From NCBI GenBank assembly GCA_016183175.1, contig JACPFC010000026.1:41907-105906 (forward strand): a stretch of 64,000 bases of DNA, in the 5' to 3' direction. Below, piece after piece: positions 1-64,000 of the stretch. A model generated the notes under the pieces. The model worked only from the letters and a program-made list of their open reading frames with translations. It made no database searches and was not told where the DNA came from. This DNA comes from Deltaproteobacteria bacterium. Its GTDB lineage: Bacteria; UBA10199; SBBF01. The position numbers were made by a program, and so were the translations under genes. Each line of letters begins with the position of its first letter. Position 1 is the first letter of the stretch.

Positions 1-295
1 AGTCCATCAGCGCCGCGACTTCCGAGGCGTCAAAGGGGATATCCATCGTTGCCGCCTGGATCAGCCGCATGACCTCCAGCTTGTGGTCAAAGTAATAGTA
101 CTCGTCCAGCGGCGCCTCCCAATCATGACAGGGGGCTTTGCCCGAGCGTCTGATCAGGGTGTTGCGAAACGACTTCAAAAGCGGCAGGTAGGGGTTCTGC
201 GCAACGGTGACCTCCGGATGGACGCTTAAGATCATGTCCAGGAGGTTGGTCCCGCCGCGCGGGGTGCCGCTGATAATCAGGGGTCTTATTGGCAT
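1..295 (-). CDS. Sulfotransferase family protein, partial (C-terminus beyond window start)
   Basis: Minus-strand ORF starting at ATG 293-295 and running off the window. N-terminus MPIRPLIISGTPRGGTNLLDMIL carries the PAPS 5'-phosphosulfate-binding loop typical of sulfotransferases. Paralogous to the 13246..14445 gene. Confidence 0.6.
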   Translation of the reverse strand, partial: MPIRPLIISGTPRGGTNLLDMILSVHPEVTVAQNPYLPLLKSFRNTLIRRSGKAPCHDWEAPLDEYYYFDHKLEVMRLIQAATMDIPFDASEVAALMD

Positions 296-301
296 TGTGC
301 C

Positions 302-2212
302 CTACCTGACATCCCTCAAGTAGTCGCTGGCCCAATCCAGCATGCAGAGGGAAAAGAGGTCGTTTCGTTCCGATCCGGTTGCCTCTTTCCCGTCGAGATA
401 GTTCTTGGTCACGGTATTGATGTGGTTCATATCGAAGATCTCCGGGTCCAGCATCCGCTCGTAGAAACGACCGGCCAGTTGTTTCTTGTGATAGGAGGTA
501 AAGGAGGATCCGTACAGAATTTCGGCCGAATGGTTGAAGTTCGGGTCCACGTCATAGAGATAGGAATGGGGACCGACCTGGAGATGTAGAGGATAATCGA
601 TCTTGTTCTTGAGCATCCACTTCAGGGGGTATTTGGTCGGCCGGATGTCCAGGCCGCGGCCCCAATCTTCCGGCATCGCCGACAGAAAATCAATGAGGCG
701 GCTGTCCCGGAACGGTGTTTGGACATTGATCCCATACTTGTCTCCGGCAAGATCGATGCAGGCCACGGTGGATCCCTGCCAATGGAATGAATTGTACAGG
801 TGGAGGTACCAGGCATAGAGGGTTTCAGGGGTTGCCTCCCGGGAGGCCCTGGCCAGGTAAACCCCCATTGTTTCGTTGTGATGGTCCTGGCCTTTTTTGG
901 TGAGGAGTTTTACGTTCCGTCGGGAAAAGAGGGGGATTCGGCTGTTTCTCAAAAAGAAGCTTTCCAAAACCTGTCTCCGGATGGAGCCTCCACCCGCCGG
1001 TTCGTCGAATTCACAGCCTTTTGCGTTGGAGCGAATGAGGTTATAGATGGGGTCATTTTTAAAGGTTCCCTTTTCCAACAAACCGAGGAAGGTCGGTCCA
1101 TACAAATAGCTTGCCATTTTATCGGCATATTCACGAAATCCCAGATCGGGGTGAAAGACGGTGACGAATTGGCTGAACCCCAGATTGTGCGCCCCGTCGC
1201 TGATTTCACCGACAAACGCCGATTCGCCGCCGTCGGAGGTCTGGGCGATTTTTGCCGCCAGGCGCATGTGGTTCAAAGCGGTAATGCTTGAAATATGTTG
1301 CGATCGGAAGGCGCCGCGGCACTCCTCAAGGTATTCCGGCCCTTTTTTCCAATAGTCGAATTCCGCAATGTCCAGACGCACTCCAAAATAGTCCGCGACC
1401 TTTTTCGCGCGGTCCAGTTCGAACTGGTTGATGATGCCGCTCCGTTCGTTGTAGTTCATCCGTCCGATGACCGCGCGGACCTTCCGGGCGCCGAAAAGAT
1501 GAACGAGACAGGCGAGCAGAGAGGTCGAGTCCCATCCCGAGGAGAGATAAACGACGTTGCCGTAACGGGACCCCCGCTTTTCCACCGCATCGAGGAGCGT
1601 CTCCGAGTATTCCTCCAGTTCCCGATCGCCGTAAAGGCCGATGGGGGTCCCTTTGAATTCCGATTCCCCTATTTCAAGGGAGGTTCCCCGGAGGCGCGCG
1701 GTCTGTCCCACGCCGAGCCGGCTGATACCCGAGTAGAAGGTATGTTGCTTGGGGGGACGGTAGCCGTAGACGGTGAGAAAATGGGCGATCGCCTCCTGGT
1801 TGTATCGGCCGCACTTTCGAACCGGGAGAAGGTCAAGGTCGTTGGCCAGAAGAACCCCCTCCGGAGATTTCACGATGAAGAGATCCGACTGCGCAAACTG
1901 ATCGAGCGTTGTCTCACAGCCGCCCTCCCGGACGACGGCAAGGAGATAGCGTCCCTCGAAAACATTGCGGCACTCTTCCACGGAATGCGAAGAGATATAA
2001 TCCTGAAGAGAGCCCGGCGAGGCCCCCTCGAGGGCTCCGGAGGCGCTACGAATGCCGATAACCCGCCCCGCCAAAAAAGCGGATCGGCCGTCGGGGAAAT
2101 TCAGGCGGGTCACATCGGGATCGGCCTCAATGGTCAGATCGCCGGATTGGTATACTGCCGCAAGCGGGCTCTTCTCAAACCCCTTGCCTTTTCTGATTCT
2201 TAGTTTTTGCAT
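302..2212 (-). CDS. Asparagine synthetase-like amidotransferase (AsnB/WbpS/PseA-like), glycan-modifying
   Basis: 636-aa ORF with the SSGWDSTSL PP-loop (SGGxDS) motif of the asparagine synthase C-terminal domain. It sits in a nonulosonic-acid cluster. No Cys at position 2, so the class-II glutaminase nucleophile is apparently absent. Confidence 0.75.
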   Translation of the reverse strand: MQKLRIRKGKGFEKSPLAAVYQSGDLTIEADPDVTRLNFPDGRSAFLAGRVIGIRSASGALEGASPGSLQDYISSHSVEECRNVFEGRYLLAVVREGGCETTLDQFAQSDLFIVKSPEGVLLANDLDLLPVRKCGRYNQEAIAHFLTVYGYRPPKQHTFYSGISRLGVGQTARLRGTSLEIGESEFKGTPIGLYGDRELEEYSETLLDAVEKRGSRYGNVVYLSSGWDSTSLLACLVHLFGARKVRAVIGRMNYNERSGIINQFELDRAKKVADYFGVRLDIAEFDYWKKGPEYLEECRGAFRSQHISSITALNHMRLAAKIAQTSDGGESAFVGEISDGAHNLGFSQFVTVFHPDLGFREYADKMASYLYGPTFLGLLEKGTFKNDPIYNLIRSNAKGCEFDEPAGGGSIRRQVLESFFLRNSRIPLFSRRNVKLLTKKGQDHHNETMGVYLARASREATPETLYAWYLHLYNSFHWQGSTVACIDLAGDKYGINVQTPFRDSRLIDFLSAMPEDWGRGLDIRPTKYPLKWMLKNKIDYPLHLQVGPHSYLYDVDPNFNHSAEILYGSSFTSYHKKQLAGRFYERMLDPEIFDMNHINTVTKNYLDGKEATGSERNDLFSLCMLDWASDYLRDVR

Positions 2213-2829
2213 CGTGACTCCTTTTTTGTGTTGGTTTTTTCCCAGCGCATGGGCAAAACAGGGATATCGTTAATTTCCGCAAAGGGGGGAATCCACTCCT
2301 CTTTCAGGGCGCTGTAAATCACTTCATCCGCAAACCGGTTCTCGGCCGGAAGATACGCGTTCCCGCGCAGTTGGGCGTCTTTGCGCATCCGCAGTTTTTC
2401 CATGACGCGGATGGAGGCCCTGTTTTCGACAATCGCGCCGGCCTGAACCCGGTGGTACTCCCTTCTTTCAAAAAGATATCTCATGGCCGCCCCCACGGCC
2501 AAAGTGGCAATTCCCCTTCCCTGAACGTTTCTATCGCCGATGAGGTAAGAGATGTCAATCCACCTGTTCTCACGACTCCAGGCGGAGCAGGAGACATTGC
2601 CGATATGCCGCCCCTGATAATAAATCCCCCAGTGGTGGCGTTTTTTGGACTCGCAGTCCTCCAGAAACCGGATTACGTCCTCCTGCTTCAGCGGTTCGCG
2701 GCGATGACGGATCCCGAGATATCGGCGAATTTCAGGGTTGTTCAGCCAGGAGACATAATCCGGCGTCACCTCTTTATCCGTGAGAGGATTCAACCGGATT
2801 TCTTTTGCTATTGTTCCAGGCTGGTCCAT
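2200..2829 (-). CDS. GNAT family N-acetyltransferase (RimL-like; PseH-like candidate)
   Basis: ORF 2200..2991. The GNAT fold motifs (QGRGIAT...A) start after the internal Met at 2829 (MDQPGTIAKEI). The upstream extension overlaps the neighbouring neuB-like gene and is Arg/Pro-rich junk. Confidence 0.7.
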   Translation of the reverse strand: MDQPGTIAKEIRLNPLTDKEVTPDYVSWLNNPEIRRYLGIRHRREPLKQEDVIRFLEDCESKKRHHWGIYYQGRHIGNVSCSAWSRENRWIDISYLIGDRNVQGRGIATLAVGAAMRYLFERREYHRVQAGAIVENRASIRVMEKLRMRKDAQLRGNAYLPAENRFADEVIYSALKEEWIPPFAEINDIPVLPMRWEKTNTKKESRCKN

Positions 2830-3878
2830 CGGATCACGTCCCCCCCGACAATCCTGTGAATCGTTTTGCGGCCCACGACGGCGTCGAGAGACGGGGGCTT
2901 GATGCTTCCTTCCGGCGCCGGGCGGAGCACGTCGATATCTTTGCGTTGCAACAGATGACCTGCGGGCAGGTCGCATTTTGCCCGGAGACAACGCTGCTGG
3001 ACAACAAGACTCTCCCTCTCGTTTTCTTCAACCCGTTTCACCCCGTCTCCCAGCGAGACCTCCAGAAGCCTTGTCAGCTCCACCATTTCCCGCCACGTTG
3101 TGGGATTCATGGCGAATTTGTGGTCCGGCCCCTCGCGATTATTGTCATCCGTGAAATGTTTTTCCACGACCCTTGCTCCAAGGGCCACGGCTCCTAGGGT
3201 CGTAGCCGGGCCGAATGTATGGTCCGAGAGTCCAAGGACAAGATCGGGATAGAGAGATCGGTAGGTTTGGAGGACACGAAGATTCACGTATTTGTAGTTT
3301 TCCGGGCTTGCGGTGTAATTCGTGTTGCACTGCATGAGTACAAGATGGGGATTGATTTTAAGAATAGATTCGACAGCCAACCGGACATCATCGGGCGAAG
3401 CGGCCCCGGTGGCGAGGAGTACAGGTTTCCCTTTTCCCGCAATGTATTGGAGCATCTCAATCCAGGTAATGTCCCCCGAGCCTATCTTGTAGACATCGAC
3501 AAAGGGATCAAGATGGTCGACGCTCTCGAAGTCGTAAGGCGAGGAGAAATAATCGATCCCGACCCGGGCGCATTCTTCCTTTAAAACGGGGGTCCAGTCC
3601 CGTGAAATACTGTAGTCTTGGTAGGCCTCGAAGACCGATTTTTTCCAGCCGGACTGATGGGCCTGCCGCCGGCCAAGGTTCCTGAATCCGTAATCGCTCA
3701 CGATTTTGGGGGCCTGGAAATTCTGGAATTTGGCGGCATCGGCCTTCGCCTCTTTGGCCAGACCGATCAGTTTTTTTGCCCGATCCAGGTCTCCGTCATG
3801 ATTGGCGGCGATGTCCGCGACGAAGTAGGTCGGATGATCGGCGCCGATCTCCCGGCCGCTGATTTTGATGGTTCCCAT
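2808..3878 (-). CDS. N-acetylneuraminate synthase family protein (NeuB/PseI/LegI-type nonulosonic acid synthase)
   Basis: 356 aa. Has the IGxxHxxxxxxAxxLIxxAKxxGADAxKFQ N-terminus, a TIM-barrel region and a C-terminal SAF domain. Confidence 0.85.
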   Translation of the reverse strand: MGTIKISGREIGADHPTYFVADIAANHDGDLDRAKKLIGLAKEAKADAAKFQNFQAPKIVSDYGFRNLGRRQAHQSGWKKSVFEAYQDYSISRDWTPVLKEECARVGIDYFSSPYDFESVDHLDPFVDVYKIGSGDITWIEMLQYIAGKGKPVLLATGAASPDDVRLAVESILKINPHLVLMQCNTNYTASPENYKYVNLRVLQTYRSLYPDLVLGLSDHTFGPATTLGAVALGARVVEKHFTDDNNREGPDHKFAMNPTTWREMVELTRLLEVSLGDGVKRVEENERESLVVQQRCLRAKCDLPAGHLLQRKDIDVLRPAPEGSIKPPSLDAVVGRKTIHRIVGGDVIRWTSLEQ

Positions 3879-5644
3879 CAGATTTTCAAACTCGTATCCA
3901 GTTCGCTTCGGGACAACTTCGGCCGGATGTGCGCGTTCATCCTCGCCGTCTCCGGATGTTGATCCATATAATTCAGCGCCTCCCTCAAGTCCACCGGTTT
4001 CCCGGGCCGGTACAAGGCTTCGTGGAGCGCCTTGAAGAGGTTGAGATCCTCCTCGGTGTCGAGGGTCAGCCGGTAGTCCCGCCGATATTCGGACGGGGCC
4101 TCAAATTTATTCACGACAAAGGCGGTCTCATCATCCAGATACCAGGTGAGATATTCGGTGTTTTCGGGGTAGCCCGCCCTTTCAACGATGGTTTCCAGGG
4201 CCCGCAGGCTGATAATCTCCGTATCGCAACTGTAGGTAACCCCGGTCATCGCCGTGTAATCGGCGTGATTCTTCAGGTGGGATTCGATTGCCCGATCGAT
4301 CAGGGGAACGTCCCGCAAGAGGTCGTCTCCGGTGACGCGAACCACATGGTCGAGGCCGAATTTTTGTCCGGCGAGGAGCAACCGATGGGCTACATTTTCA
4401 TCCGGTCCCCGAAAAACCCGGATCCCCTCCCGGGCGGCAATTTCTGCAAGGATGTCGTCTTCCGGTTTTTCCGTGGTGCAGAGGATGACCTGGTCTGCCC
4501 GGGAACAGTGTTTCATCCTCTCGATCAAGAGGGCAATCGTTTCCCTCCCGCAGATCTTTTTCAAGGCCTTTTGGGGGAGCCGGGTGGATTGGGTCCTGCA
4601 GTTGATGAGAATCCCGACATTCTGCCGGATATCGAGACCGTTGATGAGGCTGTTTTTTCCTATTCGCCCGGCGGTCCGCCGCCGGGAGACAAAGTCCGAG
4701 GGGAGGGGATTGGAAAATTTCGTGGGGCGAACGAATTTCAGCTTTTCACACTCAAGGGGTGCGCCGGCCTCCAGCGCGCCGGCGGAAAAGTATGTCTTGG
4801 CCGCCTTTTCCCGATACCTCTGCCGCCCTTCCGTCCAGACGGGAAATTTACGGCTGACGGCCTCGAGCCCCCGGACGAGAGAGACGAGTCGGGCAAAATC
4901 CTCCGGTTCCACAGCCGACTCATAGTCCTCCCAGCGCCGGGAGCGGTCAAGGGTCAGATGTTTTTCGATGACGACCGCCCCGGCCCCGATGGCCGCCAAC
5001 GGAAAGGCAACGGCCAAAGGGTCTCCTCCGTCAATGTGATCGGCGCAACCGACGATCACGCCCATATCTTTATAGGTTTGGGAAAACCACCTGATCTCAT
5101 CCAGGCTGTGCTCCGAGGGAGGGGTCGGGAATAACTGGTGCCCCGGCAGGAAAACAACGGGGCTGTCGGGGGAAAATGAACGGATCCGTTTGACCGTTCG
5201 GTAGATTTCAACGCGTTTGTGGCCGCCAATGCCCAAAAGAACCGGCTTTCCCGACTTTGCAACCGCCTCCACGAGACAGGCGTTGTCCAGATCCGCCGCA
5301 TGCAGTTTGAAGGCATCGGTCCCGAGCGTTCGGGCCTCTTCAAAGGAATCGGGGCCGAAAATATCGGCAAAGATTGCTACTCCGGCCTCGCGCAATCTCG
5401 CGAAGATCTTCCTCCATGTGTCCATTCCGAATTCCAGTTTCTTGAAAAGGGCGTAATCGGCGTGGTCGGGGTTGCAAAGTTCGTCCGCCTTGTAGAACTG
5501 GAATTTGACGGCGTCCGCACGGCACCGGATGGCCGCGAGAACGAGCTCCAGACACTGATCCGGCGAACCCATGTGGCCCCCGGCAATCTCGGCGATCACC
5601 GTGTATTTCCCTCCCAAAAAAGATTTTTCAAGGGATTGGATCAT
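3878..5644 (-). CDS. Fusion protein: NeuB-like nonulosonic acid synthase (with SAF) plus C-terminal acylneuraminate cytidylyltransferase (SpsE/SpsF-like)
   Basis: ORF 3878..5893. The likely start is Met84 (MIQSLEKS, coordinate 5644), abutting the stop of the GT4 gene. The N-terminal half has VIAEIAGGHMGS...AVKFQ (NeuB). The C-terminal half has GILINCRTQSTRLPQKAL...VRVTGDDLLRD (CTP_transf_3 cytidylyltransferase). Confidence 0.75.
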   Translation of the reverse strand: MIQSLEKSFLGGKYTVIAEIAGGHMGSPDQCLELVLAAIRCRADAVKFQFYKADELCNPDHADYALFKKLEFGMDTWRKIFARLREAGVAIFADIFGPDSFEEARTLGTDAFKLHAADLDNACLVEAVAKSGKPVLLGIGGHKRVEIYRTVKRIRSFSPDSPVVFLPGHQLFPTPPSEHSLDEIRWFSQTYKDMGVIVGCADHIDGGDPLAVAFPLAAIGAGAVVIEKHLTLDRSRRWEDYESAVEPEDFARLVSLVRGLEAVSRKFPVWTEGRQRYREKAAKTYFSAGALEAGAPLECEKLKFVRPTKFSNPLPSDFVSRRRTAGRIGKNSLINGLDIRQNVGILINCRTQSTRLPQKALKKICGRETIALLIERMKHCSRADQVILCTTEKPEDDILAEIAAREGIRVFRGPDENVAHRLLLAGQKFGLDHVVRVTGDDLLRDVPLIDRAIESHLKNHADYTAMTGVTYSCDTEIISLRALETIVERAGYPENTEYLTWYLDDETAFVVNKFEAPSEYRRDYRLTLDTEEDLNLFKALHEALYRPGKPVDLREALNYMDQHPETARMNAHIRPKLSRSELDTSLKI

Positions 5645-6774
5645 TGCACCGCGGAATTTTTTTCCGGTCGCCGGCTTTTCCTGTTCTGATAATGCTCCCG
5701 GGCCATACGGTAGGCTCGCGGGATGTTTTGGGCATGGCGTTCCCAGTCCGCCTCTTTCATGATTTTTTTCCGATTTGCCGTTCCCATCTCTTCCCGCCGG
5801 GTTTTTCCGGAAACGGCGTTCAGGACGGCCGCGCAAATATCCTTCGCGCTGGCGCAATCGACCAGCCAGCCGTTTTCCCCATCCCTGACCCATTCAAGAT
5901 TGCCGTGTTCCCGGTGGACGATAACCGGCAGGCCGCAGGCCATCGCCTCAAGCAGGGAGACGGAACTCCCGTCCCGCAATGAAGAGCTGATGTAAAAATC
6001 GGAGGCGCCGTACCATACGGGAAGCTCCTCCTCGTCGATCCACCCGGGGGAGTGAATACTTCCGTCCAATTTCAACTGTTTGATCTGCTTACGGATCTCG
6101 TCCCGCAACGGGCCGTCTCCGGCCAGGATCAGCCTGACTTTCGGAAGTCGCTCCCGAAGAAGGGAAAAGGCTTCAACGAGAACCGGAATTCCATAATGGG
6201 GCAACCACGATCGCGTGGAAATCAACACCGTATTGTCGGTCCATCCCAGGCCTTGTCGAAGCGCGCGGGAACGGGTTCCGGGCAGATCCCGGAACCGATC
6301 CAGCTCCACTCCCCATGGGAACCGCATGGTCGGAATGCGGAGATCGGGCATCCATCCATCGAGTTTTTTCAGAACGGACCCGCAATCGACAATCAGTGCG
6401 TTCACCTCAAGAAGATTTCGGAGCAATTGTTCTCTTGAATCCGCCGTTTCCGAATCCATGGCCAGGATGTCGCTTCCCCATGACATTCCGACCAACGGCC
6501 GATCGATCTGTCCGACGATCCGGGGCAACACGCTGTTTAAAGGACCCGCGTGGACGACGTGGACATCGTGGCGCTCTGCGAGTTCCTGCCACAGGCTCAC
6601 CGGCTGACCGATTCCGGGCCAGAGAGCGACGGAAGGGGGAAGGGTCAGATTCTTCAGGACTTGAGAACCATTGACGGGGGCAAACCATGTCTTCCCGATC
6701 TGCCGGCCGATCGCCTTCAAAAACCGCCTGTCGTGCGGGGTATAGGATTCCGAAACGTAGAGAACGCTCCTCAC
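5641..6774 (-). CDS. Glycosyltransferase family 4 (GT-B)
   Basis: 377 aa, with the C-terminal GT4 signature ...SLLEAMACGLPVIV...GENGWLV. Confidence 0.8.
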   Translation of the reverse strand: MRSVLYVSESYTPHDRRFLKAIGRQIGKTWFAPVNGSQVLKNLTLPPSVALWPGIGQPVSLWQELAERHDVHVVHAGPLNSVLPRIVGQIDRPLVGMSWGSDILAMDSETADSREQLLRNLLEVNALIVDCGSVLKKLDGWMPDLRIPTMRFPWGVELDRFRDLPGTRSRALRQGLGWTDNTVLISTRSWLPHYGIPVLVEAFSLLRERLPKVRLILAGDGPLRDEIRKQIKQLKLDGSIHSPGWIDEEELPVWYGASDFYISSSLRDGSSVSLLEAMACGLPVIVHREHGNLEWVRDGENGWLVDCASAKDICAAVLNAVSGKTRREEMGTANRKKIMKEADWERHAQNIPRAYRMAREHYQNRKSRRPEKNSAVQ

Positions 6775-8174
6775 GATGCTGTCCCCAGAAGACCTGCCTT
6801 GACCAGGGCCTCAATTTGAGGGGCAAAACTCCAGACCGGCTGATTGGCGGATGAAGCGATACTGATGAGGTCCCGCTCCCCATTCGAATAAGCCAGCAGA
6901 TATCTTGTTCTCTCAACATCTTTTGGTAAAAATTGTCCCGCCCCGATCGTGGGATACAATTTATGTTTGCTCAAATGCGGTTCACAATAAGGGGATCGGT
7001 TCAGAAAAGTGTCGTTCAGTTCAAGCGCCTGAATAATCCTTAGGCACATTCTTAATGAATCCGCCATGGCGTCCGGCTTGACAAAATTCATGTTGTCGAG
7101 CGACGAATGATACTCCGGAAATTTCTGGTATCGGGACCTCATCAGCGATCCCACCGGAAGGGCGAAGCCGGGAGAGCAGTATTGCGTTTCATCACTGCCG
7201 CTGGGGAAAAAATCGACGATGTTCACCCGGCCGTCCTTTCCAAGATGGCCCAGACAATGTTCGGCCGCCCGGTCCGCGATGGTGTCGGCCCGCAACGACC
7301 GTTTGTAGGTGTAGGGGCCCGGATCGCCGACGCAGGTGAGCACATAACCGGCATGGAGTTTCTTGCGCAGATGGTCTCCTTCCTGATGCAGGTAGACGAT
7401 GGCGCCGATTGTCTCCGGGACGAAGACAAAGCGATACGTGTAGCGCAGTTTCATCGGCGAGAGAATGTTGCAGAGAAATGCGGTGAGGACGACTCCCGAG
7501 AGGTTGTCGTCCGCCTGCGAGGGATGGCAGATATAAGTCGAAAAGAGAATTTCCCTGTCTGAAAAACCGGGAATCACCGCATCGGCCAGGGTCAGAGAGC
7601 CTTGGGACAAACGGCTGTCGATGAAGACTTCATAGACATCATCCGGGAGGGAATCGAGCTGTCTTTGACTTAAGCAGAACCCCCATTGCTCCCGGTAATA
7701 GCTGGTCACATAAGGGATGGCGTCAGGCTGATCCGGATTCGTAAAAAGATGAGGGCGCAATTCCTCAAGGGTCAGTCTCCCCGAATACGGAATACTGTAG
7801 TTCAGCACATGCAAATTTGAATTCTTTAAATCCACGATCGTCTCGCCCCGTGAATTCCTGATGGAAGCCCCCTGAATATTCCATTCCCTGGGGACCTTCC
7901 AATCGAACGCCTGATACCCTGTAGGGATCTCCCGTCTTTTTATTACCGCAACCTCGCTTAAGATATCGAAGGCTTGGCGAACCCCGTTTCCGGTGAGGCT
8001 TAAAGGTAACGGAAAGAGTTTTTTCATAAGGCTCATCATGGCCTCGCCGAGGTTCTCGTCCTCCACCCTTTTGACGGCGCGTTCCATATTGTTCCAAACG
8101 GCAAAGATATCCTCTCTCCCGATTGCAACTGTGCCGGTGTCGTGTCGAAGCGCCATTTTGTCCGCTGTGTTCAT
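6771..8174 (-). CDS. Aminopeptidase-like (DUF4910/M28-like) domain protein associated with nonulosonic acid clusters
   Basis: 467 aa. Assigned by family resemblance to aminopeptidase-like domain proteins found in Pse/Leg loci; no catalytic motif was verified. Confidence 0.4.
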   Translation of the reverse strand: MNTADKMALRHDTGTVAIGREDIFAVWNNMERAVKRVEDENLGEAMMSLMKKLFPLPLSLTGNGVRQAFDILSEVAVIKRREIPTGYQAFDWKVPREWNIQGASIRNSRGETIVDLKNSNLHVLNYSIPYSGRLTLEELRPHLFTNPDQPDAIPYVTSYYREQWGFCLSQRQLDSLPDDVYEVFIDSRLSQGSLTLADAVIPGFSDREILFSTYICHPSQADDNLSGVVLTAFLCNILSPMKLRYTYRFVFVPETIGAIVYLHQEGDHLRKKLHAGYVLTCVGDPGPYTYKRSLRADTIADRAAEHCLGHLGKDGRVNIVDFFPSGSDETQYCSPGFALPVGSLMRSRYQKFPEYHSSLDNMNFVKPDAMADSLRMCLRIIQALELNDTFLNRSPYCEPHLSKHKLYPTIGAGQFLPKDVERTRYLLAYSNGERDLISIASSANQPVWSFAPQIEALVKAGLLGTAS

Positions 8175-8178
8175 GAGA

Positions 8179-9252
8179 CTAAACGGTTTTCATCTCAACA
8201 AGATCGGCCGCAAGCGGAGTCCCGCGCCGCACATCCCGCGTGAATCTCCTGTTTACGACCTCGGGATAGCGCCGGGGAGGCAGACCGTTTCCCGGGCGGA
8301 TCGACCGAACATTTTCCGATGAGATCCTGTCCCCCGCCTTCACATCCTGAACCACGAAAAGGGACCGGCGGAAGACCCGGTTGTTGAGTTCTTTTGCCGT
8401 GGGGTGATACCGCACCTGGCCCATGGCCTTCTCCACGGTGCGAATACCGTCCACGAGATCCCTGAATTCATGCGGCTCCAGGGAAAACCCTGCATCCGGA
8501 CTTTCCATGCCCCGGGAGAGGGTGAAATGCTTTTCAACGATGGAGGCGCCCAGGGCGACGCCGGCCACCGCCACCGCATGGCCTAGGGTATGATCCGAAA
8601 GACCACATGGAACGCCAAAATCTTCGATCATCTGTGGGATCGTCTTGAGATTCATCTCCTCGGGAGGGGCAGGGTAGGCGCTGGTGCACTTGAGAAGGGC
8701 TATTTGCGAATTACCGGTAGCACGGATCGCCCGGACCGCTTCTTCAATCTCCGATCGCTCCGCCAATCCGGTTGACAGGATAATCGGCCTCCCTTTCCGC
8801 GCGATATATTGAATCAGGGGAATATCCACCAACTCGAACGAGGCGATCTTGTACGCCGGAACGCCGATCTCTTCCAGAAAATCGACCGCCGTGACATCGA
8901 AAGGGCTCGAAAAACAGTGCAACCCGAGCTGATCGGCCAGACGCTTCAGCCTGGGTTGCCAATCCCACGGGGTATAAGCCTTGCTATACAGCTGGTATAA
9001 GGTCTGGCCGGCCCAGTTGTTCCCCGCGCCGATCTGAAAATGGGCGTTATCGCAGTCAATGGTCATGGTGTCCGGGGTGTAGGTTTGCAATTTGACGGCA
9101 TCGGCCCCCGCCTCTTTGGCCGCATGGACCATTTTGACGGCGGTCTCGTAGCTCTGGTTATGATTGGCCGATATCTCTGCCACGATATAGGCCGGCCGCC
9201 CCGTTCCTATTTTTCGGCCCTGGATTTCTATAAAAGGCGACGGCGTCGTCAA
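8179..9252 (-). CDS. Pseudaminic/legionaminic acid synthase (NeuB family, second full copy)
   Basis: 357 aa. YIVAEISANHN...ADAVKLQT NeuB N-terminus plus SAF C-terminus (VFRRSLFVVQDVKAGDRI). Confidence 0.85.
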   Translation of the reverse strand: MTTPSPFIEIQGRKIGTGRPAYIVAEISANHNQSYETAVKMVHAAKEAGADAVKLQTYTPDTMTIDCDNAHFQIGAGNNWAGQTLYQLYSKAYTPWDWQPRLKRLADQLGLHCFSSPFDVTAVDFLEEIGVPAYKIASFELVDIPLIQYIARKGRPIILSTGLAERSEIEEAVRAIRATGNSQIALLKCTSAYPAPPEEMNLKTIPQMIEDFGVPCGLSDHTLGHAVAVAGVALGASIVEKHFTLSRGMESPDAGFSLEPHEFRDLVDGIRTVEKAMGQVRYHPTAKELNNRVFRRSLFVVQDVKAGDRISSENVRSIRPGNGLPPRRYPEVVNRRFTRDVRRGTPLAADLVEMKTV

Positions 9253-10034
9253 TGGAGCCCCCTCTCCCTTCTCATCTCTTCTTCTCTCAATAGGGAGATC
9301 CGTATGTAGATCTTCTCTCCCTTCTCCTCAAAATAGGCCCCCGAATAGGGCGCAAAGGTCCGGGCACGGAGCAGGTTGATCAAGTCCCTCGCGCGGTAGT
9401 GCTTGTCCAGATCGATAGGATCGAGGGTCTGCAGATCCCGGGCACGGTGGAACGTCCCTTCGCCTCGCTGTTGAGGGGTGGAGGGGAGTCTCTCTCCCCG
9501 CCGGATCCGGGGCCAGGTCTTTTGAAACAGGGAGAGGGAGGCCGCCTCCAATTTGCCGTATAACGATGCCCCGGTATCGGTCCAGGCCGCCTCAACCCGC
9601 TCCTTTGCGATAATCCCGCCCGTATCCATCCCTTCGTCCATGTAATGGAGGGTCACCCCGGCCGGTGTCCCTTCAACAAGGCTCCAGACATTGGGATGGG
9701 CCCCCCGGTTATAAGGGAGATAACCCGTATGAAGATTAAGGCACCCCAGGGGGAAGAGCCCGATAACGGCCGGTTGTAAACGATAGCCAAAATTGATGCT
9801 GATGCCGACATCGGGTCGGAGCTCCCGGAGACCGGCGATTGTCCGGGTCTCTTTGAGCGATGGAGCCGGCCAGATCCGGTCCTTGCCGAGCTCTGCCGTT
9901 CGGACAATATCCGATACATACCTTCCCTTTTCGTCGGGATGGATCACCAATCCCACAACCTCTTCCCTCATCTCTTTAAGCCAACGGAGGATGTTGAGGC
10001 CGTTCCGATTGTTGCCGAAATAGACGATGCGCAT
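9249..10034 (-). CDS. Formyltransferase (Fmt/PurN fold), probable amino-sugar N-formyltransferase
   Basis: 261 aa with the formyl-transferase catalytic motif NLHTGYLPYNRGAHP (HxSLLPxxRG type). Confidence 0.75.
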   Translation of the reverse strand: MRIVYFGNNRNGLNILRWLKEMREEVVGLVIHPDEKGRYVSDIVRTAELGKDRIWPAPSLKETRTIAGLRELRPDVGISINFGYRLQPAVIGLFPLGCLNLHTGYLPYNRGAHPNVWSLVEGTPAGVTLHYMDEGMDTGGIIAKERVEAAWTDTGASLYGKLEAASLSLFQKTWPRIRRGERLPSTPQQRGEGTFHRARDLQTLDPIDLDKHYRARDLINLLRARTFAPYSGAYFEEKGEKIYIRISLLREEEMRRERGLH

Positions 10035-10037
10035 CCT

Positions 10038-10793
10038 TTAATACCAGATCCTTCCCGCGCCCGAATCGATCCGGTTGTTGAGGGCGTTGATCTCCGGATG
10101 GGAGCGAAGATACGCGATAATCTTTTCTATGGAGACGGGCTTGTCGGGATTCAGCCGGAGATCTTCGTACACCCTGCGTAAAACGATCAGATCCTCGGGC
10201 CAGTCAACGGTCAGACGCACGTCCCCGCTTCGGACCTCCTCCGGGACACCCTGTTTTTTTATCTTGAACTGGTCGGGGTGTTCATGAATGTATGAAGTGC
10301 AAAACTCACTCCGGTGCCTCTTTTCCCCCAGCTCCCAGCTTTTCTTCAGGGCATCGTAACGGATAATTTCGTAGTAGGCCCCATCGGGGACTCCCAAAAT
10401 GACGGAATGGTCGAGGCCGTTGTCGCAATGATGCCGGTAGACCTCCTCAAGGTTATCGAGGTAGCAATACGGACTCTCCGTTGTCACACGGAACACCTGG
10501 TCGGCTTGCACCGATTCCGCGCCCCGTAACAGCCGGCCAAGGGCATCATGATCATCCCCGATGACAAAGGGAATCTCGTGGCGACGCGCGACTGTCCGAT
10601 AGACGGCATTTTCTTCCTTCTCGGAAATGGCCAGGACAATGCCTGAAAGGATGGGGATCTGCTTCAATTGACGGATCAGGAAATCGAGAATGGTCAGGCC
10701 CGTTTTGACATCCAGGGTTTGAAGCGGTTTCGCATACAGGCGAAGCGATTGATTGCGGCACGCCAGGACCGCCGCCATTTTTCCGGCTTTCAT
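10038..10793 (-). CDS. Acylneuraminate cytidylyltransferase family (CMP-nonulosonic acid synthetase, PseF/SpsF-like)
   Basis: 251 aa. N-terminal MAAVLACRNQSLRLYAKPL resembles the CTP_transf_3 P-loop-like segment. Confidence 0.65.
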   Translation of the reverse strand: MKAGKMAAVLACRNQSLRLYAKPLQTLDVKTGLTILDFLIRQLKQIPILSGIVLAISEKEENAVYRTVARRHEIPFVIGDDHDALGRLLRGAESVQADQVFRVTTESPYCYLDNLEEVYRHHCDNGLDHSVILGVPDGAYYEIIRYDALKKSWELGEKRHRSEFCTSYIHEHPDQFKIKKQGVPEEVRSGDVRLTVDWPEDLIVLRRVYEDLRLNPDKPVSIEKIIAYLRSHPEINALNNRIDSGAGRIWY

Positions 10794-11827
10794 GAAAATT
10801 CCTCCATGGCGGCCACTGCGCGGTCCGCCCCGGCGCCGTCCACAATCTCCCGGCCGCGTCGGGACATCGTTGTCCGCCGGGCGGGATCTTCCATCAAGCG
10901 GGAGACGGCCTCCGCGATTTGGGGGATGACGACCTCCTCATGCCGCCCCAGATGCAGGGCGCATCCCGAGGCGTGCAGGCTTGACGCAATAAACCTCTGG
11001 TTTGCCGCCGTGGAGATGAGAATGGCGGGCAGTCCCAAAAAACAGATCTCCCAACAGGTGCTCCCACCGGCGCTGACGGCCAGATCCGCCCATGTCATGA
11101 GCGTCGGCATATTACCGTTCGATCCGACCAATTCATTAGAACCGTTCAGGCCGGCGATCAGGCGCCGGAGAAGGCGTTCATTCGGATTCACATCACCCGC
11201 AACAATTTTCACGCGCCATCTTCCCTGATTCACGGTCGCTATCGCTTCGATGACCCTGGCGGCCTGGTTGTGACGATCTCCCGCACCCATCGTGATTAAA
11301 ATGTTCCGGTTTCGGGGCTTTGGGGGATGGACGGCGCGCCCCCGCCGGAGAAACTCTTCCCGCAACAACGCATAGCGACTGCCCAGGAGCAGAACGGCGC
11401 CCTGCTCCGTGTTGTACGTGAACAGGTTTTCGGCGTCATGGGTCTGATTCAGGACAATATCGGCCAATTGACGTCGGTCGGCCAGTTCATCGATGCAAAA
11501 GAGGAGCGAGCCGCCTTTCTTCAAAAGGCGTTGGTATTCGGTATCAAAAGAATAACCGTCCATCACGATCCACCGGCACGATTCCGCAACGGCCATCCGG
11601 CTTGTCGCCAAGGCATCCTCCCGTAGCGGCAGACCCGATTCAAGCCGCCTTACGGTCAATTTTTGCCGTTTGAGCCCGGCTACCAGACTGTCAGACAGGG
11701 CCTGTGACACAAAAAGGACATCATGGCCTTTCCTTCGTAGCGCCTGGGCGAGGGCCAGCGAGCGCATAAAATGACCGTAACCGGCAATCGGCCCGGCATC
11801 CACCCGCATGAGAACTTTAAACGACAT
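10790..11827 (-). CDS. pseG: UDP-2,4-diacetamido-2,4,6-trideoxy-beta-L-altropyranose hydrolase (PseG)
   Basis: 345 aa. N-terminus FKVLMRVDAGPIAGYGHFMRSLALAQAL matches the PseG (GT28-like nucleotidase) N-terminal signature. Confidence 0.8.
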   Translation of the reverse strand: MSFKVLMRVDAGPIAGYGHFMRSLALAQALRRKGHDVLFVSQALSDSLVAGLKRQKLTVRRLESGLPLREDALATSRMAVAESCRWIVMDGYSFDTEYQRLLKKGGSLLFCIDELADRRQLADIVLNQTHDAENLFTYNTEQGAVLLLGSRYALLREEFLRRGRAVHPPKPRNRNILITMGAGDRHNQAARVIEAIATVNQGRWRVKIVAGDVNPNERLLRRLIAGLNGSNELVGSNGNMPTLMTWADLAVSAGGSTCWEICFLGLPAILISTAANQRFIASSLHASGCALHLGRHEEVVIPQIAEAVSRLMEDPARRTTMSRRGREIVDGAGADRAVAAMEEFS

Positions 11828-11926
11828 TGTTCAGATGCTTACTTTGCAACTTCTTTGCGTTTTACAAAGAAGTCGGCGGACGGTTTGAAGTGCCATTCGG
11901 ATCATCTGGTTGGCGGCCCTGCCGCC

Positions 11927-13261
11927 TCAAGTCAATCGTTGGAAACCGGCCGCGGCCGGTGGACCCTTCAGGGACTCTTCAACCCGGTCGGATTGCAGGA
12001 GATCGGCCATTTCTTTAAAAACCTCATCGGCGGCCTTCAGGTATGAGGCGACCTGTTCCGCCTGGTGGGCATACATCGAGTAGAAGGCGGTGGAAGCAAG
12101 ATAACCTCTCTCCAGCATTCGCTGAACAAACAGGGCCTTGAGGGCAAGTTTCTTCGCATCCTGAAATTCAAGATGACCCATTGGCAGGATCCCTCCCACC
12201 TGGAGCGGCAACCGGCGCCTTTCGCCCAAAGTCCGCCAACCGGTTTGCACGGTTCCTCCGATCTCGGCCAAATGTTCCTGCACCCGGTAGCGGCGGTATT
12301 TTCGGATCATCGCTAGGGCCGCCGTGGGGCCGATCCGTTCGGTCCAGTAGGTGCTGCTGATGAAGGTATTCTGGGCCGCTTCCATGACTTCCGCCCGTCC
12401 AATGACCGCTCCGATCGGGTAGCCGTTCCCCAGGGCCTTGGAGAATACCGCCATGTCGGGGGTCACGCCCAGGACGAGGTGCGCCCCTCCGCACGCCAAC
12501 CGGAACCCGGATGAAATCTCGTCAAAGATGAGAACCGCCCCGACCTCGTCCGCTGTCGCCCGCACCTTCTCCAGAAAGCCGGGGAGGGGTTGGGTGTTGC
12601 GAATCGGCTCCATGACGATGGCGGCGATTTCCCGTTTATGTCGGGCCATGATCGTGTTTAATTCATCGGGACAATTATAGCGGAAGGGGAGGGCCGTCCC
12701 CTTCAAACCTTGCGGAACCCCCGCAGGTTTGAGGCCCGATAGAAGATGCTCCCCAAGGGCGTTTTCGGTCCCCAGGTTTGCCGCCAGATACCAATCGTGC
12801 CAACCATGATAACCGCAAAAGGCGATCTTGTCGCGGCCGGTATGGCATCGCGCAATGCGGACGGCGATCGCCATCGATTCTCCTCCGGTGCGCGCGAACC
12901 GCGCCATCTCCGCCCAGGGATGAAGTTCGCACAACAGTTCGGCCAACTCGACCTCTTCCGGGCCGTTGAGCGTGCAACTCGTTCCGGCCTCAAGGGTCTC
13001 TTTGACGGCGGCGTCGACATCCGGGTCGGCGTATCCGAGGACATTGGCGCCGATTCCGCCCAGACTCATGTCGATATAACGATTACCGTCCAGATCCCAG
13101 ACCTCGGCGCCCTTTGCGCGACTGAAGTACCCCGGCCACACTCCCGGCGCAAACTGATCGGGTCTCTTGGAGAGGAGCTGTGTCATGCCCGGAATTCTCC
13201 TCCGGGCCCGCTCCTGCATCCGGAGTCCTGCCGTAATCTTGCTTTTCAAGTCCGATGACAT
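11927..13261 (-). CDS. Class-III aminotransferase (glutamate-1-semialdehyde aminomutase-like)
   Basis: 444 aa with class-III PLP aminotransferase architecture (…FDEISSGFR…, HemL-like). Confidence 0.75.
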   Translation of the reverse strand: MSSDLKSKITAGLRMQERARRRIPGMTQLLSKRPDQFAPGVWPGYFSRAKGAEVWDLDGNRYIDMSLGGIGANVLGYADPDVDAAVKETLEAGTSCTLNGPEEVELAELLCELHPWAEMARFARTGGESMAIAVRIARCHTGRDKIAFCGYHGWHDWYLAANLGTENALGEHLLSGLKPAGVPQGLKGTALPFRYNCPDELNTIMARHKREIAAIVMEPIRNTQPLPGFLEKVRATADEVGAVLIFDEISSGFRLACGGAHLVLGVTPDMAVFSKALGNGYPIGAVIGRAEVMEAAQNTFISSTYWTERIGPTAALAMIRKYRRYRVQEHLAEIGGTVQTGWRTLGERRRLPLQVGGILPMGHLEFQDAKKLALKALFVQRMLERGYLASTAFYSMYAHQAEQVASYLKAADEVFKEMADLLQSDRVEESLKGPPAAAGFQRLT

Positions 13262-14445
13262 GAAGTCTTCAGCGCCGAATAAACTTCTTTATAGAGAAAC
13301 GCCTTTCTCACAAGGGGCTCCTCAAACATAAAGTCCGGTGAGAGCAGAAGTCCCCGCCGGAGGAATTCAAATCCATAATCTTTTTCAGGCAGACCGAAGT
13401 CGGTCCGCCATGACTTCGGCTCTTGTCCGTCTTTGATGAGGGCGGAAAGTATCCCGGGATCCAGCGGGGCGGATTCGGAATGATCCAGCGGTTCATATCC
13501 AAAGAACTCCATCTCAAACCCGCAAATAAAGTCGATCAACCGGACCTGGTCGTTTGGGAGGTGTTGGCGCCATCGGCCGATGCGATGCTCTTTAAAACCG
13601 TGGGCCACAGGCTCAAAACTGCTGTAACCATTGTAAGTCTCTCCCGTTGCGGGATCGACATACTTGTGGGTATCCAGCATATCCGGGTGAAAAGGGATCT
13701 CGAGAAAGCGGCACAGCTCTTTGCATTTTCCCTCCGGATCCCGGATGAGATCCTCATAGCGCAAAAGGACGAGCCGGTTTCGAAACACCGGAAGCGTTTG
13801 ATAGTAGAGGGCGCAGGCCATCTGTTTTCTGATGCACCGCGCGTAGGATGCAATATGCCCTCTCTCGGAAGAGTTCGAAACGTGCAGATTGGAAGCGATG
13901 ACGGCGCGCGGATCCCGGAGGATGATCAAAAACCGCCCCTCCGGGAAGGCGTTGGCGAGCGGCAAAAGAAATTCGACCGTCCAATTTTCGTGCAGTCCGA
14001 CCCATTGGGTTTTGGCGCCCTTTCGCGTCTTTTGAATGAGCCGCAAGCCGTTGAGAAAAAAATCGCGATAGGTGTCCCCGACAAGGGAATCCATCAGGGG
14101 GACAAGATCCCCCGAAGAGAGCCGCGCCCTCTGCCGGAGCAGGTCCAGCAGGGCGGGCCGCTCCTGGCGCTGAAACGGGACATCCAGGGGGGCATTCTGA
14201 ATGGCGTCCAGCACGTCAAGCTGTTCTTGGGAAAAATAGTAATCCGCGAAGGGCGCATCGGGGTTGTTGCAGGTTTGCCTCATTTTTTCCGAACCGTGAT
14301 GTCTGATAATGGCCGACCGGTAAGAACGGAAAAGGGGAAGAAAGGGATCCAGGGCGATATCCACCAGGGGACTGACGGACAACATACGGGTCACAAGACC
14401 CGTTCCCCCCCGCGCCGTTCCGGTTGAAAACAGGCAAGGAGTCAT
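13246..14445 (-). CDS. Sulfotransferase family protein
   Basis: 399 aa. N-terminal FSTGTARGGTGLVTRML is a PAPS-binding loop, paralogous to the partial gene at 1..295. Confidence 0.65.
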   Translation of the reverse strand: MTPCLFSTGTARGGTGLVTRMLSVSPLVDIALDPFLPLFRSYRSAIIRHHGSEKMRQTCNNPDAPFADYYFSQEQLDVLDAIQNAPLDVPFQRQERPALLDLLRQRARLSSGDLVPLMDSLVGDTYRDFFLNGLRLIQKTRKGAKTQWVGLHENWTVEFLLPLANAFPEGRFLIILRDPRAVIASNLHVSNSSERGHIASYARCIRKQMACALYYQTLPVFRNRLVLLRYEDLIRDPEGKCKELCRFLEIPFHPDMLDTHKYVDPATGETYNGYSSFEPVAHGFKEHRIGRWRQHLPNDQVRLIDFICGFEMEFFGYEPLDHSESAPLDPGILSALIKDGQEPKSWRTDFGLPEKDYGFEFLRRGLLLSPDFMFEEPLVRKAFLYKEVYSALKTSCHRT

Positions 14446-14450
14446 GGATT

Positions 14451-15170
14451 CTAGGTTTTCAGGTCCTCCGGCGTGTCAATTTCCCTCCATCCGCCGGAAA
14501 TCGGCACGGCCTTCACAGGCACGGAAAGATGGATGAGGTGCTGAATAAATGTCGTCATGTACATCTGATCGAATCGGGCGCCGTCATAGAGGCGATCACG
14601 GTCCATCCGGCGGTAAAGCGCGCGAATCCTATTCGTGATCGAGCGTCGGATTTTAAGAAGTCCTATATATTGCCCCTGGATTTCCTGATATGTCGCCGGC
14701 TTCTTCCCGATCTCCAAAATATACCCCTGTCGATTGAGCTTAAGCGTCTCGGCATCCTTGAGGGGGTCGAGCCCTCTTCTTGACCAGAGGGTTTTCCATT
14801 CCTTGTCGACAACAACGGCAAAGTCGGAAGGCTCGTCGATCAGCGTTTGAAGAATAGCAGGCTCGTAAACGATATCTGCATAAGAAATAATGACGTCATC
14901 ATCCATTTCCTGTTCCGCGCAGAATAACGTGGCGACCATGTTTGTTGCGGCATACCGCTCATTGAGGATGCTTTTTGCGCCGTCCGTTTTCAAGGCCTCC
15001 GCCTTATATCCCTTGACAACCGTAATATCGTCGATCCGGCAGTGTCGCAGGGTCTCCAAAATGCGGGTAATCATCGGCTTGCCGTTGTAGGCGACCATCG
15101 CCTTGGGGCGATCATCGGTCAGGGGACCGAGTCGCGACCCCCGACCCGCGGCAAGGATGATGGCCTTCAT
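14451..15170 (-). CDS. Sugar-phosphate nucleotidyltransferase (NTP_transferase; LicC/PtmE-like)
   Basis: 239 aa. N-terminal MKAIILAAGRGSRLGPLT is the nucleotidyltransferase G-rich loop. Confidence 0.75.
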   Translation of the reverse strand: MKAIILAAGRGSRLGPLTDDRPKAMVAYNGKPMITRILETLRHCRIDDITVVKGYKAEALKTDGAKSILNERYAATNMVATLFCAEQEMDDDVIISYADIVYEPAILQTLIDEPSDFAVVVDKEWKTLWSRRGLDPLKDAETLKLNRQGYILEIGKKPATYQEIQGQYIGLLKIRRSITNRIRALYRRMDRDRLYDGARFDQMYMTTFIQHLIHLSVPVKAVPISGGWREIDTPEDLKT

Positions 15171-15181
15171 CGATCAGGATT

Positions 15182-15778
15182 TCACCGGGTGTAAAATTCT
15201 CTCACGAACTCGATGTCCGGGGGCGCGAACGGGTGGATCCTTTCCGGGTGCCACATGAGTCCTTGAATGGGTCTCGTTTTATGCCGAACCGCCTTGACGA
15301 CTCCGTCAGGGGCCGCCGCCCATACATCCAAAACATCGGTTGTTTCAGTCGTCCCCATCCTGTGGTAGCTGGGAACTTCCCGCTCGGTTCCGTTCACGGT
15401 GATCTTGAGTGTTGGTGTTATGTGGCCCTCAACCTGGGTCAACCGGATTCCAAAGAAATGCTGGATCAGTTGCATTCCTCTGCAAATGCCGAGAAGCGGC
15501 AGATTCCTGTCCAACGCATGCTTGAGGAGAAACAGCTCGGTTTCGTCGCGCTCCGGGGCATCCCCCCCATAGTCAAGAAGGTTATTTCCACCCGTCAACA
15601 GGATTCCATGACAGGCGATCGATCGTACGAGCGACTCGGCCGATCTCACATGATTGGGAATGGGATAAGGAGTGAATCCGCATTGTAAAAGGAAGGCGAT
15701 CCATCGCTGATCCAGTTGATCGCGACGCTCCCTGTTCTCCGAGGTTCCCACGCGCTGGGTGACGCCGATGAACCTCAT
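15182..15778 (-). CDS. Class I glutamine amidotransferase (peptidase C26 / gamma-glutamyl hydrolase family)
   Basis: 198 aa with the GICRGMQL nucleophile elbow and a downstream WHPE histidine motif. Confidence 0.75.
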   Translation of the reverse strand: MRFIGVTQRVGTSENRERRDQLDQRWIAFLLQCGFTPYPIPNHVRSAESLVRSIACHGILLTGGNNLLDYGGDAPERDETELFLLKHALDRNLPLLGICRGMQLIQHFFGIRLTQVEGHITPTLKITVNGTEREVPSYHRMGTTETTDVLDVWAAAPDGVVKAVRHKTRPIQGLMWHPERIHPFAPPDIEFVREFYTR

Positions 15779-18132
15779 CGGATGACGGATACCCTCTTGT
15801 CGGAACAGTCGATATCAAGCATCTCGGCCTTTGCCCATCTTGAATAGAAAATTTCCCCGGCGCCGATCACCGCCGGAACGCCAAGTTCACCCGCCCGGAC
15901 AGCCATGTGGGAGTTGGCCCCGCCGTACATCGTAATCAACGCGGCGATGCGACGGGAGAAAACCCAGTCATAGCCCGGGTCCGCGCTCGGTATCATGAGA
16001 ATACTGCCGACGAGTTTTTGGCGGTTCTCATGGTGGACGTGGGCCACCGGGCCTCTGGCCTTTTGGAGGGTGATAAAATTCGGCGCGCTCTCGGGCAGGT
16101 GGAAATGCCATACATCCTCCGGTTTCGTAATCAGGGGGGGCAGGGACAGGCTTCTTGTGAGCGAATAATTTTCCTGTCCCGAGGCGATGCTTTTCTTCAA
16201 AACCGACGCGGCATCCGCGCTCGACGAATAAAGCTCCTTGATGCAGTTGATATCCGCGTAGGAGCATTGTTCAGGGCTGAATCCGTTTTCATTCCCCAGT
16301 TCCCTGAATAATTTGAGGATCTCGCTGACGTTGACGGTAAAGATAAATTTGGCATATTCCCTTGCCGCGACGGCCTTGCCGATGAAATCATAAAGCTCAT
16401 GGGCATCCAGTTGCAACGGGTGATGTTTCAGAAGTTTGCCGGTTTGCCGCAGTTGATCCGGAGACGGAATAAATCGGCGATTTTCCCGGCGGTTCTTTTT
16501 TGGGGAGGGGGCCCATGTGAAGTACTGATCGGGTTCCTCGTCGTACCGGGGGGACAGAATGTCGTAGGTCCCGGGCCTCAAGTGGCCGTATTTTTTTAAA
16601 AAGGTCTTGCGGCTTAAATATTGAAAGTCCTGATTCATCTGTGAGCCGATCGTATTCAAACTTCTTGTAAAGAGGTCATATTCGGACCGGTTAAGGATGC
16701 CGACACGCTGTAACGATTGAAGAAGTTGCACGGCAATGAATCCGGTGCGCGCCAAACCGGCGAAGGGAAGGGTTCCGTACCGCTTGCAATCTTCCAGGAG
16801 CCAGTAGATTTTCGAGACATTGTTCTGCGGGCTTTGCATGATGACGGAATGGCGCTTTTGAAGATCATTTATCTTCTCCAGGTCCTCATGCCATAGCCCG
16901 TCTTCGCCGTGAATAATTCTGTTGGTGAGCGCGCCAAGACTTTTTTCCAAACGGGCGCAATCCGGTTTGCTGAAGCCGTTTTTCCGGAGCTCTTCGGAAC
17001 GGGCGGTGAAATCAAAGGTGTAGCACGTATAAAGAATTTCAAATTCGACCTTGTCATGGTCGGTCGGAGACTCCAGAAGAGACTTGAGGTAGTAATTCAC
17101 CAAACGCTCCGAGAGCTCGGCGTCAATATCCGCGGGAACGAATGAGTTGAAGTCAACGCGGACGTCGATGTAAGGGAATCCGTGAAAACTGATCAATAAA
17201 GGGAAGCTTCGGAGGCTTTTATAGCCGTAGTTATCCCTCTGGTAGGCCCAAATGCTGTCCGTGATCAGTTCTTTATAGAGGGACAGGGTCAGGGGACGAG
17301 GCCGAACGCCGATCATCTCGGCCGGATTCCAGTCGGGCATGACGCCATAAATGGTTTTTGAGCCGTGGAGGTATGGGTGCGGTTGCATGGATTCTTTTAT
17401 CTTGCGGTAAATCATCCCCAGGGCCTTTTCGTGCCTTTCCGTCGAGATGTCGGGTTTGGGAACACCCACGAGAGGACGGGCCTGCAGGAGATAGAGATGA
17501 CCTTCGGCGCCGACGGCAAATTCGATATCAAGAGAATCCGTTTCCAGGAGAGATTCCAGCTCCCAAACCAGTTTGACGATCCTGCCCCATTGAGGAGAAG
17601 GCGCTTTTCTGTGCTTGTAACAGTAAAACATCTTCAGGTTGTTTGATCCGCCTGAAGTGACCGTGGATGTCCCCCGGCCGGCATCATCGTAATTAACGAC
17701 GATGTAGGGTCCGCCGGTATTCGGATCCCTGCTGAAGGCCACTCCGCTTAAGGCGACATCCTGCAACATCGGTTGAAGGAACACCTGGTCCCCGTCGTTC
17801 CCGATGCCGTAAGATTGAATGACCTTTGAGATTGCCTTGCGGACCGCCCTCTCTCCGCTCACATCCTTTACAGAAAGATGGCGGCCGGCCATGGATTCCT
17901 TGAAAGAATCCTCAACATACGCACTGCTTCGCACAATCAATGGAATCTCATCCAGCCACCCGGCCTCCCGAATCCGGTGGATCATTCGGGATGGCGATTC
18001 CTCCCATTCTTTCACCGTCATCCGGATTTGAGGGAGAACCCTTGCCGACTTTAGGACCGCCTCGAGGCGTTCCAGCGTTTCCGCCTTGGTTCCAAAGCGA
18101 ACCGTCATTGAAGTTTTTTTTGGACAGTCCAC
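15775..18132 (-). CDS. PEP-utilizing enzyme (pyruvate,water dikinase-like): N-terminal ATP/PEP-binding domain plus phosphohistidine mobile domain, no TIM-barrel
   Basis: 785 aa. The C-terminus YGGANSHMAVRAGELGVPAVIGAG is the PEP-utilizing phosphohistidine motif. The N-terminal ~350 aa resemble the PPDK_N nucleotide-binding domain. Confidence 0.7.
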   Translation of the reverse strand: MDCPKKTSMTVRFGTKAETLERLEAVLKSARVLPQIRMTVKEWEESPSRMIHRIREAGWLDEIPLIVRSSAYVEDSFKESMAGRHLSVKDVSGERAVRKAISKVIQSYGIGNDGDQVFLQPMLQDVALSGVAFSRDPNTGGPYIVVNYDDAGRGTSTVTSGGSNNLKMFYCYKHRKAPSPQWGRIVKLVWELESLLETDSLDIEFAVGAEGHLYLLQARPLVGVPKPDISTERHEKALGMIYRKIKESMQPHPYLHGSKTIYGVMPDWNPAEMIGVRPRPLTLSLYKELITDSIWAYQRDNYGYKSLRSFPLLISFHGFPYIDVRVDFNSFVPADIDAELSERLVNYYLKSLLESPTDHDKVEFEILYTCYTFDFTARSEELRKNGFSKPDCARLEKSLGALTNRIIHGEDGLWHEDLEKINDLQKRHSVIMQSPQNNVSKIYWLLEDCKRYGTLPFAGLARTGFIAVQLLQSLQRVGILNRSEYDLFTRSLNTIGSQMNQDFQYLSRKTFLKKYGHLRPGTYDILSPRYDEEPDQYFTWAPSPKKNRRENRRFIPSPDQLRQTGKLLKHHPLQLDAHELYDFIGKAVAAREYAKFIFTVNVSEILKLFRELGNENGFSPEQCSYADINCIKELYSSSADAASVLKKSIASGQENYSLTRSLSLPPLITKPEDVWHFHLPESAPNFITLQKARGPVAHVHHENRQKLVGSILMIPSADPGYDWVFSRRIAALITMYGGANSHMAVRAGELGVPAVIGAGEIFYSRWAKAEMLDIDCSDKRVSVIR

Positions 18133-18875
18133 GCGCGAGTCTTGTACGGCACAACAATGCGATCGAGGCCCGAAATTTCACTTTCAATCCGGTCGAGTAT
18201 TTCCTGAAATTTGAGTTCGCCGGCCTGCGCCTGCAGGTCATTCACCGACCTCCAAACGCCGAGGTATCTTTGCCGATCCATCGTTTCTTCGTGCGGGGCC
18301 TCCATAAAGATTGGATGATGAAAGTGGCCGGTGCCGATGAGCGTTTGTTCGAGGCCCCGGGTGTATTTTTCCGCACCGGAAGAAACCCTCTTCAAACCGG
18401 GCGCCATCGCACAGACAATTTCCTCGATCCGCTTCTGCAAGGGGCTTTTTTCCAGGTCACGCGGATTCCATAAGGCGCTAAAAAACCCTCCCGGTCTTAA
18501 AATGCGGTGAAACTCGGCGAGTGCGGCGATGGAATTCGTCCAGTGAAAAGACGAGGCCATCAAAATCCAGTCGACCGAGGCATCGGACAACCCCGTTTCC
18601 TCGGCGGTTCCTTTTGACCATTTGACCCGGGAGCGATCCCTGCAAAGACGCAACCCTTCTTCCCGCATCGCCTCATTGGGCTCGATGGCATAGCCGGAAA
18701 GACCAAGATCCATGAGGATCCCGGTCAACTTGCCGGTTCCCGCCCCGATATCGGCGACGAGGAACCCGTCACGGGCGGCGTCCATGTAAAGGGCAAGGGC
18801 CTTCAGGACCTGTTTGGAATAGCCGGGTCTGTGGAAATAGTGTTTGGCGAGTTCCGTATAATCACCCGGTTTCAT
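18105..18875 (-). CDS. Class I SAM-dependent methyltransferase
   Basis: 256 aa with the SAM-binding motif I VADIGAGTGKLT. Confidence 0.8.
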   Translation of the reverse strand: MKPGDYTELAKHYFHRPGYSKQVLKALALYMDAARDGFLVADIGAGTGKLTGILMDLGLSGYAIEPNEAMREEGLRLCRDRSRVKWSKGTAEETGLSDASVDWILMASSFHWTNSIAALAEFHRILRPGGFFSALWNPRDLEKSPLQKRIEEIVCAMAPGLKRVSSGAEKYTRGLEQTLIGTGHFHHPIFMEAPHEETMDRQRYLGVWRSVNDLQAQAGELKFQEILDRIESEISGLDRIVVPYKTRAWTVQKKLQ

Positions 18876-19432
18876 AATCGCCCGTCCTCAAAGGCCGAAA
18901 AAAGGAACCGCGCCAGGGAAGCGGGCGTTTGCGTCCCGTCGTTGTCGATGATGGCGTCGGGATTTTTTGGTTCTTCCGCCGGCAGGTCGATGCCCATCAC
19001 ATTTCTTATTTTTCCCCGCAAGGCCCTGCTGTAGAGCTTTTTTGCGTCTCTCTTGATGAGGACTTTCATGGGGGCCCGGACAAAGATTTCCCTGTAATTC
19101 CTGATATGGGCCCTGTTCCACGCATGCAATGCCCGAAACAGGGAAATGGTCGCGCAAACCACGTGAATTCCCTGATCCGAAAGGACCTTGCAGAGGCGCG
19201 CGTTTCTTGCCGCTATTTTTCTGCGGTGCGCGAGCGAATGGTCGAGAGGACTGTCGAAGACCCTCCGAAGGACATCGCCATCCAGGAAAACGGCATTTTG
19301 TCTGTTTTTCTTCAGGCGCCGGTAAAACAATTTTCCGATGGTCGTCTTGCCGGCCCCCGCCAAACCGGTGAACCAGAAAACGGTTCCATGTCGGCCGTTG
19401 ATTCGGGCCTCCTGTTTTAATGGGGAGGCCAT
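18872..19432 (-). CDS. cysC: Adenylyl-sulfate kinase (APS kinase)
   Basis: 186 aa. The Walker A segment VFWFTGLAGAGKTTIGK is diagnostic of APS kinase. Confidence 0.85.
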   Translation of the reverse strand: MASPLKQEARINGRHGTVFWFTGLAGAGKTTIGKLFYRRLKKNRQNAVFLDGDVLRRVFDSPLDHSLAHRRKIAARNARLCKVLSDQGIHVVCATISLFRALHAWNRAHIRNYREIFVRAPMKVLIKRDAKKLYSRALRGKIRNVMGIDLPAEEPKNPDAIIDNDGTQTPASLARFLFSAFEDGRL

Positions 19433-20346
19433 AGCGCGGGATTCAGGATCCGGTCGTCGACGGAACCGAAAACCATGTGGATCCGTTTTGGCAGGGAGGG
19501 GTCAACATCCCTTTTCCAACAGGAAATGTTTTGCTTCAGTTGGGACACGCTCTCCGCGCCGAAGACAACGGAAGCGCGAGGGGCCGCCGATTTGATATAG
19601 AGCAGGGCGAGTTCCGGGCGCTCCATCACCAGTTCACGGCAAACCGAATCGAGATTTTTCAAAATGGATTTTGCAAAGGCCATTTTCTCCGGCAACTCTT
19701 CCGGTTTCATGAGGAGGAGCCCCTGCAAAAAAATACTGCGGACATAGATGCCCTTCCCAAGCCTCTCCGCCAGGCCAAAAACTCCCTGGTCAAGAAAGCG
19801 GCGGTCGAAGAGGTTCATGGGAACCTGAACCAGATCGATCCCCTCTGTTTCAAGGGCTTGAAGGGCCCTCTCCGGCCGGTATACCGAGACCCCGATTTTC
19901 CGGACGACCTTTTCCTCCTTAAAACGAAGAAGGGTTTCTCCCAGGCCCCGGTTCCAGTGGTCGAGGAATTTCTCCCGGTGCAGGAGGATGCCGGAGAGTT
20001 GGGACAACCCGAGTCGTTCAAGGCTTTCGGAAAGGGCCTCTTTGAGGGCTTGTCCGTGAAGATGATTGAGTGAGGGATGAAATTTTGTAAAAACCCCAGC
20101 CTTTTGGGAAAGGCCCAGGGCTTTCAGGGCCTGCCCCAGAACCGTCTCGCTCGTTCCATAGTCCTGGGCCGTATCAAATTCCCGGATACCGTTCTCCCAG
20201 GCCTCTGCAACAATCTCCTCCGATTCCGACGGACCGGGTTGGCCCTTCCGGTTGGCGATTCCGTAAGGCATCCCGAGTTGCGCCGTGCCCAAAACAAGTC
20301 TCGTCGGACGGTCAGCCAACCCGCGAAATCCTTTCCGGCTGGACAA
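19417..20346 (-). CDS. Aldo/keto reductase family oxidoreductase
   Basis: 309 aa with an AKR TIM-barrel pattern (LVLGTAQLG...DTAQDYG...). Confidence 0.75.
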   Translation of the reverse strand: MSSRKGFRGLADRPTRLVLGTAQLGMPYGIANRKGQPGPSESEEIVAEAWENGIREFDTAQDYGTSETVLGQALKALGLSQKAGVFTKFHPSLNHLHGQALKEALSESLERLGLSQLSGILLHREKFLDHWNRGLGETLLRFKEEKVVRKIGVSVYRPERALQALETEGIDLVQVPMNLFDRRFLDQGVFGLAERLGKGIYVRSIFLQGLLLMKPEELPEKMAFAKSILKNLDSVCRELVMERPELALLYIKSAAPRASVVFGAESVSQLKQNISCWKRDVDPSLPKRIHMVFGSVDDRILNPALWPPH

Positions 20347-22525
20347 CCGATCGGATCGACTGAATCACCCTTTGAACGTCGCTGTCCAACATCGCGGGAA
20401 AGAGTGGAATCGAGAGGCACTGGTCGTAGTATTTTTCCGCATGGGGACAATCGCCCCGTTGGGTGCCGAACCGGTTCCTGAAGAGGGGCTGTGTATGGAC
20501 CGGGATGAAGTGGACCTGGGTTTTGACCCCCTTTTCTTCCAGTTGCGCCATCACGTCGGCCCGCGGCAGACCCCGTTTCTCGAAATCGATCAGGAGGACG
20601 TAAAGATGGAAGTTGTTTTGACAAAAGGCGGATTCGTAAGGCGTGATCGCCAGATCCAGTTTCTCAAAATGGGCGTTGTATTGGTCGACGATTTCACGCC
20701 TCCGCTTCATGAATCGGGGCAGTTTTCGGGCCTGGGAGATGCCGAGGGCGCACTGAATGTCCGTGATGCGGTAGTTGAAACCGAGTTCGACCTGTTCGTA
20801 ATACCAGGGAGGGATTGAGGCCTGAAAGTCGGACCTCAACTCCGGATTGACGAACTCGGCCGGATCGCTGGTCATGCCGTGGTTTCGCAATCGCTTGAGC
20901 CTCCGGTAGAGTTCCTCATCGTTGGTGAGAACGGCGCCTCCCTCGCCGGTGGTGATATGCTTGACGGGATGAAAACTCAAGACCGCCATATCCGAAAAGG
21001 AGCAGGAACCCACCTGCGTTCCCTTGTAGGTCGAGCCGAGGGCGTGGGCGGCGTCTTCAATGATGTATATTTTATGGCCAAACTTCTTCTCCGCCCGGTT
21101 TTTAATCCGTGTCATTGCCTCCATATCGCAACTCTGGCCGGCAAAATGCACGGGGATGACGGCCTTGACGCGCCCGGTTATTTTCATTTCCACGGTTTCC
21201 GGCGACAGATTATAGGTTCTCGGGTCGATATCGCCGAACACGGGTCTTGCCCCGCAATAGACAATGCAGTTTGCCGAGGCCACGAAGGTGTTGGGAGAGG
21301 TAATGACTTCGTCTCCGGGACCGATGTTGGCGGACAGACAGGCGATATGGAGGGCGGAGGTCCCCGAATTGACGGCCACCGCGAACTTTGAGCCGGTAAT
21401 CCGGCACAAGGCGTCCTCGAACTCGCCGACCTTTGGCCCCTGGGTCAAATAACTTGATTTCAGGACCGCGATGACGGAGCGGATATCGTCGTCGTCGATG
21501 CTTTGCCTCCCGTAAGGAGACATGGAACGCCTTGCGCTGTCGTCCGCGTAGGGTTTCCTCTTGATGATTTTTGGGAAGCCGCTTTTGTAATCCCCGTAAA
21601 ACTTCTCGATCGAATCATCGATGGTCGGCAGGGCGCAATCGAGCGCCTCTGCCAGCTTGCCGACGTTGAGGGTGAGGTCGGTTCCCCTCTTGGCGTCGAA
21701 GTTGAACTCTTCGATCGGCGTCGGCTCGACAAGAGACCGGTCCAGTCGAAACCGGTCGGCGAGCCTCACGGCGAATTCGTACTTCGAAATGCCGATGGGA
21801 CTCCCGCAATTGTAGATGCCGAGCAGGTCTTTCCGCGCCGCCAGTTCCAATACCCATGCCAGTTCCAGCGTGTAGATGGAAGAAAAGCGGGCATTGACAA
21901 AACCCTTGATCACTTGTCCCTCCTTAAGCCGATGGATAATCCATTCGGCGAGGCCTTCTTTTTCCTGAATGTTCCATCCAAAGATGTTTGTCCGGAAAAC
22001 GAGCGTATGGGGATGTTTAAGCGCTTCAAGCTCTCCTTCGTATTTGCTTTTCCCATAATAATTCGGAGGGCTGGGGGGGTCGGTCTCCGAGTAATCTCCC
22101 CTTTGACCGTCGTAAACGAGGTCGGTTGATATGTAGATGAGTTTTGCGTCGCAATCCTCAAGACTTTCGACAACGGCCTGCGTGCCCAGGATGTTCGTCT
22201 TTTTTGCAAGCTCCCGGTTCCTTTCGCACAAGTCGACATCCGCCAAAGAGGCGCAGTGAATGACGACATCGGGCTTAAAGCCCTTGACAACGGGCTTAAG
22301 GGAGTCCTGCGACAGGAGATCGACCCGTTGCGTTTCAACCCCGTCAATGGAAACGGGATGGGAACAATACAATCCGAGCAGGTCGAATTTCCCGCGAAAT
22401 GCGTGGGCGAGATTGCTCCCAAGCATGCCGCTTACGCCCGTAATGAGGATTTTTTCCCTATTGGGGAACGGCCTCGAGGCCCCAACGCGATTTTTCGATG
22501 GAATAGTCATCGGCGGTTTTTTCAA
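20312..22525 (-). CDS. Fusion: N-terminal RmlD-like NAD(P)-dependent sugar reductase/epimerase plus C-terminal DegT/DnrJ/EryC1/StrS aminotransferase (PseC-like)
   Basis: 737 aa. The N-terminus ILITGVSGMLG is a Rossmann fold (dTDP-4-dehydrorhamnose reductase-like). The C-terminal half has SGTSALHIA and SFHPVKHITTGEGG (PLP lysine) of sugar aminotransferases. Confidence 0.8.
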   Translation of the reverse strand: MKKPPMTIPSKNRVGASRPFPNREKILITGVSGMLGSNLAHAFRGKFDLLGLYCSHPVSIDGVETQRVDLLSQDSLKPVVKGFKPDVVIHCASLADVDLCERNRELAKKTNILGTQAVVESLEDCDAKLIYISTDLVYDGQRGDYSETDPPSPPNYYGKSKYEGELEALKHPHTLVFRTNIFGWNIQEKEGLAEWIIHRLKEGQVIKGFVNARFSSIYTLELAWVLELAARKDLLGIYNCGSPIGISKYEFAVRLADRFRLDRSLVEPTPIEEFNFDAKRGTDLTLNVGKLAEALDCALPTIDDSIEKFYGDYKSGFPKIIKRKPYADDSARRSMSPYGRQSIDDDDIRSVIAVLKSSYLTQGPKVGEFEDALCRITGSKFAVAVNSGTSALHIACLSANIGPGDEVITSPNTFVASANCIVYCGARPVFGDIDPRTYNLSPETVEMKITGRVKAVIPVHFAGQSCDMEAMTRIKNRAEKKFGHKIYIIEDAAHALGSTYKGTQVGSCSFSDMAVLSFHPVKHITTGEGGAVLTNDEELYRRLKRLRNHGMTSDPAEFVNPELRSDFQASIPPWYYEQVELGFNYRITDIQCALGISQARKLPRFMKRRREIVDQYNAHFEKLDLAITPYESAFCQNNFHLYVLLIDFEKRGLPRADVMAQLEEKGVKTQVHFIPVHTQPLFRNRFGTQRGDCPHAEKYYDQCLSIPLFPAMLDSDVQRVIQSIRSVVQPERISRVG

Positions 22526-23498
22526 TCAGGTCCCGGAGTTGTTCAACCGTGAGCCAGTCTTTGTTCTGATCGGAGGTGTATTTGAAATCGTTCCTGCAAA
22601 GTCCCGCATTTCCGTTGCCGGCCGACAATAATTCCTCCAGAGACCGCGGATGGCTTTGAATAATGAAATGTTCCCTGAATTCCACGGTATGACGGGCCTC
22701 TTCCCCGCTGATCAGCGTTTCGTGAAGCTTTTCGCCGGGACGAACCCCGATGATGTCAAATCGGCATTCAGGGTCGATCGCTCTCGCCAGATCGACAATT
22801 TTCATGGAGGGAATCTGGGGCACGAAGACCTCGCCTCCCCGGACGATCTTGAGCGCCATGAGGACGAAATGGACCGCCTGGTCGAGGGTGATCCAGAAAC
22901 GGGTCATGCGGGGATCGGTGATCGGTATAACGCCGGCCTTTGCCTTCTCTTTGAAGAAAGGGACCACGGAGCCCCTGCTCCCGAGAACATTTCCGTAGCG
23001 GACCACGGCGAACCGGACATTCTGGAATCCGCCATAGGCCTTGGCCGCGCAGAACAGTTTGTCGGCGCAAAGTTTGGTGGCCCCATAGAGATTGAGGGGA
23101 TTGCAGGCCTTGTCCGTCGAGAGGGCAATGACCCGCGACACGTTATTGTAAATGGCCGCTTCAATCACGTTCATGGCGCCGATGACGTTTGTCTTGATGC
23201 ATTCTGCGGGGTTGTATTCCGCGGCCGGGACCTGCTTCAAGGCGGCGGCATGGATGACGTAGTCAACCTGACGGAAGGCGAGCATCAGCCGGTCCTTGTC
23301 GCGCACATCCCCGAGAAAGTAGCGGATGCAGGGATATTTTTCGGCATCCCATCGCTGGGACATTTCGAACTGTTTGAGTTCATCCCGGCTGAAGACGATC
23401 AATTTGTTGGGCGCGTAGTTTTCCAGGATTATCTGCACCATCTTCTTGCCGAAAGAACCGGTGCCGCCCGTGATGAGGATGTTTTTGTTGTTGAGCAT
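22458..23498 (-). CDS. pseB: UDP-N-acetylglucosamine 4,6-dehydratase (inverting), PseB/FlaA1
   Basis: 346 aa. N-terminus NILITGGTGSFGK and overall PseB/CapD short form. Confidence 0.85.
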   Translation of the reverse strand: MLNNKNILITGGTGSFGKKMVQIILENYAPNKLIVFSRDELKQFEMSQRWDAEKYPCIRYFLGDVRDKDRLMLAFRQVDYVIHAAALKQVPAAEYNPAECIKTNVIGAMNVIEAAIYNNVSRVIALSTDKACNPLNLYGATKLCADKLFCAAKAYGGFQNVRFAVVRYGNVLGSRGSVVPFFKEKAKAGVIPITDPRMTRFWITLDQAVHFVLMALKIVRGGEVFVPQIPSMKIVDLARAIDPECRFDIIGVRPGEKLHETLISGEEARHTVEFREHFIIQSHPRSLEELLSAGNGNAGLCRNDFKYTSDQNKDWLTVEQLRDLIEKTADDYSIEKSRWGLEAVPQ

Positions 23499-23502
23499 CA
23501 GA

Positions 23503-24024
23503 CTACTCCTTGTTCACGTTGTTGATATATTCCATGATATTGACGACCTTTCCCGGCGCTTTGAGGGTGGAGCCGGTGAGGTTCAAGACCACCACATCGG
23601 GATCATCGCTCCTTTCCTTCAGGATAACGGCCGAATCGTTAAAATGCCTGCGCATGACGCGTTCGACGATATCCATCAGTTCGCCGTCGCCGTGAATGAA
23701 GAAATTCCTGTGGTTGTTGTCCACGTAATGGGAAATCAGAAATCCGATTTTGATTTCCAGCTCCCGATATCGGTGGATGGTATTCAGGACCGCCTGGTAG
23801 GAGCGTTGCGCCATTTGAACGGTTGCCTTGGGCGTCAAAAGATAATTCAGCTTCTTTTTGTTCAGGGCCTTCACCCGGATATAGCCCCGGCTGATCAATT
23901 TTTTCAAGATGGCATTGATCAAACCGATGGAGACCCCCGGTTTTTTTGCGAGCTCCCGCTGGGAGGTCTCCTCGTACGGCGAGGAAATATGGGACAACAG
24001 CTGAATTTCCCTTTGGGTCAGCAA
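23503..24024 (-). CDS. Winged-helix (MarR-like) transcriptional regulator
   Basis: 173 aa. The HTH segment SQRELAKKPGVSIGLINAILKKLISRGYI sits upstream and is divergent from the wzz/wza genes. Confidence 0.6.
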   Translation of the reverse strand: MLTQREIQLLSHISSPYEETSQRELAKKPGVSIGLINAILKKLISRGYIRVKALNKKKLNYLLTPKATVQMAQRSYQAVLNTIHRYRELEIKIGFLISHYVDNNHRNFFIHGDGELMDIVERVMRRHFNDSAVILKERSDDPDVVVLNLTGSTLKAPGKVVNIMEYINNVNKE

Positions 24025-24312
24025 AGGCAGGCTACCGCCCGCTCCCTGGAAAAAAGAGTCTGGAAATCAGGGAGATGAAAAGGCCGCCGGCAAAAAACCA
24101 CATACGAACAACACTGTTCACAAAATGTTCATTTATCGAATGTCCGGGAATATTCAAAAAACGCCGGGCTATATTCAAAATTTATCCGTCGACTGTCAAG
24201 AATAAACTCCGGGGCCCGAAAATATTTTTTGACAAAGGGGTTCTTTAAGAGTAGGGAAAAAACCCGCTTGGCGCTTGGACGCCGGTTTAAGCCGGTAAAG
24301 AGGTTTTAAATC

Positions 24313-25440
24313 GTGAGTGATACAGGGTACGAAGTGAATGTGCTTGACGGTTATCGGATTGTCCGAAAACGGATCCGGTTGATTGCCGCGGTGGTTTTCA
24401 TCACGACCTTTTCTTCGGTTGTCTGGAGTCTTGTTCTTCCCAAGATTTATCGGAGCGAGGCGCTGATCCTGGTTTCGGGCGGTTTATCGGGGGTGGGGGT
24501 CACCGAGCTCCTGGCTCTCCAGCTAAGCTTTGGCGGGGGCATGACGGGCGGAGGAGGCGCAGGGGGAAAACTGGTGGCGTTTTTTCACAGCCGGACGATG
24601 GCCGAAAGGATCATTACGCGGTTTGATCTTATGAAATATTATTATAAAGACGCCTGGGACGCGGAAAAAAACGATTGGAAGGCGGCGGATCCCGCCGACA
24701 AACCCTCCCTGCAGACGGCGGTCGTCAGTTTCAAACAATCGGCATCCTTCTCGGAAGACAGGAAAAAGGGGACGGTCAAGATCAGCGTGGAGTTTACCGA
24801 TCCCGTATTGGCTACCCAGGTGGCCAACGGCATCGTGGATGAACTGCAACGATTCGTCGATGAAAGCGAATTCACCGAGTCCAAAAGAAAGCGGGTTTTC
24901 ATCGGCAATCAGCTTTTGGCCAACCGGCGCGAACTTCTTGAGGCGGGAAAGGAACTTTCCGAATACTACCAGCGGAACCGGATATCGGCAACCCTGGCGC
25001 AGGTGGATGTGCCCCTGGAATTCTCCGAAACGGAGCGGAACATACCCACGCGCCTGGCGTCCTCTTCCGATGCGGTCATCCCGGAACAGATTCGGAATTT
25101 GCAGGAGACCGTGAAAAAGATGGATGCCGCGGCGCCAAAGGGGGAGGTGGTCCACGGAATTCCCCAGCAGGTGTATCTGGAGTATGTGGTCCAAAAGAGG
25201 GAAATTCTCAAGGTTCTGGCCGGCCTGCTTTCCCAGCAGTATGAGATGTCCAAGATTGAAGAGGCGAGGGAAAACATTTCTTTTGAGGTGCTGGATAAGG
25301 CGCTGGTTCCCGAAAAAAGGGTGAAGCCCCAGCGGCGCCGTATCGTGATGACCGCTTTTGTCTTCAGTATTTTTGCGGCCCTGTTTCTTGCCTTTGTTCT
25401 GGAGTATTTTCAGAAAATTCGGCCCCGGCAGGAACGATAG
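24313..25440 (+). CDS. Polysaccharide chain-length determinant protein (Wzz/PCP family, no kinase domain)
   Basis: 375 aa. N-terminal TM (LIAAVVFITTFSSVVWSLVL) plus C-terminal TM (IVMTAFVFSIFAALFLAFVL) with a coiled periplasmic region. Confidence 0.75.
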   Translation: MSDTGYEVNVLDGYRIVRKRIRLIAAVVFITTFSSVVWSLVLPKIYRSEALILVSGGLSGVGVTELLALQLSFGGGMTGGGGAGGKLVAFFHSRTMAERIITRFDLMKYYYKDAWDAEKNDWKAADPADKPSLQTAVVSFKQSASFSEDRKKGTVKISVEFTDPVLATQVANGIVDELQRFVDESEFTESKRKRVFIGNQLLANRRELLEAGKELSEYYQRNRISATLAQVDVPLEFSETERNIPTRLASSSDAVIPEQIRNLQETVKKMDAAAPKGEVVHGIPQQVYLEYVVQKREILKVLAGLLSQQYEMSKIEEARENISFEVLDKALVPEKRVKPQRRRIVMTAFVFSIFAALFLAFVLEYFQKIRPRQER

Positions 25441-25443
25441 AAT

Positions 25444-26583
25444 ATGCGGGGCAAAGGGAAAATGTTTAATCAGCGGAACAATATTGTCATCGCCTGTCTC
25501 TTCGGTTGCCTGTTGTTGATGCCTTTTTCCGCCTTTTCCCAGGAAGGCTTCGGTCAGGCCCTGGGCGTCCGAAAATCGCTTTCAGGCACGGCAGACAGTA
25601 AAGGCAGGGAAGTGCGGAGTTTTGGTTCGCAAAATCAGACCGTCGAGGTGGAGTCGAGTTCTATTCCGTTCAGCGCCCTGAATCCGGCGGGATCGGGAAC
25701 CGAAAGCCCTGTTTTTTACAATGTTCATGTCCTGGGAGAAGTCGGTCGTCCGGGCGTTTATAAAATCAGGCCTTCCGATCGGGTTACCGACGCCCTTCAA
25801 TATGCGGGGGGGCAGTTGCCGAACGGCTCGACACGCCGCCTGCAATTAAGGCGGGAAGGGTCGACAAGAATTCTCGATCTTTTTGCCTACAAATACAACG
25901 GCCTGCTCGACAATAATCCTTATCTGATGGAAAACGATGTGATCTTTGTGCCGGTCAAGAAGGGGGAAATTCAGGTTGAGGGACCGGTCAACCGCCCCGG
26001 AAATTACGAAATAACCCGCCCCATTTCTCTTGCAAAAGCCGTTGCGATGGCGGGGGGTTTTTCGGTCGGCCTTTCCGCAAAGACCCCGATCCGCATTGTC
26101 CGTTTCAACGGCGAGGAAAAAAAGGAGATTATCGAAGTGGAAAACAGCAGGGACGAAATGGCGGGATTTGAGGTCAAAAAGGGGGACGCCATCGTCGTTC
26201 CCCATATTTTGATCGCCGACAAGGAATTCGACTACAATTTGAAACGCATTCCCGGAGACAACATTTTTTATCCGACAATCGATGACAATGTCTATGTGAT
26301 CGGGGCGGTGTCCTTGCCCGGCGCCTACGAATTCAAGCCGCACTATACCTATAAAGAATATGTCAGTCTCGCGGGGCCGGTGCGGGATGCAAAAATGAGA
26401 AGCATCCGGCTGATCCGGAGCAATGGGAAAAAACTGCGCGTCAGGAAAAGCACCACAATTAATGCGGGCGATACCCTTGTTGTCCCCCAGCGTTACTGGA
26501 AACCGGAGGTAGTTGCCGGTTGGCTGGGAACCGTCACGAATCTTACTCTTTCCACGCTTGTCATTACCGACCGTTTTAAATAA
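25444..26583 (+). CDS. Polysaccharide export outer-membrane protein (Wza-like; Poly_export + SLBB domains)
   Basis: 379 aa. Signal peptide; the VHVLGEVGRPGVYKI and IGAVSLPGAYEF SLBB motifs. Confidence 0.8.
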   Translation: MRGKGKMFNQRNNIVIACLFGCLLLMPFSAFSQEGFGQALGVRKSLSGTADSKGREVRSFGSQNQTVEVESSSIPFSALNPAGSGTESPVFYNVHVLGEVGRPGVYKIRPSDRVTDALQYAGGQLPNGSTRRLQLRREGSTRILDLFAYKYNGLLDNNPYLMENDVIFVPVKKGEIQVEGPVNRPGNYEITRPISLAKAVAMAGGFSVGLSAKTPIRIVRFNGEEKKEIIEVENSRDEMAGFEVKKGDAIVVPHILIADKEFDYNLKRIPGDNIFYPTIDDNVYVIGAVSLPGAYEFKPHYTYKEYVSLAGPVRDAKMRSIRLIRSNGKKLRVRKSTTINAGDTLVVPQRYWKPEVVAGWLGTVTNLTLSTLVITDRFK

Positions 26584-26599
26584 GCGGATTATTTTTGCT

Positions 26600-29281
26600 T
26601 TAAAATTCGCGGCCCAGGATAAGATAGGCCGCTCCTGCATCGGAGCCGCCGCTGTCTTCGGCAGGAGCCCCCGCCAAAAAATCATCGATGGCATCACCGT
26701 CGACATCCCCCGCGGGAGCCACGGATCCGGCGGCATCCGAGGCCGCTTCTCCCGTGAATTTGACTTCTGCGTCGGAGAGATCCGTTGTGCCGGTCGCCGG
26801 GCCGTAGATGAGGTAGACGGCGCCGGCGTCGGCGGCAGACCCGTCATTTGACGGGGCCCCCACCAGAATATCCGGCGTGCCGTCGTCATTCGGATCGCCG
26901 GCGGAAGAAACAAAGGTGCCGGCGCTGTCCCCCGTGTTTTCACCCGTGAATCTTGCGTTGGCGCCTGAAAGAGAAAGGGAACCGCTTAAAGGGCCCAGGA
27001 CAAGATAGGCGGCCCCCGCACCACTGCTTTCTCCGGAGGCCCCCACAAGCATGTCATCATAGCCGTCGCCGTTATGATCGCCGGCGGGGGCGACAGATGT
27101 GCCGGCATAAGCATTGTCCTCCACCCCTTCCATTTGACCGTCGGCGGCAGAAAGGTCAACGGCGCCGGAAACAGGGCCATCGATCAGATAGGCCATCCCT
27201 GCCGCCAAACCGGCCGAATCGTTCCCGATGGCGCCGATTAAAATATCGCCGGTTCCATCGCCGTATACATCTCCCGCCGATGCGACCGCCCATCCGGCCG
27301 AATCAGAGGCGTCTTCCCCCAGCAATATCGCCTCCGCCCCGGAGAGGTTCCGGGTTCCACTGACGGGGCCGTGGACCAGGTAGGCCGCGCCGGCAGTGAT
27401 GCCTCCCGCATCATTGTAGATGGCTCCCACGAGCACATCATCATTGCCGTCCCCATCCATATCCCCGGCGGAGGAGGTGGAATACCCTGCCAGATCGCCA
27501 CCTGCCTCGCCGATAAGCTTTGCCCCCCCGGAAGAAAGATCGGCAGTCCCTGTGAGAGGACCATAGACGATATATGCGGCGCCGGCGTCGGAGCCGCCGC
27601 CATCCTCCTGATAGGCGCCGACGATAAGGTCGACATTTCCGTCCCCATCCACATCCCCGGCGGAGGAGACGGCATAACCGGCCATATCGCCATCCGCCTC
27701 GCCCAGAAGTTTGGCGCCGGCGGTCGAAAGGTCCACCGAGCCGCTGACGGGTCCGTAGACGACATAAACGGCGCCGGCCCCCGTTGCGGCGGAACTTTCG
27801 CCGTATGCACCCACCAGGATATCGTCAAATCCATCGGCGTCAAAATCGCCGGCCGGGGCCAGGGACCGTCCTGCATCGTTGTCGTCGGTTTCTCCAATCA
27901 ACTTGGCGTCGGCGTCGGCAAGACTGTTTGTGGCGGGTTCACAACCATCGGATGTCCCGTCGCAATTGCTGTCCATGCCGTCGAAACAGGTATCGGTTGA
28001 CGCCGGATGAGTGGAACTGTCCCCGTCATCACAGTCATCATTTGTTGCGGCCACGCCGGCCGGAGGGTCGCAATAATCAACCGCACTGGCGGTTTCGTCT
28101 CCGTAGCCGTCGCCGTCGATATCGGTGTAATAAGAGCTTTTTCCCGTTGCTGAAGAATCATCGTCATCGGCCAGGCCGTCGCAGTCTTCGTCGGTGTCGG
28201 AGGCATCACAGATCTCCGTGGCCGAGGGGTTAATCGAAGAATCGCTGTCGTCGCAGTCGGTGTTTGTTGCGGCATAGCCGCTTCCCGGATCGTCACAAAA
28301 CAGAGTGCCTGTTGTGTCCGACTCATCGCCGTATCCGTCCCCATCGCTGTCGGCATACCATGTGCCCTGGCCCGTAACGGATGAGTCGTCATCGTCGGTT
28401 GCGCCGTCGCAGTCGTTGTCGATGGTGTCACAGATTTCCGTGGCCACAGGATTAATGGCCGAATTGGCATCATCACAATCATCGTTCGTTGTCGAGACGC
28501 CGGAAGAGGGAGGGTCGCAGTAGTCGGTTCCTGTTGCATCGTTCGTGTCACCATATCCATCGTTGTCGGCATCGGTGTACCGGGTGACCTTGCCTTCAGC
28601 TCCATCCGGATCGGCATCATCAGCATATCCGTTGCAGTTTTCGTCAACGTCGTCGGGGTCGCACTCTTCGAAGGCAGAGGGATTAATGGATGGATCGGTG
28701 TCGTTACAATCCCCCTCGCAGGAGGCCAGACCATCCCCATCGCCATCGTCGATGTCGGCGATGTCGTCACAGTTTCTGTCTTCGGTGTCACACTCGGTGG
28801 GAGCGCCGGGGTAGTAATCGGCGGCGGAATCGTTGCAGTCGTCGTTGGTCGCGGCATAGCCGCTTTCCGGATCGTCACAAAACAGAGTGCCTGTTGTGTC
28901 CAACTCATCGCCGTATCCGTCCCCATCGCTGTCGGCGTACCAAGTGGTTGCATCGGTTACATTGTCGTCTTCGTCGTCAATCAGGGAGTTGCAGTCGTTG
29001 TCGATTTCATCGCAGACTTCGGCGGCCGAGGGGTTGGTGGCGGCATCGGCGTCATTGCAATCATCGCCGTTGTCCGCATATCCGGCCGTTCCGGCGCAGA
29101 CGCTTGCCAGAAGGTCGCTTGCGCCGTAGCCATCTCCGTCATCATCTACGAAGGCATCTATGGTGCCGCCAATTTTTGGATCGTTGGGATCACAGTCGTC
29201 ACTGTCCCAGTAGCCGTCTTCGTCGGCATCGTTGGCCTTGTAGCCGCAGGCGGACAACAAATATAAAAGAAGCGGGTTCAT
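26600..29281 (-). CDS. Giant acidic lipoprotein: 7 MopE-like Cys-rich 'putative metal-binding' repeats followed by ~8 FG-GAP (integrin-alpha beta-propeller) repeats
   Basis: 893 aa. Lipobox LLSAC at the N-terminus. Repeated DCDDxDxxINPxAxExCDxxDNDCDG units and WYADSDGDGYGDE motifs. C-terminal repeated D.DGDG..D..VGA...GAAY..GP units. The underlying DNA is highly repetitive. Confidence 0.8.
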   Translation of the reverse strand: MNPLLLYLLSACGYKANDADEDGYWDSDDCDPNDPKIGGTIDAFVDDDGDGYGASDLLASVCAGTAGYADNGDDCNDADAATNPSAAEVCDEIDNDCNSLIDDEDDNVTDATTWYADSDGDGYGDELDTTGTLFCDDPESGYAATNDDCNDSAADYYPGAPTECDTEDRNCDDIADIDDGDGDGLASCEGDCNDTDPSINPSAFEECDPDDVDENCNGYADDADPDGAEGKVTRYTDADNDGYGDTNDATGTDYCDPPSSGVSTTNDDCDDANSAINPVATEICDTIDNDCDGATDDDDSSVTGQGTWYADSDGDGYGDESDTTGTLFCDDPGSGYAATNTDCDDSDSSINPSATEICDASDTDEDCDGLADDDDSSATGKSSYYTDIDGDGYGDETASAVDYCDPPAGVAATNDDCDDGDSSTHPASTDTCFDGMDSNCDGTSDGCEPATNSLADADAKLIGETDDNDAGRSLAPAGDFDADGFDDILVGAYGESSAATGAGAVYVVYGPVSGSVDLSTAGAKLLGEADGDMAGYAVSSAGDVDGDGNVDLIVGAYQEDGGGSDAGAAYIVYGPLTGTADLSSGGAKLIGEAGGDLAGYSTSSAGDMDGDGNDDVLVGAIYNDAGGITAGAAYLVHGPVSGTRNLSGAEAILLGEDASDSAGWAVASAGDVYGDGTGDILIGAIGNDSAGLAAGMAYLIDGPVSGAVDLSAADGQMEGVEDNAYAGTSVAPAGDHNGDGYDDMLVGASGESSGAGAAYLVLGPLSGSLSLSGANARFTGENTGDSAGTFVSSAGDPNDDGTPDILVGAPSNDGSAADAGAVYLIYGPATGTTDLSDAEVKFTGEAASDAAGSVAPAGDVDGDAIDDFLAGAPAEDSGGSDAGAAYLILGREF

Positions 29282-29282
29282 A

Positions 29283-30593
29283 TTAAAAAGTGACTCCCAG
29301 TCCCAATTGATATGAGTTCACGGCAAAGGGGGCTCCGGAGGTCCATTCGGGATTCTCCGCGACTTCCCCTTCAATCCCAATCACGGCATGCTGAACGCCG
29401 AGCTCCAAAAATACCGACCTGTCCGAGGGGGATTTTTTTTCGATCAAAAACGAGGCCCCCAAAACCGGCGTCTGAATAATAGAGAGGTTTTTAAGTTCAA
29501 CGTCCGCGCTCCCGACGCCGATTCGCTGGTCGGCCGGCGCGCCAAACGGGGAATCAAAGTTGGCGCCGTGGCCTAAAGAGATTCCGGCGCCAAAGACCGC
29601 CGGCTTTGTCCGGAAAAGGGCATGGAGCCTTAAACTCCCCTGCAGATAAGAATTGTCCAGGGCGTACGGGACATCTTCCGTTCCCTGCTGGGTTGTGACG
29701 CCGTAGCCAAGCCGTCCCCCCGCTCGGAGACCCAGCTTCCGCGTCAACAACGTTTCGGCAAACGCGCCGGCGAAGAGAGACAGATCTCCCCCTCTCATGA
29801 CATAAGAGGGGCCGTAGGTGGGAGATGTTGTCCGGCCTCCTCCCATGAGGCCAAGTTCACCATGAATCTGCTGTTTTGCTTTTGTCAAAGGAGGAGCTGT
29901 TGCCGCCGCTTCCTTCCGGCCGTTGGTTTTGCCGAGTTTTACTTCCTGATAATTTTCAGAGCCGTTCTTTTCAATCGACTGGAACGTCCAGGTCCGCTGA
30001 TCTTCCGCGGAGAGAGAAGGCGCCCCTTCCGCGATGGGGACGAACCGGTAATCGATTTCCACAACAGGCAGAAGCCCTTTAAACGATCCTGTTGCCTTGA
30101 GTTGGGCATCGGCGGACTCGATGCTTTTTCTTTGATCGGGAGCTATAGGCATTGCGGAAGGGACAAGGGAGTAAGACGATCCCGCGGGGGAAGTGATGTC
30201 GACACAACCATACTCTCTTTCGATATAGGCGATGTCCCCCTCCACTTCGGTTTTTACGGAGCCGATCGGATTGCTCTGAAGGGCCAGTTGTTCCCTCCGG
30301 TAGAAGGCAAGGGAATCGCCGCGTTCCCTGGCCGCCAAGGCCCCCCAGTGGTGGACCTCCGCATCAATGGGGACATTCAGCGCGAGGATGTCTTGATAAT
30401 TGTCCTCGACGCCGTCCCATTTGCCTGTCCGCACCAGTTTTTTAACTTCTTCCTTGAGACGGACATATTCGGCCCCTTTCCTGGTGGGCCTCTCCTTTTC
30501 CTCTGGAGCCATGGCGATGCCGTCATCTTCCAGCAAATACCAAGGTTCCGTGGCAGAGGGAGCGGTTAATGGCGGTAAATAAGGGGTGTCCAT
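29283..30593 (-). CDS. Hypothetical protein (possible beta-barrel/outer-membrane-like C-terminus), co-transcribed with the lipoprotein
   Basis: 436 aa. A 1-nt gap to the downstream lipoprotein gene. The Gly/aromatic-rich C-terminal half ends ...LGLGVTF. No family recognised. Confidence 0.4.
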   Translation of the reverse strand: MDTPYLPPLTAPSATEPWYLLEDDGIAMAPEEKERPTRKGAEYVRLKEEVKKLVRTGKWDGVEDNYQDILALNVPIDAEVHHWGALAARERGDSLAFYRREQLALQSNPIGSVKTEVEGDIAYIEREYGCVDITSPAGSSYSLVPSAMPIAPDQRKSIESADAQLKATGSFKGLLPVVEIDYRFVPIAEGAPSLSAEDQRTWTFQSIEKNGSENYQEVKLGKTNGRKEAAATAPPLTKAKQQIHGELGLMGGGRTTSPTYGPSYVMRGGDLSLFAGAFAETLLTRKLGLRAGGRLGYGVTTQQGTEDVPYALDNSYLQGSLRLHALFRTKPAVFGAGISLGHGANFDSPFGAPADQRIGVGSADVELKNLSIIQTPVLGASFLIEKKSPSDRSVFLELGVQHAVIGIEGEVAENPEWTSGAPFAVNSYQLGLGVTF

Positions 30594-30665
30594 AGGTATT
30601 CAACGGTTGTTATCGGCTGATTCTTAAAAAAGTTGCGTTAATAATTATAAAAACAAAAATAATTA

Positions 30666-31055
30666 TTAAGAAAGGGTTTGAAGCCAGTTGGCCTTCAGGA
30701 GATTCATGTCCATGGTAGCCAGGGGGATATCGTAGACAAGGGATGTGGCCGCCAAAAAGCGGTCGGCGGGGTCCTGGTGGGGGAGATCGACCTCGCGGCT
30801 TTTAATGGCGACCTCGGTGTTTAGGGGGGCCTCATGCAGAGGCGCTTGTTCCAGGCACCTGCGCACCCACCTGACCGGGTCGGTATTAACGCCAAATTTC
30901 CCCTTTTGGATCAAAATGATTGTTTCCCAAATTGAAATGGGGGAAAGCCAGAGATCTTCGGTGTGATGATCGAGGGTGTTACGCAAGGAGGCCGGCATGT
31001 TTGGAGAGGTCGACACATACCAAAGCCAGATATGCGTATCGAGGAGAATTTTCAT
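30666..31055 (-). CDS. vapC: Type II toxin VapC (PIN domain)
   Basis: N-terminus MKILLDTHIWLWY is a typical PIN/VapC. The start at Met7 of ORF 30666..31073 abuts the antitoxin stop. Confidence 0.8.
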   Translation of the reverse strand: MKILLDTHIWLWYVSTSPNMPASLRNTLDHHTEDLWLSPISIWETIILIQKGKFGVNTDPVRWVRRCLEQAPLHEAPLNTEVAIKSREVDLPHQDPADRFLAATSLVYDIPLATMDMNLLKANWLQTLS

Positions 31056-31291
31056 TCCTTGAATACTTCCCAATCATCTGTTCCCAAAGGGCTGACAATA
31101 TCGCCAATGAATGTGACACTATCTTTCATGCACCCGTACGAGGATCTCTTGACAGGAGGTTTTGGAGGAGGGGCGACCATGGCAATCGGAACCCCCTTTT
31201 TTGTGACAACCAAAGACTCTCCCGTATTCTTCACTCGTTCCAATAACTTAAGGCATGTAGCCTTAAATTGAGAGATCGCAATGGTTTCCAT
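31052..31291 (-). CDS. Type II antitoxin, Phd/YefM family
   Basis: 79 aa, ISQFKATCLKLLERVKNTGESLVVTKKGVPIAMV, directly upstream of vapC. Confidence 0.75.
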   Translation of the reverse strand: METIAISQFKATCLKLLERVKNTGESLVVTKKGVPIAMVAPPPKPPVKRSSYGCMKDSVTFIGDIVSPLGTDDWEVFKE

Positions 31292-31304
31292 TTAATAGTA
31301 GATT

Positions 31305-31320
31305 ACCATGGTCAATGACT
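31305..31320. promoter_or_regulatory. Perfect palindrome TGACTATAGTCA in the TA promoter region (likely antitoxin operator)
   Basis: Sequence ggtcaatgactatagtcaacactgtcatg, immediately upstream of the Phd-VapC module. Confidence 0.4.
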
Positions 31321-31333
31321 ATAGTCAACACTG

Positions 31334-31840
31334 TCATGCGACCTTCAGTTTTTCCACCTCTGTCCAATGTACCGTGGCGTGCATTTCGTAGTTGATCAGT
31401 TTCAAAAGGACCTGCACCCGCCCACAGGCGGGAACCGGTTTTTCGATGATTCCGATCAGTTCTTTAAGCATCCCTTTCCGCACCCGAATCCGGTCGCCCC
31501 TCTTTAAAAATGTCTGCCGTTCGATGATCCCGTTGTCATTGGCGTGGGAGCGGATGGTCTGGATAATCTCATCCGACATCGGGACCGGCCTGTTTTCGAA
31601 CGTGATCACTTTGTTGACGCCGCGCGTGTATTTGACGAGATGGAAATTCCGGTCCTCGCCGAAGTCGGTGTGAACGAACAGATAAGAGGGGAAGAGGGGG
31701 GCGGTCCGGAAAAAGGAGGTTGTCGACCGGTACATCAGGTCTTTGATGACGGGATAAAAAGTTTCAAATCCCCCCTGTTTGAGGAGTCGGCAGACATCGT
31801 TTTCGCGCCGGGGTTTGGCCTGGACGACATACCATTTCAT
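31334..31840 (-). CDS. NusG-family transcription antiterminator paralogue (RfaH/UpxY/LoaP-like)
   Basis: 168 aa. NGN domain KWYVVQAKPRRENDVCRLLKQGGFETFYP...PLFPSYLFV and C-terminal KOW (GDRIRVRKGMLKELIGII). Confidence 0.75.
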   Translation of the reverse strand: MKWYVVQAKPRRENDVCRLLKQGGFETFYPVIKDLMYRSTTSFFRTAPLFPSYLFVHTDFGEDRNFHLVKYTRGVNKVITFENRPVPMSDEIIQTIRSHANDNGIIERQTFLKRGDRIRVRKGMLKELIGIIEKPVPACGRVQVLLKLINYEMHATVHWTEVEKLKVA

Positions 31841-31842
31841 AT

Positions 31843-33147
31843 TTATACCCCAATCCCATAATAAGTGAACCCCAACTCCTTCAGATGGCTGGCATTCAGA
31901 ATATTCCGCCCGTCAAAAACCACCGGTTGTCCCATTATTTTTTTCATCCGCTCGTAATCGGGGCTCCGGAATTCATTCCAGTCGGCGGCGATGACAAGGG
32001 CGTCGGCGCCGGTCAGGCAATCGTAGCTTGATTTTTCACAGGAAATTTTCGGACCGTAGATTTTTTGGGCGCGGGACATGGCCTGCGGATCGAAGGCCGA
32101 AACGCGGCAGTCCGCTTCCAGCAACTGTTCAATCAAAACCAGGGCGGGTGATTCGCGGATGTCATCGGTCTTGGCCTTGAAGGCCAGCCCCCAAACGGCC
32201 ATTTTGAGCCCTTTCAATTTTTCTTTCCCCCCAAAGTGGCGGATGATTTTTTCAGGCAGAACCTTTTTCTGCCTCTTGTTGGCCTCGCCCGCGGAATGGA
32301 CGACTTCAAGGGGCACGCCCCATTCCCGCCCCATGTTCAAAAGCGCGGCCACATCCTTGGGAAAGCAGGAGCCTCCGTAACCCATTCCGGGAAAAAGAAA
32401 GGCGGAGCCGATGCGCGGGTCGCTTCCGATCCCCTGGCGCACATCATTGATATTTGCCCCCGCCCTTTCGCACAGATTGGCCATTTCGTTCATAAAGGAG
32501 ATGCGTGTGACCAGCATGGCGTTGGCGGCATACTTTGTCAGCTCGGCGCTCCGCCGGCTCATGACGATCAAACGATCCCTCCGCCGCGTGAAGGGGGCGT
32601 ACAATTCACGGAGGAGAGGTTCGATAGGGTCGTGATCGAGCCCCACGACAATCCGGTCGGGCTTCATGAAGTCGTTGACCGCATCCCCCTCTTTCAAAAA
32701 TTCCGGATTCGAAAAGACGACAAAAGGATGGCTTAATTTTTCCCGGAAGACCGCCTCGATCTTTTCGCCGGTCCCCACAGGCACGGTGCTTTTGGTGCCG
32801 AGGAGGATCTTCTTTTTGGCGACCCCGGCAATGCCGAAGGCGACATCCAGCACATGCGAAAGATCGGCCGAACCGTCTTCGTTGGGGGGGGTTCCGACGG
32901 CGATAAAGCAGACCTCCGATTTGTTGACCCCTTCGGACAAATCGGTGGTAAAGCGGAGACGCCCCTCGCGGCGGTTGAACCGGACCATCGGTTCCAGTCC
33001 CGGCTCGAAAATAGGGATGCGCCCCTCATTGAGGTCGGCAACCTTTTTTTCGTCGACATCCACGCAGATGACATCGTTTCCCGCTTCCGCAAAACAGGCG
33101 CCGGTGACAAGTCCCACGTAGCCGGTTCCGATGATGCAAATTTTCAT
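31843..33147 (-). CDS. ugd: UDP-glucose 6-dehydrogenase
   Basis: Start at MKICIIGTGYVGLV (ORF 31843..33210 trimmed to Met22). Has the GGSCFPKD catalytic Cys motif. Confidence 0.9.
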   Translation of the reverse strand: MKICIIGTGYVGLVTGACFAEAGNDVICVDVDEKKVADLNEGRIPIFEPGLEPMVRFNRREGRLRFTTDLSEGVNKSEVCFIAVGTPPNEDGSADLSHVLDVAFGIAGVAKKKILLGTKSTVPVGTGEKIEAVFREKLSHPFVVFSNPEFLKEGDAVNDFMKPDRIVVGLDHDPIEPLLRELYAPFTRRRDRLIVMSRRSAELTKYAANAMLVTRISFMNEMANLCERAGANINDVRQGIGSDPRIGSAFLFPGMGYGGSCFPKDVAALLNMGREWGVPLEVVHSAGEANKRQKKVLPEKIIRHFGGKEKLKGLKMAVWGLAFKAKTDDIRESPALVLIEQLLEADCRVSAFDPQAMSRAQKIYGPKISCEKSSYDCLTGADALVIAADWNEFRSPDYERMKKIMGQPVVFDGRNILNASHLKELGFTYYGIGV

Positions 33148-33254
33148 GGCAGGGTTCTTATATTGAACCTCATGGAGAGAAGCAAGAAAGGAATAGACTG
33201 CCGGCAACATTCGGTTGACAGCAAAGGAGGCTTTAGTTTAATCATGCAAATCCA

Positions 33255-34031
33255 ATGTCTTGGGGCCTTCAAAATCGTCTCTCGCAGATCATCAGGCCGG
33301 ACACAGGCAGAACGGTGATGCTGGCGGTGGATCACGGTTATTTTCTGGGGCCGACTTCCGGCCTGGAAAATCCGGGCAAGACGATCGCACCGCTTCTCCC
33401 TTACGCCGACAGCATGATGCTGACCCGCGGGGTCTTGCGCACCTCGGTGGATCCACGCCTTGCCAAGCCTGTTATCTTAAGGGTTTCCGGGGGCTCCAGC
33501 ATTTTGAAGGAGCTTTCCAACGAAGAGATCACCACCACCATCGAAGAGGCGATTCGTTTGAATGTGTCTGCCGTCACCTGCTCCATCTTTGTCGGCGCCG
33601 AGTACGAAAAACAGACGCTCCTGAATCTGGCCCATCTGGTGAACGAGGCTGAAGCCTGCGGCATTCCGGTCCTTGCCGTCACCGCAGTCGGGAAAGAAAT
33701 GGTCCGCGATGCCCGTTATCTGGCCCTTGCCTGCAGGATCGCGGCCGAACTGGGGGCCCATTTCGTCAAAACGTATTATTGCAAAGACTTTGATCAGGTT
33801 GTCGGTTCCTGTCCGGTTCCTGTCGTGATCGCCGGCGGGAAAAAAACGCCCGAACGGGAGGCCCTTGAGTTAAGCTGGAACGCCGTCAACGAAGGGGCCG
33901 TGGGGGTCGACATGGGGCGCAATATTTTTCAGTCCGAAAATCCGGTTTCCATGATTCAAGCCGTCAGAGCCATTGTCCACGAAAAAGCCACGGTCGATAA
34001 GGCCTATCGATTGTTTTTCTCCCGTCCATGA
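33255..34031 (+). CDS. Class I aldolase, DhnA/FbaB (DeoC/LacD superfamily) type
   Basis: 258 aa. MLAVDHG...HFVKTYY pattern of DhnA-type aldolases / ADH synthase. Confidence 0.65.
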
Positions 34032-35056
34032 AAGTTGCCGTCTATTATAACAATCGGGACATCCGCATTGAAGAGCGTCCGGTTCCCTCCGTGAAAGAGG
34101 GGGAACTCCTGATCAAGATCCATTCCGCGAGCATCTGCGGAAGCGACGTTACGGAATGGTACCGTGTGGAAAAGGTCGGCCGGGTCCTCGGCCATGAGAT
34201 AGCGGGCGAAGTTGCGGAAGTGGGCGCTGGGGTTGCCGCCTACAAAAAGGGGGACCGCGTTGTCGCCTCCCATCATGTCCCCTGCTATCAATGCCACTAC
34301 TGCCGGCTGGGGCACCACACCTTGTGCAGTACGCTCAAGACGACCAATTTCGATCCCGGCGGTTTTGCCCAATTAATCCGTCTTCCCGCCATTAATGTCC
34401 GCCATGGCGTGTATCGTCTTCCGGATCATGTGTCGTACGAGGAGGGAACCTTCACCGAACCGCTGGCCTGCGCCATCCGCGGCCAGCGAAAGGCCGATGT
34501 CCGAAAGGGGCAAACGGTGCTCATCATCGGGAGCGGGATTTCCGGACTTCTTCACCTTCTCCTGGCCAGGGCCAATGGAATCGACCGCATCAGCGCCGTG
34601 GATATCGATGAATCGAGGCTTAAGGCGGCCGGGGATTTCGGCGCCGACCAAGTTTGGCACGCCTCGGAGGACATCGGCAAAAGGCTTCTTGAGTGGAACG
34701 AAAACCGCCTTGCCGATTGCGTCATCGTCTGTTCGGGGGCAGAGACCTCGATCAGGCAGGCGCTCGACTGCGTCGGCCTTGGCGGAACCGTTTTGTTCTT
34801 TGCACTTATCGGCCCCGACTGTGTTTTTCCCATGCCGATGAACCGCATTTTCTGGCAAAAAGGGGCGACCCTCATGAATTCCTACGCCGCGAGCCCGGAA
34901 GACCACCATGAGTCCCTTGAACTCATCGGTTCCGGAAGGATCCCCGTCAGGAAGATGATCACCCATCGTCTGCCGTTGGGCCGGATCGGGGAAGGTTTTC
35001 AACTTGCGGCGGAGGCCAAAAAATCGCTGAAGGTGATTATTGATCCGAATAATTAA
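34028..35056 (+). CDS. Zinc-dependent alcohol dehydrogenase (MDR family, threonine/sorbitol DH-like)
   Basis: 342 aa. GHEIAGEV zinc motif, CxxCxxC structural zinc, GSGISGLL Rossmann. Confidence 0.8.
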
Positions 35057-35127
35057 ATCGGGGGCTTTGCCGCTGGCGCCCCCGTACCCCCCGTTCGCTC
35101 GCGCTTCATTACTCCGACGCTTGCTCA

Positions 35128-36156
35128 CTAAGGTATAATTGCGATCTTGAGCGGATTGGTGGGCATCCCTTTTCTGAAGATCTGATGGAGTTCGCCGAGC
35201 CTCTTTTCTCCCTGAATCAACGCTTCGATGTTGATCTTTCCCTCCGCGATCAACCCCAGCGATTTTTCAAAGTGGTAAGGGGTGTGGTGAAAGACGCCAT
35301 GGCAGGAAATTTCATCGTAATGAAGCCGGTGGGTATCCAGGGAAACATGCGTCCCTTTGGCGCATCCGCCGTAAAACCAGACGCTTCCCCCTTTTCGGAC
35401 AAGTTCGGCGGCCAGCTCCCATGTTGCCGGTTGACCCGCGGCGTCAATGACGATATCGGGCCCCCGGTTATCGGTGAGCTTGAGGATTTCCTTTTGAAAT
35501 CCCTCCTGCAAAATCGAAAAGGTGTGATTGGCCCCAAGCCTGTGTGCCAGGTTCAATTTTTCTTCGCCCCGTCCGATGACGATCAATTTGATGCTACGGA
35601 GTCTGCACAACTGGGTGAACAGGAGGCCGCAGGTGCCGGCGCCGATGACACACAGGGTTTGCCCCTCTTTTAGCGGAAGACGGTCAAAGCAATGCAGGAC
35701 GCAGGCCAGCGGTTCCGTTAATGCGGCCTCCTTGAAGGAAAGTGGGCCGGGAATTTTGTAGAGATTTTTTTCAACAATTTGGGCGGGAACGCGGATGTAT
35801 TCCGCATAGGCCCCGTTTAAAAATTCAAGGTTTTCGCACAGGTTCCACCTTTGTTCCCGGCAGAAAAAACATCCACCGCAGGGGGCCGAATTGGCCGCCA
35901 CGACGCGATCCCCTTCCCGAAAGCCTTTAACCGCCGGACCGATCTCCGCAATCGCGCCGGCAAGCTCGTGCCCAAAAGGAGAGGGGAGGTTTTTGACCAG
36001 AACCGGATGCCCCTGGCGAAAAAGCTTGAAGTCGGTGCCGCAGGTCAGCGCCGTGCCGACTTTGATCAAGACCTCTCCCGGACCGACGCGGGGCACATCG
36101 ACTTCTTCAATCCGGATTTGTTCGGGGCCGTACCAGAGGGCCGCTTGCATTTTCAT
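35128..36156 (-). CDS. Zinc-dependent alcohol dehydrogenase (MDR family)
   Basis: Start MKMQAALWYG (ORF 35128..36273 trimmed). GHELAGAI, CGGCFFC, GAGTCGLL. Confidence 0.8.
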   Translation of the reverse strand: MKMQAALWYGPEQIRIEEVDVPRVGPGEVLIKVGTALTCGTDFKLFRQGHPVLVKNLPSPFGHELAGAIAEIGPAVKGFREGDRVVAANSAPCGGCFFCREQRWNLCENLEFLNGAYAEYIRVPAQIVEKNLYKIPGPLSFKEAALTEPLACVLHCFDRLPLKEGQTLCVIGAGTCGLLFTQLCRLRSIKLIVIGRGEEKLNLAHRLGANHTFSILQEGFQKEILKLTDNRGPDIVIDAAGQPATWELAAELVRKGGSVWFYGGCAKGTHVSLDTHRLHYDEISCHGVFHHTPYHFEKSLGLIAEGKINIEALIQGEKRLGELHQIFRKGMPTNPLKIAIIP

Positions 36157-36301
36157 AATTTTGCATGTTTTCTTCTGCGGCGTTGCACCACACGTCACAT
36201 GATTTGGATCCGCCACGCCGTTGTAAATTACTTGAGCAGGTGTTCTTTTAAATCTTTCGGCCTTGCTTGTCAACGACGGAGTCGGAGGATAGAATAGGCC
36301 C

Positions 36302-37924
36302 GTGCCTCCCCTTTCCCCCCGCCAGGAACTTCTTCGGCTTCAGAAGCGGATTTTTCTCAAGAACAGGCAAATCATCGGGGCCTCCGTCATTCATTCCGAC
36401 CGGTCATTTACGGCTTACGAAGAGCGATACTTGAAAGGAGTGCGAAATTTCAAGTCGGCCGCGGGCGTGGAAGAGGTTGTCGAGGCGATGGCGAAGGCCG
36501 ACATCATCTACGTGGGGGATTACCATACGCTCAACCAGTCACAGAGGTCTTTTTTGCGCGTGCTCCGGTCGTTTATCCCGAGGACGCGAAAATTTTGCAT
36601 CGGGTTGGAGGTCATCGGGTGGCGGCATCAGGAGTTTTTGATGCAATATGTGCAGGGCCGGATCGGCGACCGGACCTTCCTGAAAAAAATCGGTTTCCGG
36701 GAACACTGGTTTTTCGACTTGTGGGATCACTTCCGCCCGATATTCGATTTTGCCCGGTATCACCGGATTCCCCTCTACGGCATCGAGGCTTATCCCCAGG
36801 ACGGAGCCGGGCTTCAGAGGCGGGATGCCGGTTGTGCGCGGCTCATTCATGAGATTTACCGGGAAGACCCGACGCGAAAGATTTTTGTGTTCATCGGCGA
36901 TTTGCACCTCGCCCGGGCGCACCTCCCCGCCGAGGTCAACCGGGTTTTCAAAAGGGAGGGGATTCGGCCCAAAACCGTCACGCTGTTCCAAAACAGCGCA
37001 TCCATCTACTGGAAGCTGGCCGAAAAAGGGATGGAGCATCAGGCGCAGGTCGTCAAAATTTCGGAAAACGAATTTTGCCGGATGCACACCCCCCCGATTA
37101 TCGCCCAGCAGTCGTATCTCAACTGGCTGGAGCATGAGGAGGGGGTGTTCGACTATGCCGACGCCAAGCAGACTTTTATGGACTATGTCGACCAGATCGC
37201 CGGTTTTTTGGGCCTTTCTGCCGGCCCCGAAAAGGAGAATGTGGAGGTTTTTACCTGCGGCGATTTGAGTTTTTTGAGGAAACTTGGGGAGTCGGGGCAA
37301 TTTTCCCCCCGCGAACTGCGGGAGATCAAGCGGCAGATATTGCGATCGGAGAGCTATTACATTCCCCGGATGAAATATGTCTATCTCGCCGATGTCTCCA
37401 TCAACCACGCCTCCGAGGAGGCCTCGCACTATCTCAAGAACCTGTGCTCCGGCGAGGAATTCGCGCGGCCGATGCAGGACGCCTTTTACGCCAATGCCCT
37501 CCACGAGGCGGTCGGTTTTTTCGGCTCCCGGATCATCAACCACCGCCGAAAGTGCCGCCGCCCCTCGGAGTACGTAAAACTGATCCGTTATTTAAGCCGC
37601 AACCGCCGGGCCTTGAAGGGGAGAGAGCTGGAATTTCAGACCGCGATTCTTTTTCTGGATCATGAGCGAAAGGCGAAGAAGGGCGTTGCCTTTCACCCCA
37701 ACACAATCAAGTCTCTGTCCACCGACCTGTTTTTATCGGTGACCCACGCGATTGGGTATTCTCTCGGGGAAAGGATGTTCCACGGACTTTTGGGAGGGCA
37801 GTTGACCAAGGGCTATGCCCGCGAGCTTTTTTACGATCCCATGGAGGAGGAGGGGGAGCCGGTGAGGAGATATTTTGAATTGCTGAAAAAATTGAAGGGG
37901 GTGAAACTGCCGAAGAGGGTTTAG
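36302..37924 (+). CDS. ChaN/Tiki-family (DUF399-like) protein
   Basis: 540 aa. IIYVGDYHTLNQSQRSFLRVL resembles the ChaN GxxH-containing N-terminal motif. Weak assignment. Confidence 0.4.
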   Translation: MPPLSPRQELLRLQKRIFLKNRQIIGASVIHSDRSFTAYEERYLKGVRNFKSAAGVEEVVEAMAKADIIYVGDYHTLNQSQRSFLRVLRSFIPRTRKFCIGLEVIGWRHQEFLMQYVQGRIGDRTFLKKIGFREHWFFDLWDHFRPIFDFARYHRIPLYGIEAYPQDGAGLQRRDAGCARLIHEIYREDPTRKIFVFIGDLHLARAHLPAEVNRVFKREGIRPKTVTLFQNSASIYWKLAEKGMEHQAQVVKISENEFCRMHTPPIIAQQSYLNWLEHEEGVFDYADAKQTFMDYVDQIAGFLGLSAGPEKENVEVFTCGDLSFLRKLGESGQFSPRELREIKRQILRSESYYIPRMKYVYLADVSINHASEEASHYLKNLCSGEEFARPMQDAFYANALHEAVGFFGSRIINHRRKCRRPSEYVKLIRYLSRNRRALKGRELEFQTAILFLDHERKAKKGVAFHPNTIKSLSTDLFLSVTHAIGYSLGERMFHGLLGGQLTKGYARELFYDPMEEEGEPVRRYFELLKKLKGVKLPKRV

Positions 37925-37931
37925 GGTTTTT

Positions 37932-38489
37932 ATGAAACTTACCGTCTCTTCAATTCCGCTCGAAGGCCAAACCATCGAGCTGACACCTCGTTTAAGCTGG
38001 TTATGCGAGATCGTCGCCGAGGCGCTCTCCGGGTTAAACGGCTCCGCCGAAAGCCTTGCGGGAAGTTTGAGCCTGAACCGCGTGGACAGGATTGTGAGCC
38101 TCCGGGGGGAGATGGGTGTCGACATCAATCCGGCCTGCGACCGCTGTCTGACGGCGTTTGTTCAAAGACTGCATGTGCCTCTGCATATCGATTTGTCTCC
38201 CCGGACGGAAATCGGCGATTCCGCCGGCTCCCCGTGGAGTGATGAAGAAATGGAGACGAGCGCCGCCGACCTCGATTTCAGCTTTTACCAGGAGCCTGAA
38301 ATAGATCTTAAGGAGATCATCCGCGAGCAGGTGGTCCTGGCCCTTCCGCTTCAATTTCTTTGCGCCGAAAATTGCCGCGGTCTCTGCCCCCGGTGCGGCG
38401 CGAATCTCAATGTCGAGCTGTGCCGTTGCCTGCCCGACAATCCGGCCGATCCGCGATGGGGCCCCCTCAAAAAATGGAAGCAGGCTTGA
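37932..38489 (+). CDS. yceD: YceD/DUF177 family protein (23S rRNA accumulation protein)
   Basis: 185 aa, immediately upstream of rpmF. C-terminal CxxC...CxxC (CAENCRGLCPRCGANLN). Confidence 0.75.
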   Translation: MKLTVSSIPLEGQTIELTPRLSWLCEIVAEALSGLNGSAESLAGSLSLNRVDRIVSLRGEMGVDINPACDRCLTAFVQRLHVPLHIDLSPRTEIGDSAGSPWSDEEMETSAADLDFSFYQEPEIDLKEIIREQVVLALPLQFLCAENCRGLCPRCGANLNVELCRCLPDNPADPRWGPLKKWKQA

Positions 38490-38541
38490 CACCAAACCGG
38501 GGGCGTAGTAATCGGTTCAGCTTCTTTTTTTGGAGTAGAAA

Positions 38542-38724
38542 ATGTCAATTCCCAAGCGCCGTGTCTCCAAGTCCAAACGAAATATGCGCCGTTCACACGA
38601 TGCCTTGAAGGCGATTTCGCTGTCGGTCTGCCCCCGGTGCCGGTTGCCCAAACCTGCACATCGCGTCTGTATTCACTGCGGTTATTACCGCGACCGTGAA
38701 GTCATCAAAATGGACCAGGTATAG
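38542..38724 (+). CDS. rpmF: 50S ribosomal protein L32
   Basis: [23 protein letters not shown]...CPRC..HRVC. Canonical L32. Confidence 0.9.
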
Positions 38725-38735
38725 CGAGGATGGAT

Positions 38736-38990
38736 ATGTCTACCAGAAAACGCGCCCAGGCGATTGAAACGCGAATCAAGGAAATCATCGCCGAACAGCT
38801 CGGATTAAAGGAAGAAGAAATCAAAAACGAGGCCTCCTTTTTGGACGACCTTGGCGCCGATTCGCTGGACATCGTGGAACTGGTGATGGCGATGGAAGAG
38901 GAATTCGAGATGGAAATCCCCGACGAAGACGCCGAAAAAATTCTCAAGGTGCAGGACGCCGTCGATTATGTGGTTAACAAGAGTCAGTGA
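38736..38990 (+). CDS. acpP: Acyl carrier protein
   Basis: The [20 protein letters not shown] phosphopantetheine-attachment motif. Confidence 0.9.
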
Positions 38991-38996
38991 GTTTTT

Positions 38997-39446
38997 ATGA
39001 AACTCATCATCGCCTGCGACCATGGCGGTTACCTCCTCAAGAAAGAAATTCTCAACGCCCTGAAAGAATCCAAAATCGCCTTTGAAGATCTGGGTTGCGA
39101 TTCCGAAAATTCGGTCGATTATCCCGATTACGCCGGCCTTGTCGCTTCGAGGGTTTCCAGGGGGGAGGCCGACCGGGGGATCCTGGTCTGCGGCACCGGC
39201 GTCGGCATGGCGATTGCCGCCAACAAGTTCAGGGGGGTGCGGGCGGCGGCCCTGACCGATCCGTTTTCCGCCCGGATGGCCCGTGAACACAACGATCTGA
39301 ATGTCCTCTGCCTCGGTGGGCGGGTGATGGGGCCCGGGCCGGCCAAAGAACTGGTGGAGATATTTTTGAACACGCCGTTTGCGGGGGGGAGGCACGAGGC
39401 TCGAATTTCGAAAATCAAGAAACTGGAGCAGAAGAATTGTAAATAA
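38997..39446 (+). CDS. rpiB: Ribose-5-phosphate isomerase B
   Basis: MKLIIACDHGGYLLK...GILVCGTGVGMAIAANK. Canonical RpiB/LacAB. Confidence 0.9.
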   Translation: MKLIIACDHGGYLLKKEILNALKESKIAFEDLGCDSENSVDYPDYAGLVASRVSRGEADRGILVCGTGVGMAIAANKFRGVRAAALTDPFSARMAREHNDLNVLCLGGRVMGPGPAKELVEIFLNTPFAGGRHEARISKIKKLEQKNCK

Positions 39447-39536
39447 TTGTGCCCGCGGGCCCGCGTTCCCGTGTAAACACGGGCACCCAGGCACCCGGGC
39501 ACACAGGCACACAGGCACTTAAGACACCCAGGCACG

Positions 39537-40778
39537 ATGAACCGTCAGTCTTTAAAACAATTCGACCCCGAAATTTACGACGCGATCCAAAAAGAAATCG
39601 ACCGGCAGTCGTCCACGCTTGAGATGATCGCCTCGGAAAATTTTGTATCCCCGGCGGTGCTGGAGGCGCTTGGTTCCGTCATGACCAACAAGTATGCCGA
39701 GGGGTATCCGCACAAGCGCTACTACGGCGGATGTGAATTTGTCGACCAGGCCGAGGATCTGGCGATCGAACGGGCCAAAAAACTCTTCGGCGCCGACCAT
39801 GCCAATGTCCAGCCGCACAGCGGCTCGCAGGCCAACATGGCGGTCTATCTGGCGGCATGCAAACCGGGAGACACGGTGATGGGGCAGAACCTGTCCGAGG
39901 GGGGGCATTTGACCCACGGCTCGCCGGTTAATTTTTCCGGTCAACTGTTCAAGGTCGTTTCCTACGGCCTGCATCCCGATACGGGGCGCCTCGACTACGA
40001 CCGGATTCGCGATTTGGCCAGGGAGCACCGCCCCAAGCTTATTGTCTGCGGCGCCTCCGCCTACCCGCGCCAAATCGATTTCAAAATCTTTCGCGAAGTA
40101 GCCGACGAGGTGGGGGCCCAGGTGATGGCGGATATCGCCCATCCGGCCGGTCTTGTGGCGGCCGGTCTCCATCCCAACCCTATCCCCCATTGCGAATATG
40201 TCACCACCACGACGCACAAAACTCTCCGCGGTCCCAGAGGGGGGATGATCCTCTGCCGCGAGGCGGCGGCCAAAGAGGTGAACAGGAAAATTTTTCCCGG
40301 CATTCAGGGGGGGCCGCTCATGCATGTCATCGCCGCCAAGGCGGTGGCCTTTAAGGAGGCGCTGGAGCCTTCGTTCAAAGAATATTGCGGACAGATCATC
40401 AAAAATGCGCAAGCCCTCGCCAAAATATTTCTCGATTCCGGCTACAACCTCGTTTCGGGGGGGACCGACAATCATCTCATCCTTGTCGATCTGAAGAAGA
40501 GGACCATTTCCGGAAAAGACGCGGAAGAGGCGCTGGGGAAGGCGGGCATCACCGTCAACAAGAACACCGTCCCCTTTGATCCCCGTTCCCCCTTTGTCAC
40601 CAGCGGCATTCGTGTCGGCACACCGGCCTTGACCACCCGCGGCATGAAGGAGGCCGAGATGAAACAGATCGGCGCCTGGATGGTCGAGGTTTTAAACGAT
40701 ATTGCCGACGGGAAAAAACTCGCTGAGGTGCATAAAAACGTCGAAGAATTGTGCAAGAGGTTCCCGTTGTACCGATGA
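39537..40778 (+). CDS. glyA: Serine hydroxymethyltransferase
   Basis: 413 aa. ...[31 protein letters not shown]...[14 protein letters not shown] (PLP lysine). Confidence 0.95.
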
Positions 40779-40891
40779 TAATTAAGCGAACAATCCGGCT
40801 TTGCCGGTTGTGAGCGCGGGGGCATTGTGAGGCCGAGCCGTAACAGTAATGCGAGTAGCCACCATCGAGGCCGAACAGGGCCCCCATTATA

Positions 40892-41350
40892 ATGAAATGC
40901 CCCTTTTGCAACCACCCCGAAAGCAAGGTCATCGATTCCCGTGAATCGGGGGAGGGGGACATTATCCGCCGGCGGCGCGAATGCGAGGCCTGCCAGAGGC
41001 GCTATACAACCTACGAACGAATCGAAGAGATTCTGCCGCTGATCGTCAAAAAAGACGGCCGGCGCGAGCCGTACGACCGCCTGAAAATCGTGAACGGCCT
41101 TAAAAAGGCGTGCGAAAAAAGGCCGGTTCCGGCGGAGGTGATCGAGGGGATCGCCGACGAGATCGAACAGGCCCTCCAGGAAAACGGCGAAAAGGAGGTT
41201 TCCTCCCGTTTTATCGGCCAGAGGATCATGTCGTCCCTGCAAAAAATCGACCCCGTGGCCTATGTCCGTTTTGCCTCCGTCTACCGTTCGTTCAAGGATG
41301 TGAATGAATTCATGGAGGAGTTGAAGGGGATTGTGGAGGGAAAAAAGTAA
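40892..41350 (+). CDS. nrdR: Transcriptional repressor NrdR
   Basis: [18 protein letters not shown]...RRRECEAC zinc ribbon plus ATP-cone. Confidence 0.9.
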
Positions 41351-41467
41351 AATGACAAAGTTCAAATGTCAAAGGAAACTCCAAAAAAACAATGTCAAAA
41401 AAAACCTTTGTTGTTTGCTTTTTTGGCATTCCTTTGGAATTTGAACTTTGAACTTTGACATTTTAAT

Positions 41468-42607
41468 ATGGTTAAGCGCGATGTTTATTTCATGTCCCGG
41501 TGCCTCCAGTTGGCCCAAAAGGCCGCTGGACACACATCCCCCAATCCTTTGGTCGGCGCTGTCATCGTCAAAAATGGCAAACTCCTCGCCGGAGGCTACC
41601 ACCACAAAGCGGGTCTGCCTCACGCCGAGATTGAAGCCCTGAAAAAAATCAGCTTTAGGGCGGAAGGCGCTACCCTCTATTGCAACCTCGAACCCTGTTT
41701 TCACCACGGCCGGACGCCGCCGTGCGTTCATCCGATTATTAAGAGCGGCATCAAACGGGTGGTGATCGCCCACCGCGACCCGAATCCGCTGGTTGCTGGA
41801 AGATCGGTCCGCCTCCTTAAAAAATCGGGGATTCAGGTCACCGAAGGGGTTTTGGAAAAAGAGGCGCGGCATTTGAACCGGTTTTTTCTGACTTGGGTGA
41901 CAAAGAAAAGGCCGTATGTGATTTTGAAGGCAGGGGTGAGCCTCGATGGAAAAATTGCAGGAGGGAAAAAATGGATCACCAGTCCCCCCTCCCGCCGCCG
42001 TGTCCATCAACTCCGTTCCCAAGTTGACGCTATTCTGGTCGGCGCACACACAATCAGAACCGACAACCCGCGTTTAAACGTTCGGGGAATCAAGGGAGCG
42101 AAACAGCCCTTAAGGATTATCTTAGGGAGTAGGCGTCAGATTCCTGTAAATGCAAGAATTTTTGCGGGGATCCAGCCATGTCCCCCTGAAAATCTGGATT
42201 CCCGCTTGCGCGGGAATGACAGATTGATGTTTTTTAGAGGTGCCCTACCGACCCTTATGCGAAAACTGGCCCGGCGAAACGTAACCTCGATTCTGGTAGA
42301 AGGGGGGGCCAAGGTTTTTGCCTCGTTTATCAAAAATAGCCTTTGCGACGAGCTCATCCTCTTTATCGCCCCGAAAATTTTGGGACCAAGTGCCCTTGAT
42401 GTCTTTCCGCCATCACTGCTGAAAAAATTTCCATTTAAGATTTCCTCAATAACCCCTTCCGGCCCAGACTTGGAGGTTCGGTTTGGGACAAAGAAAAAAG
42501 GGGCTATTGCCAAGGCCTGCCAAAATGCCAATAAGGATGCGAAAACCAATCGGTTGATCCGGGAGTGGCAGGGTTTTGACGAAAAAGCGGATGGTGAATG
42601 GAAATGA
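41468..42607 (+). CDS. ribD: Bifunctional riboflavin biosynthesis deaminase/reductase RibD
   Basis: CMP/dCMP deaminase zinc motif HAEIEAL...NLEPCFHHGRTPPC plus a C-terminal RibD reductase domain. The 3' end or an alternative start may differ slightly. Confidence 0.85.
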   Translation: MVKRDVYFMSRCLQLAQKAAGHTSPNPLVGAVIVKNGKLLAGGYHHKAGLPHAEIEALKKISFRAEGATLYCNLEPCFHHGRTPPCVHPIIKSGIKRVVIAHRDPNPLVAGRSVRLLKKSGIQVTEGVLEKEARHLNRFFLTWVTKKRPYVILKAGVSLDGKIAGGKKWITSPPSRRRVHQLRSQVDAILVGAHTIRTDNPRLNVRGIKGAKQPLRIILGSRRQIPVNARIFAGIQPCPPENLDSRLRGNDRLMFFRGALPTLMRKLARRNVTSILVEGGAKVFASFIKNSLCDELILFIAPKILGPSALDVFPPSLLKKFPFKISSITPSGPDLEVRFGTKKKGAIAKACQNANKDAKTNRLIREWQGFDEKADGEWK

Positions 42608-42773
42608 CCGGAAAATTTCCAAGACGGGGAGATATCCGGGGACATTGTCAGCTCGTAAGGTTTACTTTCCATAAAATTTATTAATTAAAAAACCGCGCAA
42701 CTTTTTCGGCGTTGCGCCGATAATCGGATTAAATCCCTGGCAGGTTGCCGTTTTTTGATTTAGGGCACAAACA

Positions 42774-45617
42774 ATGGCCGACTTATTTTCACCCCTTTCC
42801 TTTGCGGGCTCTGCCGTTTCCGCTCTTGCTACTTATGCCCGTGCAGAGGTCGCTGAATATCTCGACGAAAACCTCTCTCCGGCAAAACTTGCCGGCGAGG
42901 CGCTCCGTAACGGCAAAGAATATCTCGATCTCATCGGAGACGCCGCGCGTTTTCTTCCGGCGCCGTTTAGCCCCTCTCCCATCCTTGCCTCCACCTCAAC
43001 AGCGGGCGACGGCTCCGTCACAGGAGGGGGCGGTGTCGAGGAGGCAGGGCCGACTTCCGGCGTTACTGAAGCCCCTCCGGCAGACGTGGCAGACCCACCG
43101 GCCGCGGCGCCGGAAGATCCGGCGCTTACGGATGAGGTAATTGGCCAGCGCCTCCAACGTTACGGCCTCCAAAACAATGAGTTTAACCGAAGGGCCTACC
43201 GTCAGGCCTACAACATCGGCAAAAGGGATGTCCCGCTCGATCTGACCGACGCGCAGATAAAAAAAATGGGGCTGACCGATCTCCCCAAGACAGTGAAGGG
43301 TGTTCCCGTCTGGGACATCGACCATACCAATTTCTTCTGGCGGCAATCGATTCCCACCACGGCTCTGGACTATGTCATCGGACAAATTGACGGTTTCCTG
43401 GAAAGAATGCATTCCCCCCTTCGCTGGAAAGGCGAAGCCCCCATTGTTGTCAATAATCAGTGGGGGGCGGGGCGCCAGGCCATGTTGCTGGGCTTTGCCG
43501 ACGGTTCCGAAAAAGTCATTCCCGTTGACAGCCGCGGATTTCCTTGGCGGCTGGCCGATCTCTCCATGCAATCGCCCGCCTTTGCCAAAGCCCTTTTGGG
43601 GATCGAACCCGAAGAGATGAACCGGATGAAAATCGAACGGGGGCATGACGCCACCCGTGAGGAGCTGATTCGAAAAGTCCGGACGGCGCCCAATATTTTC
43701 ACGTATGAGAATCTGCCGGCCGTGGTCAAGGAGGCCTTCGACCAGTATACGCGCAATCCCGAAGAGATGACCCCGGCCGAGTGGCTTGTCGTCGCATTGG
43801 AAACCAGAAAACCGGGAAGTTCCAAGACCAAACCGTGGTATTATCACGTCGTTGGCGAAAGGGTGATGGTAGCGCTTCACTCTCTGGGAGTGGGCCATGT
43901 GGACGACCGGCGGGAAACAGCCAGAAACGTCACGACGCCCGCCGCGCGAAGCCGTATTGTCCTCCTCACAAACCCCGAAGAGGTGGGAGAATTTGCCTGG
44001 GGAGGGGCCGCTACGATTCAGGCCGACCTTGTCAGGGGGACCTCGACGCATCAGACTTCCCTCATCCTTCAGGCGGTGGAACGACTCACACTCCCGTTGA
44101 CGGGGGAAGATGCCTCCTCCGGGGAGACTGCACAGGATGCGTTGCGCACCGGGGAGCAGGTGATCCAGATCCCCCTTTCACGCGGTGCAGGGGAGAAAAG
44201 CGTCATTGTCCTGCGCGTGCCGAAACCGCTTCCGGAAGGATCCTACGACTCCTCGGCTGACACGGTAATCATGTATGTCCCGTCTGTTGATTTTAATAAA
44301 CAGTATTTCGGTTCGAAAAGTCAGGCCCGCGGAACCATGGTCCGGGCGCACCTGGATGGCGCTACCCCTCCCATGAGGTTGTCGACGGAATATATCCGTT
44401 ATCTCGCCTCCAAGGGGGGATTTTCCATGCTGGAGATGGGGGGTTCTCTTTATCTCGCAAAAAGCCTGGTTGGAGAGGAGATGGATTGGCGGGAGGTGGG
44501 GCCGGAGGTCGGCATTTTTTCGGCCTTTGGGTTAGTGGGGGGTGCGATGGGGGAGCTCCGTTTTTACCGGGGACCTTTCGCCAACATCCTGACCCCCTTT
44601 GCCGCCATGTCGGCGGTGCAGGTCTATTACCACCGCGAGGTGACGCCGGTGGCCAACGCCGGAGTGGCCGGCGGTTTTGCCTTGGCGCACTGGGGGGCCC
44701 ATCGCTTCATCACCCAGCCGTTCATTGTCCAGCCGCTGGGGGCCCGTGCCATCCGTGCCATGCAAGCCGGCGAAGCGGGCAAGGCGCGTCTGGTGCAGAT
44801 GGGCATGAGGGGAGCCGCCGGCGCGGTGAGCTTTGGCCTTTCCACCGTCCTTTTTACCGGTTTGGAGTGGTGGGCCCGCGACAGCAGGATTGAATATTAT
44901 GAAAATTTCCGCCAAAACATAACCGACCGTCTCCTGAACAGTTATGTTGATTACCGCAAAAAGGCCTCTGTTCTGGAGGCAAAGGCCGCACGGGGAGAGG
45001 CAATATCGTCGGGAGAATCTGGGGAAGTCGATCGCCTCTTTAGCGGCTTTGAAGAAAATTTGGGGGACTCCGCCAATACCCCCTATCTGGTTGCAGGCGA
45101 TTTTCCCGACATTGAAGGGAAACACTACATCGAATCGCAGATTCAATATGCAACGCTCGGCAGAGAACTGGAACAGGAGGGGGATGAATATGTCCGGACC
45201 ACCCTCTATGAAAAGGGGTTTTCGGTCGGCCAAACCGACCTGATCAAGGCGGAACTGGACAAATATTTTAAAGACTCTGGAAAATTGGAAGAATTAAACC
45301 GCGCCAAACAGACTGCCGAGCGGGCAACAAAGGTGCTGGAGGCAAGACGGATGCAGAAGGTGATCGTGGATCAGGAACATCTGGAAGAGGCGGGAAACGA
45401 AATTTTAGGCCGGCTTGAGGGGAAGGTTTCCCTCGAAGAGGTCAAGGCCGTTTTTGAAGGGCTTAAAGGATACGAGCTGGCCTATGTCTGCGCCATGCTC
45501 CTTGAAAAGGAGCGCGGGAGAAGGGGGGAGTTTTTGAAGAGCCTCCCGGAGCGACCGATAGGGCCGGAACTGCCTGCTCAAGAGGTCGAGCCGAAGAAAG
45601 GATTGGAAGGAGAGTAA
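42774..45617 (+). CDS. Large hypothetical protein (947 aa), first gene of the inserted island
   Basis: Long ORF with ATG start. Has a Gly/Ala-rich hydrophobic segment (GIFSAFGLVGGAMGELRFY...GLSTVLFTGLEWW) and a C-terminal coiled-coil-like region. No family recognised. Confidence 0.6.
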   Translation: MADLFSPLSFAGSAVSALATYARAEVAEYLDENLSPAKLAGEALRNGKEYLDLIGDAARFLPAPFSPSPILASTSTAGDGSVTGGGGVEEAGPTSGVTEAPPADVADPPAAAPEDPALTDEVIGQRLQRYGLQNNEFNRRAYRQAYNIGKRDVPLDLTDAQIKKMGLTDLPKTVKGVPVWDIDHTNFFWRQSIPTTALDYVIGQIDGFLERMHSPLRWKGEAPIVVNNQWGAGRQAMLLGFADGSEKVIPVDSRGFPWRLADLSMQSPAFAKALLGIEPEEMNRMKIERGHDATREELIRKVRTAPNIFTYENLPAVVKEAFDQYTRNPEEMTPAEWLVVALETRKPGSSKTKPWYYHVVGERVMVALHSLGVGHVDDRRETARNVTTPAARSRIVLLTNPEEVGEFAWGGAATIQADLVRGTSTHQTSLILQAVERLTLPLTGEDASSGETAQDALRTGEQVIQIPLSRGAGEKSVIVLRVPKPLPEGSYDSSADTVIMYVPSVDFNKQYFGSKSQARGTMVRAHLDGATPPMRLSTEYIRYLASKGGFSMLEMGGSLYLAKSLVGEEMDWREVGPEVGIFSAFGLVGGAMGELRFYRGPFANILTPFAAMSAVQVYYHREVTPVANAGVAGGFALAHWGAHRFITQPFIVQPLGARAIRAMQAGEAGKARLVQMGMRGAAGAVSFGLSTVLFTGLEWWARDSRIEYYENFRQNITDRLLNSYVDYRKKASVLEAKAARGEAISSGESGEVDRLFSGFEENLGDSANTPYLVAGDFPDIEGKHYIESQIQYATLGRELEQEGDEYVRTTLYEKGFSVGQTDLIKAELDKYFKDSGKLEELNRAKQTAERATKVLEARRMQKVIVDQEHLEEAGNEILGRLEGKVSLEEVKAVFEGLKGYELAYVCAMLLEKERGRRGEFLKSLPERPIGPELPAQEVEPKKGLEGE

Positions 45618-45619
45618 TT

Positions 45620-46411
45620 ATGGGAGACACACGACCCCCTGTTATTTATTTTGATCCCGTGGACAAGAATCTCTTTGAAGAATGCGGGGCCATTTTTCCA
45701 AGCGATCAGAAACCGGGGACGCTCAAACCGGATAATTTCGATGTCACGAATCTTCGTCCGGAACTGCGGAAGCTGTACGCGGGGGAAAATCCTTATTCTT
45801 TTTTTGTGCAGGAATTCCGAACGGGAGGGGGTCACGTCAGCCGGGAACGGATGGAGGAGCTGGCCCCAATCTGCCGCGATCCCGAGGCCTACCTCGATGG
45901 AAAGAAAGGGTTCCCATGCTACTGGTTAGAAGAAAAAACCGGTTTTCCGGGGTGGGTCTGCGAGGCAGGCGCTTGGACGGTGGGAGGGGCGGTGGTCGCC
46001 GAAGGGGTGCGAAGAGGGATCAAATATGTCCGCCAAAAGCCCGGTGGCGGGGATCCTCCCACGGAACCGCCGGCCGGTTCGGCTCCGGCGGGAGAACCGG
46101 CTCCTGCGGGTGCTCCTCAAGGAGATGGGCCAGCCGTGGTCCCTCCCGAGGCGCCGCCGGTTGAGGGGGATCAACAGGCCGAATGGTCGGTTCCTTCCAT
46201 CGACTGGGCGACCGCCGGCTACATCGCGCTCGGCACGGGGCTTGCTGTGGGGGCGGTGGTGCTTTTTTGCATCCCTTTTGACGGTCCATTTGGCGAGGGG
46301 GCGGCGGGGGCCGGATCGATCGCCAGCTTTACCGCCGCCGCGGCGCGGCTGGGACTTTTTTCCTCCCCGATGACGGCCCCTGTGTTGGCCTACGCCCGTA
46401 CCCTGCGATAA
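45620..46411 (+). CDS. Hypothetical protein (263 aa), Pro-rich linker plus C-terminal transmembrane helix; translationally coupled to the 947-aa gene
   Basis: GGAGG Shine-Dalgarno sequence and ATG 2 nt after the upstream stop. C-terminal AGYIALGTGLAVGAVVLFCIPF TM segment. Confidence 0.55.
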   Translation: MGDTRPPVIYFDPVDKNLFEECGAIFPSDQKPGTLKPDNFDVTNLRPELRKLYAGENPYSFFVQEFRTGGGHVSRERMEELAPICRDPEAYLDGKKGFPCYWLEEKTGFPGWVCEAGAWTVGGAVVAEGVRRGIKYVRQKPGGGDPPTEPPAGSAPAGEPAPAGAPQGDGPAVVPPEAPPVEGDQQAEWSVPSIDWATAGYIALGTGLAVGAVVLFCIPFDGPFGEGAAGAGSIASFTAAAARLGLFSSPMTAPVLAYARTLR

Positions 46412-46495
46412 TTTATCTCGCAATTCACCCTGCTCGCCGACGCCGTTTGATTAGGTTGACAATTTGGAATATATATTCTATTATTTGGAATAATT

Positions 46496-46726
46496 ATGAA
46501 AACAACCTTGATGATCGACAACTTTCTTTTCAAGGAGGCGCGGAAGGAGGCCGTTAAAACGGGGCGTTCCCTAAGCGAGACAATCAGCCTGTGGGCACGG
46601 GCCGGGCATGCGGCGATGTCCCGCGGGAAAAAAAGACCCCCCGTGTTAAAAACCGTCGACCTCGGAGGGCCGGCCGCCATCGACATCAACTCCCGCAGAA
46701 ACTGGATGGATGCGCTCGATTCATGA
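46496..46726 (+). CDS. Type II antitoxin (VapB-like)
   Basis: 76 aa, MKTTLMIDNFLFKEARKEAVKTGRSLSETISLWARAG. Its stop overlaps the vapC start (ATGA). Confidence 0.65.
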   Translation: MKTTLMIDNFLFKEARKEAVKTGRSLSETISLWARAGHAAMSRGKKRPPVLKTVDLGGPAAIDINSRRNWMDALDS

Positions 46727-47142
46727 TCGCCCTCGACACCAATGTCATCATTCATCTTCTGGTCCGCTCGCAGGCGGAGCATCCGCGGGCCAAGGCATGG
46801 TTTGGGCAAAATGACGAACCATTGGCCACCACGTCAACCAATGTGGGGGAGGTCTTGCGCCTTTTGTCGCATCCGCGGGTCTTTTTGGCCCCTTTAACGC
46901 TCGCAAAGGCCGTCGATCTTTTGAAAAGTTTCGTGGAAGACCGGGAGATTTCTGTTCTCGATGAGGCCGAGGCCTGGTGGTCCGATCTGGGCGAGCTTGC
47001 CCGGGAACTGCCGACGGTGGCCGGCAATGAGGTCTTCGATGCCCGCATTGCCCTCTGCCTCCGTCACCACGGGGTACGGCATATCTGCACCCTCGATGAC
47101 GATTTTTTAAAATATCCTTTTTTGAAACAGGTGAAGATTTAA
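46723..47142 (+). CDS. vapC: Type II toxin VapC (PIN domain)
   Basis: MIALDTNVIIHLL... PIN motif. The listed ORF 46591..47142 is the same frame with an upstream read-through start. Confidence 0.75.
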   Translation: MIALDTNVIIHLLVRSQAEHPRAKAWFGQNDEPLATTSTNVGEVLRLLSHPRVFLAPLTLAKAVDLLKSFVEDREISVLDEAEAWWSDLGELARELPTVAGNEVFDARIALCLRHHGVRHICTLDDDFLKYPFLKQVKI

Positions 47143-47331
47143 TCCGGCAGGAAAGCCCCACGATTGCTTTTACTACTCTCCCATTTTTTATTAAAAAAAC
47201 CACGCAACTTTTCTTGAAAAGACCGGGAGGTCACACAGTGTCTGCCGAAGGCAAGAGGGCTAGGCCCAGGCCTTTAGGCCGGGGAGATTCACTTGTGGGC
47301 GCCGAGGCCGTTTTACGGATTAAATAAATGT

Positions 47332-47360
47332 TTGACAAAAAATTATTTCGTAATACAATA
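47332..47360 (+). promoter_or_regulatory. Sigma-70-like promoter (TTGACA -16/17- TACAAT) for the AbrB-VapC module
   Basis: tttgacaaaaaattatttcgtaatacaataaag lies ~35 nt upstream of ATG 47398. Confidence 0.5.
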
Positions 47361-47397
47361 AAGTCAGCATAATAAATCTGTATTTCTTTTTTAAGTT

Positions 47398-47613
47398 ATG
47401 ACATACACTTCGGTTTCTCCCAAATTTCAGGTGGTCATCCCCAAGGCAATACGGCAAAGGGTTGCCATGCGCCCCAGACAAAAACTGATGGTCATGGAAA
47501 AGAGGGGGATTATCCACCTGATCCCCGAGACGCCCCTTGTCCAAATGAAGGGCCTGTTCAAGGGGCGGGGCCTGACCACGGCCAATCTGCGTGAAAAAAA
47601 GGATCGGCTATGA
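47398..47613 (+). CDS. Type II antitoxin, AbrB/MazE/SpoVT fold (VapB)
   Basis: 71 aa, KFQVVIPKAIRQRVAM. Its stop overlaps the vapC start. Confidence 0.7.
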   Translation: MTYTSVSPKFQVVIPKAIRQRVAMRPRQKLMVMEKRGIIHLIPETPLVQMKGLFKGRGLTTANLREKKDRL

Positions 47614-47978
47614 AGGTCGTGGTCGATTCTTCCGGATGGATCGAGTTTTTTGCCGGTCTCCCCAAGGCGGACAAGTTCGCCAAATACCTGCTCGGGTCTC
47701 ATTCTCTTTTTATTCCCGCCGTGGTCATTTACGAAGTCTACCGGAAAACGAAAAAAGAACTGGGCGAAGAGGAGGCAATCATGTGCATGGGCCAGATGCA
47801 AAAAGGAACCATTGTCCCCTTCGATTCGGATATGGCCCTTTATGCGGCCGATTTGTCCCTGCAACACGGATTGCCGATGGCCGACTCGCAGGTCTACGCC
47901 GCGGCCCTTTTCCATCAGGCCCAACTGGTGACCTCCGATAACGACTTCCGGGGCCTTCCGGGGGTGGTGTTGATCTGA
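47610..47978 (+). CDS. vapC: Type II toxin VapC (PIN domain)
   Basis: MKVVVDSSGWIEFFAG...VTSDNDF PIN signature. Confidence 0.75.
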   Translation: MKVVVDSSGWIEFFAGLPKADKFAKYLLGSHSLFIPAVVIYEVYRKTKKELGEEEAIMCMGQMQKGTIVPFDSDMALYAADLSLQHGLPMADSQVYAAALFHQAQLVTSDNDFRGLPGVVLI

Positions 47979-48106
47979 ACGCCTTTTTTACTATCCCCCC
48001 ATTTTTTTATTAAAAAAACCACGCAACTTTTCTTGAAAAAATCCGATAAGACGTGTAAGGAACCCGAAATTTTGGCCCAAAATTTTTCCGCCGGGAGACC
48101 GATTCC

Positions 48107-57148: not shown

Positions 57149-57678
57149 CACTCCACATCAAATTCACCTCCAAACCGTTCGACAAAATCGAAACGCGGTG
57201 CGCCGCGATGACGGTCTATTCCGATTTCCGTCCGCTAAAGGGGGTTTCGTCGCTGGTCGACTGGCGGCTGAACGGCCGGCTCTCGCAGGTTTTAAAGACC
57301 AACCGGTTTCAGGGAAATTTCGGCGAGTGCCTCCTCATGCCGGCCGAAAGGCGCATACGGGCGCAGACCATTCTGGTGATGGGGCTGGGGCCGCGCGGGG
57401 TTTTCAACGAGTCGCATGTCGGGGCGACCACGCAACTGCTTCTGGAAAAAATGGCGCAGAAAAAGATCGGCGACTTCCTGGTCTCCTATTCCGATTTCAT
57501 CGCCGACCGGTTCGAGTGGCGGAACGGCGTGAGACTGCTCGTCTCGAAACTGCACGATTTTTCAGAAATCGGGGCGGTCACCCTGTGCGAACCGGACGAC
57601 TGCGTCCGCGACGCCAAGAGGCGGCATATGGATTTTGGGGGGAATGTGGATGTCGCCTTTGAGATGATGGGTTCATGA
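57145..57678 (+). CDS. Hypothetical protein, co-transcribed with nusB
   Basis: 177 aa; ATGA overlap with the nusB stop. No family recognised. Confidence 0.45.
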   Translation: MTLHIKFTSKPFDKIETRCAAMTVYSDFRPLKGVSSLVDWRLNGRLSQVLKTNRFQGNFGECLLMPAERRIRAQTILVMGLGPRGVFNESHVGATTQLLLEKMAQKKIGDFLVSYSDFIADRFEWRNGVRLLVSKLHDFSEIGAVTLCEPDDCVRDAKRRHMDFGGNVDVAFEMMGS

Positions 57679-58296
57679 GTGTCTACCAAACTGCGAGTTC
57701 TTGGCAATGACGAAGCGGCTTCTGACGAGGCATTGATGGCCTCCTACCAGAAAGGGGACCTGCATGCCTTTGAGGTTTTGCTCACCCGCCATCAAAAGGG
57801 AATTTATAATTTTCTTTACCGGTTTTTGGGGCACAATCAGAACACGGAGGAGGCCTTTCAGGAGGTTTTTGAGAGGGTGATCCGCGGGGCCTCCTCCTAT
57901 GCCCCCACGGCGCGGTTTTCCACCTGGCTTTATACCATCGCGAGAAACTACTGCATCGATCTGTCCCGAAAGGGGCGTTTCAGAAAAACCGTTTCGCTGG
58001 ACGACGCGCCCTCTGAAGAGAAGGCTCTCCCCTTGAGTGAACGGGTCGTCTCCGCAGAGCCGAATCCCGACGAAATAGTCTCTGCCTCCAATCTGGAACA
58101 AAAACTGGAAGAGGCCCTGGCCCGGATCAACCCCGATCAGCGGGAGGTGTTCCTCCTGCGCGAAAGGCAGGGGCTTCCTTTCGAGGAGATCGCTCAAATC
58201 GTGGAGGTTTCGGTCAATACGGTAAAAAGCCGGATGCGGTATGCCCTTTCGGCCCTTCAAAATGAGTTTAAAAAATTGGGGATAACAGATCATTAA
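57679..58296 (+). CDS. ECF-type RNA polymerase sigma factor (sigma-70 family, group 4)
   Basis: GTG start. Region 2 FEVLLTRHQKGIYNFLYRF...FSTWLYTIARN and region 4 LPFEEIAQIVEVSVNTVKSRM. Confidence 0.85.
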   Translation: MSTKLRVLGNDEAASDEALMASYQKGDLHAFEVLLTRHQKGIYNFLYRFLGHNQNTEEAFQEVFERVIRGASSYAPTARFSTWLYTIARNYCIDLSRKGRFRKTVSLDDAPSEEKALPLSERVVSAEPNPDEIVSASNLEQKLEEALARINPDQREVFLLRERQGLPFEEIAQIVEVSVNTVKSRMRYALSALQNEFKKLGITDH

Positions 58297-58320
58297 GGAA
58301 ATTCATGCGTTGAATAAGGG

Positions 58321-59253
58321 GTGACAATGGACTGCCCGAAGATTCAAGACAATCTGCTCGATATCATCTACGAAGAGGCCTCTTCCGCTGTCCGCGAAAA
58401 GGTAGAGGCCCATTTGACCTCATGCCGGGCCTGCCGAGAGGAGATAAATCAACTCATTGAAATAAGGTCAGTTTTCAGCAAACTCCCCGATTGTGAGCCG
58501 GCTTCTCGTCTTGTGAGCAATGTCATGGCTTTGGCCCGGTATACCCCCGGCACCGGCCCTGCCGGCAAGGCCCGTTACCCGTTACTTGTTACTCGTCACT
58601 CGTCACTCGTTGGGCGGTTTTTGGATGCTTTTTTTGTTCTCCGTCCGGTCCCCTTGATGGTTGCGGCGTCGATGATTTTGGCGGTAACCCTCCTTTTTAA
58701 TTCAAGGGCCCCTTTGCAGTCTCCTTCCTATTCCTCCCTTCCCGATCATGATTTGTTTGTCGTCAACGAGGCGGCCCTTCGGGAGCGGGTGCTGGAAAAT
58801 CCTTTTGAAATCGAAAACCCCGCCTTCGATCTGAAATATAGGGATCCTTCGGGCAGGATGCAGGCGGTTTCTCCCGGCTTCAACATGGAAATTCTTGACG
58901 ATGGGGCTTCTCTTGCAGGCATCGAGAAGATTCTGATGGAGAGGCGAAAGATGCTTGTGGAGGCCGACGCCGACAGCCTGATGATGCGCGGAAGGCGCCT
59001 GAAGGCGATGGGGAGGGTCGATATGGCCCTCAAGGATTTTGAGACGATCTACCGTTTTTATCCCGACTACACCTACATCGGCGATGTCCTTATCTATCGC
59101 GCGCAGTGCCATGCCGTTTTGGGGGAGTACGACAGGGCCCTCGAAGGCCTCGATGTCTATTCCGCCAAATTCCCGGAGAAGGCCTCTTTTGTCCGGTCGA
59201 TAATCGAACAGGTCGAAGGCCGGAAGACAAAAGAAAAACCTCCTTTACAATAA
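58321..59253 (+). CDS. Anti-sigma factor (zf-HC2 zinc-finger type) with TM helix
   Basis: N-terminal [11 protein letters not shown] zinc motif; TM segment [16 protein letters not shown]. Directly downstream of the ECF sigma gene. Confidence 0.7.
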
Positions 59254-59281
59254 AGAAAACGGTGTGTTAAAAGCGTCGGCC

Positions 59282-59551
59282 ATGCCTTTATACGGACCCC
59301 GAAAACAGGAAGTGATCGCGCATTACCGGCGGGACGAAAAAGACACCGGTTCGCCCGAAATTCAAATCGCCCTGCTCACCCGGAAAATCGGCGATCTGAC
59401 AAAACACTTCGAGGCGCACAAGAAAGACCACGCTAGCCGTCGGGGCCTCCTTAAAATGGTGGGGCAGAGGCGGAGGCTTTTGCGGTATTTGCAGAAAAGC
59501 CGGAAGGATCGTTATTCAAAACTGATTGAGGAGCTTGGAATCCGGAAGTAG
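59282..59551 (+). CDS. rpsO: 30S ribosomal protein S15
   Basis: ...[13 protein letters not shown]...[25 protein letters not shown]... The 89-aa version starts at ATG 59282. Confidence 0.9.
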
Positions 59552-59584
59552 CGAAGATTCAGGGCATGATTGAAACGGGCGTGA

Positions 59585-59670
59585 ACTGATAATTTAGTCG
59601 GTCCCGTAGGGGCGTACAGCCGTACGCCCGTACTGAACAGCCTAGATTATCAGTCCGAAAAAGCGCCCGG
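59585..59670 (+). promoter_or_regulatory. rpsO terminator / pnp leader stem-loops
   Basis: Inverted repeats ctgataatttag...ctagattatcag enclosing ggggcgtacagccgtacgccc. This is the typical RNase III-processed rpsO-pnp intergenic hairpin. Confidence 0.55.
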
Positions 59671-59719
59671 CTTTTCTCCCTTGAGTTTTCCTCTTTCAAT
59701 TTTCAGGCCTGATCCATTT

Positions 59720-61804
59720 ATGTCAACACGTGTATCCACGCAACTGGGCGGGCGGGAGATTTCAATTGAAACAGGAAAACTGGCGCGGCAGGCGGGGGGT
59801 TCCGTCACGGTGCAGGCCGGCGACACGATTGTCCTTGTCACCGCGACCGGATCGGCCGAACCGAAGAAGGTCGATTTTCTCCCTCTGACGGTCGATTTCA
59901 TCGAAAAAACCTTTGCCGCGGGCAAAATTCCCGGCGGATTTTTCAAGAGGGAGGGGAGACCGTCGGAATTCGCCACACTGATTTCCCGTTTTATCGACCG
60001 GCCGATCCGCCCCCTTTTTCCCGAAGGGTATCGTTACGAAACGCAGGTGATCGCCACGGTCCTCTCGGTGGACCCGGTCAACGACCCCGATACGCTGGCG
60101 ATCATCGGCGCCTCGACGGCCCTCTGCATTTCGGATGTCCCCTTTGTAACGCCGGTGGCGGGATGCCGCGTCGGCAGGGTTGATGGAAAATTTGTCATCA
60201 ATCCGGCCGCCCCCGACATGGAAAAAAGCGACATCGATCTCATCATCGCCGCCACCGAGTCCGCCGTGGTGATGGTGGAAGGGGGAGGGGACGAGGTGCC
60301 TGAAAAAGACCTGGTCGACGCCATCCAGTTTGCGCATGAGTCCCTGCAGGCGGTGATCCGGATTCAAAAAGAGTTGATGTCAAAGGTGGGAAAACCGAAG
60401 CGGGAGGTTGCAGAGCCGGTCAAAGACGAAACGATCTTGAAAGCCCTTAAAGGGGTGGAAAAAAAGGTGCGCGAGGCGATCACCATCAAGGCAAAACAGA
60501 AACGCTACGACGCCTTGGCCGGCATCAAGGATGAACTGGAGGCCTCGTTGATCAAGGAGGACGATCCGGATGGGGAGACGAAGAAAACTCTGTTGGACAA
60601 TGAATACGAGGAACTCAAAAGCCGGATCATGCGCGGGATGATTTTGTCGGAATCCAAACGGATCGACGGAAGAGGCTTGAAAGAGATTCGCCCCATCACG
60701 GCGGAGGTGGCGGTTCTGCCGCGGACGCATGGTTCCGGCCTCTTCACCCGCGGCGAGACGCAGGCAATGGTCGTGGCCACGCTGGGAAGCTCCGAGGACG
60801 AGCAGATCATCGATTCGATCATGGGCGATGCCAGCAAGACCTTCATGCTTCACTACAATTTCCCCCCCTTTTCGGTGGGGGAGGTGAAGCCGCTCCGTTC
60901 GCCGGGGCGCCGCGAGATCGGCCACGGGGCGCTGGCCGAACGTTCGATTGTCCGCATGCTCCCCCCGCACGAAAAATTTCCCTACACCATCCGGGTTGTC
61001 TCCGAAATTCTCGAATCGAACGGTTCTTCTTCCATGGCCACCGTCTGTGGGGCCTCGCTTTCGCTGATGGACGCGGGCGTTCCGATCAAGGCCCCGGTGG
61101 CGGGGATTGCGATGGGGCTGATCAAAGAAGACGACCGCGTGGCGGTCCTCTCCGATATTCTGGGGGACGAAGATCACCTGGGGGACATGGATTTCAAGGT
61201 GGCGGGGACCGAAAAAGGGGTGACCGCTTTTCAGATGGACATCAAAATTTCCGGACTGACGGTGGAGCTGATGACAAAGGCGCTTGCGCAGGCGCGCGAG
61301 GGGCGTCTGCATATTTTGGGAAAAATGAGCGAGGCGATTGCCGAGCCGCGCACCTCGCTGTCCAAGCATGCGCCGAAAATCGTCTCGATGGTTGTCGCCA
61401 AGGACAGGATCAGGGATGTCATCGGTAGCGGCGGAAAAAATATCCGCGGCATCATCGAGGCCACGGGATGCAAAATCGACATCGAAGACGACGGGACGGT
61501 GAAAATCTTCTCCTCGGATGACGCGGCGATCCAGCAGGCGATGAAGATGGTGAAGGAGTTGACGGCCGAGGCGGAGATTGGGCAGATCTACGAGGGGACG
61601 GTGAGAAAGATCATGGACTTCGGGGCCTTCGTGGAAATTCTCCCCAAGACCGACGGCCTTGTCCACATCTCGGAGCTTTCGCAGGAGCGGGTCCGCCGTG
61701 TGGAAGACGTGGTCCGCGAGGGGGACCGCGTGACGGTGAAATGCATCGGGATCGATGACCGCGGCAAGATCCGGCTTTCGATGAAACAGGCGCCGAAGGA
61801 ATAA
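59720..61804 (+). CDS. pnp: Polyribonucleotide nucleotidyltransferase (PNPase)
   Basis: Two RNase PH domains, KH ([12 protein letters not shown]) and S1 ([20 protein letters not shown]). ATG at 59720. Confidence 0.95.
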
Positions 61805-61810
61805 CCATTT

Positions 61811-61936
61811 CTCAAACAAAAAGGGTCCCTTTGTCTTCGCAATTTTCGTAAGCCGCTTAAGAGTCGGCCTGTCTCGCCGGAGATGTAGCTGGCGGGAACG
61901 AAAATTGCTTCGTCAAAGGGACCCTTTTTGTTTGAG
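61811..61936. terminator. Very long imperfect palindrome (~39-bp arms, ~48-nt loop) acting as probable bidirectional terminator
   Basis: ctcaaacaaaaagggtccctttgtcttcgcaattttcgt ... acgaaaattgcttcgtcaaagggaccctttttgtttgag, between convergent pnp and 61938..63401. Confidence 0.6.
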
Positions 61937-61937
61937 G

Positions 61938-63401
61938 TTATTTCTTTTTTCCGCCGCCGGGCGGAGTTGCCGGCGGACCGCCGCCGCCGCTGTTTCCGGG
62001 CGAGGTATCCGTCGTAGAAGTATCCGTTGTAGAGGTGTCGGTACTGCTGTTGGTCGTCGTCGTTGTATTGTCCACCACCGCCCCGTTGCCGCTGTCGACA
62101 TACACCGAATGAGTCACGGTGGTGGAATGGTCGGTTGTGTGGCCGCCGCCGTTGCCGTTGTTCTCCACGGTGGATGTCGTCTCGGTGGTCGTACTGCCGG
62201 TCTTATCCAGGATGATTCCCCCTTCGTCCTTGTACTCGATTGTCATGCTCCCTTCAATCGACGTTGAATGTTCAACTTCGGCGGTAGCTCCGTCTGTCGT
62301 CTCCCCCTTGGGTTTGCCTTTCTTGTTTCCCTTCTCGGCGATGGCCGATGACTCGTCCGCCGTGAATTCTCCCTCAAATTCGCTGTCCTCCACGGCGCCC
62401 GATTTGATGTTTTTCATCGAGGTGTTCCCCTTCACATGCGAGGAGGTCATTGTGAGGTCTTCGATGGTATCCAGGGCGAGGTTGGCATCCACGGTGAGTT
62501 CTTCAAGAACCACCTTCGCGCAGTCGGCAATGGAGAGGTCCGATATCGTTGTCGGGTCGATAAAAACATAGGCGGAGCCGCTGATGGTCACACGGCCGTT
62601 GATGGTGGAGTCGATGATCGTGATTTCATCCAGATCGGAAAGGTCCACGTCCCGATTGAGCGTTTTTCCTTCCATGGTGAAGGAGCGGACCAGCGTGCCT
62701 GTTTCGTCATAGTATTCGGAAAAGAAGTCTACAAAACCGTCGCCATCTTCATCGGTTTCATTCACGTCGAGGATGCCGTCGTTGTCGTCGTCCAAATCTT
62801 CCAGATCGTTGTATCCGTCGTTGTCGTCATCCGTAAGTTCGAGCGGGTTCACTTCGGGAACCGCCCACTGGTCGCGTTGAGCCACCACCCCCAGATCCAT
62901 CTCTTCCGTGGCGTTGTCGAGAAGGAGGGTATCGGTCGTCCGCGAGTTCTTTGTATCCAAGCCGAACACCATCGTTGCCAGATATTCCCCTCCCGCGAAA
63001 AGCTCCACGCGCGAGGCGGTCTCTTTTCTCGCCTTCACGGCGAACGAGCCGTCGTCGTTGGTGACCGTTGAGAAGGAATCCCCCATCGAATTGGTCAGGA
63101 CGACAAGAACATCGCCGTCCCCATCGGCCGACTCATCTCCATCGGCGCTTAAATTTACGTGAAGGGCGGGGATTGAACTGCCGCCGGATGAAGCAGGGAG
63201 CTGGAGCGAAGAGAATGCGGAAGAATCGTCGGAATTCAGATCGACCTCGCCGGTGATCAAACCGAATCCCGGTGTCGGTCTTGTGGCCGGGTTTGTGCTC
63301 AACGGTCCCACCGTCTGGTCGGTCCCGCAATGATTCAAGAGGACCCCCAAACCGATAAGGGCAACTGTCGACAACAACCCTCTTTTCGCCCCAAGAAGCA
63401 T
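61938..63401 (-). CDS. Secreted acidic protein with thrombospondin-type-3/Ca-binding-like Asp-rich repeats and Thr/Ser-rich C-terminal tail
   Basis: Signal peptide MLLGAKRGLLSTVALIGLGVLLNHC; DDDNDGYNDLEDLDDDNDGILDVNETDEDGDGFVD; C-terminal STTDTSTTDTSTTDTS and GGGGPPATPPGGGKKK. Confidence 0.6.
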   Translation of the reverse strand: MLLGAKRGLLSTVALIGLGVLLNHCGTDQTVGPLSTNPATRPTPGFGLITGEVDLNSDDSSAFSSLQLPASSGGSSIPALHVNLSADGDESADGDGDVLVVLTNSMGDSFSTVTNDDGSFAVKARKETASRVELFAGGEYLATMVFGLDTKNSRTTDTLLLDNATEEMDLGVVAQRDQWAVPEVNPLELTDDDNDGYNDLEDLDDDNDGILDVNETDEDGDGFVDFFSEYYDETGTLVRSFTMEGKTLNRDVDLSDLDEITIIDSTINGRVTISGSAYVFIDPTTISDLSIADCAKVVLEELTVDANLALDTIEDLTMTSSHVKGNTSMKNIKSGAVEDSEFEGEFTADESSAIAEKGNKKGKPKGETTDGATAEVEHSTSIEGSMTIEYKDEGGIILDKTGSTTTETTSTVENNGNGGGHTTDHSTTVTHSVYVDSGNGAVVDNTTTTTNSSTDTSTTDTSTTDTSPGNSGGGGPPATPPGGGKKK

Positions 63402-63465
63402 GAACCCCCCTTCCCCCTAAAGGCGGACTACAGGCATTATTACTATACTTCTAATATAGTTATTA

Positions 63466-63481
63466 TGCAAGATTCGTTCCA
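63466..63481 (-). promoter_or_regulatory. Candidate sigma-54 promoter (TGGAAC-N5-TTGCA) for the secreted acidic protein gene
   Basis: Minus-strand reading TGGAACgaatcTTGCA, ~65 nt upstream of start codon 63401. Confidence 0.5.
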
Positions 63482-63562
63482 CTTTTTGTAATAATAATCC
63501 GTTTAAATTTCAGCTTGTTATGGATAGTAACCCATCCAGTAGTTATTTAATAGAGGTAAAAA

Positions 63563-63589
63563 TTACCCATAAAATATAAAAATGGGTAA
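63563..63589. promoter_or_regulatory. Perfect palindrome TTACCCAT-N11-ATGGGTAA (candidate enhancer/UAS for sigma-54 activator)
   Basis: ~100 bp upstream of the putative -24/-12 element, in the AT-rich intergenic region. Confidence 0.4.
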
Positions 63590-63638
63590 CATTGGTTGAT
63601 AGGATTTTGACAAAGGCTTAACAGAATTTTGACAAGCG

Positions 63639-64000
63639 CTATTTTTCTATCTGGTAGCGTTTGATGAGGCGGGAGACCTGCGGGCGGGGCATCTGGAGAT
63701 GTTCCGCCGCCTTTCCCACGCGCCCTTCGTGAAGCTTCAGCACCCGCAGAATCTGCTTTTTTTCAAAGGCCTGCTTGGCCTCGGGGAGGGTTATTTTTCG
63801 TTCGTCGATGGCCTTCGCCAGGTCATCGGGGGTCGTGTCCGCCGGGAACTGTGATGGAGGCAGAACCGCGGGGGATCCGCTCCCGTCAAAAAGGTCCTTT
63901 CTCGCTTCCACCTCTTTTAGGGTGATCCGTTCCGCCTCGGAAAAGACACAGAGGTTATAGAGGGTGTTTTCCAGCTGGCGGACATTTCCCGGCCAGGTCT
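63639..64000 (-). CDS. Sigma-54-dependent Fis-family transcriptional activator, partial (N-terminus beyond window end)
   Basis: In-frame continuation to the window edge encodes ...TWPGNVRQLENTLYNLCVF... (the AAA+ sigma-54 activator signature) followed by a Fis-type HTH, AAEHLQMPRPQVSRLIKRY. Confidence 0.8.
   Translation of the reverse strand, partial: TWPGNVRQLENTLYNLCVFSEAERITLKEVEARKDLFDGSGSPAVLPPSQFPADTTPDDLAKAIDERKITLPEAKQAFEKKQILRVLKLHEGRVGKAAEHLQMPRPQVSRLIKRYQIEK

Follow-up and report, generated by a model that had tools for sequence, protein, structure and literature searches.

The window analysed here, a 64-kb stretch of DNA from an uncultured deltaproteobacterium, carries on its minus strand an operon of 22 closely spaced genes that runs from 24024 to about -930. 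This extent follows from a MarR-like first gene and from a second sulfotransferase-fold gene (ST2) truncated at the window's left edge, so that the operon reaches about 0.93 kb past that edge. The first gene encodes a MarR/HTH_24-type winged-helix regulator (23503..24024; Pfam HTH_24, 29.7 bits) and is separated by 4 nt from PseB; contig L001 shows a matching gene order at this end. Every gene listed in the initial annotation is present on the minus strand as an intact open reading frame at or near its annotated position, and the analysis supports the view of the region as a Pse-type nonulosonic-acid locus that holds additional synthases of the NeuB class and additional tailoring genes. That annotation left seven genes of the interval unnamed (an aldo/keto reductase, an APS-kinase-like gene, a 777-aa PEP-utilising kinase, a class-I glutaminase-type hydrolase, an NTP transferase, a sulfotransferase-family gene and a DUF4910/DUF2172 gene), and omitted the RmlD-like domain fused to PseC, ST2 and the MarR-like gene. 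The distinctive part of the locus, a putative phosphoramidate-donor cassette together with two sulfotransferase-fold genes, was missed. Divergent from the operon, on the plus strand, are genes for a Wzz-like protein (24313-25440; Wzz, 32 bits vs 25.5, with GNVR below its cut-off) and an SLBB-domain protein (25444-26583; SLBB, 94 bits), which are possibly export or chain-length components. Of the adjacent Wzz/Wza export genes proposed earlier, the weak Wzz match and the SLBB protein do adjoin the operon, but a domain search of 24313..26583 found no Poly_export domain.

All features described from here on lie on the minus strand. The core of the pathway can be assigned from scores above curated NCBIfam cut-offs, which hold for PseB, PseC and PseG as previously named and also for PseI: the inverting UDP-GlcNAc 4,6-dehydratase PseB (22458..23498; TIGR03589, 500 bits vs 408); the PseC aminotransferase (20312..22510; TIGR03588, 495 bits vs 423), fused to an RmlD-like SDR reductase domain (RmlD_sub_bind, 150 bits); the UDP-sugar hydrolase PseG (10790..11827; TIGR03590, 219 bits vs 154); and the pseudaminic acid synthase PseI, the first of three NeuB paralogues (8179..9252; TIGR03586, 485 bits vs 340). 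In the fusion, the RmlD-like domain (aa 25-312, with GxxGxxG and YxxxK) precedes PseC (aa ~335-727), an arrangement also found in L108 and L122. An SpsF-like cytidylyltransferase, CT1 (10038..10793; Pfam CTP_transf_3, 29.5 bits vs 22.6), is 38-44% identical to the cytidylyltransferases of related loci and is probably the CMP-Pse synthetase; in the NCBIfam search neither cytidylyltransferase of the locus reached the PseF model. Between CT1 and PseI, where PseH would be, lies a sugar N-formyltransferase gene (9249..10034; Formyl_trans_N, 72 bits; N_formyltrans_C, 66 bits), whose best NCBIfam match, the dTDP-4-amino-4,6-dideoxyglucose formyltransferase model, is under its cut-off. With this gene in that position and no PseH equivalog, the N-formylation suggested earlier is plausible. 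The GNAT (Acetyltransf_3) N-acyltransferase (2200..2829; Pfam, 78 bits) does not merit its former label of PseH-like, as it scores only 21.5 bits against a PseH cut-off of 93.

NeuB-family domains occur at 8179-9252, at 2808-3878 and in the N-terminal two thirds of 3878-5644 (Pfam NeuB scores of 306, 234 and 124 bits, respectively). All three reside in intact open reading frames that keep the KxQ, DH and EKH motifs, and their pairwise identity of only 26-34% indicates that they are not recent duplicates; the copies are thus neither pseudogenes nor near-identical, the two alternatives raised for them at the outset. NeuB paralogue 2 (2808..3878; NeuB and SAF domains) falls below both curated cut-offs (NeuB_NnaB, 259 bits vs 400; PseI, 210 vs 340); its top PDB match is B. 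subtilis SpsE (153 bits), and L093 carries an orthologue at 61%. The third (3878..5644; NeuB, 124 bits; CTP_transf_3, 77 bits) joins a third-class NeuB-like synthase, whose SAF-like segment is divergent, to an SpsF-like cytidylyltransferase in one polypeptide, and its top PDB matches are 6OEW, a cytidylyltransferase, and 6NCS, a 290-aa NeuB-family chain. Unfused orthologues of this third class (30-41% identity) adjoin a cytidylyltransferase gene in related loci. The two CMP-transferase domains counted previously are confirmed as CTP_transf_3 domains, at 10038-10793 and at the C-terminus of 3878-5644, and are 29% identical to each other.

Several accessory genes accompany this core. The aldo/keto reductase (19417..20346; Pfam Aldo_ket_red, 110 bits), which probably starts at 20292, has counterparts of 31-36% identity in related Pse loci. 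The class-III (GSA-aminomutase-like) aminotransferase (11927..13261; Pfam Aminotran_3, 155 bits) adjoins the cytidylyltransferase in related loci and is fused to it in L140. These loci also share a metallopeptidase-like protein of the Cj1295 family (DUF4910/DUF2172/HTH_47; 6771..8174; Pfam DUF4910, 296 bits; PDB 3K9T, 400 bits), whose gene neighbours that of the sulfotransferase in almost every one. The DUF4910/DUF2172 family has been described (PMC4000134, PMC3068675), and Cj1295 is needed for Pse5(di-O-methylglyceroyl)7Ac on flagellin (PMC3068675). A GT4 glycosyltransferase (5641..6774; Pfam Glycos_transf_1, 113 bits) completes the set of previously named enzymes that domain search recovers, together with the formyltransferase, the class-III aminotransferase and a SAM methyltransferase. 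The locus had been called unusually elaborate; its accessory set (RmlD-like domain, aldo/keto reductase, third-class NeuB, cytidylyltransferase, class-III aminotransferase, DUF4910, GNAT and sulfotransferase) in fact recurs in dozens of metagenomic loci.

An AsnB-superfamily protein (302..2212; Pfam Asn_synthase, 26 bits) retains an SSGWDS PP-loop and lacks Cys2. It was taken for an AsnB/PseA-like amidotransferase that could supply an amidino group; however, it scores 22 bits against an asn_synth cut-off of 267 and does not match the WbuX/PseA family, whose model does score 328 bits on a genuine member from a related locus. The AF2 model (pLDDT 89) has 1MBZ, 1Q15 and 7YLZ as its top PDB folds, followed by AsnB, which places it nearest the beta-lactam and carbapenam synthetases. 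We infer that it forms amides after ATP-dependent adenylation of a carboxylate. Its gene occurs as a pair with an ST2-type gene in L092-L095, L101, L117 and L136.

Of particular interest is a complete and intact five-gene cassette (14451..19432). Its APS-kinase-fold kinase (18872..19432) is of the glutamine-kinase-cassette type (NF004041, 185 bits vs 127) and misses the canonical apsK model (TIGR00455, 126 vs 139); it shares a median of 50% identity with 75 copies linked to glutamine kinase, versus 30-36% with ATP-sulfurylase-linked copies. The SAM methyltransferase (18105..18875; Pfam Methyltransf_11) is followed by a Cj1418-like L-glutamine kinase homologue with PPDK_N ATP-binding and phosphohistidine swivel domains (15775..18108; NF004508, 940 bits vs 501), which keeps the invariant NSHM histidine motif and has homologues at 54-56% identity that carry the JGI name 'glutamine kinase'. 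Next are a class-I glutamine-amidotransferase-fold hydrolase with a GICRG cysteine and an HPE motif (15182..15778; best NCBIfam match NF045546, full length, at 109 bits below the 250 cut-off) and a nucleotidyltransferase (14451..15170; Pfam NTP_transf_3, 72 bits), which is 55-64% identical to copies in L137 and L136; the latter has a Pfam family match only, and no curated model specific to it was found. The Cj1415-Cj1418 pathway to 3'-phospho-CDP-phosphoramidate is established (PMC11800397). We read 18872..19432 as a Cj1415-like cytidine diphosphoramidate 3'-kinase, 14451..15170 as a Cj1416-like CTP:phosphoglutamine cytidylyltransferase and 15182..15778 as a Cj1417-like gamma-glutamyl-CDP-amidate hydrolase, and the methyltransferase may O-methylate the phosphoramidate.

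MeOPN and glutamine kinase have been called Campylobacter-specific in reviews (PMC6429109, PMC9561416); homologues of the glutamine kinase are present in at least 583 species genomes. We surveyed neighbours within 10 kb of the glutamine kinase in 80 species genomes from many phyla. An APS-kinase-like gene occurs in 75 of them (the domain is fused to the glutamine kinase in 38 loci), the NTP transferase in 73-74, the hydrolase in 71 and a methyltransferase homologue in 67-68 (median 44% identity), and ATP sulfurylase in none. CysQ-like phosphatases occur in eight of the 80 loci. The methyltransferase is thus a fixed member of the cassette and not the nonulosonic-acid N-methylase it was first thought to be. 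These results also bear on the earlier model as a whole, in which the products are several nonulosonic acids or a single one bearing N-formyl, N-methyl and acetamidino groups, with no P-N or sulfate chemistry. The three divergent NeuB paralogues, the two CMP-transferase domains, the formyltransferase and the GNAT are in keeping with that model, but it ignores seven intact genes, its methyltransferase belongs to the cassette, its AsnB-like protein is outside the PseA/WbuX family, and domain and NCBIfam searches of the locus found no genes for Leg or Neu precursors (NeuC/LegG-type epimerase, LegB, LegC). We consider it highly improbable.

The sulfotransferase-fold gene ST1 (13246..14445; Pfam Sulfotransfer_3, 66 bits) begins 5 nt downstream of the cassette. 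Its AF2 model (pLDDT 92.7) has 28 significant PDB matches (E <= 0.001), which are sulfotransferase-fold PAP/PAPS binders with TPST1/2 at the top, and the protein has both the GTARGGT and the RDPRAxxxS motif. ST1 is therefore a candidate phosphoramidate (or sulfate) transferase. ST2, the last gene of the operon (1..295, coding at 2-295; Sulfotransfer_3, 88 bits for the full gene on L003), has its N-terminal 98 codons inside the window, is 407 aa long on contig L003 and shares 37% identity with ST1.

The genomic context of this sulfotransferase family suggests two kinds of donor module. The family is found in Pse-type loci on every long contig examined. In L086, L092, L095, L138, L140 and L142 the sulfotransferase gene has an ATP sulfurylase gene as a neighbour, either free-standing or as a fusion with pyruvate kinase; an APS kinase is also present in all of these except L092, where none is shown, and CysQ only in L138. 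APS-kinase-sulfotransferase fusions also exist. In the window, L117, L136, L137 and the P0126 contig, the cassette genes occupy the equivalent place; L117 repeats the entire window architecture at 27-48% identity, and in L137 and the P0126 contig the sulfotransferase gene is interleaved with cassette genes. All four members of the ST1 clade with visible context are cassette-linked, and in the three closest relatives of ST1 with visible context the phosphoramidate module takes the place of the PAPS module, as in the window; the neighbour-joining bootstrap of the cassette-linked clade is only 56%. Relatives of the same enzyme family are predicted to sulfate the nonulosonic acid or its precursor with a dedicated ATP-sulfurylase and APS-kinase module, so that this locus would represent a swap of donor modules.

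The same comparison supplies the case for ordinary sulfation, in which ST1 and ST2 are PAPS-dependent sulfotransferases acting on the nonulosonic acid, supplied with PAPS by housekeeping enzymes or by a local kinase with additional activity on APS, while another transferase puts the cassette phosphoramidate on the glycan and two chemistries merely share an operon. Sulfation is the default for the family, since relatives of both ST1 and ST2 adjoin true PAPS-synthesis genes, and ST2 clusters with sulfurylase-linked members (74% bootstrap), which are its nearest relatives. Cassette-linked and sulfurylase-linked members cannot be told apart by any residue pattern, and their donor-binding motifs are identical. 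Moreover, many Pse loci with the sulfotransferase have no donor module within 10 kb and must therefore draw on housekeeping PAPS, which could come here too from an ATP sulfurylase and an APS kinase encoded at another place in the genome. Against this, the full 64-kb window yields no homologue of ATP sulfurylase, pyruvate kinase or CysQ, and the kinase encoded in the locus groups with the cassette copies and scores under the apsK cut-off. ST1 abuts the cassette, and across these loci the cassette is not repeatedly accompanied by any other candidate transferase. In addition, a Sulfotransfer_3 family homologous to that of ST1 (hhalign 98%, E 6e-14) occurs within about 6 kb of the glutamine kinase in 19 of the 80 cassette loci, all of them without sulfurylase; about half of the 80 have no sulfotransferase-like neighbour. 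On balance we regard sulfation as rather unlikely, though it is the strongest competing explanation.

Our analysis somewhat favours, on genomic evidence, a Pse-type sugar to which a recruited enzyme of the sulfotransferase fold adds (methyl)phosphoramidate. The operon would make CMP-activated Pse-type nonulosonic acids and decorate them before or during glycan assembly, with the two extra NeuB paralogues making or accepting variant sugars. The cassette may produce 3'-phospho-cytidine-5'-diphosphoramidate, so that the sole PAPS-like donor encoded in the locus would carry phosphoramidate and cytidine; at least ST1 would take this donor in place of PAPS and transfer phosphoramidate, which the cassette methyltransferase may turn into the O-methyl form. 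The predicted product is an N7-formyl Pse-type sugar bearing (methyl)phosphoramidate, and ST2 with its AsnB-like partner may add a second modification.

Gene context suggests the nonulosonic acid or its precursor as the acceptor. The sulfotransferase-fold enzymes might instead transfer the cassette product to another residue of the polymer: in the C. jejuni capsule MeOPN sits on ordinary sugars, GalfNAc or heptose (PMC11800397), and most of the 80 cassette genomes have no nonulosonic-acid genes within 10 kb of the glutamine kinase. However, the ST1/ST2 family occurs almost only in nonulosonic-acid loci, is fused to NeuB and SAF domains in L086 and nearly always adjoins the Pse-modifying Cj1295-like family, and the locus has a single glycosyltransferase and no other sugar pathway. 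A different acceptor thus seems improbable.

Compared with the Pse pathway of C. jejuni and Helicobacter pylori (PseB, PseC, PseH, PseG, PseI, PseF), the locus has equivalogs of PseB, PseC, PseG and PseI and likewise keeps a cytidylyltransferase within the same gene block. It differs in having an N-formyltransferase and an SpsF-like cytidylyltransferase instead of PseH and PseF equivalogs, in the fusion of PseC to an RmlD-like reductase and in two extra NeuB classes. The protein encoded at 6771..8174 shares family and domain architecture with the Pse-modification proteins Cj1295 and CA_C2195 (DUF2172/DUF4910); it is partnered here with sulfotransferase-fold genes, unlike Cj1295, whose partners in C. 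jejuni are presumably ACP, FabH and HAD genes. Like the protein encoded at 302-2212, beta-lactam synthetase lacks the N-terminal cysteine, and this enzyme, carbapenam synthetase and TsnB9, AsnB-superfamily members with no active glutaminase, are the best structural matches to 302-2212, although sequence identity is only 11-13% and the window protein has ~140 extra residues. The C. jejuni MeOPN system comprises Cj1415-Cj1418, the methyltransferases Cj1419 and Cj1420 and the transferases Cj1421 and Cj1422. By enzyme type and family models, the cassette members match Cj1418, Cj1416, Cj1417 and Cj1415 one for one, plus a methyltransferase, and the four enzyme types likewise form one block; the glutamine kinase and the 3'-kinase pass their NCBIfam models, and the best match of the hydrolase is the Cj1417 model. 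Unlike in C. jejuni, the cassette lies inside a nonulosonic-acid operon of an uncultured deltaproteobacterium, not in a capsule locus, and the candidate transferases that adjoin it have a sulfotransferase fold. ST1 and ST2 share this fold and two phosphonucleotide-binding motifs with the PAPS-dependent TPST1/2 and CurM sulfotransferase; in contrast to PAPS systems with ATP sulfurylase, APS kinase and CysQ, the locus has no ATP sulfurylase, whereas relatives of ST1 and ST2 adjoin a complete PAPS module, as in PAPS-dependent sulfotransferase systems.

Gene calls place every gene between positions 1 and 24024 on the minus strand, and most junctions overlap by 1-53 nt or leave 3-11 nt; the only larger intergenic gap in the operon, 99 nt, separates the class-III aminotransferase gene from PseG. 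Logan assemblies made independently from the same organism, 99.99% identical across 11.5 kb, carry one further gene past the left edge, encoding a 407-aa sulfotransferase-family protein (ST2), and then a convergent metallophosphatase of the purple acid phosphatase type (Pur_ac_phosph_N + Metallophos; L004:3660-5072), which closes the locus. The 22 genes are, in order of transcription: a MarR-like regulator, PseB, an RmlD-like-PseC fusion and an aldo/keto reductase (AKR); an APS-kinase-like protein, a SAM methyltransferase, a 777-aa PEP-utilising kinase, a class-I glutaminase-type hydrolase and an NTP transferase; a sulfotransferase-fold protein (ST1), the class-III aminotransferase, PseG, a cytidylyltransferase (CT1), a sugar N-formyltransferase and PseI; and a DUF4910/DUF2172 protein, a GT4 glycosyltransferase, a NeuB-like-cytidylyltransferase fusion, a second NeuB with a SAF domain (NeuB2), a GNAT, an AsnB-superfamily protein and ST2. 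The GC content of the locus (0.52-0.58, against 0.51-0.59 for the entire window) gives no compositional sign of recent transfer, and a promoter scan of the divergent region (23400-24400) returned nothing beyond chance. Beyond the neighbouring Wzz-like and SLBB genes lie an 893-aa protein that combines five MopE-type metal-binding motifs with FG-GAP repeats (26600-29281, minus strand) and a 436-aa ORF that has no Pfam match (29283-30593, minus strand), both of which may be surface proteins. Three further large ORFs have no family assignment or a very weak one: 42774-45617 (plus strand, 947 aa), 48107-52657 (plus strand, 1516 aa; an acyltransferase match at only 26 bits) and 61938-63401 (minus strand, 487 aa).

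The core of the locus is a pseudaminic acid (Pse) pathway. The initial annotation had built this pathway from PseB, PseC, PseG and a PseH-like GNAT, and the first three score above the curated NCBIfam equivalog cut-offs (PseB, 500 bits on TIGR03589, cut-off 408; PseC, 495 on TIGR03588, cut-off 423; PseG, 219 on TIGR03590, cut-off 154), as does PseI at 8179-9252 (485 on TIGR03586, cut-off 340). The GNAT (2200-2829) reaches 21.5 bits on the PseH model TIGR03585, far below its cut-off of 93.1, and its designation as PseH-like has to be given up; the formyltransferase (9249-10034) is a possible functional substitute for PseH. The PseF model TIGR03584 has no match to CT1 (10038-10793) and gives 22.8 bits for the cytidylyltransferase domain of the NeuB fusion, against a cut-off of 205.7. 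Both domains exceed the Pfam CTP_transf_3 threshold, and an SpsF-like enzyme may provide the CMP-Pse synthetase activity. Domain searches among the 22 genes found no NeuC/LegG-type hydrolysing 2-epimerase, LegB or LegC, and thus the locus encodes no separate route to legionaminic or sialic acid.

Three NeuB paralogues had been singled out as part of an unusually elaborate locus, with the caveat that they might be pseudogenes or near-identical duplicates. They are neither: the copies are only 26-34% identical to each other, their ORFs are intact, their motifs are kept and all three classes have orthologues outside this locus. The NeuB domains score 306, 234 and 124 bits in Pfam, and K54, Q56, K135, D220-H221 and E240-K241-H242 are invariant over the three classes in the alignment; we take the Lys, DH and EKH motifs to be the catalytic lysine and the metal-binding histidines. 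Pfam detects a SAF domain in two copies, and a divergent stretch of the NeuB-cytidylyltransferase fusion (3878-5644) can be aligned with SAF. PseI-type orthologues in other loci are 48-52% identical; those of the third class, represented here by the fusion, are 30-41% identical and usually adjoin a cytidylyltransferase gene; and NeuB2 (2808-3878) has a 61% identical orthologue in the comparison locus L093. By curated-model score a single copy is the predicted PseI equivalog, since the other two reach 210 and 121 bits on TIGR03586 (cut-off 340), and every copy is under the cut-off of the NeuB_NnaB model TIGR03569. The other two are at about the same distance from the solved SpsE, PseI and NeuB structures: NeuB2 scores 153 bits with SpsE, 138 with PseI and 133 with NmNeuB, and the fusion 85 with 6NCS, 72 with PseI and 70 with SpsE; neither the curated models nor these PDB scores are decisive for a Leg or Neu clade placement of the two extra copies. 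Three intact NeuB genes are real, but the locus that holds them belongs to a widespread environmental type and is not exceptional in this respect.

Within the operon, the five genes from the APS-kinase-like protein to the NTP transferase (18875-14451) form a cassette related to phosphoramidate donor synthesis. In Campylobacter jejuni, glutamine, ATP and CTP are converted to CDP-phosphoramidate 3'-phosphate by the glutamine kinase Cj1418, the cytidylyltransferase Cj1416, the hydrolase Cj1417 and the 3'-kinase Cj1415 (PMC11800397). None of the five cassette proteins has lost its catalytic motifs. The 777-aa kinase scores 940 bits on NF004508 (cut-off 501), presumably the model of Cj1418; it has PPDK-like ATP-binding and phosphohistidine swivel domains, keeps the invariant histidine motif, and has 54-56% identical homologues labelled 'glutamine kinase' by JGI. 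The best match of the hydrolase is the gamma-glutamyl-CDP-amidate hydrolase model NF045546, over its full length but at 109 bits, under the cut-off of 250, and the catalytic cysteine and HPE motif are present. The NTP transferase has a nucleotidyltransferase fold in Pfam and no specific curated-model match. The APS-kinase-like protein scores 185 bits on NF004041 (cut-off 127) and misses the canonical apsK model (126 versus 139). It is nearest to glutamine-kinase-linked and -fused copies, with a median identity of 50% to cassette-linked copies versus 30-36% to ATP-sulfurylase-linked ones, and is predicted to be a cytidine diphosphoramidate 3'-kinase of the Cj1415 type. The curated models, the names given to homologues at their source and the make-up of the pathway together suggest that the cassette belongs to the Cj1415-Cj1418 route.

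The cassette is not confined to this organism. A scan using one genome per species found the glutamine kinase in at least 583 genomes, from which 80 loci were kept for neighbor counts. Within 10 kb of the kinase, an APS-kinase-like protein occurs in 75 of the 80 loci (fused to the kinase in 38), the NTP transferase in 73-74, the hydrolase in 71 and the methyltransferase in 67-68; ATP sulfurylase occurs in none. The frequency of the methyltransferase marks it as a cassette member and not as the N-methylase of a nonulosonic acid (NulO), the role that the initial annotation had implied. In line with a link between the cassette and the sulfotransferase fold, a different Sulfotransfer_3 family is encoded at most about 6 kb from the kinase in 19/80 loci; profile comparison shows its homology to the family of ST1 (98%, E 6e-14). 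CysQ-like phosphatases occur in 8/80, and no cassette locus with either kind of neighbor has a sulfurylase. Cultured carriers include Pseudomonas taiwanensis, Clostridium guangxiense, Chitinibacter tainanensis DSM 15459, Chitinilyticum litopenaei, Paenibacillus kobensis, P. algorifonticola, Cohnella boryungensis, Anaerotruncus colihominis DSM 17241 and an Azospirillum species, and the cassette is also found in MAGs of many phyla.

A family of about 340 aa with the motif YxIGLFGTGRxYINEL (for example L034:14469-15491, minus strand) adjoins the cassette in 18 of the 80 genomes and has no Pfam or NCBIfam match. It was considered as a sulfotransferase-like family ('cluster 6') and rejected (hhalign 2.5%). 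In five more genomes the same domain is the C terminus of a 935-aa protein (for example L032:13875-16682, minus strand) whose N terminus matches the BREX P-loop protein BrxC at 343 bits.

Of particular interest are the two sulfotransferase-fold genes. ST1 (13246-14445) starts 5 nt past the end of the cassette and is 37% identical to ST2; their Pfam matches are Sulfotransfer_3 and Sulfotransfer_1. The predicted structure of ST1 (pLDDT 92.7) has the sulfotransferase fold, and all 28 of its significant Foldseek matches in the PDB (E <= 0.001) are PAP/PAPS-binding enzymes of this fold, with TPST1/2 on top. The motifs GTARGGT and RDPRA..S, which we take to be the two phosphate-binding sites (5'-PSB and 3'-PB), are kept across the ST1/ST2 family. 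A profile scan of metagenomes with this family recovered 51 loci (simple ORF calls), and every long one is of the Pse type, with PseI, DUF4910, a cytidylyltransferase, class-III aminotransferase, AKR, PseG, formyltransferase and third-class NeuB. In addition, one locus (L086, 9989-12298) encodes a sulfotransferase domain fused to NeuB and SAF. This association and fusion indicate that the family works in NulO biosynthesis. Related loci (for example L140:3293-5338, L095:4002-6167 and those of proteins P0148 and P0162) contain further fusions: CTP_transf_3 with class-III aminotransferase, pyruvate kinase with ATP sulfurylase, APS kinase with sulfotransferase, and sulfotransferase with methyltransferase. 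The PFTS_polysacc protein, flippase and extra methyltransferases of related loci are absent from the window.

The comparison loci differ in the donor module that accompanies the sulfotransferase. In six of them (L086, L092, L095, L138, L140 and L142) an ATP sulfurylase, often fused to pyruvate kinase, adjoins the sulfotransferase gene; all but L092 also have an APS kinase, which in L140 is fused to the sulfotransferase, and L138 has CysQ and a TauE permease in addition. These sulfurylase-bearing loci are real PAPS systems. In the window, in L117, L136 and L137 and on the P0126 contig, glutamine-kinase cassette genes stand in place of the PAPS module. L117, on an unrelated 614-kb contig, repeats nearly the entire architecture of the operon at 27-48% identity, with RmlD, PseC, AKR, NeuB-like, cytidylyltransferase, aminotransferase, PseG, formyltransferase, PseI, GNAT and AsnB-like genes, together with a sulfotransferase, DUF4910, a methyltransferase, a fused APS-kinase-glutamine kinase, the hydrolase and the NTP transferase. 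In neighbor-joining trees (about 380 columns), ST1 falls in a clade of ten in which all four members with visible context are cassette-linked and whose sister group is sulfurylase-linked (56%, moderate support), and ST2 groups with sulfurylase-linked sequences (74% support).

The main alternative to a switch of donor is that both sulfotransferases are ordinary ones fed by PAPS made elsewhere in the genome, while another enzyme transfers the phosphoramidate. Sulfation is the default chemistry of the family, sulfurylase genes are found in relatives, no residues were found that separate cassette-linked from sulfurylase-linked sulfotransferases, and many sulfotransferase-bearing loci have no donor module at all. 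We nevertheless consider this reading rather unlikely: ATP sulfurylase is absent from the 64-kb window, the local kinase belongs to the cassette type, and in close relatives the sulfotransferase genes are interleaved with those of the cassette. A mixed outcome, in which ST1 transfers phosphoramidate and ST2 sulfate, is possible. The pathway as initially annotated, with neither P-N nor sulfate chemistry, is unlikely because it leaves out seven intact, conserved genes.

ST2-type genes are repeatedly paired with the gene family of the AsnB-superfamily protein (302-2212), which had been described as AsnB/PseA-like. The PseA part of this description fails: the WbuX/PseA model TIGR03573 has no match to it at E <= 1, and the same model gives 328 bits on a true member in a related locus (L137:4569-5702). 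The AlphaFold model (pLDDT 89) is nearest to beta-lactam synthetase, carbapenam synthetase and TsnB9, with AsnB after these; the PP-loop is present and the N-terminal cysteine is absent. This modelled fold and these features suggest an enzyme that activates a carboxylate with ATP and forms an amide, rather than one that makes acetamidino groups. The family comprises at least 810 proteins of about 640 aa, nearly all of them nameless or 'hypothetical'.

The genes, their family assignments, their intact state and the conservation of their neighbourhoods are observed; the pathway built on them is a proposal. In this pathway, PseB and PseC would form UDP-4-amino-4,6-dideoxy-AltNAc, which would be acylated by the formyltransferase instead of PseH, and PseG, PseI and CT1 would carry the product on to CMP-Pse5Ac7Fo. 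The cassette would supply 3'-phospho-CDP-phosphoramidate, a look-alike of PAPS that ST1 could bind through the same motifs. We lean slightly towards ST1 transferring the phosphoramidate to the NulO or its precursor, with the cassette methyltransferase producing the O-methyl form. ST2 with its AsnB-like partner, the DUF4910 protein (Cj1295-like), the GNAT, the AKR and the class-III aminotransferase may tailor the sugar further, and the fusion of a cytidylyltransferase to an aminotransferase in L140 points to the CMP-sugar as the substrate of the aminotransferase. More speculatively, the RmlD-like reductase domain that is joined to PseC may draw off the 4-keto intermediate to give a 4-hydroxy sugar for an extra NeuB. 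The broader proposition, that one lineage of a PAPS-dependent, NulO-sulfating family exchanged its sulfurylase module for a glutamine-kinase module and now installs (methyl)phosphoramidate on a Pse-type sugar, is in our judgement evenly balanced.

O-methyl phosphoramidate (MeOPN) bears on phage recognition, serum resistance and vaccine design in Campylobacter, and we know of no enzymatic demonstration of its transfer. Reviews continue to present MeOPN and the glutamine kinase behind it as restricted to Campylobacter (PMC6429109, PMC9561416), and a preprint mentions genes resembling the cassette in Borg elements. If our reading is correct, P-N chemistry of the MeOPN type would be widespread beyond Campylobacter, as the kinase is, and the fold of the enzyme that uses 3'-phospho-CDP-amidate would account for the resemblance of this donor to PAPS. 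From this locus and those related to it, the sulfotransferase fold emerges as a candidate transferase class that can be tested; in the open-access literature we found no report linking such proteins to phosphoramidate transfer. The loci also predict two NulO modifications, sulfate and phosphoramidate, for which the same literature yielded no report, and both sugars would then be undescribed natural products. The PAPS-fed and phosphoramidate-fed versions of one system provide a natural paired comparison, and the cultured cassette carriers, such as Pseudomonas taiwanensis, Anaerotruncus colihominis, Chitinibacter tainanensis and the Paenibacillus species, are places to seek phosphoramidate chemistry.

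The DUF4910 protein of the operon (DUF4910, 296 bits; DUF2172, 129 bits; C-terminal HTH_47, 49 bits; PDB 3K9T, 400 bits) matches the domain make-up of the Cj1295/CA_C2195 family (DUF2172, DUF4910 and a C-terminal wHTH), and Cj1295 is required for an N5-acyl variant of Pse in C. jejuni (PMC3068675). Every enzyme type of Cj1415-Cj1418 has a proposed counterpart in the block at 18875-14451. The locus is best described as the joining of two known elements, a Pse core and a phosphoramidate donor route, through an enzyme family in an unexpected use.

Follow-up and report, generated by a model that had tools for sequence, protein, structure and literature searches.

The window, by which we mean the whole 64-kb stretch of DNA analysed here, belongs to the MAG of an uncultured Deltaproteobacteria bacterium, and about 24 kb of it, from position 24024 down to position 1, is filled by a string of genes that all lie on the minus strand (Table 1). 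By ORF coordinates, most of these genes overlap or are separated by a few bases, and no intergenic gap is longer than 99 bp, an arrangement compatible with a single operon. The string includes a complete set of pseudaminic-acid genes. PseB, PseC, PseG, and PseI, each scoring above its NCBIfam equivalog cut-off, link the string to the PseB/C/H/G/I/F pathway and would be co-transcribed in our reading. Beyond that pathway, the window adds two more NeuB paralogs, one of them as a fusion with a cytidylyltransferase, along with an N-formyltransferase, a class III aminotransferase, an aldo-keto reductase, a DUF4910 protein, and a putative phosphoramidate module, which together imply a heavily modified derivative. 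A preliminary description had placed a kinase, two sulfotransferases, and Pse genes on one strand in an operon-like order, and the Pfam and NCBIfam matches and the coordinates agree with it on all of these points.

Table 1. Genes of the minus-strand string, in descending order of position, with the matches that support each assignment
Feature	Position	Strand	Evidence
PseB	22458-23498	-	equivalog 500.1 bits (cut-off 407.75)
RmlD-like::PseC fusion	20312-22525	-	PseC equivalog 495.4 (cut-off 423.5)
Aldo-keto reductase	19417-20346	-	Aldo_ket_red 110 bits
APS-kinase-fold kinase, 186 aa; proposed cytidine diphosphoramidate 3'-kinase (Cj1415-type)	18872-19432	-	Pfam APS_kinase 115.9 bits
Class I SAM methyltransferase; proposed phosphoramidate O-methylation (Cj1419/Cj1420-like role)	18105-18875	-	Methyltransf_11 57.8 bits
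L-glutamine kinase, Cj1418-type; PPDK_N and swivelling PEP-utilizers domain	15775-18132	-	NCBIfam PRK05849 939.7 bits (cut-off 501)
Peptidase_C26/class I glutamine amidotransferase-like; proposed gamma-glutamyl-CDP-amidate hydrolase (Cj1417-type)	15182-15778	-	Peptidase_C26 84.4 bits
NTP_transf_3 nucleotidyltransferase; proposed CTP:phosphoglutamine cytidylyltransferase (Cj1416-type)	14451-15170	-	NTP_transf_3 72.4 bits
Sulfotransferase-fold protein 1, TPST-like, 399 aa; proposed phosphoramidyl transferase	13246-14445	-	Sulfotransfer_3 66.4 bits, Sulfotransfer_1 55.2 bits
Class III aminotransferase	11927-13261	-	profile searches
PseG	10790-11827	-	219.3 bits (cut-off 153.55)
CMP-transferase-like	10038-10793	-	profile searches
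N-formyltransferase	9249-10034	-	profile searches
PseI	8179-9252	-	484.9 bits (cut-off 340.25)
DUF4910/DUF2172 M28-like protein with winged helix	6771-8174	-	DUF4910 296 bits
GT4	5641-6774	-	profile searches
NeuB::CTP_transf_3 fusion	3878-5893	-	profile searches
NeuB paralog	2808-3878	-	profile searches
GNAT	2200-2991	-	profile searches
PP-loop (Asn-synthase-like) protein, 636 aa, accessory gene	302-2212	-	Asn_synthase 26.4 bits; SSGWDS PP-loop motif
Sulfotransferase-fold protein 2, first 98 residues	1-295 (coding bases 2-295), runs past window start	-	Sulfotransfer_3 26.8 bits

The kinase gene opens a block that continues with the methyltransferase, the glutamine kinase, the C26 amidase, and the cytidylyltransferase. 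The preliminary description had overlooked the genes that lie between the kinase and sulfotransferase-fold protein 1 (14451-18132, plus the methyltransferase at 18105-18875), and their presence alters the meaning of the kinase. Close homologs of the glutamine kinase (53-59% identity) carry the JGI name "glutamine kinase", and some proteins of this kind are fused to an APS_kinase domain. Among NCBIfam models, the C26 gene matches NF045546 (gamma-glutamyl-CDP-amidate hydrolase) best, scoring 108.7 bits, which is under the equivalog cut-off of 250; its synteny is kept in all modules examined, and a cytidylyltransferase follows it directly in all glutamine-kinase modules. In Campylobacter jejuni, Cj1415-Cj1418 make CDP-phosphoramidate 3'-phosphate, the likely donor, from Gln, ATP, and CTP (PMC11800397). 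Judged by sequence and by analogy, the five-gene block most likely corresponds to this pathway, together with a methyltransferase, and would yield 3'-phospho-CDP-amidate, the donor for O-methyl phosphoramidate (MeOPN). This compound is a PAPS look-alike, isosteric with PAPS.

The kinase itself had been read as a CysC-type enzyme that makes PAPS. Its APS_kinase fold is real, and its nearest matches of solved structure are APS kinases; its clade, score margin, and neighbors are those of the glutamine-kinase type. The top NCBIfam match is PRK05541 (184.8 bits), while apsK reaches 126.3 bits, under its cut-off of 138.7. The resulting margin of +58.5 bits falls among those of kinases from glutamine-kinase contexts (+52 to +78), as against -62 to +26 for kinases from sulfurylase contexts; the PRK05541 model is not specific, since the sulfurylase-context kinases of loci L005 and L060 also pass its cut-off. 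A neighbor-joining tree places the window kinase together with six kinase domains that form fusions with glutamine kinase (47-52% identity) and with the kinases from the other glutamine-kinase-context loci; only the fused kinase of L047, which is divergent, does not join them. Enzymes encoded beside ATP sulfurylase fall elsewhere in the tree.

Protein 1 starts 5 bp downstream of the cytidylyltransferase. Its AlphaFold2 model (pLDDT 94.3) has significant PDB matches (Foldseek, E <= 0.001) that consist almost entirely of PAPS-dependent sulfotransferases, with TPST1/2 at the top (E ~3e-9), and the CurM and olefin-synthase (OLS) sulfotransferase domains are among its top structural and sequence matches. 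With these closest solved structures, protein 1 has in common the fold (profile E 1.6e-21) and the 5'-PSB and 3'-PB motifs, conserved here as a 5'-PSB-like loop GTARGGT and a 3'-PB motif RDPRAVIAS. It differs from them in sequence (15-20% identity), in ~100 extra residues, in its acceptor, and probably in its donor. The closest homologs with a known context, P0004 (54%) and P0006 (51%), both stand in glutamine-kinase contexts.

Protein 2 is a complete 407-aa gene, the last of the string, in contigs of the same organism. The two proteins are true paralogs, sharing 37% identity over their full length (E 8e-91). The nearest relatives of protein 2 lie on two short contigs (L034, 57%; L030, 51%) and are followed by sulfurylase-context enzymes at 41-42%. 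One column of the core alignment (Ser276 in protein 1 versus Asn/His) splits the two donor contexts perfectly; Ser is also common there in homologs that lack a nearby donor module, and the split could be phylogenetic noise. At the two discriminating columns, protein 2 has the Thr and Asn of sulfurylase-context enzymes. Its donor is uncertain: protein 2 would either place the same group on a second position or be a true PAPS-dependent sulfotransferase, possibly supplied with PAPS from elsewhere in the genome. The latter would give a mixed module, in which the kinase block makes 3'-phospho-CDP-amidate, protein 1 transfers phosphoramidate and protein 2 sulfate, and a glycan bearing both MeOPN and sulfate. 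The relatives of protein 2, its residues at these columns, and the many family members without a donor module inside 10 kb, for which housekeeping PAPS is the presumed source, all speak for such a module. We nonetheless regard it as unlikely, given that the 64-kb window has no sulfate-activation gene, that the discriminating columns may only mirror phylogeny, and that the two MeOPN sites in C. jejuni are served by two paralogous transferases (PMC3907429).

We surveyed donor genes in about 60 loci reached through sulfotransferase homologs. The glutamine-kinase set occurs in eight of them (seven lineages), including the window and the DNA-less P0006 contig; two additional loci (L027 and L056) have its type of kinase. 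ATP sulfurylase and/or pyruvate kinase occurs in ten (nine distinct, as L002 repeats L001); among these ten, L008 has only a pyruvate kinase and a kinase. None of the ~60 loci holds both donor sets, and each donor context forms pure clades in the sulfotransferase family tree. Some homologous clusters carry ATP sulfurylase, APS kinase, pyruvate kinase, and a CysQ-like phosphatase along with a member of the same sulfotransferase family, which amounts to a full sulfation set, and relatives that are 40-47% identical belong to complete PAPS modules. PAPS use is therefore the default expectation for the family, and a sulfated nonulosonic acid is a reasonable idea for those relatives.

The window differs from these relatives. 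A sat-type ATP sulfurylase was not detectable in the 64 kb by tblastn, and the window ORFs scanned against Pfam include no CysD/CysN-type or other sulfate-activation gene. CysQ and a sulfate transporter are likewise absent from the window, which, with the lack of ATP sulfurylase, sets it apart from every true sulfation relative; pyruvate kinase is missing from it as well. PAPS modules (Sat or CysDN, CysC, sulfotransferase, and CysQ), exemplified by the homologous Pse clusters L005 and L060 and by C. jejuni HS:19 cluster VI (PMC8743553), resemble the window in that an APS-kinase-fold enzyme adds a 3'-phosphate handle to a nucleoside 5'-diphospho-type donor for a sulfotransferase-fold enzyme, and L005 and L060 do so with the same sulfotransferase family in the same DUF4910/Pse context. 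In place of the sulfurylase, however, the window has a glutamine kinase, an amidase, and a cytidylyltransferase, and its kinase belongs to the glutamine-kinase-linked clade.

A second, independent sample consisted of loci reached through close glutamine-kinase homologs (50-57% identity). In all five, drawn from five phyla (Nitrospina, Clostridium homopropionicum, Ca. Daviesbacteria, Elusimicrobiota, and an Azospirillum lipoferum plasmid), the kinase, the methyltransferase, and a sulfotransferase-fold gene stand in one string, and no ATP sulfurylase is present in these strings. A homologous methyltransferase (37-55% identity) occupies the same slot between kinase and glutamine kinase in each. 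The sulfotransferases fall into at least three barely alignable subfamilies. Glutamine-kinase modules that lack the kinase (Vibrio alfacsensis, Pseudohalocynthiibacter, and Agrobacterium vitis) also lack a sulfotransferase and have TagF-like or CDP-alcohol phosphotransferases instead; hence, the 3'-kinase and the sulfotransferase fold come and go together. The Smac51 plasmid bears a more distant module that includes the kinase, and two 413-aa proteins stand there in place of a recognisable sulfotransferase. A CysQ-like 3'-phosphatase lies within the Elusimicrobiota module and neighbors the sulfotransferase both in L056 and on the P0006 contig, which fits clearance of a 3',5'-bisphosphate by-product.

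These comparisons bear on the preliminary proposal that the APS kinase makes PAPS and that both sulfotransferases sulfate a Pse-type sugar or glycan. Under this proposal, APS would come from a sulfurylase encoded elsewhere, and the glutamine-kinase genes would serve an unrelated decoration with another transferase. The Pfam APS_kinase and sulfotransferase matches are genuine, and the proposal accords with the nearest solved structures and with the sulfation modules of the 40-47% relatives. Even so, the kinase is translationally coupled into a Cj1415-1418-like block and linked to glutamine kinases by phylogeny, it is gained and lost jointly with the sulfotransferase fold across glutamine-kinase modules, and compact operons such as that of Nitrospina would be left with a phosphoramidate donor lacking a transferase and a sulfotransferase lacking a PAPS source. 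With the missing sulfation genes, this makes the proposal quite improbable in our view. What stands of the sulfated Pse/Leg derivative is the presence of sulfotransferase-fold enzymes and an APS-kinase-fold kinase inside a pseudaminic-acid operon and, probably, glycan decoration through a 3'-phosphonucleotide donor; sulfate as the group most likely does not, in view of the glutamine-kinase block and the lack of ATP sulfurylase.

Two other genes of the string recur with particular neighbors. In loci of either donor context, the DUF4910 gene mostly adjoins a sulfotransferase homolog, and its product is a conserved companion of this sulfotransferase family. The PP-loop protein has homologs (44-51% identity) in L004, L011, and L047 only, each of them a glutamine-kinase context. 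That restriction, like the CurM and olefin-synthase matches, would suit sulfotransferase-fold proteins that are not glycan transferases but, for example, activate a hydroxyl for elimination (CurM/OLS-like) or act on a lipid or protein, the phosphoramidate being moved by another gene product of the operon, such as the PP-loop protein or the GT4. We consider this very improbable: most glutamine-kinase modules (those of Nitrospina, Elusimicrobiota, Daviesbacteria, L007, and L015) have the sulfotransferase fold yet no PP-loop protein, and members of the family consistently sit within Pse/DUF4910 glycan clusters.

On balance, we favor the joint reading that bases 1-24024 are a single operon serving a pseudaminic-acid-type surface glycan and that protein 1 is a phosphoramidyl transferase decorating this glycan with (O-methyl) phosphoramidate rather than sulfate. 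It builds on the homology, gene order, mutually exclusive donor contexts, kinase phylogeny, and cross-phylum co-occurrence observed here, and takes the chemistry of the Cj1415-Cj1418 steps from the literature; from these we infer that protein 1 uses a cytidine donor, what its acceptor is, and at which step methylation takes place. The glutamine kinase would phosphorylate L-glutamine on its amide nitrogen, the cytidylyltransferase would form CDP-L-glutamine, and the C26 amidase would free cytidine diphosphoramidate, to which the APS-kinase-fold enzyme would add a phosphate at the 3'-OH, giving 3'-phospho-cytidine-5'-diphosphoramidate. Protein 1 may take this donor as sulfotransferases take PAPS, gripping the nucleotide with its P-loop-like 5'-PSB loop and the R...S 3'-phosphate motif, so that an acceptor hydroxyl of the Pse-type sugar or glycan attacks the terminal phosphorus and cytidine 3',5'-bisphosphate leaves. 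The SAM methyltransferase would O-methylate the phosphoramidate, after or before transfer, to give MeOPN. Besides the family's link to PAPS modules and the Smac51 module, further points weigh against this reading: donor specificity (cytosine versus adenine, phosphoramidate versus sulfate) is unreadable from sequence, and, if the host is a sulfate reducer, APS would be abundant and a lone APS kinase could make PAPS with no clustered sulfurylase.

The C. jejuni MeOPN system comprises the Cj1415 kinase, Cj1416 cytidylyltransferase, Cj1417 hydrolase, Cj1418 glutamine kinase, Cj1419/1420 methyltransferases, and Cj1421/1422 transferases. The window has the same five enzyme types in a contiguous block, with the same predicted product, and two paralogous candidate transferases. 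It differs in its host, an environmental deltaproteobacterium, in the setting of the module, which is a pseudaminic-acid operon and not a Kps-type capsule locus, and in the acceptor, which would be a nonulosonic-acid glycan. Cj1421 and Cj1422, the known MeOPN transferases, were originally annotated as glycosyltransferases (PMC9561416), whereas the window candidates have a sulfotransferase fold. If our reading is true, protein 1 is the probable missing enzyme that puts a rare P-N group on a bacterial surface sugar.

All genes from about position 24024 down to base 1 lie on the minus strand; most overlap or are separated by only a few bases, and no gap in this string exceeds 99 bp. Gene order was assigned from Pfam and NCBIfam scans. 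The ORFs had been described correctly in the preliminary description: a kinase, two sulfotransferase-fold genes and the pseudaminic-acid (Pse) genes are all present in one minus-strand string. The PseB, PseC, PseG and PseI equivalogs all exceed their NCBIfam cut-offs, while PseF and PseH are represented by domain-level matches only (CTP_transf_3, 29.5 bits; GNAT Acetyltransf_3, 78 bits), with no equivalog score passing. Two contigs of the same organism (L064 and L065) contain sulfotransferase-fold protein 2 complete at 407 aa, as the final gene of the operon.

Features of the window and of related loci from other contigs (handles beginning with L)
Feature	Position	Strand	Remarks
MarR-like regulator	23503-24024	minus	
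PseB	22458-23498	minus	TIGR03589, 500.1 bits (cut-off 407.75)
RmlD-like::PseC fusion	20312-22525	minus	PseC TIGR03588, 495.4 bits (cut-off 423.5); RmlD-like part is an NAD-dependent reductase/epimerase domain; true start uncertain (TTG start, 68-nt overlap with PseB)
Aldo-keto reductase	19417-20346	minus	
APS-kinase-fold kinase	18872-19432	minus	
SAM methyltransferase	18105-18875	minus	Methyltransf_11
PPDK_N/PEP-utilizers protein	15775-18132	minus	PRK05849
Peptidase_C26 amidase	15182-15778	minus	NF045546 best match
NTP_transf_3 nucleotidyltransferase	14451-15170	minus	72.4 bits
Sulfotransferase-fold protein 1	13246-14445	minus	PF13469 and PF00685
Class III aminotransferase	11927-13261	minus	
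PseG	10790-11827	minus	TIGR03590, 219.3 bits (cut-off 153.55)
CMP-transferase-like	10038-10793	minus	
N-formyltransferase	9249-10034	minus	
PseI	8179-9252	minus	TIGR03586, 484.9 bits (cut-off 340.25)
DUF4910	6771-8174	minus	
GT4	5641-6774	minus	
NeuB::cytidylyltransferase fusion	3878-5893	minus	Cytidylyltransferase part is CTP_transf_3
NeuB paralog	2808-3878	minus	
GNAT	2200-2991	minus	
Asn-synthase-like PP-loop protein	302-2212	minus	636 aa
Sulfotransferase-fold protein 2, start only	295-1	minus	
MopE-type repeat protein	26600-29281		Outside the glycan operon; 893 aa, six MopE-type putative metal-binding repeats and FG-GAP repeats
Large ORF	48107-52657		Outside the glycan operon; 1516 aa, weak acyltransferase match only
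Metallophosphoesterase	L065:3660-5072	opposite to operon	Beyond window base 1; purple-acid-phosphatase-like, 470 aa, convergent on operon end
Pse/DUF4910 clusters with sulfation set	L005:6199-12006; L060:10001-16500; L001:7950-11821; L003:4049-8854		
Smac51 paralogous proteins	L077:6583-7824; L077:11779-13020		413 aa each, 28% identical, flank the module
Azospirillum lipoferum 4B protein	L073:4668-7208		Plasmid AZO_p6; 846 aa, annotated 'adenylyl-sulfate kinase', C-terminal APS_kinase domain
Ca. Daviesbacteria tandem module	L071:7350-19798		GCA_964526115.1
Giant-virus fusion ORF	L061:8684-12166		GVMAG-M-3300009496-9; 1160 aa

Three NeuB-family synthase genes share the operon, only one of which passes the PseI cut-off, which points to either another ulosonic acid or a branch of the pathway. 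A part for the convergent metallophosphoesterase in hydrolysis of a by-product nucleotide is conceivable. Otherwise, 35-64 kb holds housekeeping genes (SHMT, ribD, ribBA, YceD).

The kinase had been read as an isolated CysC. Instead, it opens a translationally coupled block of five genes, the other four of which this reading overlooked, namely kinase, methyltransferase, PEP-utilising enzyme, C26 amidase and nucleotidyltransferase, in that order. The PEP-utilising enzyme scores 939.7 bits against PRK05849 (NCBIfam cut-off 501) and its 53-59%-identical relatives carry the JGI name 'glutamine kinase'; by profile score and the names of its relatives, it is a predicted L-glutamine kinase of the Cj1418 type. 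The C26 amidase scores 108.7 bits against NF045546 (gamma-glutamyl-CDP-amidate hydrolase), below the equivalog cut-off of 250, with the next family at 45, and the synteny of its gene is kept across modules. The nucleotidyltransferase has a domain-level match only and no specific NCBIfam model; it comes after the C26 gene in every glutamine-kinase module. In five other modules a methyltransferase homolog separates the kinase from the glutamine kinase, and in a sixth, on a plasmid of Deltaproteobacteria bacterium Smac51, one adjoins the kinase. The block thus has the predicted enzyme set of Cj1418, Cj1417, Cj1416 and Cj1415, which in Campylobacter jejuni make 3'-phospho-CDP-amidate, a PAPS look-alike and donor for O-methyl phosphoramidate (MeOPN), but it lies outside Campylobacter. 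MeOPN is a rare P-N modification that we know so far only from Campylobacter capsules, where it bears on serum resistance, phage recognition and vaccine design.

The kinase had also been taken for a PAPS-making APS kinase, and several observations argue against this. First, its best NCBIfam match is PRK05541 (184.8 bits), and its apsK equivalog score of 126.3 falls below the 138.7 cut-off. PRK05541 by itself is not diagnostic of a Cj1415-type enzyme because two sulfurylase-linked kinases pass its cut-off too; only the PRK05541-minus-apsK margin separates the groups, being +58.5 bits for the window kinase, +52 to +78 bits for six kinases of glutamine-kinase context, and +22, +26 and -62 bits for three of sulfurylase context. 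Second, in a neighbor-joining tree of kinase domains drawn from loci of known context, the window kinase clusters with that of L011 (a Dehalococcoidia locus) and with six glutamine-kinase-fused kinase domains (47-52% identity), whereas ATP-sulfurylase-adjacent kinases fall in other clades, at 30-37% identity to it. Kinases of other glutamine-kinase-context loci also belong to its group, the exception being the divergent fused kinase of locus L047, which falls outside. Third, tblastn gave no match to a Sat-type ATP sulfurylase in the 64-kb window, and neither the cluster nor ten large ORFs elsewhere in the window showed an ATP sulfurylase in Pfam scans; those ten ORFs have housekeeping Pfam matches or none. 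Judged by fold, operon position and clustering with fused kinases, the enzyme is predicted to be a cytidine diphosphoramidate 3'-kinase of the Cj1415 type, and it almost certainly belongs to a phosphoramidate-donor pathway.

We then asked which donor genes accompany relatives of the sulfotransferase, using 53 loci from genome and metagenome contig scans with the family alignment and further loci from exact-protein look-ups. Marker searches resolved two mutually exclusive neighbourhoods, with no locus carrying both. A glutamine-kinase context, in which ATP sulfurylase is never present, was found in the window, in L004 (54% identity, the nearest homolog whose context could be used), on contig P0006 (51% identity, a CysQ-like gene adjoining the sulfotransferase), in L007 (Planctomycetaceae), L015 (Methylomirabilales) and L047 (glutamine kinase and kinase fused), and in the compact Dehalococcoidia loci L011 and L012 (sulfotransferase, glutamine kinase, C26, NTP transferase, methyltransferase, kinase, PP-loop protein); L027 and L056 probably belong here as well. 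The sulfurylase context, comprising ATP sulfurylase, APS kinase and pyruvate kinase, was found in L001/L002, L003, L005, L006, L009, L023, L059 and L060; these loci often encode a CysQ-like phosphatase too, along with an anion transporter. ATP sulfurylase is present in nine related loci; L008, with pyruvate kinase and kinase but no sulfurylase detected, is placed in this context provisionally. Neither context occurs within 10 kb of about 25 homologs that are more distant (29-35% identity). The family tree separates the two contexts into pure clades, three for glutamine kinase and about four for sulfurylase; the family therefore includes genuine PAPS-linked members.

Hence, the earlier proposal of a sulfated nonulosonic acid is reasonable for relatives with the sulfurylase set but only partly supported for the window, in which no sulfurylase was detected and whose kinase is glutamine-kinase-linked. 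The homologous Pse/DUF4910 clusters of L005, L060, L001 and L003 have everything needed for dedicated sulfation: ATP sulfurylase, APS kinase and pyruvate kinase, together with a CysQ-like Inositol_P phosphatase, a TauE or Na/H-exchanger transporter and a sulfotransferase of the same family. In L001 and L003 the ATP sulfurylase has a pyruvate kinase domain fused to it, and there are further kinase::sulfotransferase (L001) and sulfotransferase::methyltransferase (L003) fusions. These four loci are better candidates for a sulfated nonulosonic-acid glycan than the window.

The PP-loop protein has an SSGWDS motif and no detected glutamine-amidotransferase domain. Its homologs (44-51% identity) are confined to the glutamine-kinase-context loci L004, L011 and L047, and its gene directly adjoins a sulfotransferase-family gene in the window and L004. 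We considered it as the transferase and rejected it: it is missing from most modules and is unrelated to the canonical AsnB beside a Clostridium module.

Since these first loci had been picked through the sulfotransferase, we sampled separately through the glutamine kinase, distinguishing homologs 50-57% identical to that of the window (close set) from those 33-37% identical (distant set). In the close set, Nitrospina has kinase, methyltransferase, glutamine kinase, C26, NTP transferase and a sulfotransferase-fold gene (347 aa; RDPRD...S retained). Clostridium homopropionicum DSM 5847 has, adjoining flagellin genes, a sulfotransferase-fold gene, rSAM, kinase, methyltransferase, glutamine kinase, C26 and NTP transferase. 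Ca. Daviesbacteria has sulfotransferase, kinase, methyltransferase, glutamine kinase and a C26::NTP transferase fusion; Elusimicrobiota has the same first four genes, then C26, a CysQ-like phosphatase and NTP transferase. A plasmid of Azospirillum lipoferum 4B carries a kinase fusion protein, methyltransferase, glutamine kinase, C26, NTP transferase and two 'sulfotransferase domain-containing' genes. The sulfotransferase-fold proteins of the close set form at least three subfamilies that are barely alignable to those of the window, so the association is with the fold and not with a single lineage. Meanwhile, the distant set, on plasmids of Vibrio alfacsensis, Pseudohalocynthiibacter and Agrobacterium vitis, has no kinase, methyltransferase or sulfotransferase and carries instead a TagF-like or CDP-alcohol phosphotransferase, enzymes able to use a CDP-linked donor directly.

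In the sampled loci, a sulfotransferase-fold gene is always present where a 3'-kinase accompanies a close homolog of the window glutamine kinase. The 3'-kinase and the sulfotransferase fold are gained and lost together, with one exception found, as would be expected if the 3'-phosphate serves the fold's 3'-phosphate-binding motif. The exception is the Smac51 plasmid (L077), which has kinase and methyltransferase but, instead of a recognisable sulfotransferase, two 413-aa proteins with no similarity to any sulfotransferase profile and no Pfam match; these either break the rule or represent another transferase class, possibly Cj1421/22-like.

Several of these loci have features of their own. The three kinase-less plasmid modules (L074, V. 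alfacsensis pYa108; L076, Pseudohalocynthiibacter; L075, A. vitis) are each accompanied by a gene for a TagF-like (Glyphos_transf) protein or a CDP-alcohol phosphatidyltransferase, which suggests a second route using CDP-amidate directly; the Vibrio plasmid also has cysD-cysN and an SLC13 permease immediately adjacent, in divergent orientation. The N-terminus of the A. lipoferum kinase fusion protein (L073) has no Pfam match but, by eye, shows sulfotransferase-family-2-like motifs (FIHFDLPRAAGDSL ... FVRNPFDWYISSYYW), and this protein, encoded within a glutamine-kinase module, may combine a sulfotransferase with a kinase. In Ca. Daviesbacteria (L071) the whole module occurs twice in tandem with 100% identical sulfotransferase copies, reflecting either recent duplication or an assembly artefact. 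A scan of viral contigs for glutamine-kinase loci returned three only. An IMG/VR giant-virus MAG contig (L061) encodes C26 amidase, NTP transferase and glutamine kinase in a single ORF adjoining nucleotide-sugar transporters and a large multi-glycosyltransferase protein, with no kinase seen.

To the fold itself, the AlphaFold2 model of protein 1 (pLDDT 94.3, pTM 0.93; 50-sequence alignment) returned significant Foldseek matches in the PDB that are nearly all PAPS-dependent sulfotransferases (TPST1/2, CurM, OLS domains, cytosolic SULTs and mycobacterial Stf), and its profile match to TPST has an E value of 1.6e-21. It has 161 detectable homologs, and the P-loop-like 5'-PSB motif GTARGGT and the 3'-phosphate motif RDPRAVIAS are kept across the family. 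The sequence is silent on whether the base pocket holds adenine or cytosine. At the core column of window Ser276, 8/8 glutamine-kinase-context enzymes have Ser and 9/9 sulfurylase-context enzymes have Asn or His; we did not accept this as proof of donor specificity, since Ser is also common in homologs with no nearby donor module and the structural position is uncertain, because phmmer and profile alignments disagree on its correspondence to the TPST catalytic Ser. Ser276 is thus a candidate lead only. Protein 2, 37% identical to protein 1 over its full length, has the sulfurylase-context residue at this column and is phylogenetically nearer the sulfurylase-context enzymes, so its donor may carry either phosphoramidate or sulfate.

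MeOPN transfer has been assigned on genetic grounds to Cj1421 and Cj1422 (PMC3907429); both were originally annotated as glycosyltransferases, according to a 2022 review that calls glutamine kinase 'C. jejuni-specific' (PMC9561416). The Raushel group stated in 2025 that the decoration steps are still to be elucidated (PMC12409886), the transfer step having at that date yet to be reconstituted, and a Borg preprint reports Cj1416-1418 homologs in archaeal elements with no transferase named. Our literature search found no paper linking glutamine kinase with a sulfotransferase, and the candidate class therefore appears, as far as we checked, to be undescribed; it may nonetheless have a hidden relationship to Cj1421/22. 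A homolog search with the Clostridium sulfotransferase-like protein gave 4 matches, one from Sulfurimonas and none from Campylobacter. A profile of this Clostridium/Sulfurimonas subfamily, run against 1.84 billion representatives, matched the C-terminus of several 590-690-aa proteins, none Campylobacter-named; the AlphaFold2 model of the subfamily was of low confidence (pLDDT 65.5) and was left unused.

We propose the following scheme, the first two steps of which draw on homology and published C. jejuni biochemistry and the third on gene context. Glutamine kinase, cytidylyltransferase and amidase would produce cytidine diphosphoramidate, to which the APS-kinase-fold enzyme would add a 3'-phosphate. 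Protein 1 would then move the phosphoramidyl group onto a hydroxyl of a Pse-type sugar or glycan, releasing cytidine 3',5'-bisphosphate, and the methyltransferase would complete MeOPN. DUF4910 and Pse genes constantly adjoin this sulfotransferase family, which suggests the nonulosonic acid or its N-acyl substituent as the acceptor target. We consider protein 1 probably to be a phosphoramidyl transferase. More tentatively, at somewhat short of even odds, sulfotransferase-fold enzymes could be the general unrecognised phosphoramidyl transferases of a widespread pathway, repeatedly recruited from PAPS-dependent ancestors, with the switch between sulfate and phosphoramidate occurring within one family (40-47% identity) and yielding, here, a MeOPN-decorated Pse glycan.

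The donor pathway is widespread and not confined to Campylobacter: we saw it in Desulfobacterota-like MAGs, Nitrospinota, Firmicutes, Elusimicrobiota, Patescibacteria, Dehalococcoidia, Planctomycetota and Methylomirabilota, and on Alphaproteobacteria plasmids. Where PEP-utilising, C26 and NTP-transferase genes lie alongside, the annotations 'adenylyl-sulfate kinase' and 'sulfotransferase' are probably wrong. Sulfated nonulosonic acids may be products of those related clusters that have a real sulfation set. The model accounts for the PAPS-like 3'-phosphate on the donor and offers a testable candidate for the missing MeOPN transferase, making an open biosynthetic step a concrete hypothesis whose chemistry can be checked in the cultured carriers A. 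lipoferum 4B and C. homopropionicum. If true, an O-methyl-phosphoramidate-decorated pseudaminic-acid glycan would be a structure never described.

What the first reader, a model, noticed from the sequence alone, without database searches (positions are those of the whole stretch)
14451..18875. Sub-module: PEP-synthase-like enzyme lacking the TIM-barrel domain, with GATase-1, nucleotidyltransferase and methyltransferase
The 785-aa protein has the PPDK_N ATP-grasp-like domain and the phosphohistidine 'mobile' domain (GGANSHMAVRAGELGVPAV) but no PEP/pyruvate-binding barrel. That architecture is used by antibiotic and sugar phosphotransferases. Together with a C26 glutamine amidotransferase, an NTP-transferase and a methyltransferase it could install a phospho-, amido- or methyl-decoration on the nonulosonic acid or another sugar. 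It is not part of canonical Pse/Leg pathways.
Basis: partly seen in the sequence, partly recalled or inferred. Interest (0 to 1): 0.6.

Follow-up and report, generated by a model that had tools for sequence, protein, structure and literature searches.

The report
Methyl-phosphoramidate sugar-decoration gene cassette
These genes are not a crippled PEP synthase but a copy, in an uncultured deltaproteobacterium, of the known Campylobacter pathway that turns glutamine, ATP and CTP into an activated phosphoramidate for decorating surface sugars; here it sits beside a sulfotransferase-like enzyme that may do the transfer.

Summary
On the minus strand, 14451-18875 holds four tightly coupled genes. 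They encode a LicC-type nucleotidyltransferase, a C26/class-I GATase, and a 777/785-aa protein with an ATP-grasp domain, a helical domain and a phosphohistidine domain but no TIM barrel. The fourth gene encodes a SAM methyltransferase.

- L-glutamine kinase
- CTP:phosphoglutamine cytidylyltransferase (45% identical to Cj1416)
- gamma-glutamyl-CDP-amidate hydrolase
- CDP-amidate 3'-kinase
- methyltransferase

The same cassette lies next to the kinase homologue in at least 81 species from many phyla.

The new lead is the adjacent gene at 13246-14445, a tyrosylprotein-sulfotransferase-fold protein. Its closest relatives sit in similar nonulosonic-acid loci. There they lie next to either an ATP-sulfurylase/APS-kinase (PAPS) cassette or this glutamine-kinase cassette. 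No locus I examined had both. It is therefore a candidate phosphoramidate transferase that uses the PAPS-like donor. That step is inferred, not shown.

Verdict: a new member of a known pathway, of moderate interest.

The parts
18872..19432 (-). APS-kinase-fold kinase, Cj1415-like. Predicted to be a cytidine diphosphoramidate 3'-kinase.
   Evidence: Pfam APS_kinase, E 2e-33. The best NCBIfam model is PRK05541 at 185 bits (cut-off 127); the score against the true APS-kinase equivalog TIGR00455 is 126, below its cut-off of 138.7. It is 51-55% identical to kinases in glutamine-kinase cassettes of three other phyla, but 29-35% identical to kinases that sit next to ATP sulfurylase. A homologue lies within 6 kb of the glutamine-kinase homologue in 80 of 84 loci and is often fused to it.
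18105..18875 (-). SAM-dependent methyltransferase specific to the cassette. Predicted to O-methylate the phosphoramidate.
   Evidence: Pfam Methyltransf_11/25/12. It is 37-55% identical to the methyltransferase at the same position in cassettes of other phyla, and shows no meaningful similarity (E>0.002) to the methyltransferases of sulfurylase-linked loci. It is present in 68 of 84 loci. Its stop overlaps the next start as ATGA.
15775..18132 (-). L-glutamine kinase homologue (Cj1418-like). It has an ATP-grasp domain, a helical substrate domain and a phosphohistidine swivel domain. The probable start is ATG 18108 and the catalytic histidine is H742 (785-aa numbering).
   Evidence: Pfam PPDK_N plus PEP-utilizers. 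NCBIfam NF004508 at 940 bits over the full length. It is 54-57% identical over 99% of its length to proteins that IMG names 'glutamine kinase'. H742 is invariant and aligns with the phosphohistidine of PEP synthase and rifampin phosphotransferase. The predicted fold is closest to rifampin phosphotransferase and has no barrel.
15182..15778 (-). Class-I GATase-fold hydrolase (Cj1417-like). Predicted to be a gamma-glutamyl-CDP-amidate hydrolase.
   Evidence: Pfam Peptidase_C26/GATase. The best NCBIfam model is NF045546, 'gamma-glutamyl-CDP-amidate hydrolase', at 109 bits over the full length; the next family scores 45 bits, and the equivalog cut-off of 250 is not reached. The triad is present as GICRGMQ (C99) and MWHPE (H177, E179). 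[quoted passage not shown]
14451..15170 (-). LicC/PntC-type cytidylyltransferase (Cj1416-like). Predicted to be a CTP:phosphoglutamine cytidylyltransferase.
   Evidence: Pfam NTP_transf_3. The best PDB sequence match is LicC, 1jyk. It is 45% identical over its full length (188 bits, E 3e-64) to the Cj1416 sequence read from Suppl. Fig. 15 of PMC6697681. The match includes the VVDKxW..PLxDAETLK insertion that LicC and PntC lack.
13246..14445 (-). Tyrosylprotein-sulfotransferase-fold protein. Candidate phosphoramidate transferase (inferred); the rival reading is an ordinary PAPS sulfotransferase.
   Evidence: Pfam Sulfotransfer_3, E 6e-18, and Sulfotransfer_1, E 9e-15. The AlphaFold model has pLDDT 90.9, and all top PDB fold matches are PAP(S) sulfotransferases, with TPST1/2 best. 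The 5'-PSB motif (GTARGGTG) and 3'-PB motif (LRDPRAVIAS) are conserved. It lies 5 nt downstream of the cytidylyltransferase gene. The contexts of its relatives are given.

Best explanation
The sub-module is a homologue of the Campylobacter jejuni Cj1415-Cj1420 cassette, which makes the activated donor for (O-methyl) phosphoramidate decoration of surface glycans. The window comes from a metagenome-assembled Deltaproteobacterium.

The steps below are taken from the C. jejuni enzymology and assigned here by homology and synteny:
1. [quoted passage not shown]
2. The LicC-type nucleotidyltransferase condenses phosphoglutamine with CTP to give CDP-L-glutamine.
3. The GATase-fold protein (C99/H177/E179) hydrolyses off glutamate and leaves cytidine diphosphoramidate.
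4. The APS-kinase-fold protein phosphorylates the 3'-OH to give 3'-phospho-CDP-amidate, a PAPS look-alike.
5. The cassette methyltransferase supplies the O-methyl group. The timing of this step is unknown.

One further step is inferred only. The adjacent sulfotransferase-fold protein would transfer the phosphoramidate to a hydroxyl of the pseudaminic-acid-type polysaccharide encoded by the same operon, releasing cytidine 3',5'-bisphosphate.
For: Homology, gene by gene:
- The nucleotidyltransferase is 45% identical over its full length to Cj1416.
- The GATase scores best against NCBIfam NF045546, gamma-glutamyl-CDP-amidate hydrolase. Its 50-56% identical homologues carry that enzyme name in IMG.
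- The large protein scores 940 bits over the full length against NF004508 and is 54-57% identical to proteins named glutamine kinase.
- The kinase is of the PRK05541 type. All glutamine-kinase-linked kinases tested share that type, whereas one sulfurylase-linked kinase (L089) scores best against TIGR00455 and another (L091) is intermediate.

Synteny:
- In 84 loci (81 distinct; 80 of them from a scan that confirmed at least 566 matches in species-representative genomes), homologues lie within 6 kb of the glutamine-kinase homologue as follows: kinase 80, nucleotidyltransferase 79, GATase 77, methyltransferase 68. Kinase-glutamine kinase fusions are frequent.
- ATGA start/stop overlaps couple the window genes.

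Pathway chemistry: Cj1415-Cj1418 make CDP-phosphoramidate 3'-phosphate from glutamine, ATP and CTP, and this is the likely donor (PMC11800397; PMC6429109).

For the transfer step:
- Sulfotransferase-fold genes adjoin the cassette in 20 of 54 complete loci, and they come from clades only ~20% identical to each other.
- In the window's own clade, relatives sit beside either ATP-sulfurylase/APS-kinase or this cassette, never both, in the nine relatives with informative context.
- The cassette-linked members are monophyletic in 170 of 200 bootstraps.
- No ATP sulfurylase is found in the 64-kb window or in any of the 81 cassette loci.
- CysQ-like 3'-nucleotidase genes accompany both cassette types.
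Against: - No C. jejuni Cj1415, Cj1417, Cj1418, Cj1419 or Cj1420 sequence could be obtained, so four of the five assignments rest on curated models, third-party names and synteny.
- The GATase is below the NF045546 equivalog cut-off (109 against 250 bits).
- Cj1419 and Cj1420 have no assigned function even in C. jejuni (PMC11800397), so the methylation step is a guess.
- The acceptor sugar is unknown.

Against the transfer step specifically:
- Sulfurylase-linked relatives are as much as 47% identical to the window protein and share every donor-binding motif, so no donor-specific change is visible.
- The C. jejuni MeOPN transferases Cj1421 and Cj1422 are ~600-aa proteins whose fold I could not establish.
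- 13 of 54 complete loci have no candidate transferase nearby.
- Six complete loci carry a TagF-like gene instead.
Confidence: 0.82

Rival explanations
1. The cassette does make the phosphoramidate donor, but the adjacent sulfotransferase-fold protein is an ordinary PAPS-dependent sulfotransferase that sulfates the same nonulosonic-acid glycan. PAPS would come from genes elsewhere in the genome, and the phosphoramidate would be transferred by an unidentified enzyme outside the window.
For: Five relatives 38-47% identical to the window protein sit directly next to ATP-sulfurylase, with an APS-kinase gene also present in three of those loci; one relative is fused to an APS-kinase domain. All PAPS-binding motifs are invariant across both groups. 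The fold is TPST-like. The glycan locus runs off the left end of the window, so other transferases may exist. A deltaproteobacterium may have abundant APS.
Against: No ATP sulfurylase is found in the 64-kb window or in any of the 81 cassette loci. The only kinase in the operon is of the cassette type. The sulfurylase and glutamine-kinase cassettes were never found together, and the cassette-linked members form their own clade. In L092 the sulfotransferase gene lies inside the cassette, between the glutamine kinase and the kinase. Pfam scans of the remaining large window ORFs found no other candidate phosphotransferase.
Confidence: 0.3
2. One reading: the barrel-less PEP-synthase-like enzyme directly phosphorylates a sugar, sugar nucleotide or nonulosonic acid, as rifampin phosphotransferase does its substrate. 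The GATase would act as an ammonia-donating amidotransferase and the nucleotidyltransferase would activate a sugar phosphate.
For: The overall architecture and best structural match are rifampin phosphotransferase. The middle substrate-binding domain has no characterised structure. Weak sub-threshold NCBIfam hits of the nucleotidyltransferase go to sugar-1-phosphate nucleotidyltransferases.
Against: The five genes match the Cj1415-1418 (+ methyltransferase) set one for one. The nucleotidyltransferase is 45% identical over its full length to Cj1416 and shares its specific insertion. The GATase's best family is the CDP-amidate hydrolase. The cassette keeps its composition in loci with quite different sugar genes (flagellin islands, capsule loci), which argues against a sugar-specific kinase.
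Confidence: 0.05
3. The kinase and sulfotransferase-fold protein form a PAPS-type sulfation pair, drawing APS from a dissimilatory or assimilatory sulfurylase encoded elsewhere. They would be unrelated to the other four genes, which would stop at CDP-amidate or make a different product.
For: The kinase has the APS-kinase fold, and its best PDB matches are all APS kinases. NCBI names the PRK05541 family 'adenylyl-sulfate kinase'.
Against: The kinase is below the TIGR00455 cut-off. It groups with kinases that are fused to, or embedded in, glutamine-kinase cassettes in organisms from many phyla. In the window it is separated from the sulfotransferase gene by the four other cassette genes.
Confidence: 0.08

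Closest known systems
Campylobacter jejuni MeOPN biosynthesis genes Cj1415-Cj1420 (Raushel and Szymanski laboratories)
   Same: The same five enzyme types are present: glutamine kinase, phosphoglutamine cytidylyltransferase, gamma-glutamyl-CDP-amidate hydrolase, APS-kinase-fold 3'-kinase and SAM methyltransferase. They are clustered inside a surface-polysaccharide locus. Identity to Cj1416 is 45%.
   Different: By my recollection of the C. jejuni gene order, the kinase is first here rather than last, and there is one methyltransferase rather than two. The host is an uncultured deltaproteobacterium. The cassette is embedded in a pseudaminic-acid-type nonulosonic-acid operon with Wzz/Wza-like export genes. 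No ~600-aa protein of the size of Cj1421/Cj1422 lies in the operon; a 399-aa sulfotransferase-fold gene is adjacent instead.
Rifampin phosphotransferase (RPH; PDB 5hv1, 5fbs)
   Same: The three-domain order is the same: ATP-grasp, helical substrate domain and C-terminal phosphohistidine swivel domain, with no TIM barrel. RPH is the best full-length fold match (E 4e-17).
   Different: Sequence identity is only 14-17% and TM-score ~0.3, because the domain orientations and the middle domain differ. The substrate is predicted to be glutamine, not an ansamycin.
PEP synthase / pyruvate phosphate dikinase
   Same: The ATP-grasp nucleotide domain and the GG.N/T.H phosphohistidine motif are homologous, and H742 aligns with the catalytic histidine.
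   Different: The PEP/pyruvate-binding TIM barrel is absent and the domain order is different.
PAPS pathway plus sulfotransferase (ATP sulfurylase, APS kinase, TPST/NodH-type sulfotransferase, CysQ)
   Same: The donor logic is the same: a nucleoside 5'-diphospho-X carrying a 3'-phosphate made by an APS-kinase-fold enzyme. A sulfotransferase-fold protein with intact 5'-PSB and 3'-PB motifs is present. A CysQ-like phosphatase is found in some loci.
   Different: ATP sulfurylase is replaced by the three enzymes glutamine kinase, cytidylyltransferase and hydrolase. The nucleotide is cytidine, and the group transferred would be phosphoramidate rather than sulfate. Transfer by the sulfotransferase-fold protein is not demonstrated.
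LicC / PntC cytidylyltransferases (phosphocholine, 2-aminoethylphosphonate)
   Same: They belong to the same PF12804 fold and share the GxG(T/S)Rx8PK motif. LicC (1jyk) is the best PDB sequence match.
   Different: The window protein shares with Cj1416 a ~35-residue insertion that LicC and PntC lack. The PDB match covers only residues 1-103.

Membership tests
L-glutamine kinase (Cj1418, EC 2.7.3.13) | Three-domain architecture without a barrel: ATP-grasp, substrate domain and phosphohistidine swivel domain | tested here: met
   Pfam domains at residues 45-107 and 709-777. The AlphaFold model has a helical middle domain. The fold is RPH-like.
L-glutamine kinase (Cj1418, EC 2.7.3.13) | Catalytic histidine in the swivel domain | tested here: met
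   H742 is invariant in 12 homologues and aligns with the phosphohistidine of PEP synthase 2ols and RPH 5fbs.
L-glutamine kinase (Cj1418, EC 2.7.3.13) | Sequence membership relative to Cj1418 itself | tested here: inconclusive
   The Cj1418 sequence could not be retrieved (the papers are not held). Indirect evidence: NF004508 scores 940 bits against a cut-off of 501, and the protein is 54-57% identical to proteins IMG names glutamine kinase.
L-glutamine kinase (Cj1418, EC 2.7.3.13) | ATP + L-Gln -> AMP + Pi + N5-phospho-L-glutamine | not testable with these tools
   This needs an enzyme assay.
CTP:phosphoglutamine cytidylyltransferase (Cj1416) | Full-length homology to Cj1416, including its family-specific insertion | tested here: met
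   45% identity, 188 bits, residues 1-239 against 1-249 of the OCR-derived Cj1416 sequence. The OCR errors can only lower the score.
gamma-glutamyl-CDP-amidate hydrolase (Cj1417, NCBIfam NF045546) | Score above the curated equivalog cut-off | tested here: not met
   109 bits against a cut-off of 250. It is nevertheless the best-scoring family by more than 60 bits and covers the full length. The protein is a distant orthologue candidate, not a certified equivalog.
gamma-glutamyl-CDP-amidate hydrolase (Cj1417, NCBIfam NF045546) | Cys-His-Glu triad of class-I GATases | tested here: met
   C99 in GICRGMQ, and H177 and E179 in MWHPE.
Cytidine diphosphoramidate kinase (Cj1415) | APS-kinase fold, distinct from true APS kinases, and embedded in the cassette | tested here: met
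   PRK05541 scores 185 bits while TIGR00455 scores 126, below its cut-off of 138.7. The same pattern holds in other cassette kinases and the opposite in the sulfurylase-linked L089 kinase. Identity is 51-55% to cassette kinases against 29-35% to sulfurylase-linked ones. No direct comparison with Cj1415 was possible.
Cj1419/Cj1420 methyltransferases | Homology to the C. jejuni proteins | not tested
   No sequence was available. Only co-conservation with the cassette is shown.
PAPS-dependent sulfotransferases (Pfam Sulfotransfer_3/_1; TPST-like) | Fold with the 5'-PSB and 3'-PB donor-binding motifs | tested here: met
   Pfam E 6e-18 and 9e-15. TPST1/2 are the best matches by sequence and by fold. 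GTARGGTG and LRDPRAVIAS are conserved.
PAPS-dependent sulfotransferases (Pfam Sulfotransfer_3/_1; TPST-like) | Use of PAPS as donor | not testable with these tools
   Genomic context argues for a different donor in this subclade, but the motifs do not discriminate.
PEP synthase / PPDK | C-terminal or central PEP/pyruvate-binding TIM barrel (PEP-utilizers_C) | tested here: not met
   There is no Pfam hit. The ORF ends at 15775. The model has no beta/alpha barrel.

The most novel reading that the evidence does not exclude
A tyrosylprotein-sulfotransferase-fold enzyme lineage that normally sulfates nonulosonic-acid glycans has switched donor, from PAPS to the look-alike 3'-phospho-CDP-(methyl)phosphoramidate. 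On this reading the PAPS-synthesis cassette and the glutamine-kinase cassette are interchangeable plug-ins beside one transferase scaffold. That would identify a phosphoramidate transferase family outside Campylobacter, and it would explain why the MeOPN donor carries a 3'-phosphate.
Probability: 0.45. Interest if true: 0.7.

Novelty: new member of a known kind. Interest (0 to 1): 0.45.

Why it matters
Reviews still describe phosphoramidate (P-N) glycan decoration as a Campylobacter peculiarity. [quoted passage not shown]

Here the complete cassette is found in an uncultured deltaproteobacterium. The kinase homologue was confirmed at 566 or more sites in species-representative genomes. These include Acidobacteriota, Planctomycetota, Nitrospinota, Elusimicrobiota, Pseudomonas, Paenibacillus and clostridia, and the cassette often lies beside flagellin or capsule genes. 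P-N glycan chemistry is therefore probably widespread in the environment.

In C. jejuni the transfer step is assigned only genetically (Cj1421/Cj1422), and I could find no account of its mechanism. The alternation between sulfurylase and glutamine-kinase cassettes next to orthologous sulfotransferase-fold genes gives a concrete, cheaply testable candidate for that step. It also gives a rationale for the PAPS-like 3'-phosphate on the donor.

Tried and rejected
1. Fetching the C. jejuni locus from the genome collection with the RT-PCR primer CS-1246 from PMC3907429 gave no match.

2. The primary Raushel papers (PMC5629633, PMC5938751, PMC5938747, PMC6643271, PMC6643276) are not held. The pathway statements therefore come from later open papers.

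3. No PDB entry for Cj1415-Cj1418 was found by sequence.

4. Primer hunts in PMC5759256, PMC3546167 and PMC10100756 gave nothing usable.

5. A metagenome scan with the sulfotransferase protein gave one 2.4-kb contig that was uninformative.

6. A ~400-aa family without a Pfam match lies next to the cassette in 24 loci and has sulfotransferase-like motifs (GLFGTGRxY, YRHPLDSLLTNW, LRLEDF..DP). Profile comparison gave only 2% probability and no PDB hit, so it is not counted as sulfotransferase-fold.

7. I could not settle whether Cj1421/Cj1422 are TagF-like or sulfotransferase-like. PMC8949473 concerns a different gene, and literature searches linking phosphoramidate transfer with sulfotransferases found nothing.

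8. The promoter and terminator scan of 6000-24500 was no better than shuffled sequence.

9. The ordinary PEP synthase reading was rejected because there is no barrel. A separate-operon reading was rejected because of the 4-16-nt overlaps and the 5-11-nt gaps.

Full report
**What is there.**
The window carries a long minus-strand operon from about 23498 down to 6771. In order of transcription, Pfam assigns the genes as follows:
- PseB-type 4,6-dehydratase (22458-23498)
- a fusion of an RmlD-like domain with a DegT aminotransferase (20312-22525)
- aldo-keto reductase (19417-20346)
- APS-kinase-fold protein (18872-19432)
- SAM methyltransferase (18105-18875)
- the 785-aa PPDK_N + PEP-utilizers protein (15775-18132)
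- Peptidase_C26/GATase (15182-15778)
- NTP_transf_3 (14451-15170)
- Sulfotransfer_3/_1 protein (13246-14445)
- class-III aminotransferase
- PseG-like GT28
- CTP_transf_3
- formyltransferase
- NeuB/PseI
- DUF4910

Divergently transcribed Wzz-like and SLBB (Wza-like) genes follow. The locus is therefore a surface-polysaccharide locus built around a pseudaminic-acid-type nonulosonic acid. Database protein P0001 (100% identical, 777 aa) assigns the sequence to a metagenome-assembled Deltaproteobacterium.

**Checking the observation.**
The large protein has an N-terminal ATP-grasp hit and a C-terminal phosphohistidine-domain hit, and it contains the quoted motif. It has no PEP-utilizers_C barrel. 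Its stop overlaps the next start as ATGA.

An AlphaFold model (pLDDT 78, pTM 0.74) shows an alpha/beta ATP-grasp domain, an all-helical middle domain and the swivel domain. Foldseek against the PDB returns rifampin phosphotransferases as the only full-length matches (E 4e-17 to 8e-10). D-Ala-D-Ala ligases follow, matching the ATP-grasp part only. PPDK matches only through its nucleotide domain.

The probable start is ATG 18108, which forms an ATGA overlap with the methyltransferase stop and gives 777 aa.

**What it is.**
The set PEP-utiliser-like kinase, GATase, nucleotidyltransferase, APS-kinase-like protein and methyltransferase is the gene set for O-methyl phosphoramidate (MeOPN) in the C. 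jejuni capsule. [quoted passage not shown] Cj1421 and Cj1422 are needed for transfer, and Cj1419 and Cj1420 remain unassigned (PMC11800397). The first step is N-phosphorylation of the glutamine amide by glutamine kinase, EC 2.7.3.13 (PMC6429109).

Tool evidence for each gene:
- **Nucleotidyltransferase.** The Cj1416 sequence printed in Suppl. Fig. 15 of PMC6697681 is OCR text with a few errors. It aligns with the window protein over the full length at 45% identity and 188 bits. The alignment includes a VVDKxW...PLxDAETLK insertion that LicC and PntC lack.
- **GATase.** Its best NCBIfam model is NF045546, 'gamma-glutamyl-CDP-amidate hydrolase', at 109 bits over the full length, against 45 bits for the next family. 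This is below the 250-bit equivalog cut-off. The Cys-His-Glu triad is intact. [quoted passage not shown]
- **Large protein.** It scores 940 bits over the full length against NF004508. It is 54-57% identical over 99% of its length to proteins IMG names glutamine kinase. H742 is invariant and aligns with the catalytic histidine of PEP synthase and rifampin phosphotransferase.
- **Kinase.** It scores 185 bits against PRK05541 but only 126 bits against the true APS-kinase equivalog TIGR00455, whose cut-off is 138.7.

**Comparative genomics.**
Four more loci came from contig look-ups.

Among these 84 loci (81 distinct), homologues of the window proteins lie within 6 kb of the glutamine-kinase gene as follows:

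| Homologue | Loci out of 84 |
|---|---|
| kinase | 80 |
| nucleotidyltransferase | 79 |
| GATase | 77 |
| methyltransferase | 68 |

Most of the misses are contig ends. In many Acidobacteriota loci the kinase is fused to the N-terminus of the glutamine kinase, giving ORFs of about 975 aa. Several database proteins also carry PF01583 together with PF01326 and PF00391.

Clostridium homopropionicum, Nitrospina and an Elusimicrobiota genome have exactly the window's gene order: kinase, methyltransferase, glutamine kinase, GATase, nucleotidyltransferase.

The window kinase is 51-55% identical to these cassette kinases, but only 29-35% identical to kinases that sit next to ATP sulfurylase. The NCBIfam pattern separates the two groups in the same way, although one sulfurylase-linked kinase (L091) is intermediate. 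The window methyltransferase is 37-55% identical to cassette methyltransferases of other phyla and unrelated to methyltransferases in sulfurylase-linked loci.

I conclude with high confidence that 14451-19432 is a MeOPN-type donor cassette.

**The neighbouring sulfotransferase-fold gene.**
The gene at 13246-14445 starts 5 nt after the cytidylyltransferase gene. It has strong Sulfotransfer_3/_1 hits and TPST1/2 as best PDB sequence matches. Its AlphaFold model (pLDDT 90.9, pTM 0.92) has only PAP(S)-dependent sulfotransferases among its top 50 fold matches. The 5'-phosphosulfate-binding motif (GTARGGTG) and the 3'-phosphate-binding motif (LRDPRAVIAS) are conserved.

The cassette product is a 3'-phosphorylated nucleoside 5'-diphospho-X, like PAPS. 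That makes this protein an obvious candidate for the transfer step.

Support from other loci:
- An iterated profile finds sulfotransferase-fold genes within 4 kb of the cassette in 25 of 81 loci, and in 20 of 54 loci with complete flanks.
- These genes come from clades only about 20% identical to the window protein.
- They sometimes lie between cassette genes (L092) or immediately upstream of the kinase (L004; L084).

**A complication that became the most interesting result.**
The contexts of the window protein's own relatives fall into two groups.

| Relative | Identity to window protein | Neighbouring donor genes |
|---|---|---|
| P0124 | 53-54% | cassette; GATase fragment and a 64%-identical nucleotidyltransferase upstream |
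| P0126 | 50-51% | cassette |
| P0139 | 46-47% | cassette |
| P0130 | 47% | ATP-sulfurylase, pyruvate-kinase-like domain, APS kinase |
| P0131 | 46-47% | pyruvate-kinase-like gene; the upstream ORF is cut by the contig end |
| P0148 | 43-44% | ATP-sulfurylase; the protein is itself an APS-kinase fusion |
| P0147 | 41-42% | ATP-sulfurylase, pyruvate-kinase-like domain; no separate APS-kinase gene was called |
| P0153 | 38-39% | ATP-sulfurylase, pyruvate-kinase-like domain, APS kinase |

Identity ranges reflect the two alignments used. All of these relatives sit in otherwise similar loci with NeuB, formyltransferase, DUF4910 and PFTS_polysacc genes. No locus has both cassettes. None of the 81 cassette loci, nor the 64-kb window, contains an ATP-sulfurylase homologue.

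In a neighbour-joining tree the four cassette-linked proteins are monophyletic in 170 of 200 bootstraps, nested within the sulfurylase-linked ones.

CysQ-like Inositol_P genes accompany both types: L091 and L093 on the sulfurylase side, and P0126's contig, L004 and 6 further cassette loci on the other. That fits a 3',5'-bisphosphonucleotide by-product in both cases.

The simplest reading is that a lineage of glycan sulfotransferases swapped its donor-synthesis cassette and, with it, its donor.

The counter-arguments are real:
- The donor-binding motifs are identical in both groups.
- I could not establish the fold of the C. jejuni transferases Cj1421 and Cj1422.
- In Pseudomonas and Chitinibacter loci a TagF-like gene, not a sulfotransferase-fold gene, adjoins the cassette.
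- 13 of 54 complete loci show no candidate transferase.

I put this step at roughly even odds.

**Mechanism.**
Steps 1-4 are assigned by homology to characterised enzymes. Steps 5 and 6 are inferred.
1. Glutamine kinase: ATP loads H742, and phosphoryl transfer to the amide N of L-Gln follows.
2. CTP plus phosphoglutamine gives CDP-L-glutamine.
3. C99/H177/E179 hydrolysis gives cytidine diphosphoramidate plus Glu.
4. 3'-phosphorylation.
5. O-methylation by the cassette methyltransferase, either before or after transfer. C. jejuni shows both methylated and unmethylated forms (PMC9561416).
6. Transfer to a hydroxyl of the Pse-type glycan, probably by the sulfotransferase-fold protein.

**Novelty and score.**
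The pathway is known and is already propagated in IMG/KEGG-style annotation. A preprint has noted it in Borg elements. The finding as posed is therefore a new member of a known kind. Two things raise it above routine: the breadth of distribution, which contradicts 'Campylobacter-only' statements in reviews, and the sulfurylase/glutamine-kinase cassette alternation beside one sulfotransferase clade. No paper found in the held library links phosphoramidate transfer with sulfotransferases. Interest: 0.45.

Noticed in passing
window 2808-3878, 3878-5893, 8179-9252 (all minus strand): Three NeuB-family genes lie in one locus. One of them is fused to a CTP_transf_3 cytidylyltransferase domain (671 aa). 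This suggests more than one nonulosonic acid, or a duplicated pathway.
   Followed up: no
window 20312-22525 (-): A 737-aa fusion joins an RmlD-like reductase/epimerase domain with a DegT/PseC-type aminotransferase, just downstream of PseB.
   Followed up: no
L086 5950-8004, L087 5762-8059, L089 5210-7408; L091 8553-10004; L093 690-2141: In the sulfurylase-linked relatives, a pyruvate-kinase-like domain is fused to, or lies adjacent to, the ATP sulfurylase (PK + PUA_2 + ATP-sulfurylase). This is an unusual architecture with no obvious role.
   Followed up: no
e.g. L073 9419-12337; database proteins P0054, P0056, P0057, P0070, P0097, P0110: The APS-kinase-fold domain is fused to the N-terminus of the glutamine kinase (about 850-975 aa). 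This is common in Acidobacteriota and is a Rosetta-stone link between the first and fourth pathway steps.
   Followed up: partly
L011, L024, L037, L041, L076 (Pseudomonas); L001 (Clostridium homopropionicum): The cassette lies directly beside FlgK and flagellin genes. This suggests phosphoramidate-modified flagellin glycans in cultured, tractable bacteria.
   Followed up: partly
L011 17084-18157; L041 16633-17697; 8 loci in all: Where no sulfotransferase-fold gene is present, a TagF-like CDP-glycerol glycerophosphotransferase-family gene adjoins the cassette. This is an alternative candidate phosphoramidate transferase.
   Followed up: partly
e.g. L073 14563-15771 (-); 24 loci: A conserved ~400-aa family with no Pfam or PDB match lies next to the cassette, mostly in Acidobacteriota-type loci. 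It has P-loop-like GLFGTGRxY and RHPLDSLL motifs reminiscent of sulfotransferases, but the resemblance is statistically unsupported.
   Followed up: partly
L063 7191-9986 (Paenibacillus algorifonticola); L069 7277-9996: An AMP-binding (adenylate-forming) domain is fused to, or lies adjacent to, the cassette-linked Sulfotransfer_3 domain.
   Followed up: no
L004 12928-13701; L056, L060, L066, L021, L023, L028; P0126 contig: CysQ-like Inositol_P phosphatase genes lie inside or beside the cassette. This fits recycling of a 3',5'-bisphosphonucleotide by-product.
   Followed up: partly
window 6771-8174 (-); L086-L093: DUF4910/DUF2172 (M28-aminopeptidase-like, with a winged-helix tail) genes recur in these nonulosonic-acid loci, often in two copies flanking the sulfotransferase gene. 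Their function is unknown.
   Followed up: no

Follow-up and report, generated by a model that had tools for sequence, protein, structure and literature searches.

A conserved gene pair predicted to encode an outer-membrane barrel protein and an acidic MopE-repeat/FG-GAP lipoprotein

Background

Two adjoining genes in a deltaproteobacterial contig, one for an acidic repeat-bearing lipoprotein and one for a hypothetical protein with a barrel-like C-terminus, raise the question of whether their products work together and, if so, at what. Here we report a computational analysis of the pair and its surroundings in the window, by which we mean the whole 64,000-nt stretch of DNA analysed.

Results and discussion

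The gene pair and its neighbourhood

The features of the locus are as follows.

24313-25440, plus strand: Wzz-type chain-length protein (Pfam), convergent on the pair
25444-26583, plus strand: SLBB polysaccharide-export protein (Pfam), convergent, its end 16 nt away from that of the 893-aa gene
24313..26583, plus strand: the convergent Wzz and SLBB block as a whole (Pfam matches)
26600..29281, minus strand: gene for the 893-aa acidic lipoprotein (ORF call; NCBI 'FG-GAP repeat protein')
29283..30593, minus strand: gene for the 436-aa partner (ORF call; NCBI HYU99_03325, 'hypothetical protein')
30610..30636, minus strand: bipartite promoter-like element GCAACTTT-N13-CGATAA, lying 17-43 nt before the start codon of the 436-aa gene
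31334..31840, minus strand: NusG paralogue, 168 aa (Pfam NusG, E 1.3e-18), upstream of the pair on the same strand

As the original prediction had it, the upstream 436-aa gene ends 1 nt before the 893-aa gene (TAA-t-ATG, both on the minus strand), and the pair lies between glycan-export genes, which converge on it from one side, and a NusG paralogue. A related genome (L122) has the order NusG paralogue, upstream gene without a signal peptide, MopE/FG-GAP gene and convergent SLBB and Wzz genes; its NusG paralogue holds the same relative position as in the window, and its upstream gene has no sequence relation to the 436-aa gene. The region on that side of the pair had also been called NusG-paralogue-controlled. 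The paralogue is present, but its direct control is not needed for expression of the pair, because the pair has a promoter-like element of its own.

This element occurs three times in the window against 0.00 expected, and is conserved in four loci: the corresponding partner genes of L004 and L122 are preceded by it, and those of L002/L003 by a variant. The other two copies in the window precede ORFs of 947 and 1516 aa, both lacking a signal peptide and a strong Pfam match. From these sequence patterns we infer that the element, also readable as an ECF-like AAC-N16-CGA, may function as a promoter.

Architecture of the 893-aa lipoprotein

29246..29281, minus strand: lipoprotein signal peptide MNPLLLYLLSA/C (read from sequence)
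27941..29200, minus strand: six MopE-type Cys/Asp-rich modules, residues ~28-447 (Pfam PF11617, module listing)
26603..27919, minus strand: seven FG-GAP blades, residues 455-893 (Pfam FG-GAP/FG-GAP_2/FG-GAP_3, blade alignment)

As first described, this product is an acidic lipoprotein that combines repeats of the MopE type with FG-GAP repeats. The domain searches proposed as a check returned both PF11617 (E 2.1e-42; 143.4 bits, gathering cut-off 27; 6 stretches) and FG-GAP PF01839 (E 2.4e-21; 75.6 bits, gathering cut-off 22.1), with FG-GAP_2 and FG-GAP_3 also matching, and the protein has a pI of 4.05, with 23% D+E and 1.6% K+R. Its signal peptide is short and has an n-region free of basic residues; the lipobox is L-S-A-C, with Cys12. 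By regular expression only, the method used for this protein and its homologues alike, a lipobox was called in all partner lipoproteins of L001, L002, L004, L034, L079 and L122, and a lipobox-like motif in 95 of the 120 nearest homologues.

The repeat modules are ~74 aa long and follow the pattern YxDxDGDGYGD...C...DC(D/N)Dx3-8(I)NPxAxExCDxxDxDCDG. Six are clear, and not the seven D/C-rich repeats once counted; a degenerate partial copy lies near residue 30. The modules hold 26 Cys, the lipobox Cys excluded, enough for 13 disulfides that may pair among them, and the propeller holds none. Its blades repeat every 61-64 aa with a DxDxDGxxD Ca2+-type loop in 7/7; the regular spacing and the blade alignment give a count of seven and not the earlier ~8. 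A PDB sequence search matched this region to the propellers of integrin alpha-V, alpha-IIb, alpha-5 and alpha-4 (E down to 3e-11), and it is predicted to be an integrin-alpha-like seven-bladed propeller.

The claim that the DNA is highly repetitive did not hold: Tandem Repeats Finder reported no tandem arrays in 26000-31000, and direct-repeat copies within the 893-aa gene are 60-75% identical, apart from one pair that is the sole near-identical internal DNA repeat.

28248..28364, no strand assigned: 117-nt repeat copy 1, 92% identical to 28830-28946
28830..28946, no strand assigned: 117-nt repeat copy 2, 582 nt (194 codons, in frame) from copy 1

In the protein around this pair, 43/60 residues are identical between the copies.

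A predicted barrel protein that lacks a signal peptide

30483..30593, minus strand: Pro-rich non-hydrophobic leader MDTPYLPPLTAPSATEPWYLLEDDGIAMAPEE..., residues 1-37 (hydropathy; pLDDT ~50)
30213..30482, minus strand: TPR-like domain of five helices, residues 38-127 (AF2 model)
29934..30212, minus strand: small alpha/beta subdomain, residues 128-220, with the motif P-x-A-P-D-Q-R...G-x-F-K-G-L-L-P
29286..29867, minus strand: 8-stranded barrel, residues 243-436, ending ...LGLGVTF (AF2 model)

Sequence searches of Pfam, NCBIfam and the PDB gave no match to the 436-aa protein, in Pfam not even at E<=0.1. The protein was modelled by AlphaFold (AF2) with an 80-sequence alignment, giving a pLDDT of 81.7, with values under 50 in three loops; the C-terminal, barrel half is covered by only about six homologous sequences. 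The model has eight long antiparallel strands of OmpA/NspA/OmpX type. They are amphipathic, with their hydrophobic face towards the lipid, the chain ends in Phe, and the top Foldseek matches are all outer-membrane (OM) barrels. The suggested beta-barrel check agrees with the OMP-like C-terminus ...LGLGVTF noticed at the outset.

An exhaustive HMMER search placed the protein in a family of 458 cluster representatives (E<=1e-3), 132 of which match it by phmmer at E 1e-10 to 1e-60. Homology extends over query residues about 30-185, and the part conserved across the family comprises the helical and alpha/beta domains. This N-domain of ~150 aa bears the signature E..R...W.GVE..Y...A...G...R...P.AP.....G.F.GLLP, which the 436-aa protein carries, and the 80-sequence alignment has nearly invariant columns at L143, P149, P152, G173, L175, P176 and Y182. 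The family is uncurated and uncatalogued, and moderately new. It is mostly exported, since a signal-peptide-like N-terminus (Kyte-Doolittle maximum >=1.9) was found in 129/157 members (~82%).

The 436-aa leader has no Sec or Tat signal (maximum Kyte-Doolittle hydropathy 0.67, no basic/hydrophobic segment), a feature that the earlier note had passed over, and there are in-frame stops just upstream of the ATG. Its nearest relatives also lack such a signal; in-frame stops, which fix the starts, lie upstream in five independent contigs. This counts against delivery of the barrel to the outer membrane. Where a signal peptide would be, the 436-aa protein and some of its nearest relatives carry a leader rich in Pro that bears 'PITP', 'DG(I/V)AD' or both; the 436-aa protein shares 'PITP' and/or 'DGIAD' with some of P0003, P0004, P0006 and P0016 (only PITP in P0003, only DGIAD in P0006), and the unrelated upstream partner gene of L122 has a similar leader.

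A cytoplasmic, globular 436-aa protein had been named as the outcome that would overturn the first reading; the missing signal peptide goes part of the way towards it, and the barrel prediction opposes it. That the protein is no OMP here, being cytoplasmic or leaving the cell by a non-Sec exit, would mean that the predicted barrel does not stand for an OMP inserted by way of Sec and BAM. Such a reading would agree with the non-hydrophobic leaders and upstream stops, with the two N-domains and absent barrel of other members lacking a signal peptide (P0007, P0010), and with the sharing of the promoter-like element by two other large window ORFs of this kind. We consider it unlikely, given that the model resembles integral OM barrels in structure and has long strands, a hydrophobic pattern on the lipid side and Phe at the C-terminus, and given the signal peptides of most of the family, and a translationally coupled partner that is a lipoprotein needing export. 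More speculative still, and in our view a long shot, is that the subgroup marks a regulon of envelope proteins, or a way of exporting them without Sec, that is specific to the lineage. Were the non-Sec reading true, the leader would be a new export or docking signal, in one version a short linear motif inserting into the partner's propeller, and the three operons sharing the element would be one co-regulated surface-remodelling system.

By analogy, the 436-aa protein could instead be a helper resembling Slam, flipping or translocating the neighbouring lipoprotein to the surface. Slam, the surface lipoprotein assembly modulator, occurs in Neisseria and other Proteobacteria. Neisserial Slam, with a 14-stranded DUF560 barrel, exports TbpB, fHbp and HpuA, and lipoprotein genes neighbour ~52% of Slam genes (PMC5449769). 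The same logic of an N-terminal TPR-like domain and a C-terminal OM barrel beside a lipoprotein gene is seen here, and a partner rich in putative disulfides and Ca-type sites would fit an extracellular location. We nonetheless regard this as doubtful: the barrel has 8 strands and not 14, offering no lumen for an 88-kDa substrate; the protein lacks DUF560 (PF04575), any other Pfam match and a signal peptide; the 893-aa lipoprotein is not TbpB-like as Slam partners are; and PD40 propellers that are not lipidated are the partners of many family members.

Conservation of the pairing

The adjacency was counted in the window and in the three nearest relatives for which the DNA downstream could be read. 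P0003 (L001), P0006 (L002/L003) and P0004 (L004) each have a lipoprotein gene 1-18 nt downstream, with MopE repeats confirmed by Pfam for the first two; that of P0004 is an 85-residue fragment in which a MopE-like CNDxxxxxNP motif was recognized by eye. This arrangement is kept across partner proteins that are only 30-38% identical. Two distant Myxococcota paralogues, L079 and L034, overlap a MopE-repeat lipoprotein gene at the stop and start codons, and one of these two lipoproteins has MopE and FG-GAP together. Elsewhere in the family, 24 further members are followed by PD40 propellers, and the partners also include 14 'MWGVG' proteins that may be barrels; in L125 a member consisting of the N-domain alone is encoded just before an OMP-barrel/TSP3/OmpA protein. 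The 436-aa protein agrees with a family pattern of an OM barrel, fused or encoded alongside, and a propeller or acidic-repeat partner downstream; here the barrel is fused.

Adjacency in independent contigs supports, at the level of gene order, a partnership of the two products. The abundance of MopE/FG-GAP homologues (6,814 matches) would favour mere neighbours with no functional link, and most such genes have no family member upstream, L123 and L124 among those that differ. We find that explanation improbable, because the genes adjoin in all loci of the subgroup where the DNA downstream could be read and the pairing recurs in the two distant Myxococcota loci.

Lipoprotein class and metal binding

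The MopE-repeat and FG-GAP architecture is very common, and the lipoprotein is an ordinary example of it. Nearly all named homologues come from Myxococcota or 'Deltaproteobacteria' MAGs, in keeping with the proposal that such proteins are typical of myxobacteria and deltaproteobacteria. A full-text literature search found no paper on this lipoprotein class and no member with a tested function.

The repeat motif resembles thrombospondin type 3 repeats, which are linked to Ca2+ binding. Homology to MopE/CorA beyond the PF11617 motif was not found, no MopE chain being present among PDB sequence matches at E<=0.01; in the earlier wording 'MopE-type metal-binding', the motif stands and the metal binding derives from a ~30-residue motif only. 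A MopE/CorA-like copper-acquisition protein is very improbable: the matched family is indeed named Cu-binding_MopE, but it takes in no more than a small and unspecific stretch of MopE/CorA (PMC6189053), the PDB search argues against it, the motif is also like the Asp/Cys-rich repeats carried by teneurins (PMC3278476), and no methanotrophy or copper genes were found in the window.

A proposed cell-envelope module

Building directly on the domain content, the lipobox, the predicted barrel fold and the conserved gene pairing, we suggest that the pair is one cell-envelope module in which the barrel anchors the lipoprotein at the outer membrane, with a role in surface polysaccharide, matrix or adhesion, and we judge the chances of this model to be about even. 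Transcription of the two genes together would probably start at a promoter belonging to the pair. The 893-aa product would be lipid-anchored, disulfide-rich and probably Ca2+-binding, with the six MopE-type repeats as a stalk and the FG-GAP propeller as a likely ligand-binding head. The 436-aa product would be an outer-membrane protein with its OmpA/NspA-type barrel in the membrane and its TPR-like and alpha/beta N-terminal domain facing the periplasm, as in OMPs that have a soluble domain before an even-stranded barrel. This domain may dock the lipoprotein by physical interaction, holding or positioning it at the outer membrane, and the barrel would be an anchor and not a pore.

The 436-aa protein had been proposed as a secretion or anchoring partner. 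Conserved adjacency supports the partnership, and anchoring is favoured over secretion because an 8-stranded barrel is too small for a channel. The most likely role would be to bind or organise surface polysaccharide or matrix in a Ca2+-dependent way, or to mediate adhesion, as suggested by the place of the pair in a Wzz/SLBB locus, also in the related genome. Binding of Ca2+ rather than Cu, and a polysaccharide ligand, are what the motifs and gene neighbourhood point to.

Comparison with known systems

The closest likeness is to MopE-related lipoproteins (PF11617 with PF01839/PF13517), recorded as 'FG-GAP repeat protein' or 'MopE-related protein', which have the same order of lipobox, tandem Cys/Asp repeats and FG-GAP propeller. 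Dozens are 35-50% identical to the 893-aa protein over 90-100% of its length, and most homologues are longer (1,000-1,550 aa), with more stalk repeats. The integrin alpha propeller has seven FG-GAP blades in common with the 893-aa protein, the matches being to its Ca2+-binding blades. Integrin alpha propellers have three or four blades with a Ca2+ loop, whereas here the DxDxDGxxD loop is in all seven, and the 893-aa protein is lipid-anchored, with no thigh, calf, transmembrane part or beta subunit.

Small 8-stranded OM barrels (NspA, OmpX/Ail, the OmpA N-domain, OmpW, PagL) share the predicted fold with the 436-aa protein at only 8-17% sequence identity; they have signal peptides, unlike the 436-aa protein, and the soluble domain that in OmpA is C-terminal to the barrel is N-terminal here. 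The Tol-Pal set also includes a propeller (TolB, PD40) and a TPR protein (CpoB/YbgF); homology to these proteins was not found at the sequence level, and no tolQRA genes lie near the pair. In contrast to TolB and CpoB, the propeller here is lipidated and of FG-GAP type, and the TPR domain shares its chain with a barrel.

The two genes and the lipoprotein

The analysis centres on two neighbouring minus-strand genes separated by one base (…ACT TTT TAA t ATG AAC…).

29283-30593, minus: ORF of 436 aa, NCBI HYU99_03325, "hypothetical protein"
26600-29281, minus: ORF of 893 aa, by ORF call
29246-29281, minus: short lipoprotein signal peptide MNPLLLYLLSAC, read from the sequence
28248-28364 and 28830-28946: pair of 117-nt repeats, 92% identical, 582 nt apart and in frame

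The 893-aa protein begins MNPLLLYLLSAC, with Cys12 as the lipobox cysteine, and is acidic (pI 4.05; 171 Asp, 34 Glu and only 14 Lys+Arg). Pfam matches bore out the domains of the original prediction, PF11617 "Cu-binding_MopE" (E 2.1e-42, six stretches) and FG-GAP (PF01839, E 2.4e-21, six stretches, with FG-GAP_2 and FG-GAP_3 also matched), but not its repeat numbers: the MopE-type repeats are six plus a degenerate partial copy rather than seven, and seven regularly spaced blades were counted where about eight FG-GAP repeats had been proposed. The MopE supermodules, of ~74 residues each, make up a stalk (residues ~28-447), and the blades, of 61-64 residues, a propeller (residues 455-893). A DxDxDGxxD loop is present in all seven blades, and the 26 cysteines beyond that of the lipobox all lie in the stalk, none in the propeller. 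The expectation of highly repetitive DNA did not hold, as TRF reports no tandem arrays over the gene region and the direct-repeat families within the gene are only 60-75% identical, apart from the 92% pair.

Within its class this lipoprotein is unremarkable. In a word-index search 6,814 of the 8,000 proteins scored reached E ≤ 1e-10, and dozens of homologues, 35-50% identical across 90-100% of the query, have the same PF11617 plus PF01839/PF13517 architecture. Those with names are called "FG-GAP repeat protein", "MopE-related protein" or "putative metal-binding motif-containing protein" and come from Myxococcota or "Deltaproteobacteria" MAGs; the NCBI entry of the 893-aa protein itself reads "MAG: FG-GAP repeat protein [Deltaproteobacteria bacterium]". 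It adds one more protein to a known, uncharacterised class, for which full-text searches found no functional study; in Myxococcota-like bacteria few surface-protein classes have expanded as much. The same MopE stalk bears other heads in other proteins (C-type lectin, fibrinogen_C, LTD, Kelch), which suggests that the class has a modular design of stalk plus binding head. Its paralogous expansion is illustrated by a marine contig (L124) in which two MopE/FG-GAP genes lie tail to tail (5001-7832, plus; 7900-10038, minus); trypsin-like and CotH genes adjoin this pair.

The signal peptides of the lipoproteins encoded beside partner genes are very short: MNPLLLYLLSAC in the window, and MSLLPLLLAAC, MDLLLLLASC and MSLLLLLAGC elsewhere (L001, from 1269; L004, from 4398; L122, from 5001). 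No basic residue precedes their hydrophobic core, which is unusual for Sec/Lsp substrates.

Family and predicted fold of the 436-aa protein

Searches of Pfam, NCBIfam and PDB sequences found nothing for the 436-aa protein. Word-index searches gave 2 and 12 homologues, and the family was therefore defined by exhaustive HMMER search, with 458 cluster representatives at E ≤ 1e-3, of which 132 reached E ≤ 1e-10. What its members have in common is an N-domain (residues ~30-185 of the query), found alone (~200 aa), with a C-terminal extension (~400 aa) or at the C-terminus of larger proteins; no Pfam match recurs among 80 members. A family of ~460 clusters deserves a curated model.

AF2 reached a pLDDT of 39 from the single sequence and 81.7 with an 80-sequence alignment. 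In the latter model the first 37 residues are disordered, five helices span residues 38-127, and an alpha/beta subdomain occupies residues 128-220. The subdomain contains the motif PxAPDQR…GxFKGLLP, whose Pro, Gly and Leu fall in some of the near-invariant columns of the family alignment. Residues 243-435 form eight long strands with alternating hydrophobic faces, ending in Phe. The best Foldseek matches are Ail, OmpX, NspA, OmpA and porins, in agreement with the outer-membrane (OM) type of barrel that had been suspected from the C-terminus. This barrel domain is detectably common only to the 436-aa protein and five homologues (P0003, P0005, P0006, P0004 and P0008).

Conserved pairing with acidic repeat and propeller proteins

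Downstream of the closest relatives, the pairing recurs. The gene after P0003 (L001), 1 nt away, encodes MSLLPLLLAACGYKAPEND…, with MopE repeats; that after P0006 (L002/L003), 18 nt away, encodes MTLPLLLLSLGLTGCALKYD…, whose MopE repeats number six; and that after P0004 (L004), 9 nt away, encodes MDLLLLLASCALNYKPNDGDGDG…, of which only 85 residues lie on the contig, with a MopE-like motif seen by eye and without Pfam confirmation. The contig of P0008 ends at the gene. A MopE-type neighbour thus accompanies all three relatives with readable downstream DNA, in addition to the window. A single fused gene, expressed by frameshift or readthrough, was rejected, since the spacing varies among loci (1, 9 and 18 nt).

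We widened the sample to 112 family loci that a custom pattern retrieved from GTDB genomes; Myxococcota-type MAGs account for almost all of them, often with several copies per genome. An alignment-based search of metagenome contigs found no family loci, and a custom pattern for these contigs found two, one of which (L126) lacks a family member in its ORF list. Among the 112, 24 members of ~400 aa or more precede a ~360-aa protein that has a signal peptide and propeller repeats of the PD40 type (Pfam, E 3e-24), a pairing also seen for the homologue P0153 (L006). Another 14, mostly N-domain-only (~210-290 aa), precede proteins of ~220-250 aa with a signal peptide, a conserved "GPYMWGVGP" start and no Pfam match (L013, L019, L033, L043, L053, L055, L057, L061, L067, L071, L078, L081, L091 and L113). 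These may be a separately encoded barrel; jackhmmer gave no match between them and the fused C-terminal domains. In L079 and L034 the family gene overlaps a lipoprotein gene with, respectively, six MopE repeats and four MopE repeats plus FG-GAP, and in L125 an N-domain-only member precedes an OMP_b-brl + TSP_3 + OmpA protein. Judged from these predicted neighbours, the N-domain recurs in company with an OM barrel, either fused to it or encoded next door, and with a propeller or an acidic protein of Ca-type repeats. The family is uncurated, and its coupling to propellers seems not to have been described.

At four Myxococcota loci (L014, L059, L094 and L101) the family member is followed by a ~570-610-aa protein starting YxLLERLGxGGMSEV. 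Such a start is typical of Ser/Thr protein kinases, so some family members may be connected with signalling.

Locus and promoter-like element

The minus strand carries, in order, UDP-glucose dehydrogenase, NusG paralogue, Phd antitoxin, PIN toxin, 436-aa gene and 893-aa gene; Wzz and SLBB genes converge on the last from the other side, with sugar-nucleotide enzymes beyond. Locus L122, from a related organism with a visibly similar NusG paralogue, runs NusG paralogue, AbiEii insert, upstream gene, MopE/FG-GAP gene (which shares one base with the upstream gene), convergent SLBB and Wzz, ABC transporter and epimerase. The setting within a polysaccharide-export locus has thus been kept in at least two cases. 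The window has a G+C content of 51-59% and no tRNA genes or Rfam matches.

30666-31291, minus: Phd/YefM-PIN toxin-antitoxin pair, between the NusG paralogue and the 436-aa gene
30610-30636, minus; 42697-42723, plus; 48023-48049, plus: bipartite element GCAACTTT-N13-CGATAA
42774-45617, 45620-46411 and 48107-52657, plus: large signal-less ORFs of 947, 263 and 1516 aa

A Phd/PIN pair also adjoins the partner gene in L004 (1574-2317), and an AbiEii module occupies the equivalent spot in L122 (1605-2590); the intergenic site by the partner gene seems to attract toxin-antitoxin-type modules. The glycan cluster also encodes a fused RmlD-like reductase/DegT aminotransferase of 737 aa (20312-22525, minus) and a protein of 785 aa (15775-18132, minus) in which a PPDK N-terminal ATP-binding region is combined with a PEP-utilizer mobile domain; both are unusual accessories for a sugar-modification pathway.

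The first copy of the bipartite element lies 17-43 nt upstream of the 436-aa ATG. The window holds three copies against 0.00 expected; the element also occurs upstream of the partner genes in L004 (2521-2547) and L122 (2648-2674), as a variant in L002/L003, and in L005 (4763-4789, minus). We take its AAC-N16-CGA layout to resemble ECF-sigma promoters. Its conservation at this position suggests that the pair is probably under its own promoter, and co-transcription of the two genes is predicted as likely. A promoter/terminator consensus scan gave counts equal to shuffle expectation. Each window copy precedes a signal-less ORF without a strong Pfam match (436, 947 and 1516 aa), which suggests a small regulon. 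The 947-, 263- and 1516-aa ORFs sit between ribD (41468-42607) and ribE/ribBA (54220-56074); the only Pfam match among them is a weak PlsC-type acyltransferase one in the 1516-aa protein, and several hydrophobic stretches lie around residues 540-680 of the 947-aa protein. An ECF sigma factor gene (57679-58296; Sigma70_r2/r4, Sigma70_ECF), followed by one for a zf-HC2 anti-sigma protein with TPR repeats, lies at 57679-59253 (plus), and this sigma factor is a candidate regulator for the element.

A possible two-protein envelope module

The likeliest reading, at about an even chance, is a two-protein envelope module in which the barrel of the 436-aa protein would be embedded in the outer membrane and its TPR-like/alpha-beta domain would dock or position the lipoprotein, a probably Ca2+-dependent stalk and propeller serving polysaccharide or matrix binding, or adhesion. 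The original prediction of a secretion or anchoring partner is upheld as to partnership, by the adjacency in all three readable relatives, but secretion is disfavoured: a barrel of eight strands, as modelled, is too small to be a channel, and we therefore prefer "anchor". For a subset of MopE/FG-GAP lipoproteins the analysis reveals a translationally coupled, conserved partner; it belongs to an uncatalogued family and combines a TPR-like domain with a predicted small OM barrel. The pair offers a concrete candidate two-protein system for anchoring or displaying Ca2+-dependent adhesin-like proteins in a polysaccharide-export locus, within a wider family regularly coupled to beta-propellers.

A Slam-like display helper would also combine a barrel with a lipoprotein client, and is improbable here, Slam being defined by a 14-stranded DUF560 barrel (PMC5449769) that the 436-aa protein, with eight predicted strands, does not have.

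It is likewise unlikely that the 436-aa protein is not in the outer membrane or is exported by a non-Sec route, a reading opposed by the modelled barrel and favoured by the N-terminus. This reads MDTPYLPPLTAPSATEPWYLLEDDGIAMAPEEKERPTRKG, without a signal peptide; its maximum hydropathy is 0.67, against at least 1.9 in 129 of 157 family members, and in-frame stops lie directly upstream of the ATG in the window, L002, L003, L004 and L005. All nearest relatives lack a signal peptide too, and several have leader motifs "PITP" and "DGIAD" in common, some without one of the two; the unrelated upstream protein of L122 has "ITP" and "DGVADD" in its leader. The absence of a Sec signal from a predicted OM barrel is the main evidence against the simple module model and poses a puzzle, minor yet genuine, as to how envelope proteins are targeted in this lineage. 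It is also the starting point for a more novel and improbable reading, in which the signal-less subgroup would define a lineage-specific non-Sec route or regulon for envelope proteins.

That the genes are unlinked neighbours is quite unlikely given the recurrent pairing, to be weighed with failure of the converse: none of the three close MopE/FG-GAP homologues examined (L122, L123 and L124) has a family member upstream. L124 has an SdrD_B protein there and L122 an unrelated 750-aa signal-less gene, whose product showed no homology to the 436-aa family by hhalign, so the synteny of L122 does not extend the family.

Copper acquisition by the 893-aa protein, prompted by the name of PF11617, is very improbable, and copper binding was rejected because the PDB sequence matches are integrin alpha propellers only, with no MopE chain, and because PF11617 covers just a small and unspecific portion of MopE (PMC6189053). 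The Asp/Cys MopE-type motif has been aligned with the teneurin Cys-rich region (PMC3278476). Ca2+ binding is the better inference for the 893-aa protein, by analogy. The analogues are DxDxDG loops and thrombospondin-type repeats.

Among known systems, then, the module would differ from Slam in its barrel, its predicted 436-aa model is structurally like Ail, OmpX, NspA, OmpA and porins, and its propeller is like those of integrins alpha-V, alpha-IIb, alpha-5 and alpha-4 in sequence (E down to 3e-11).
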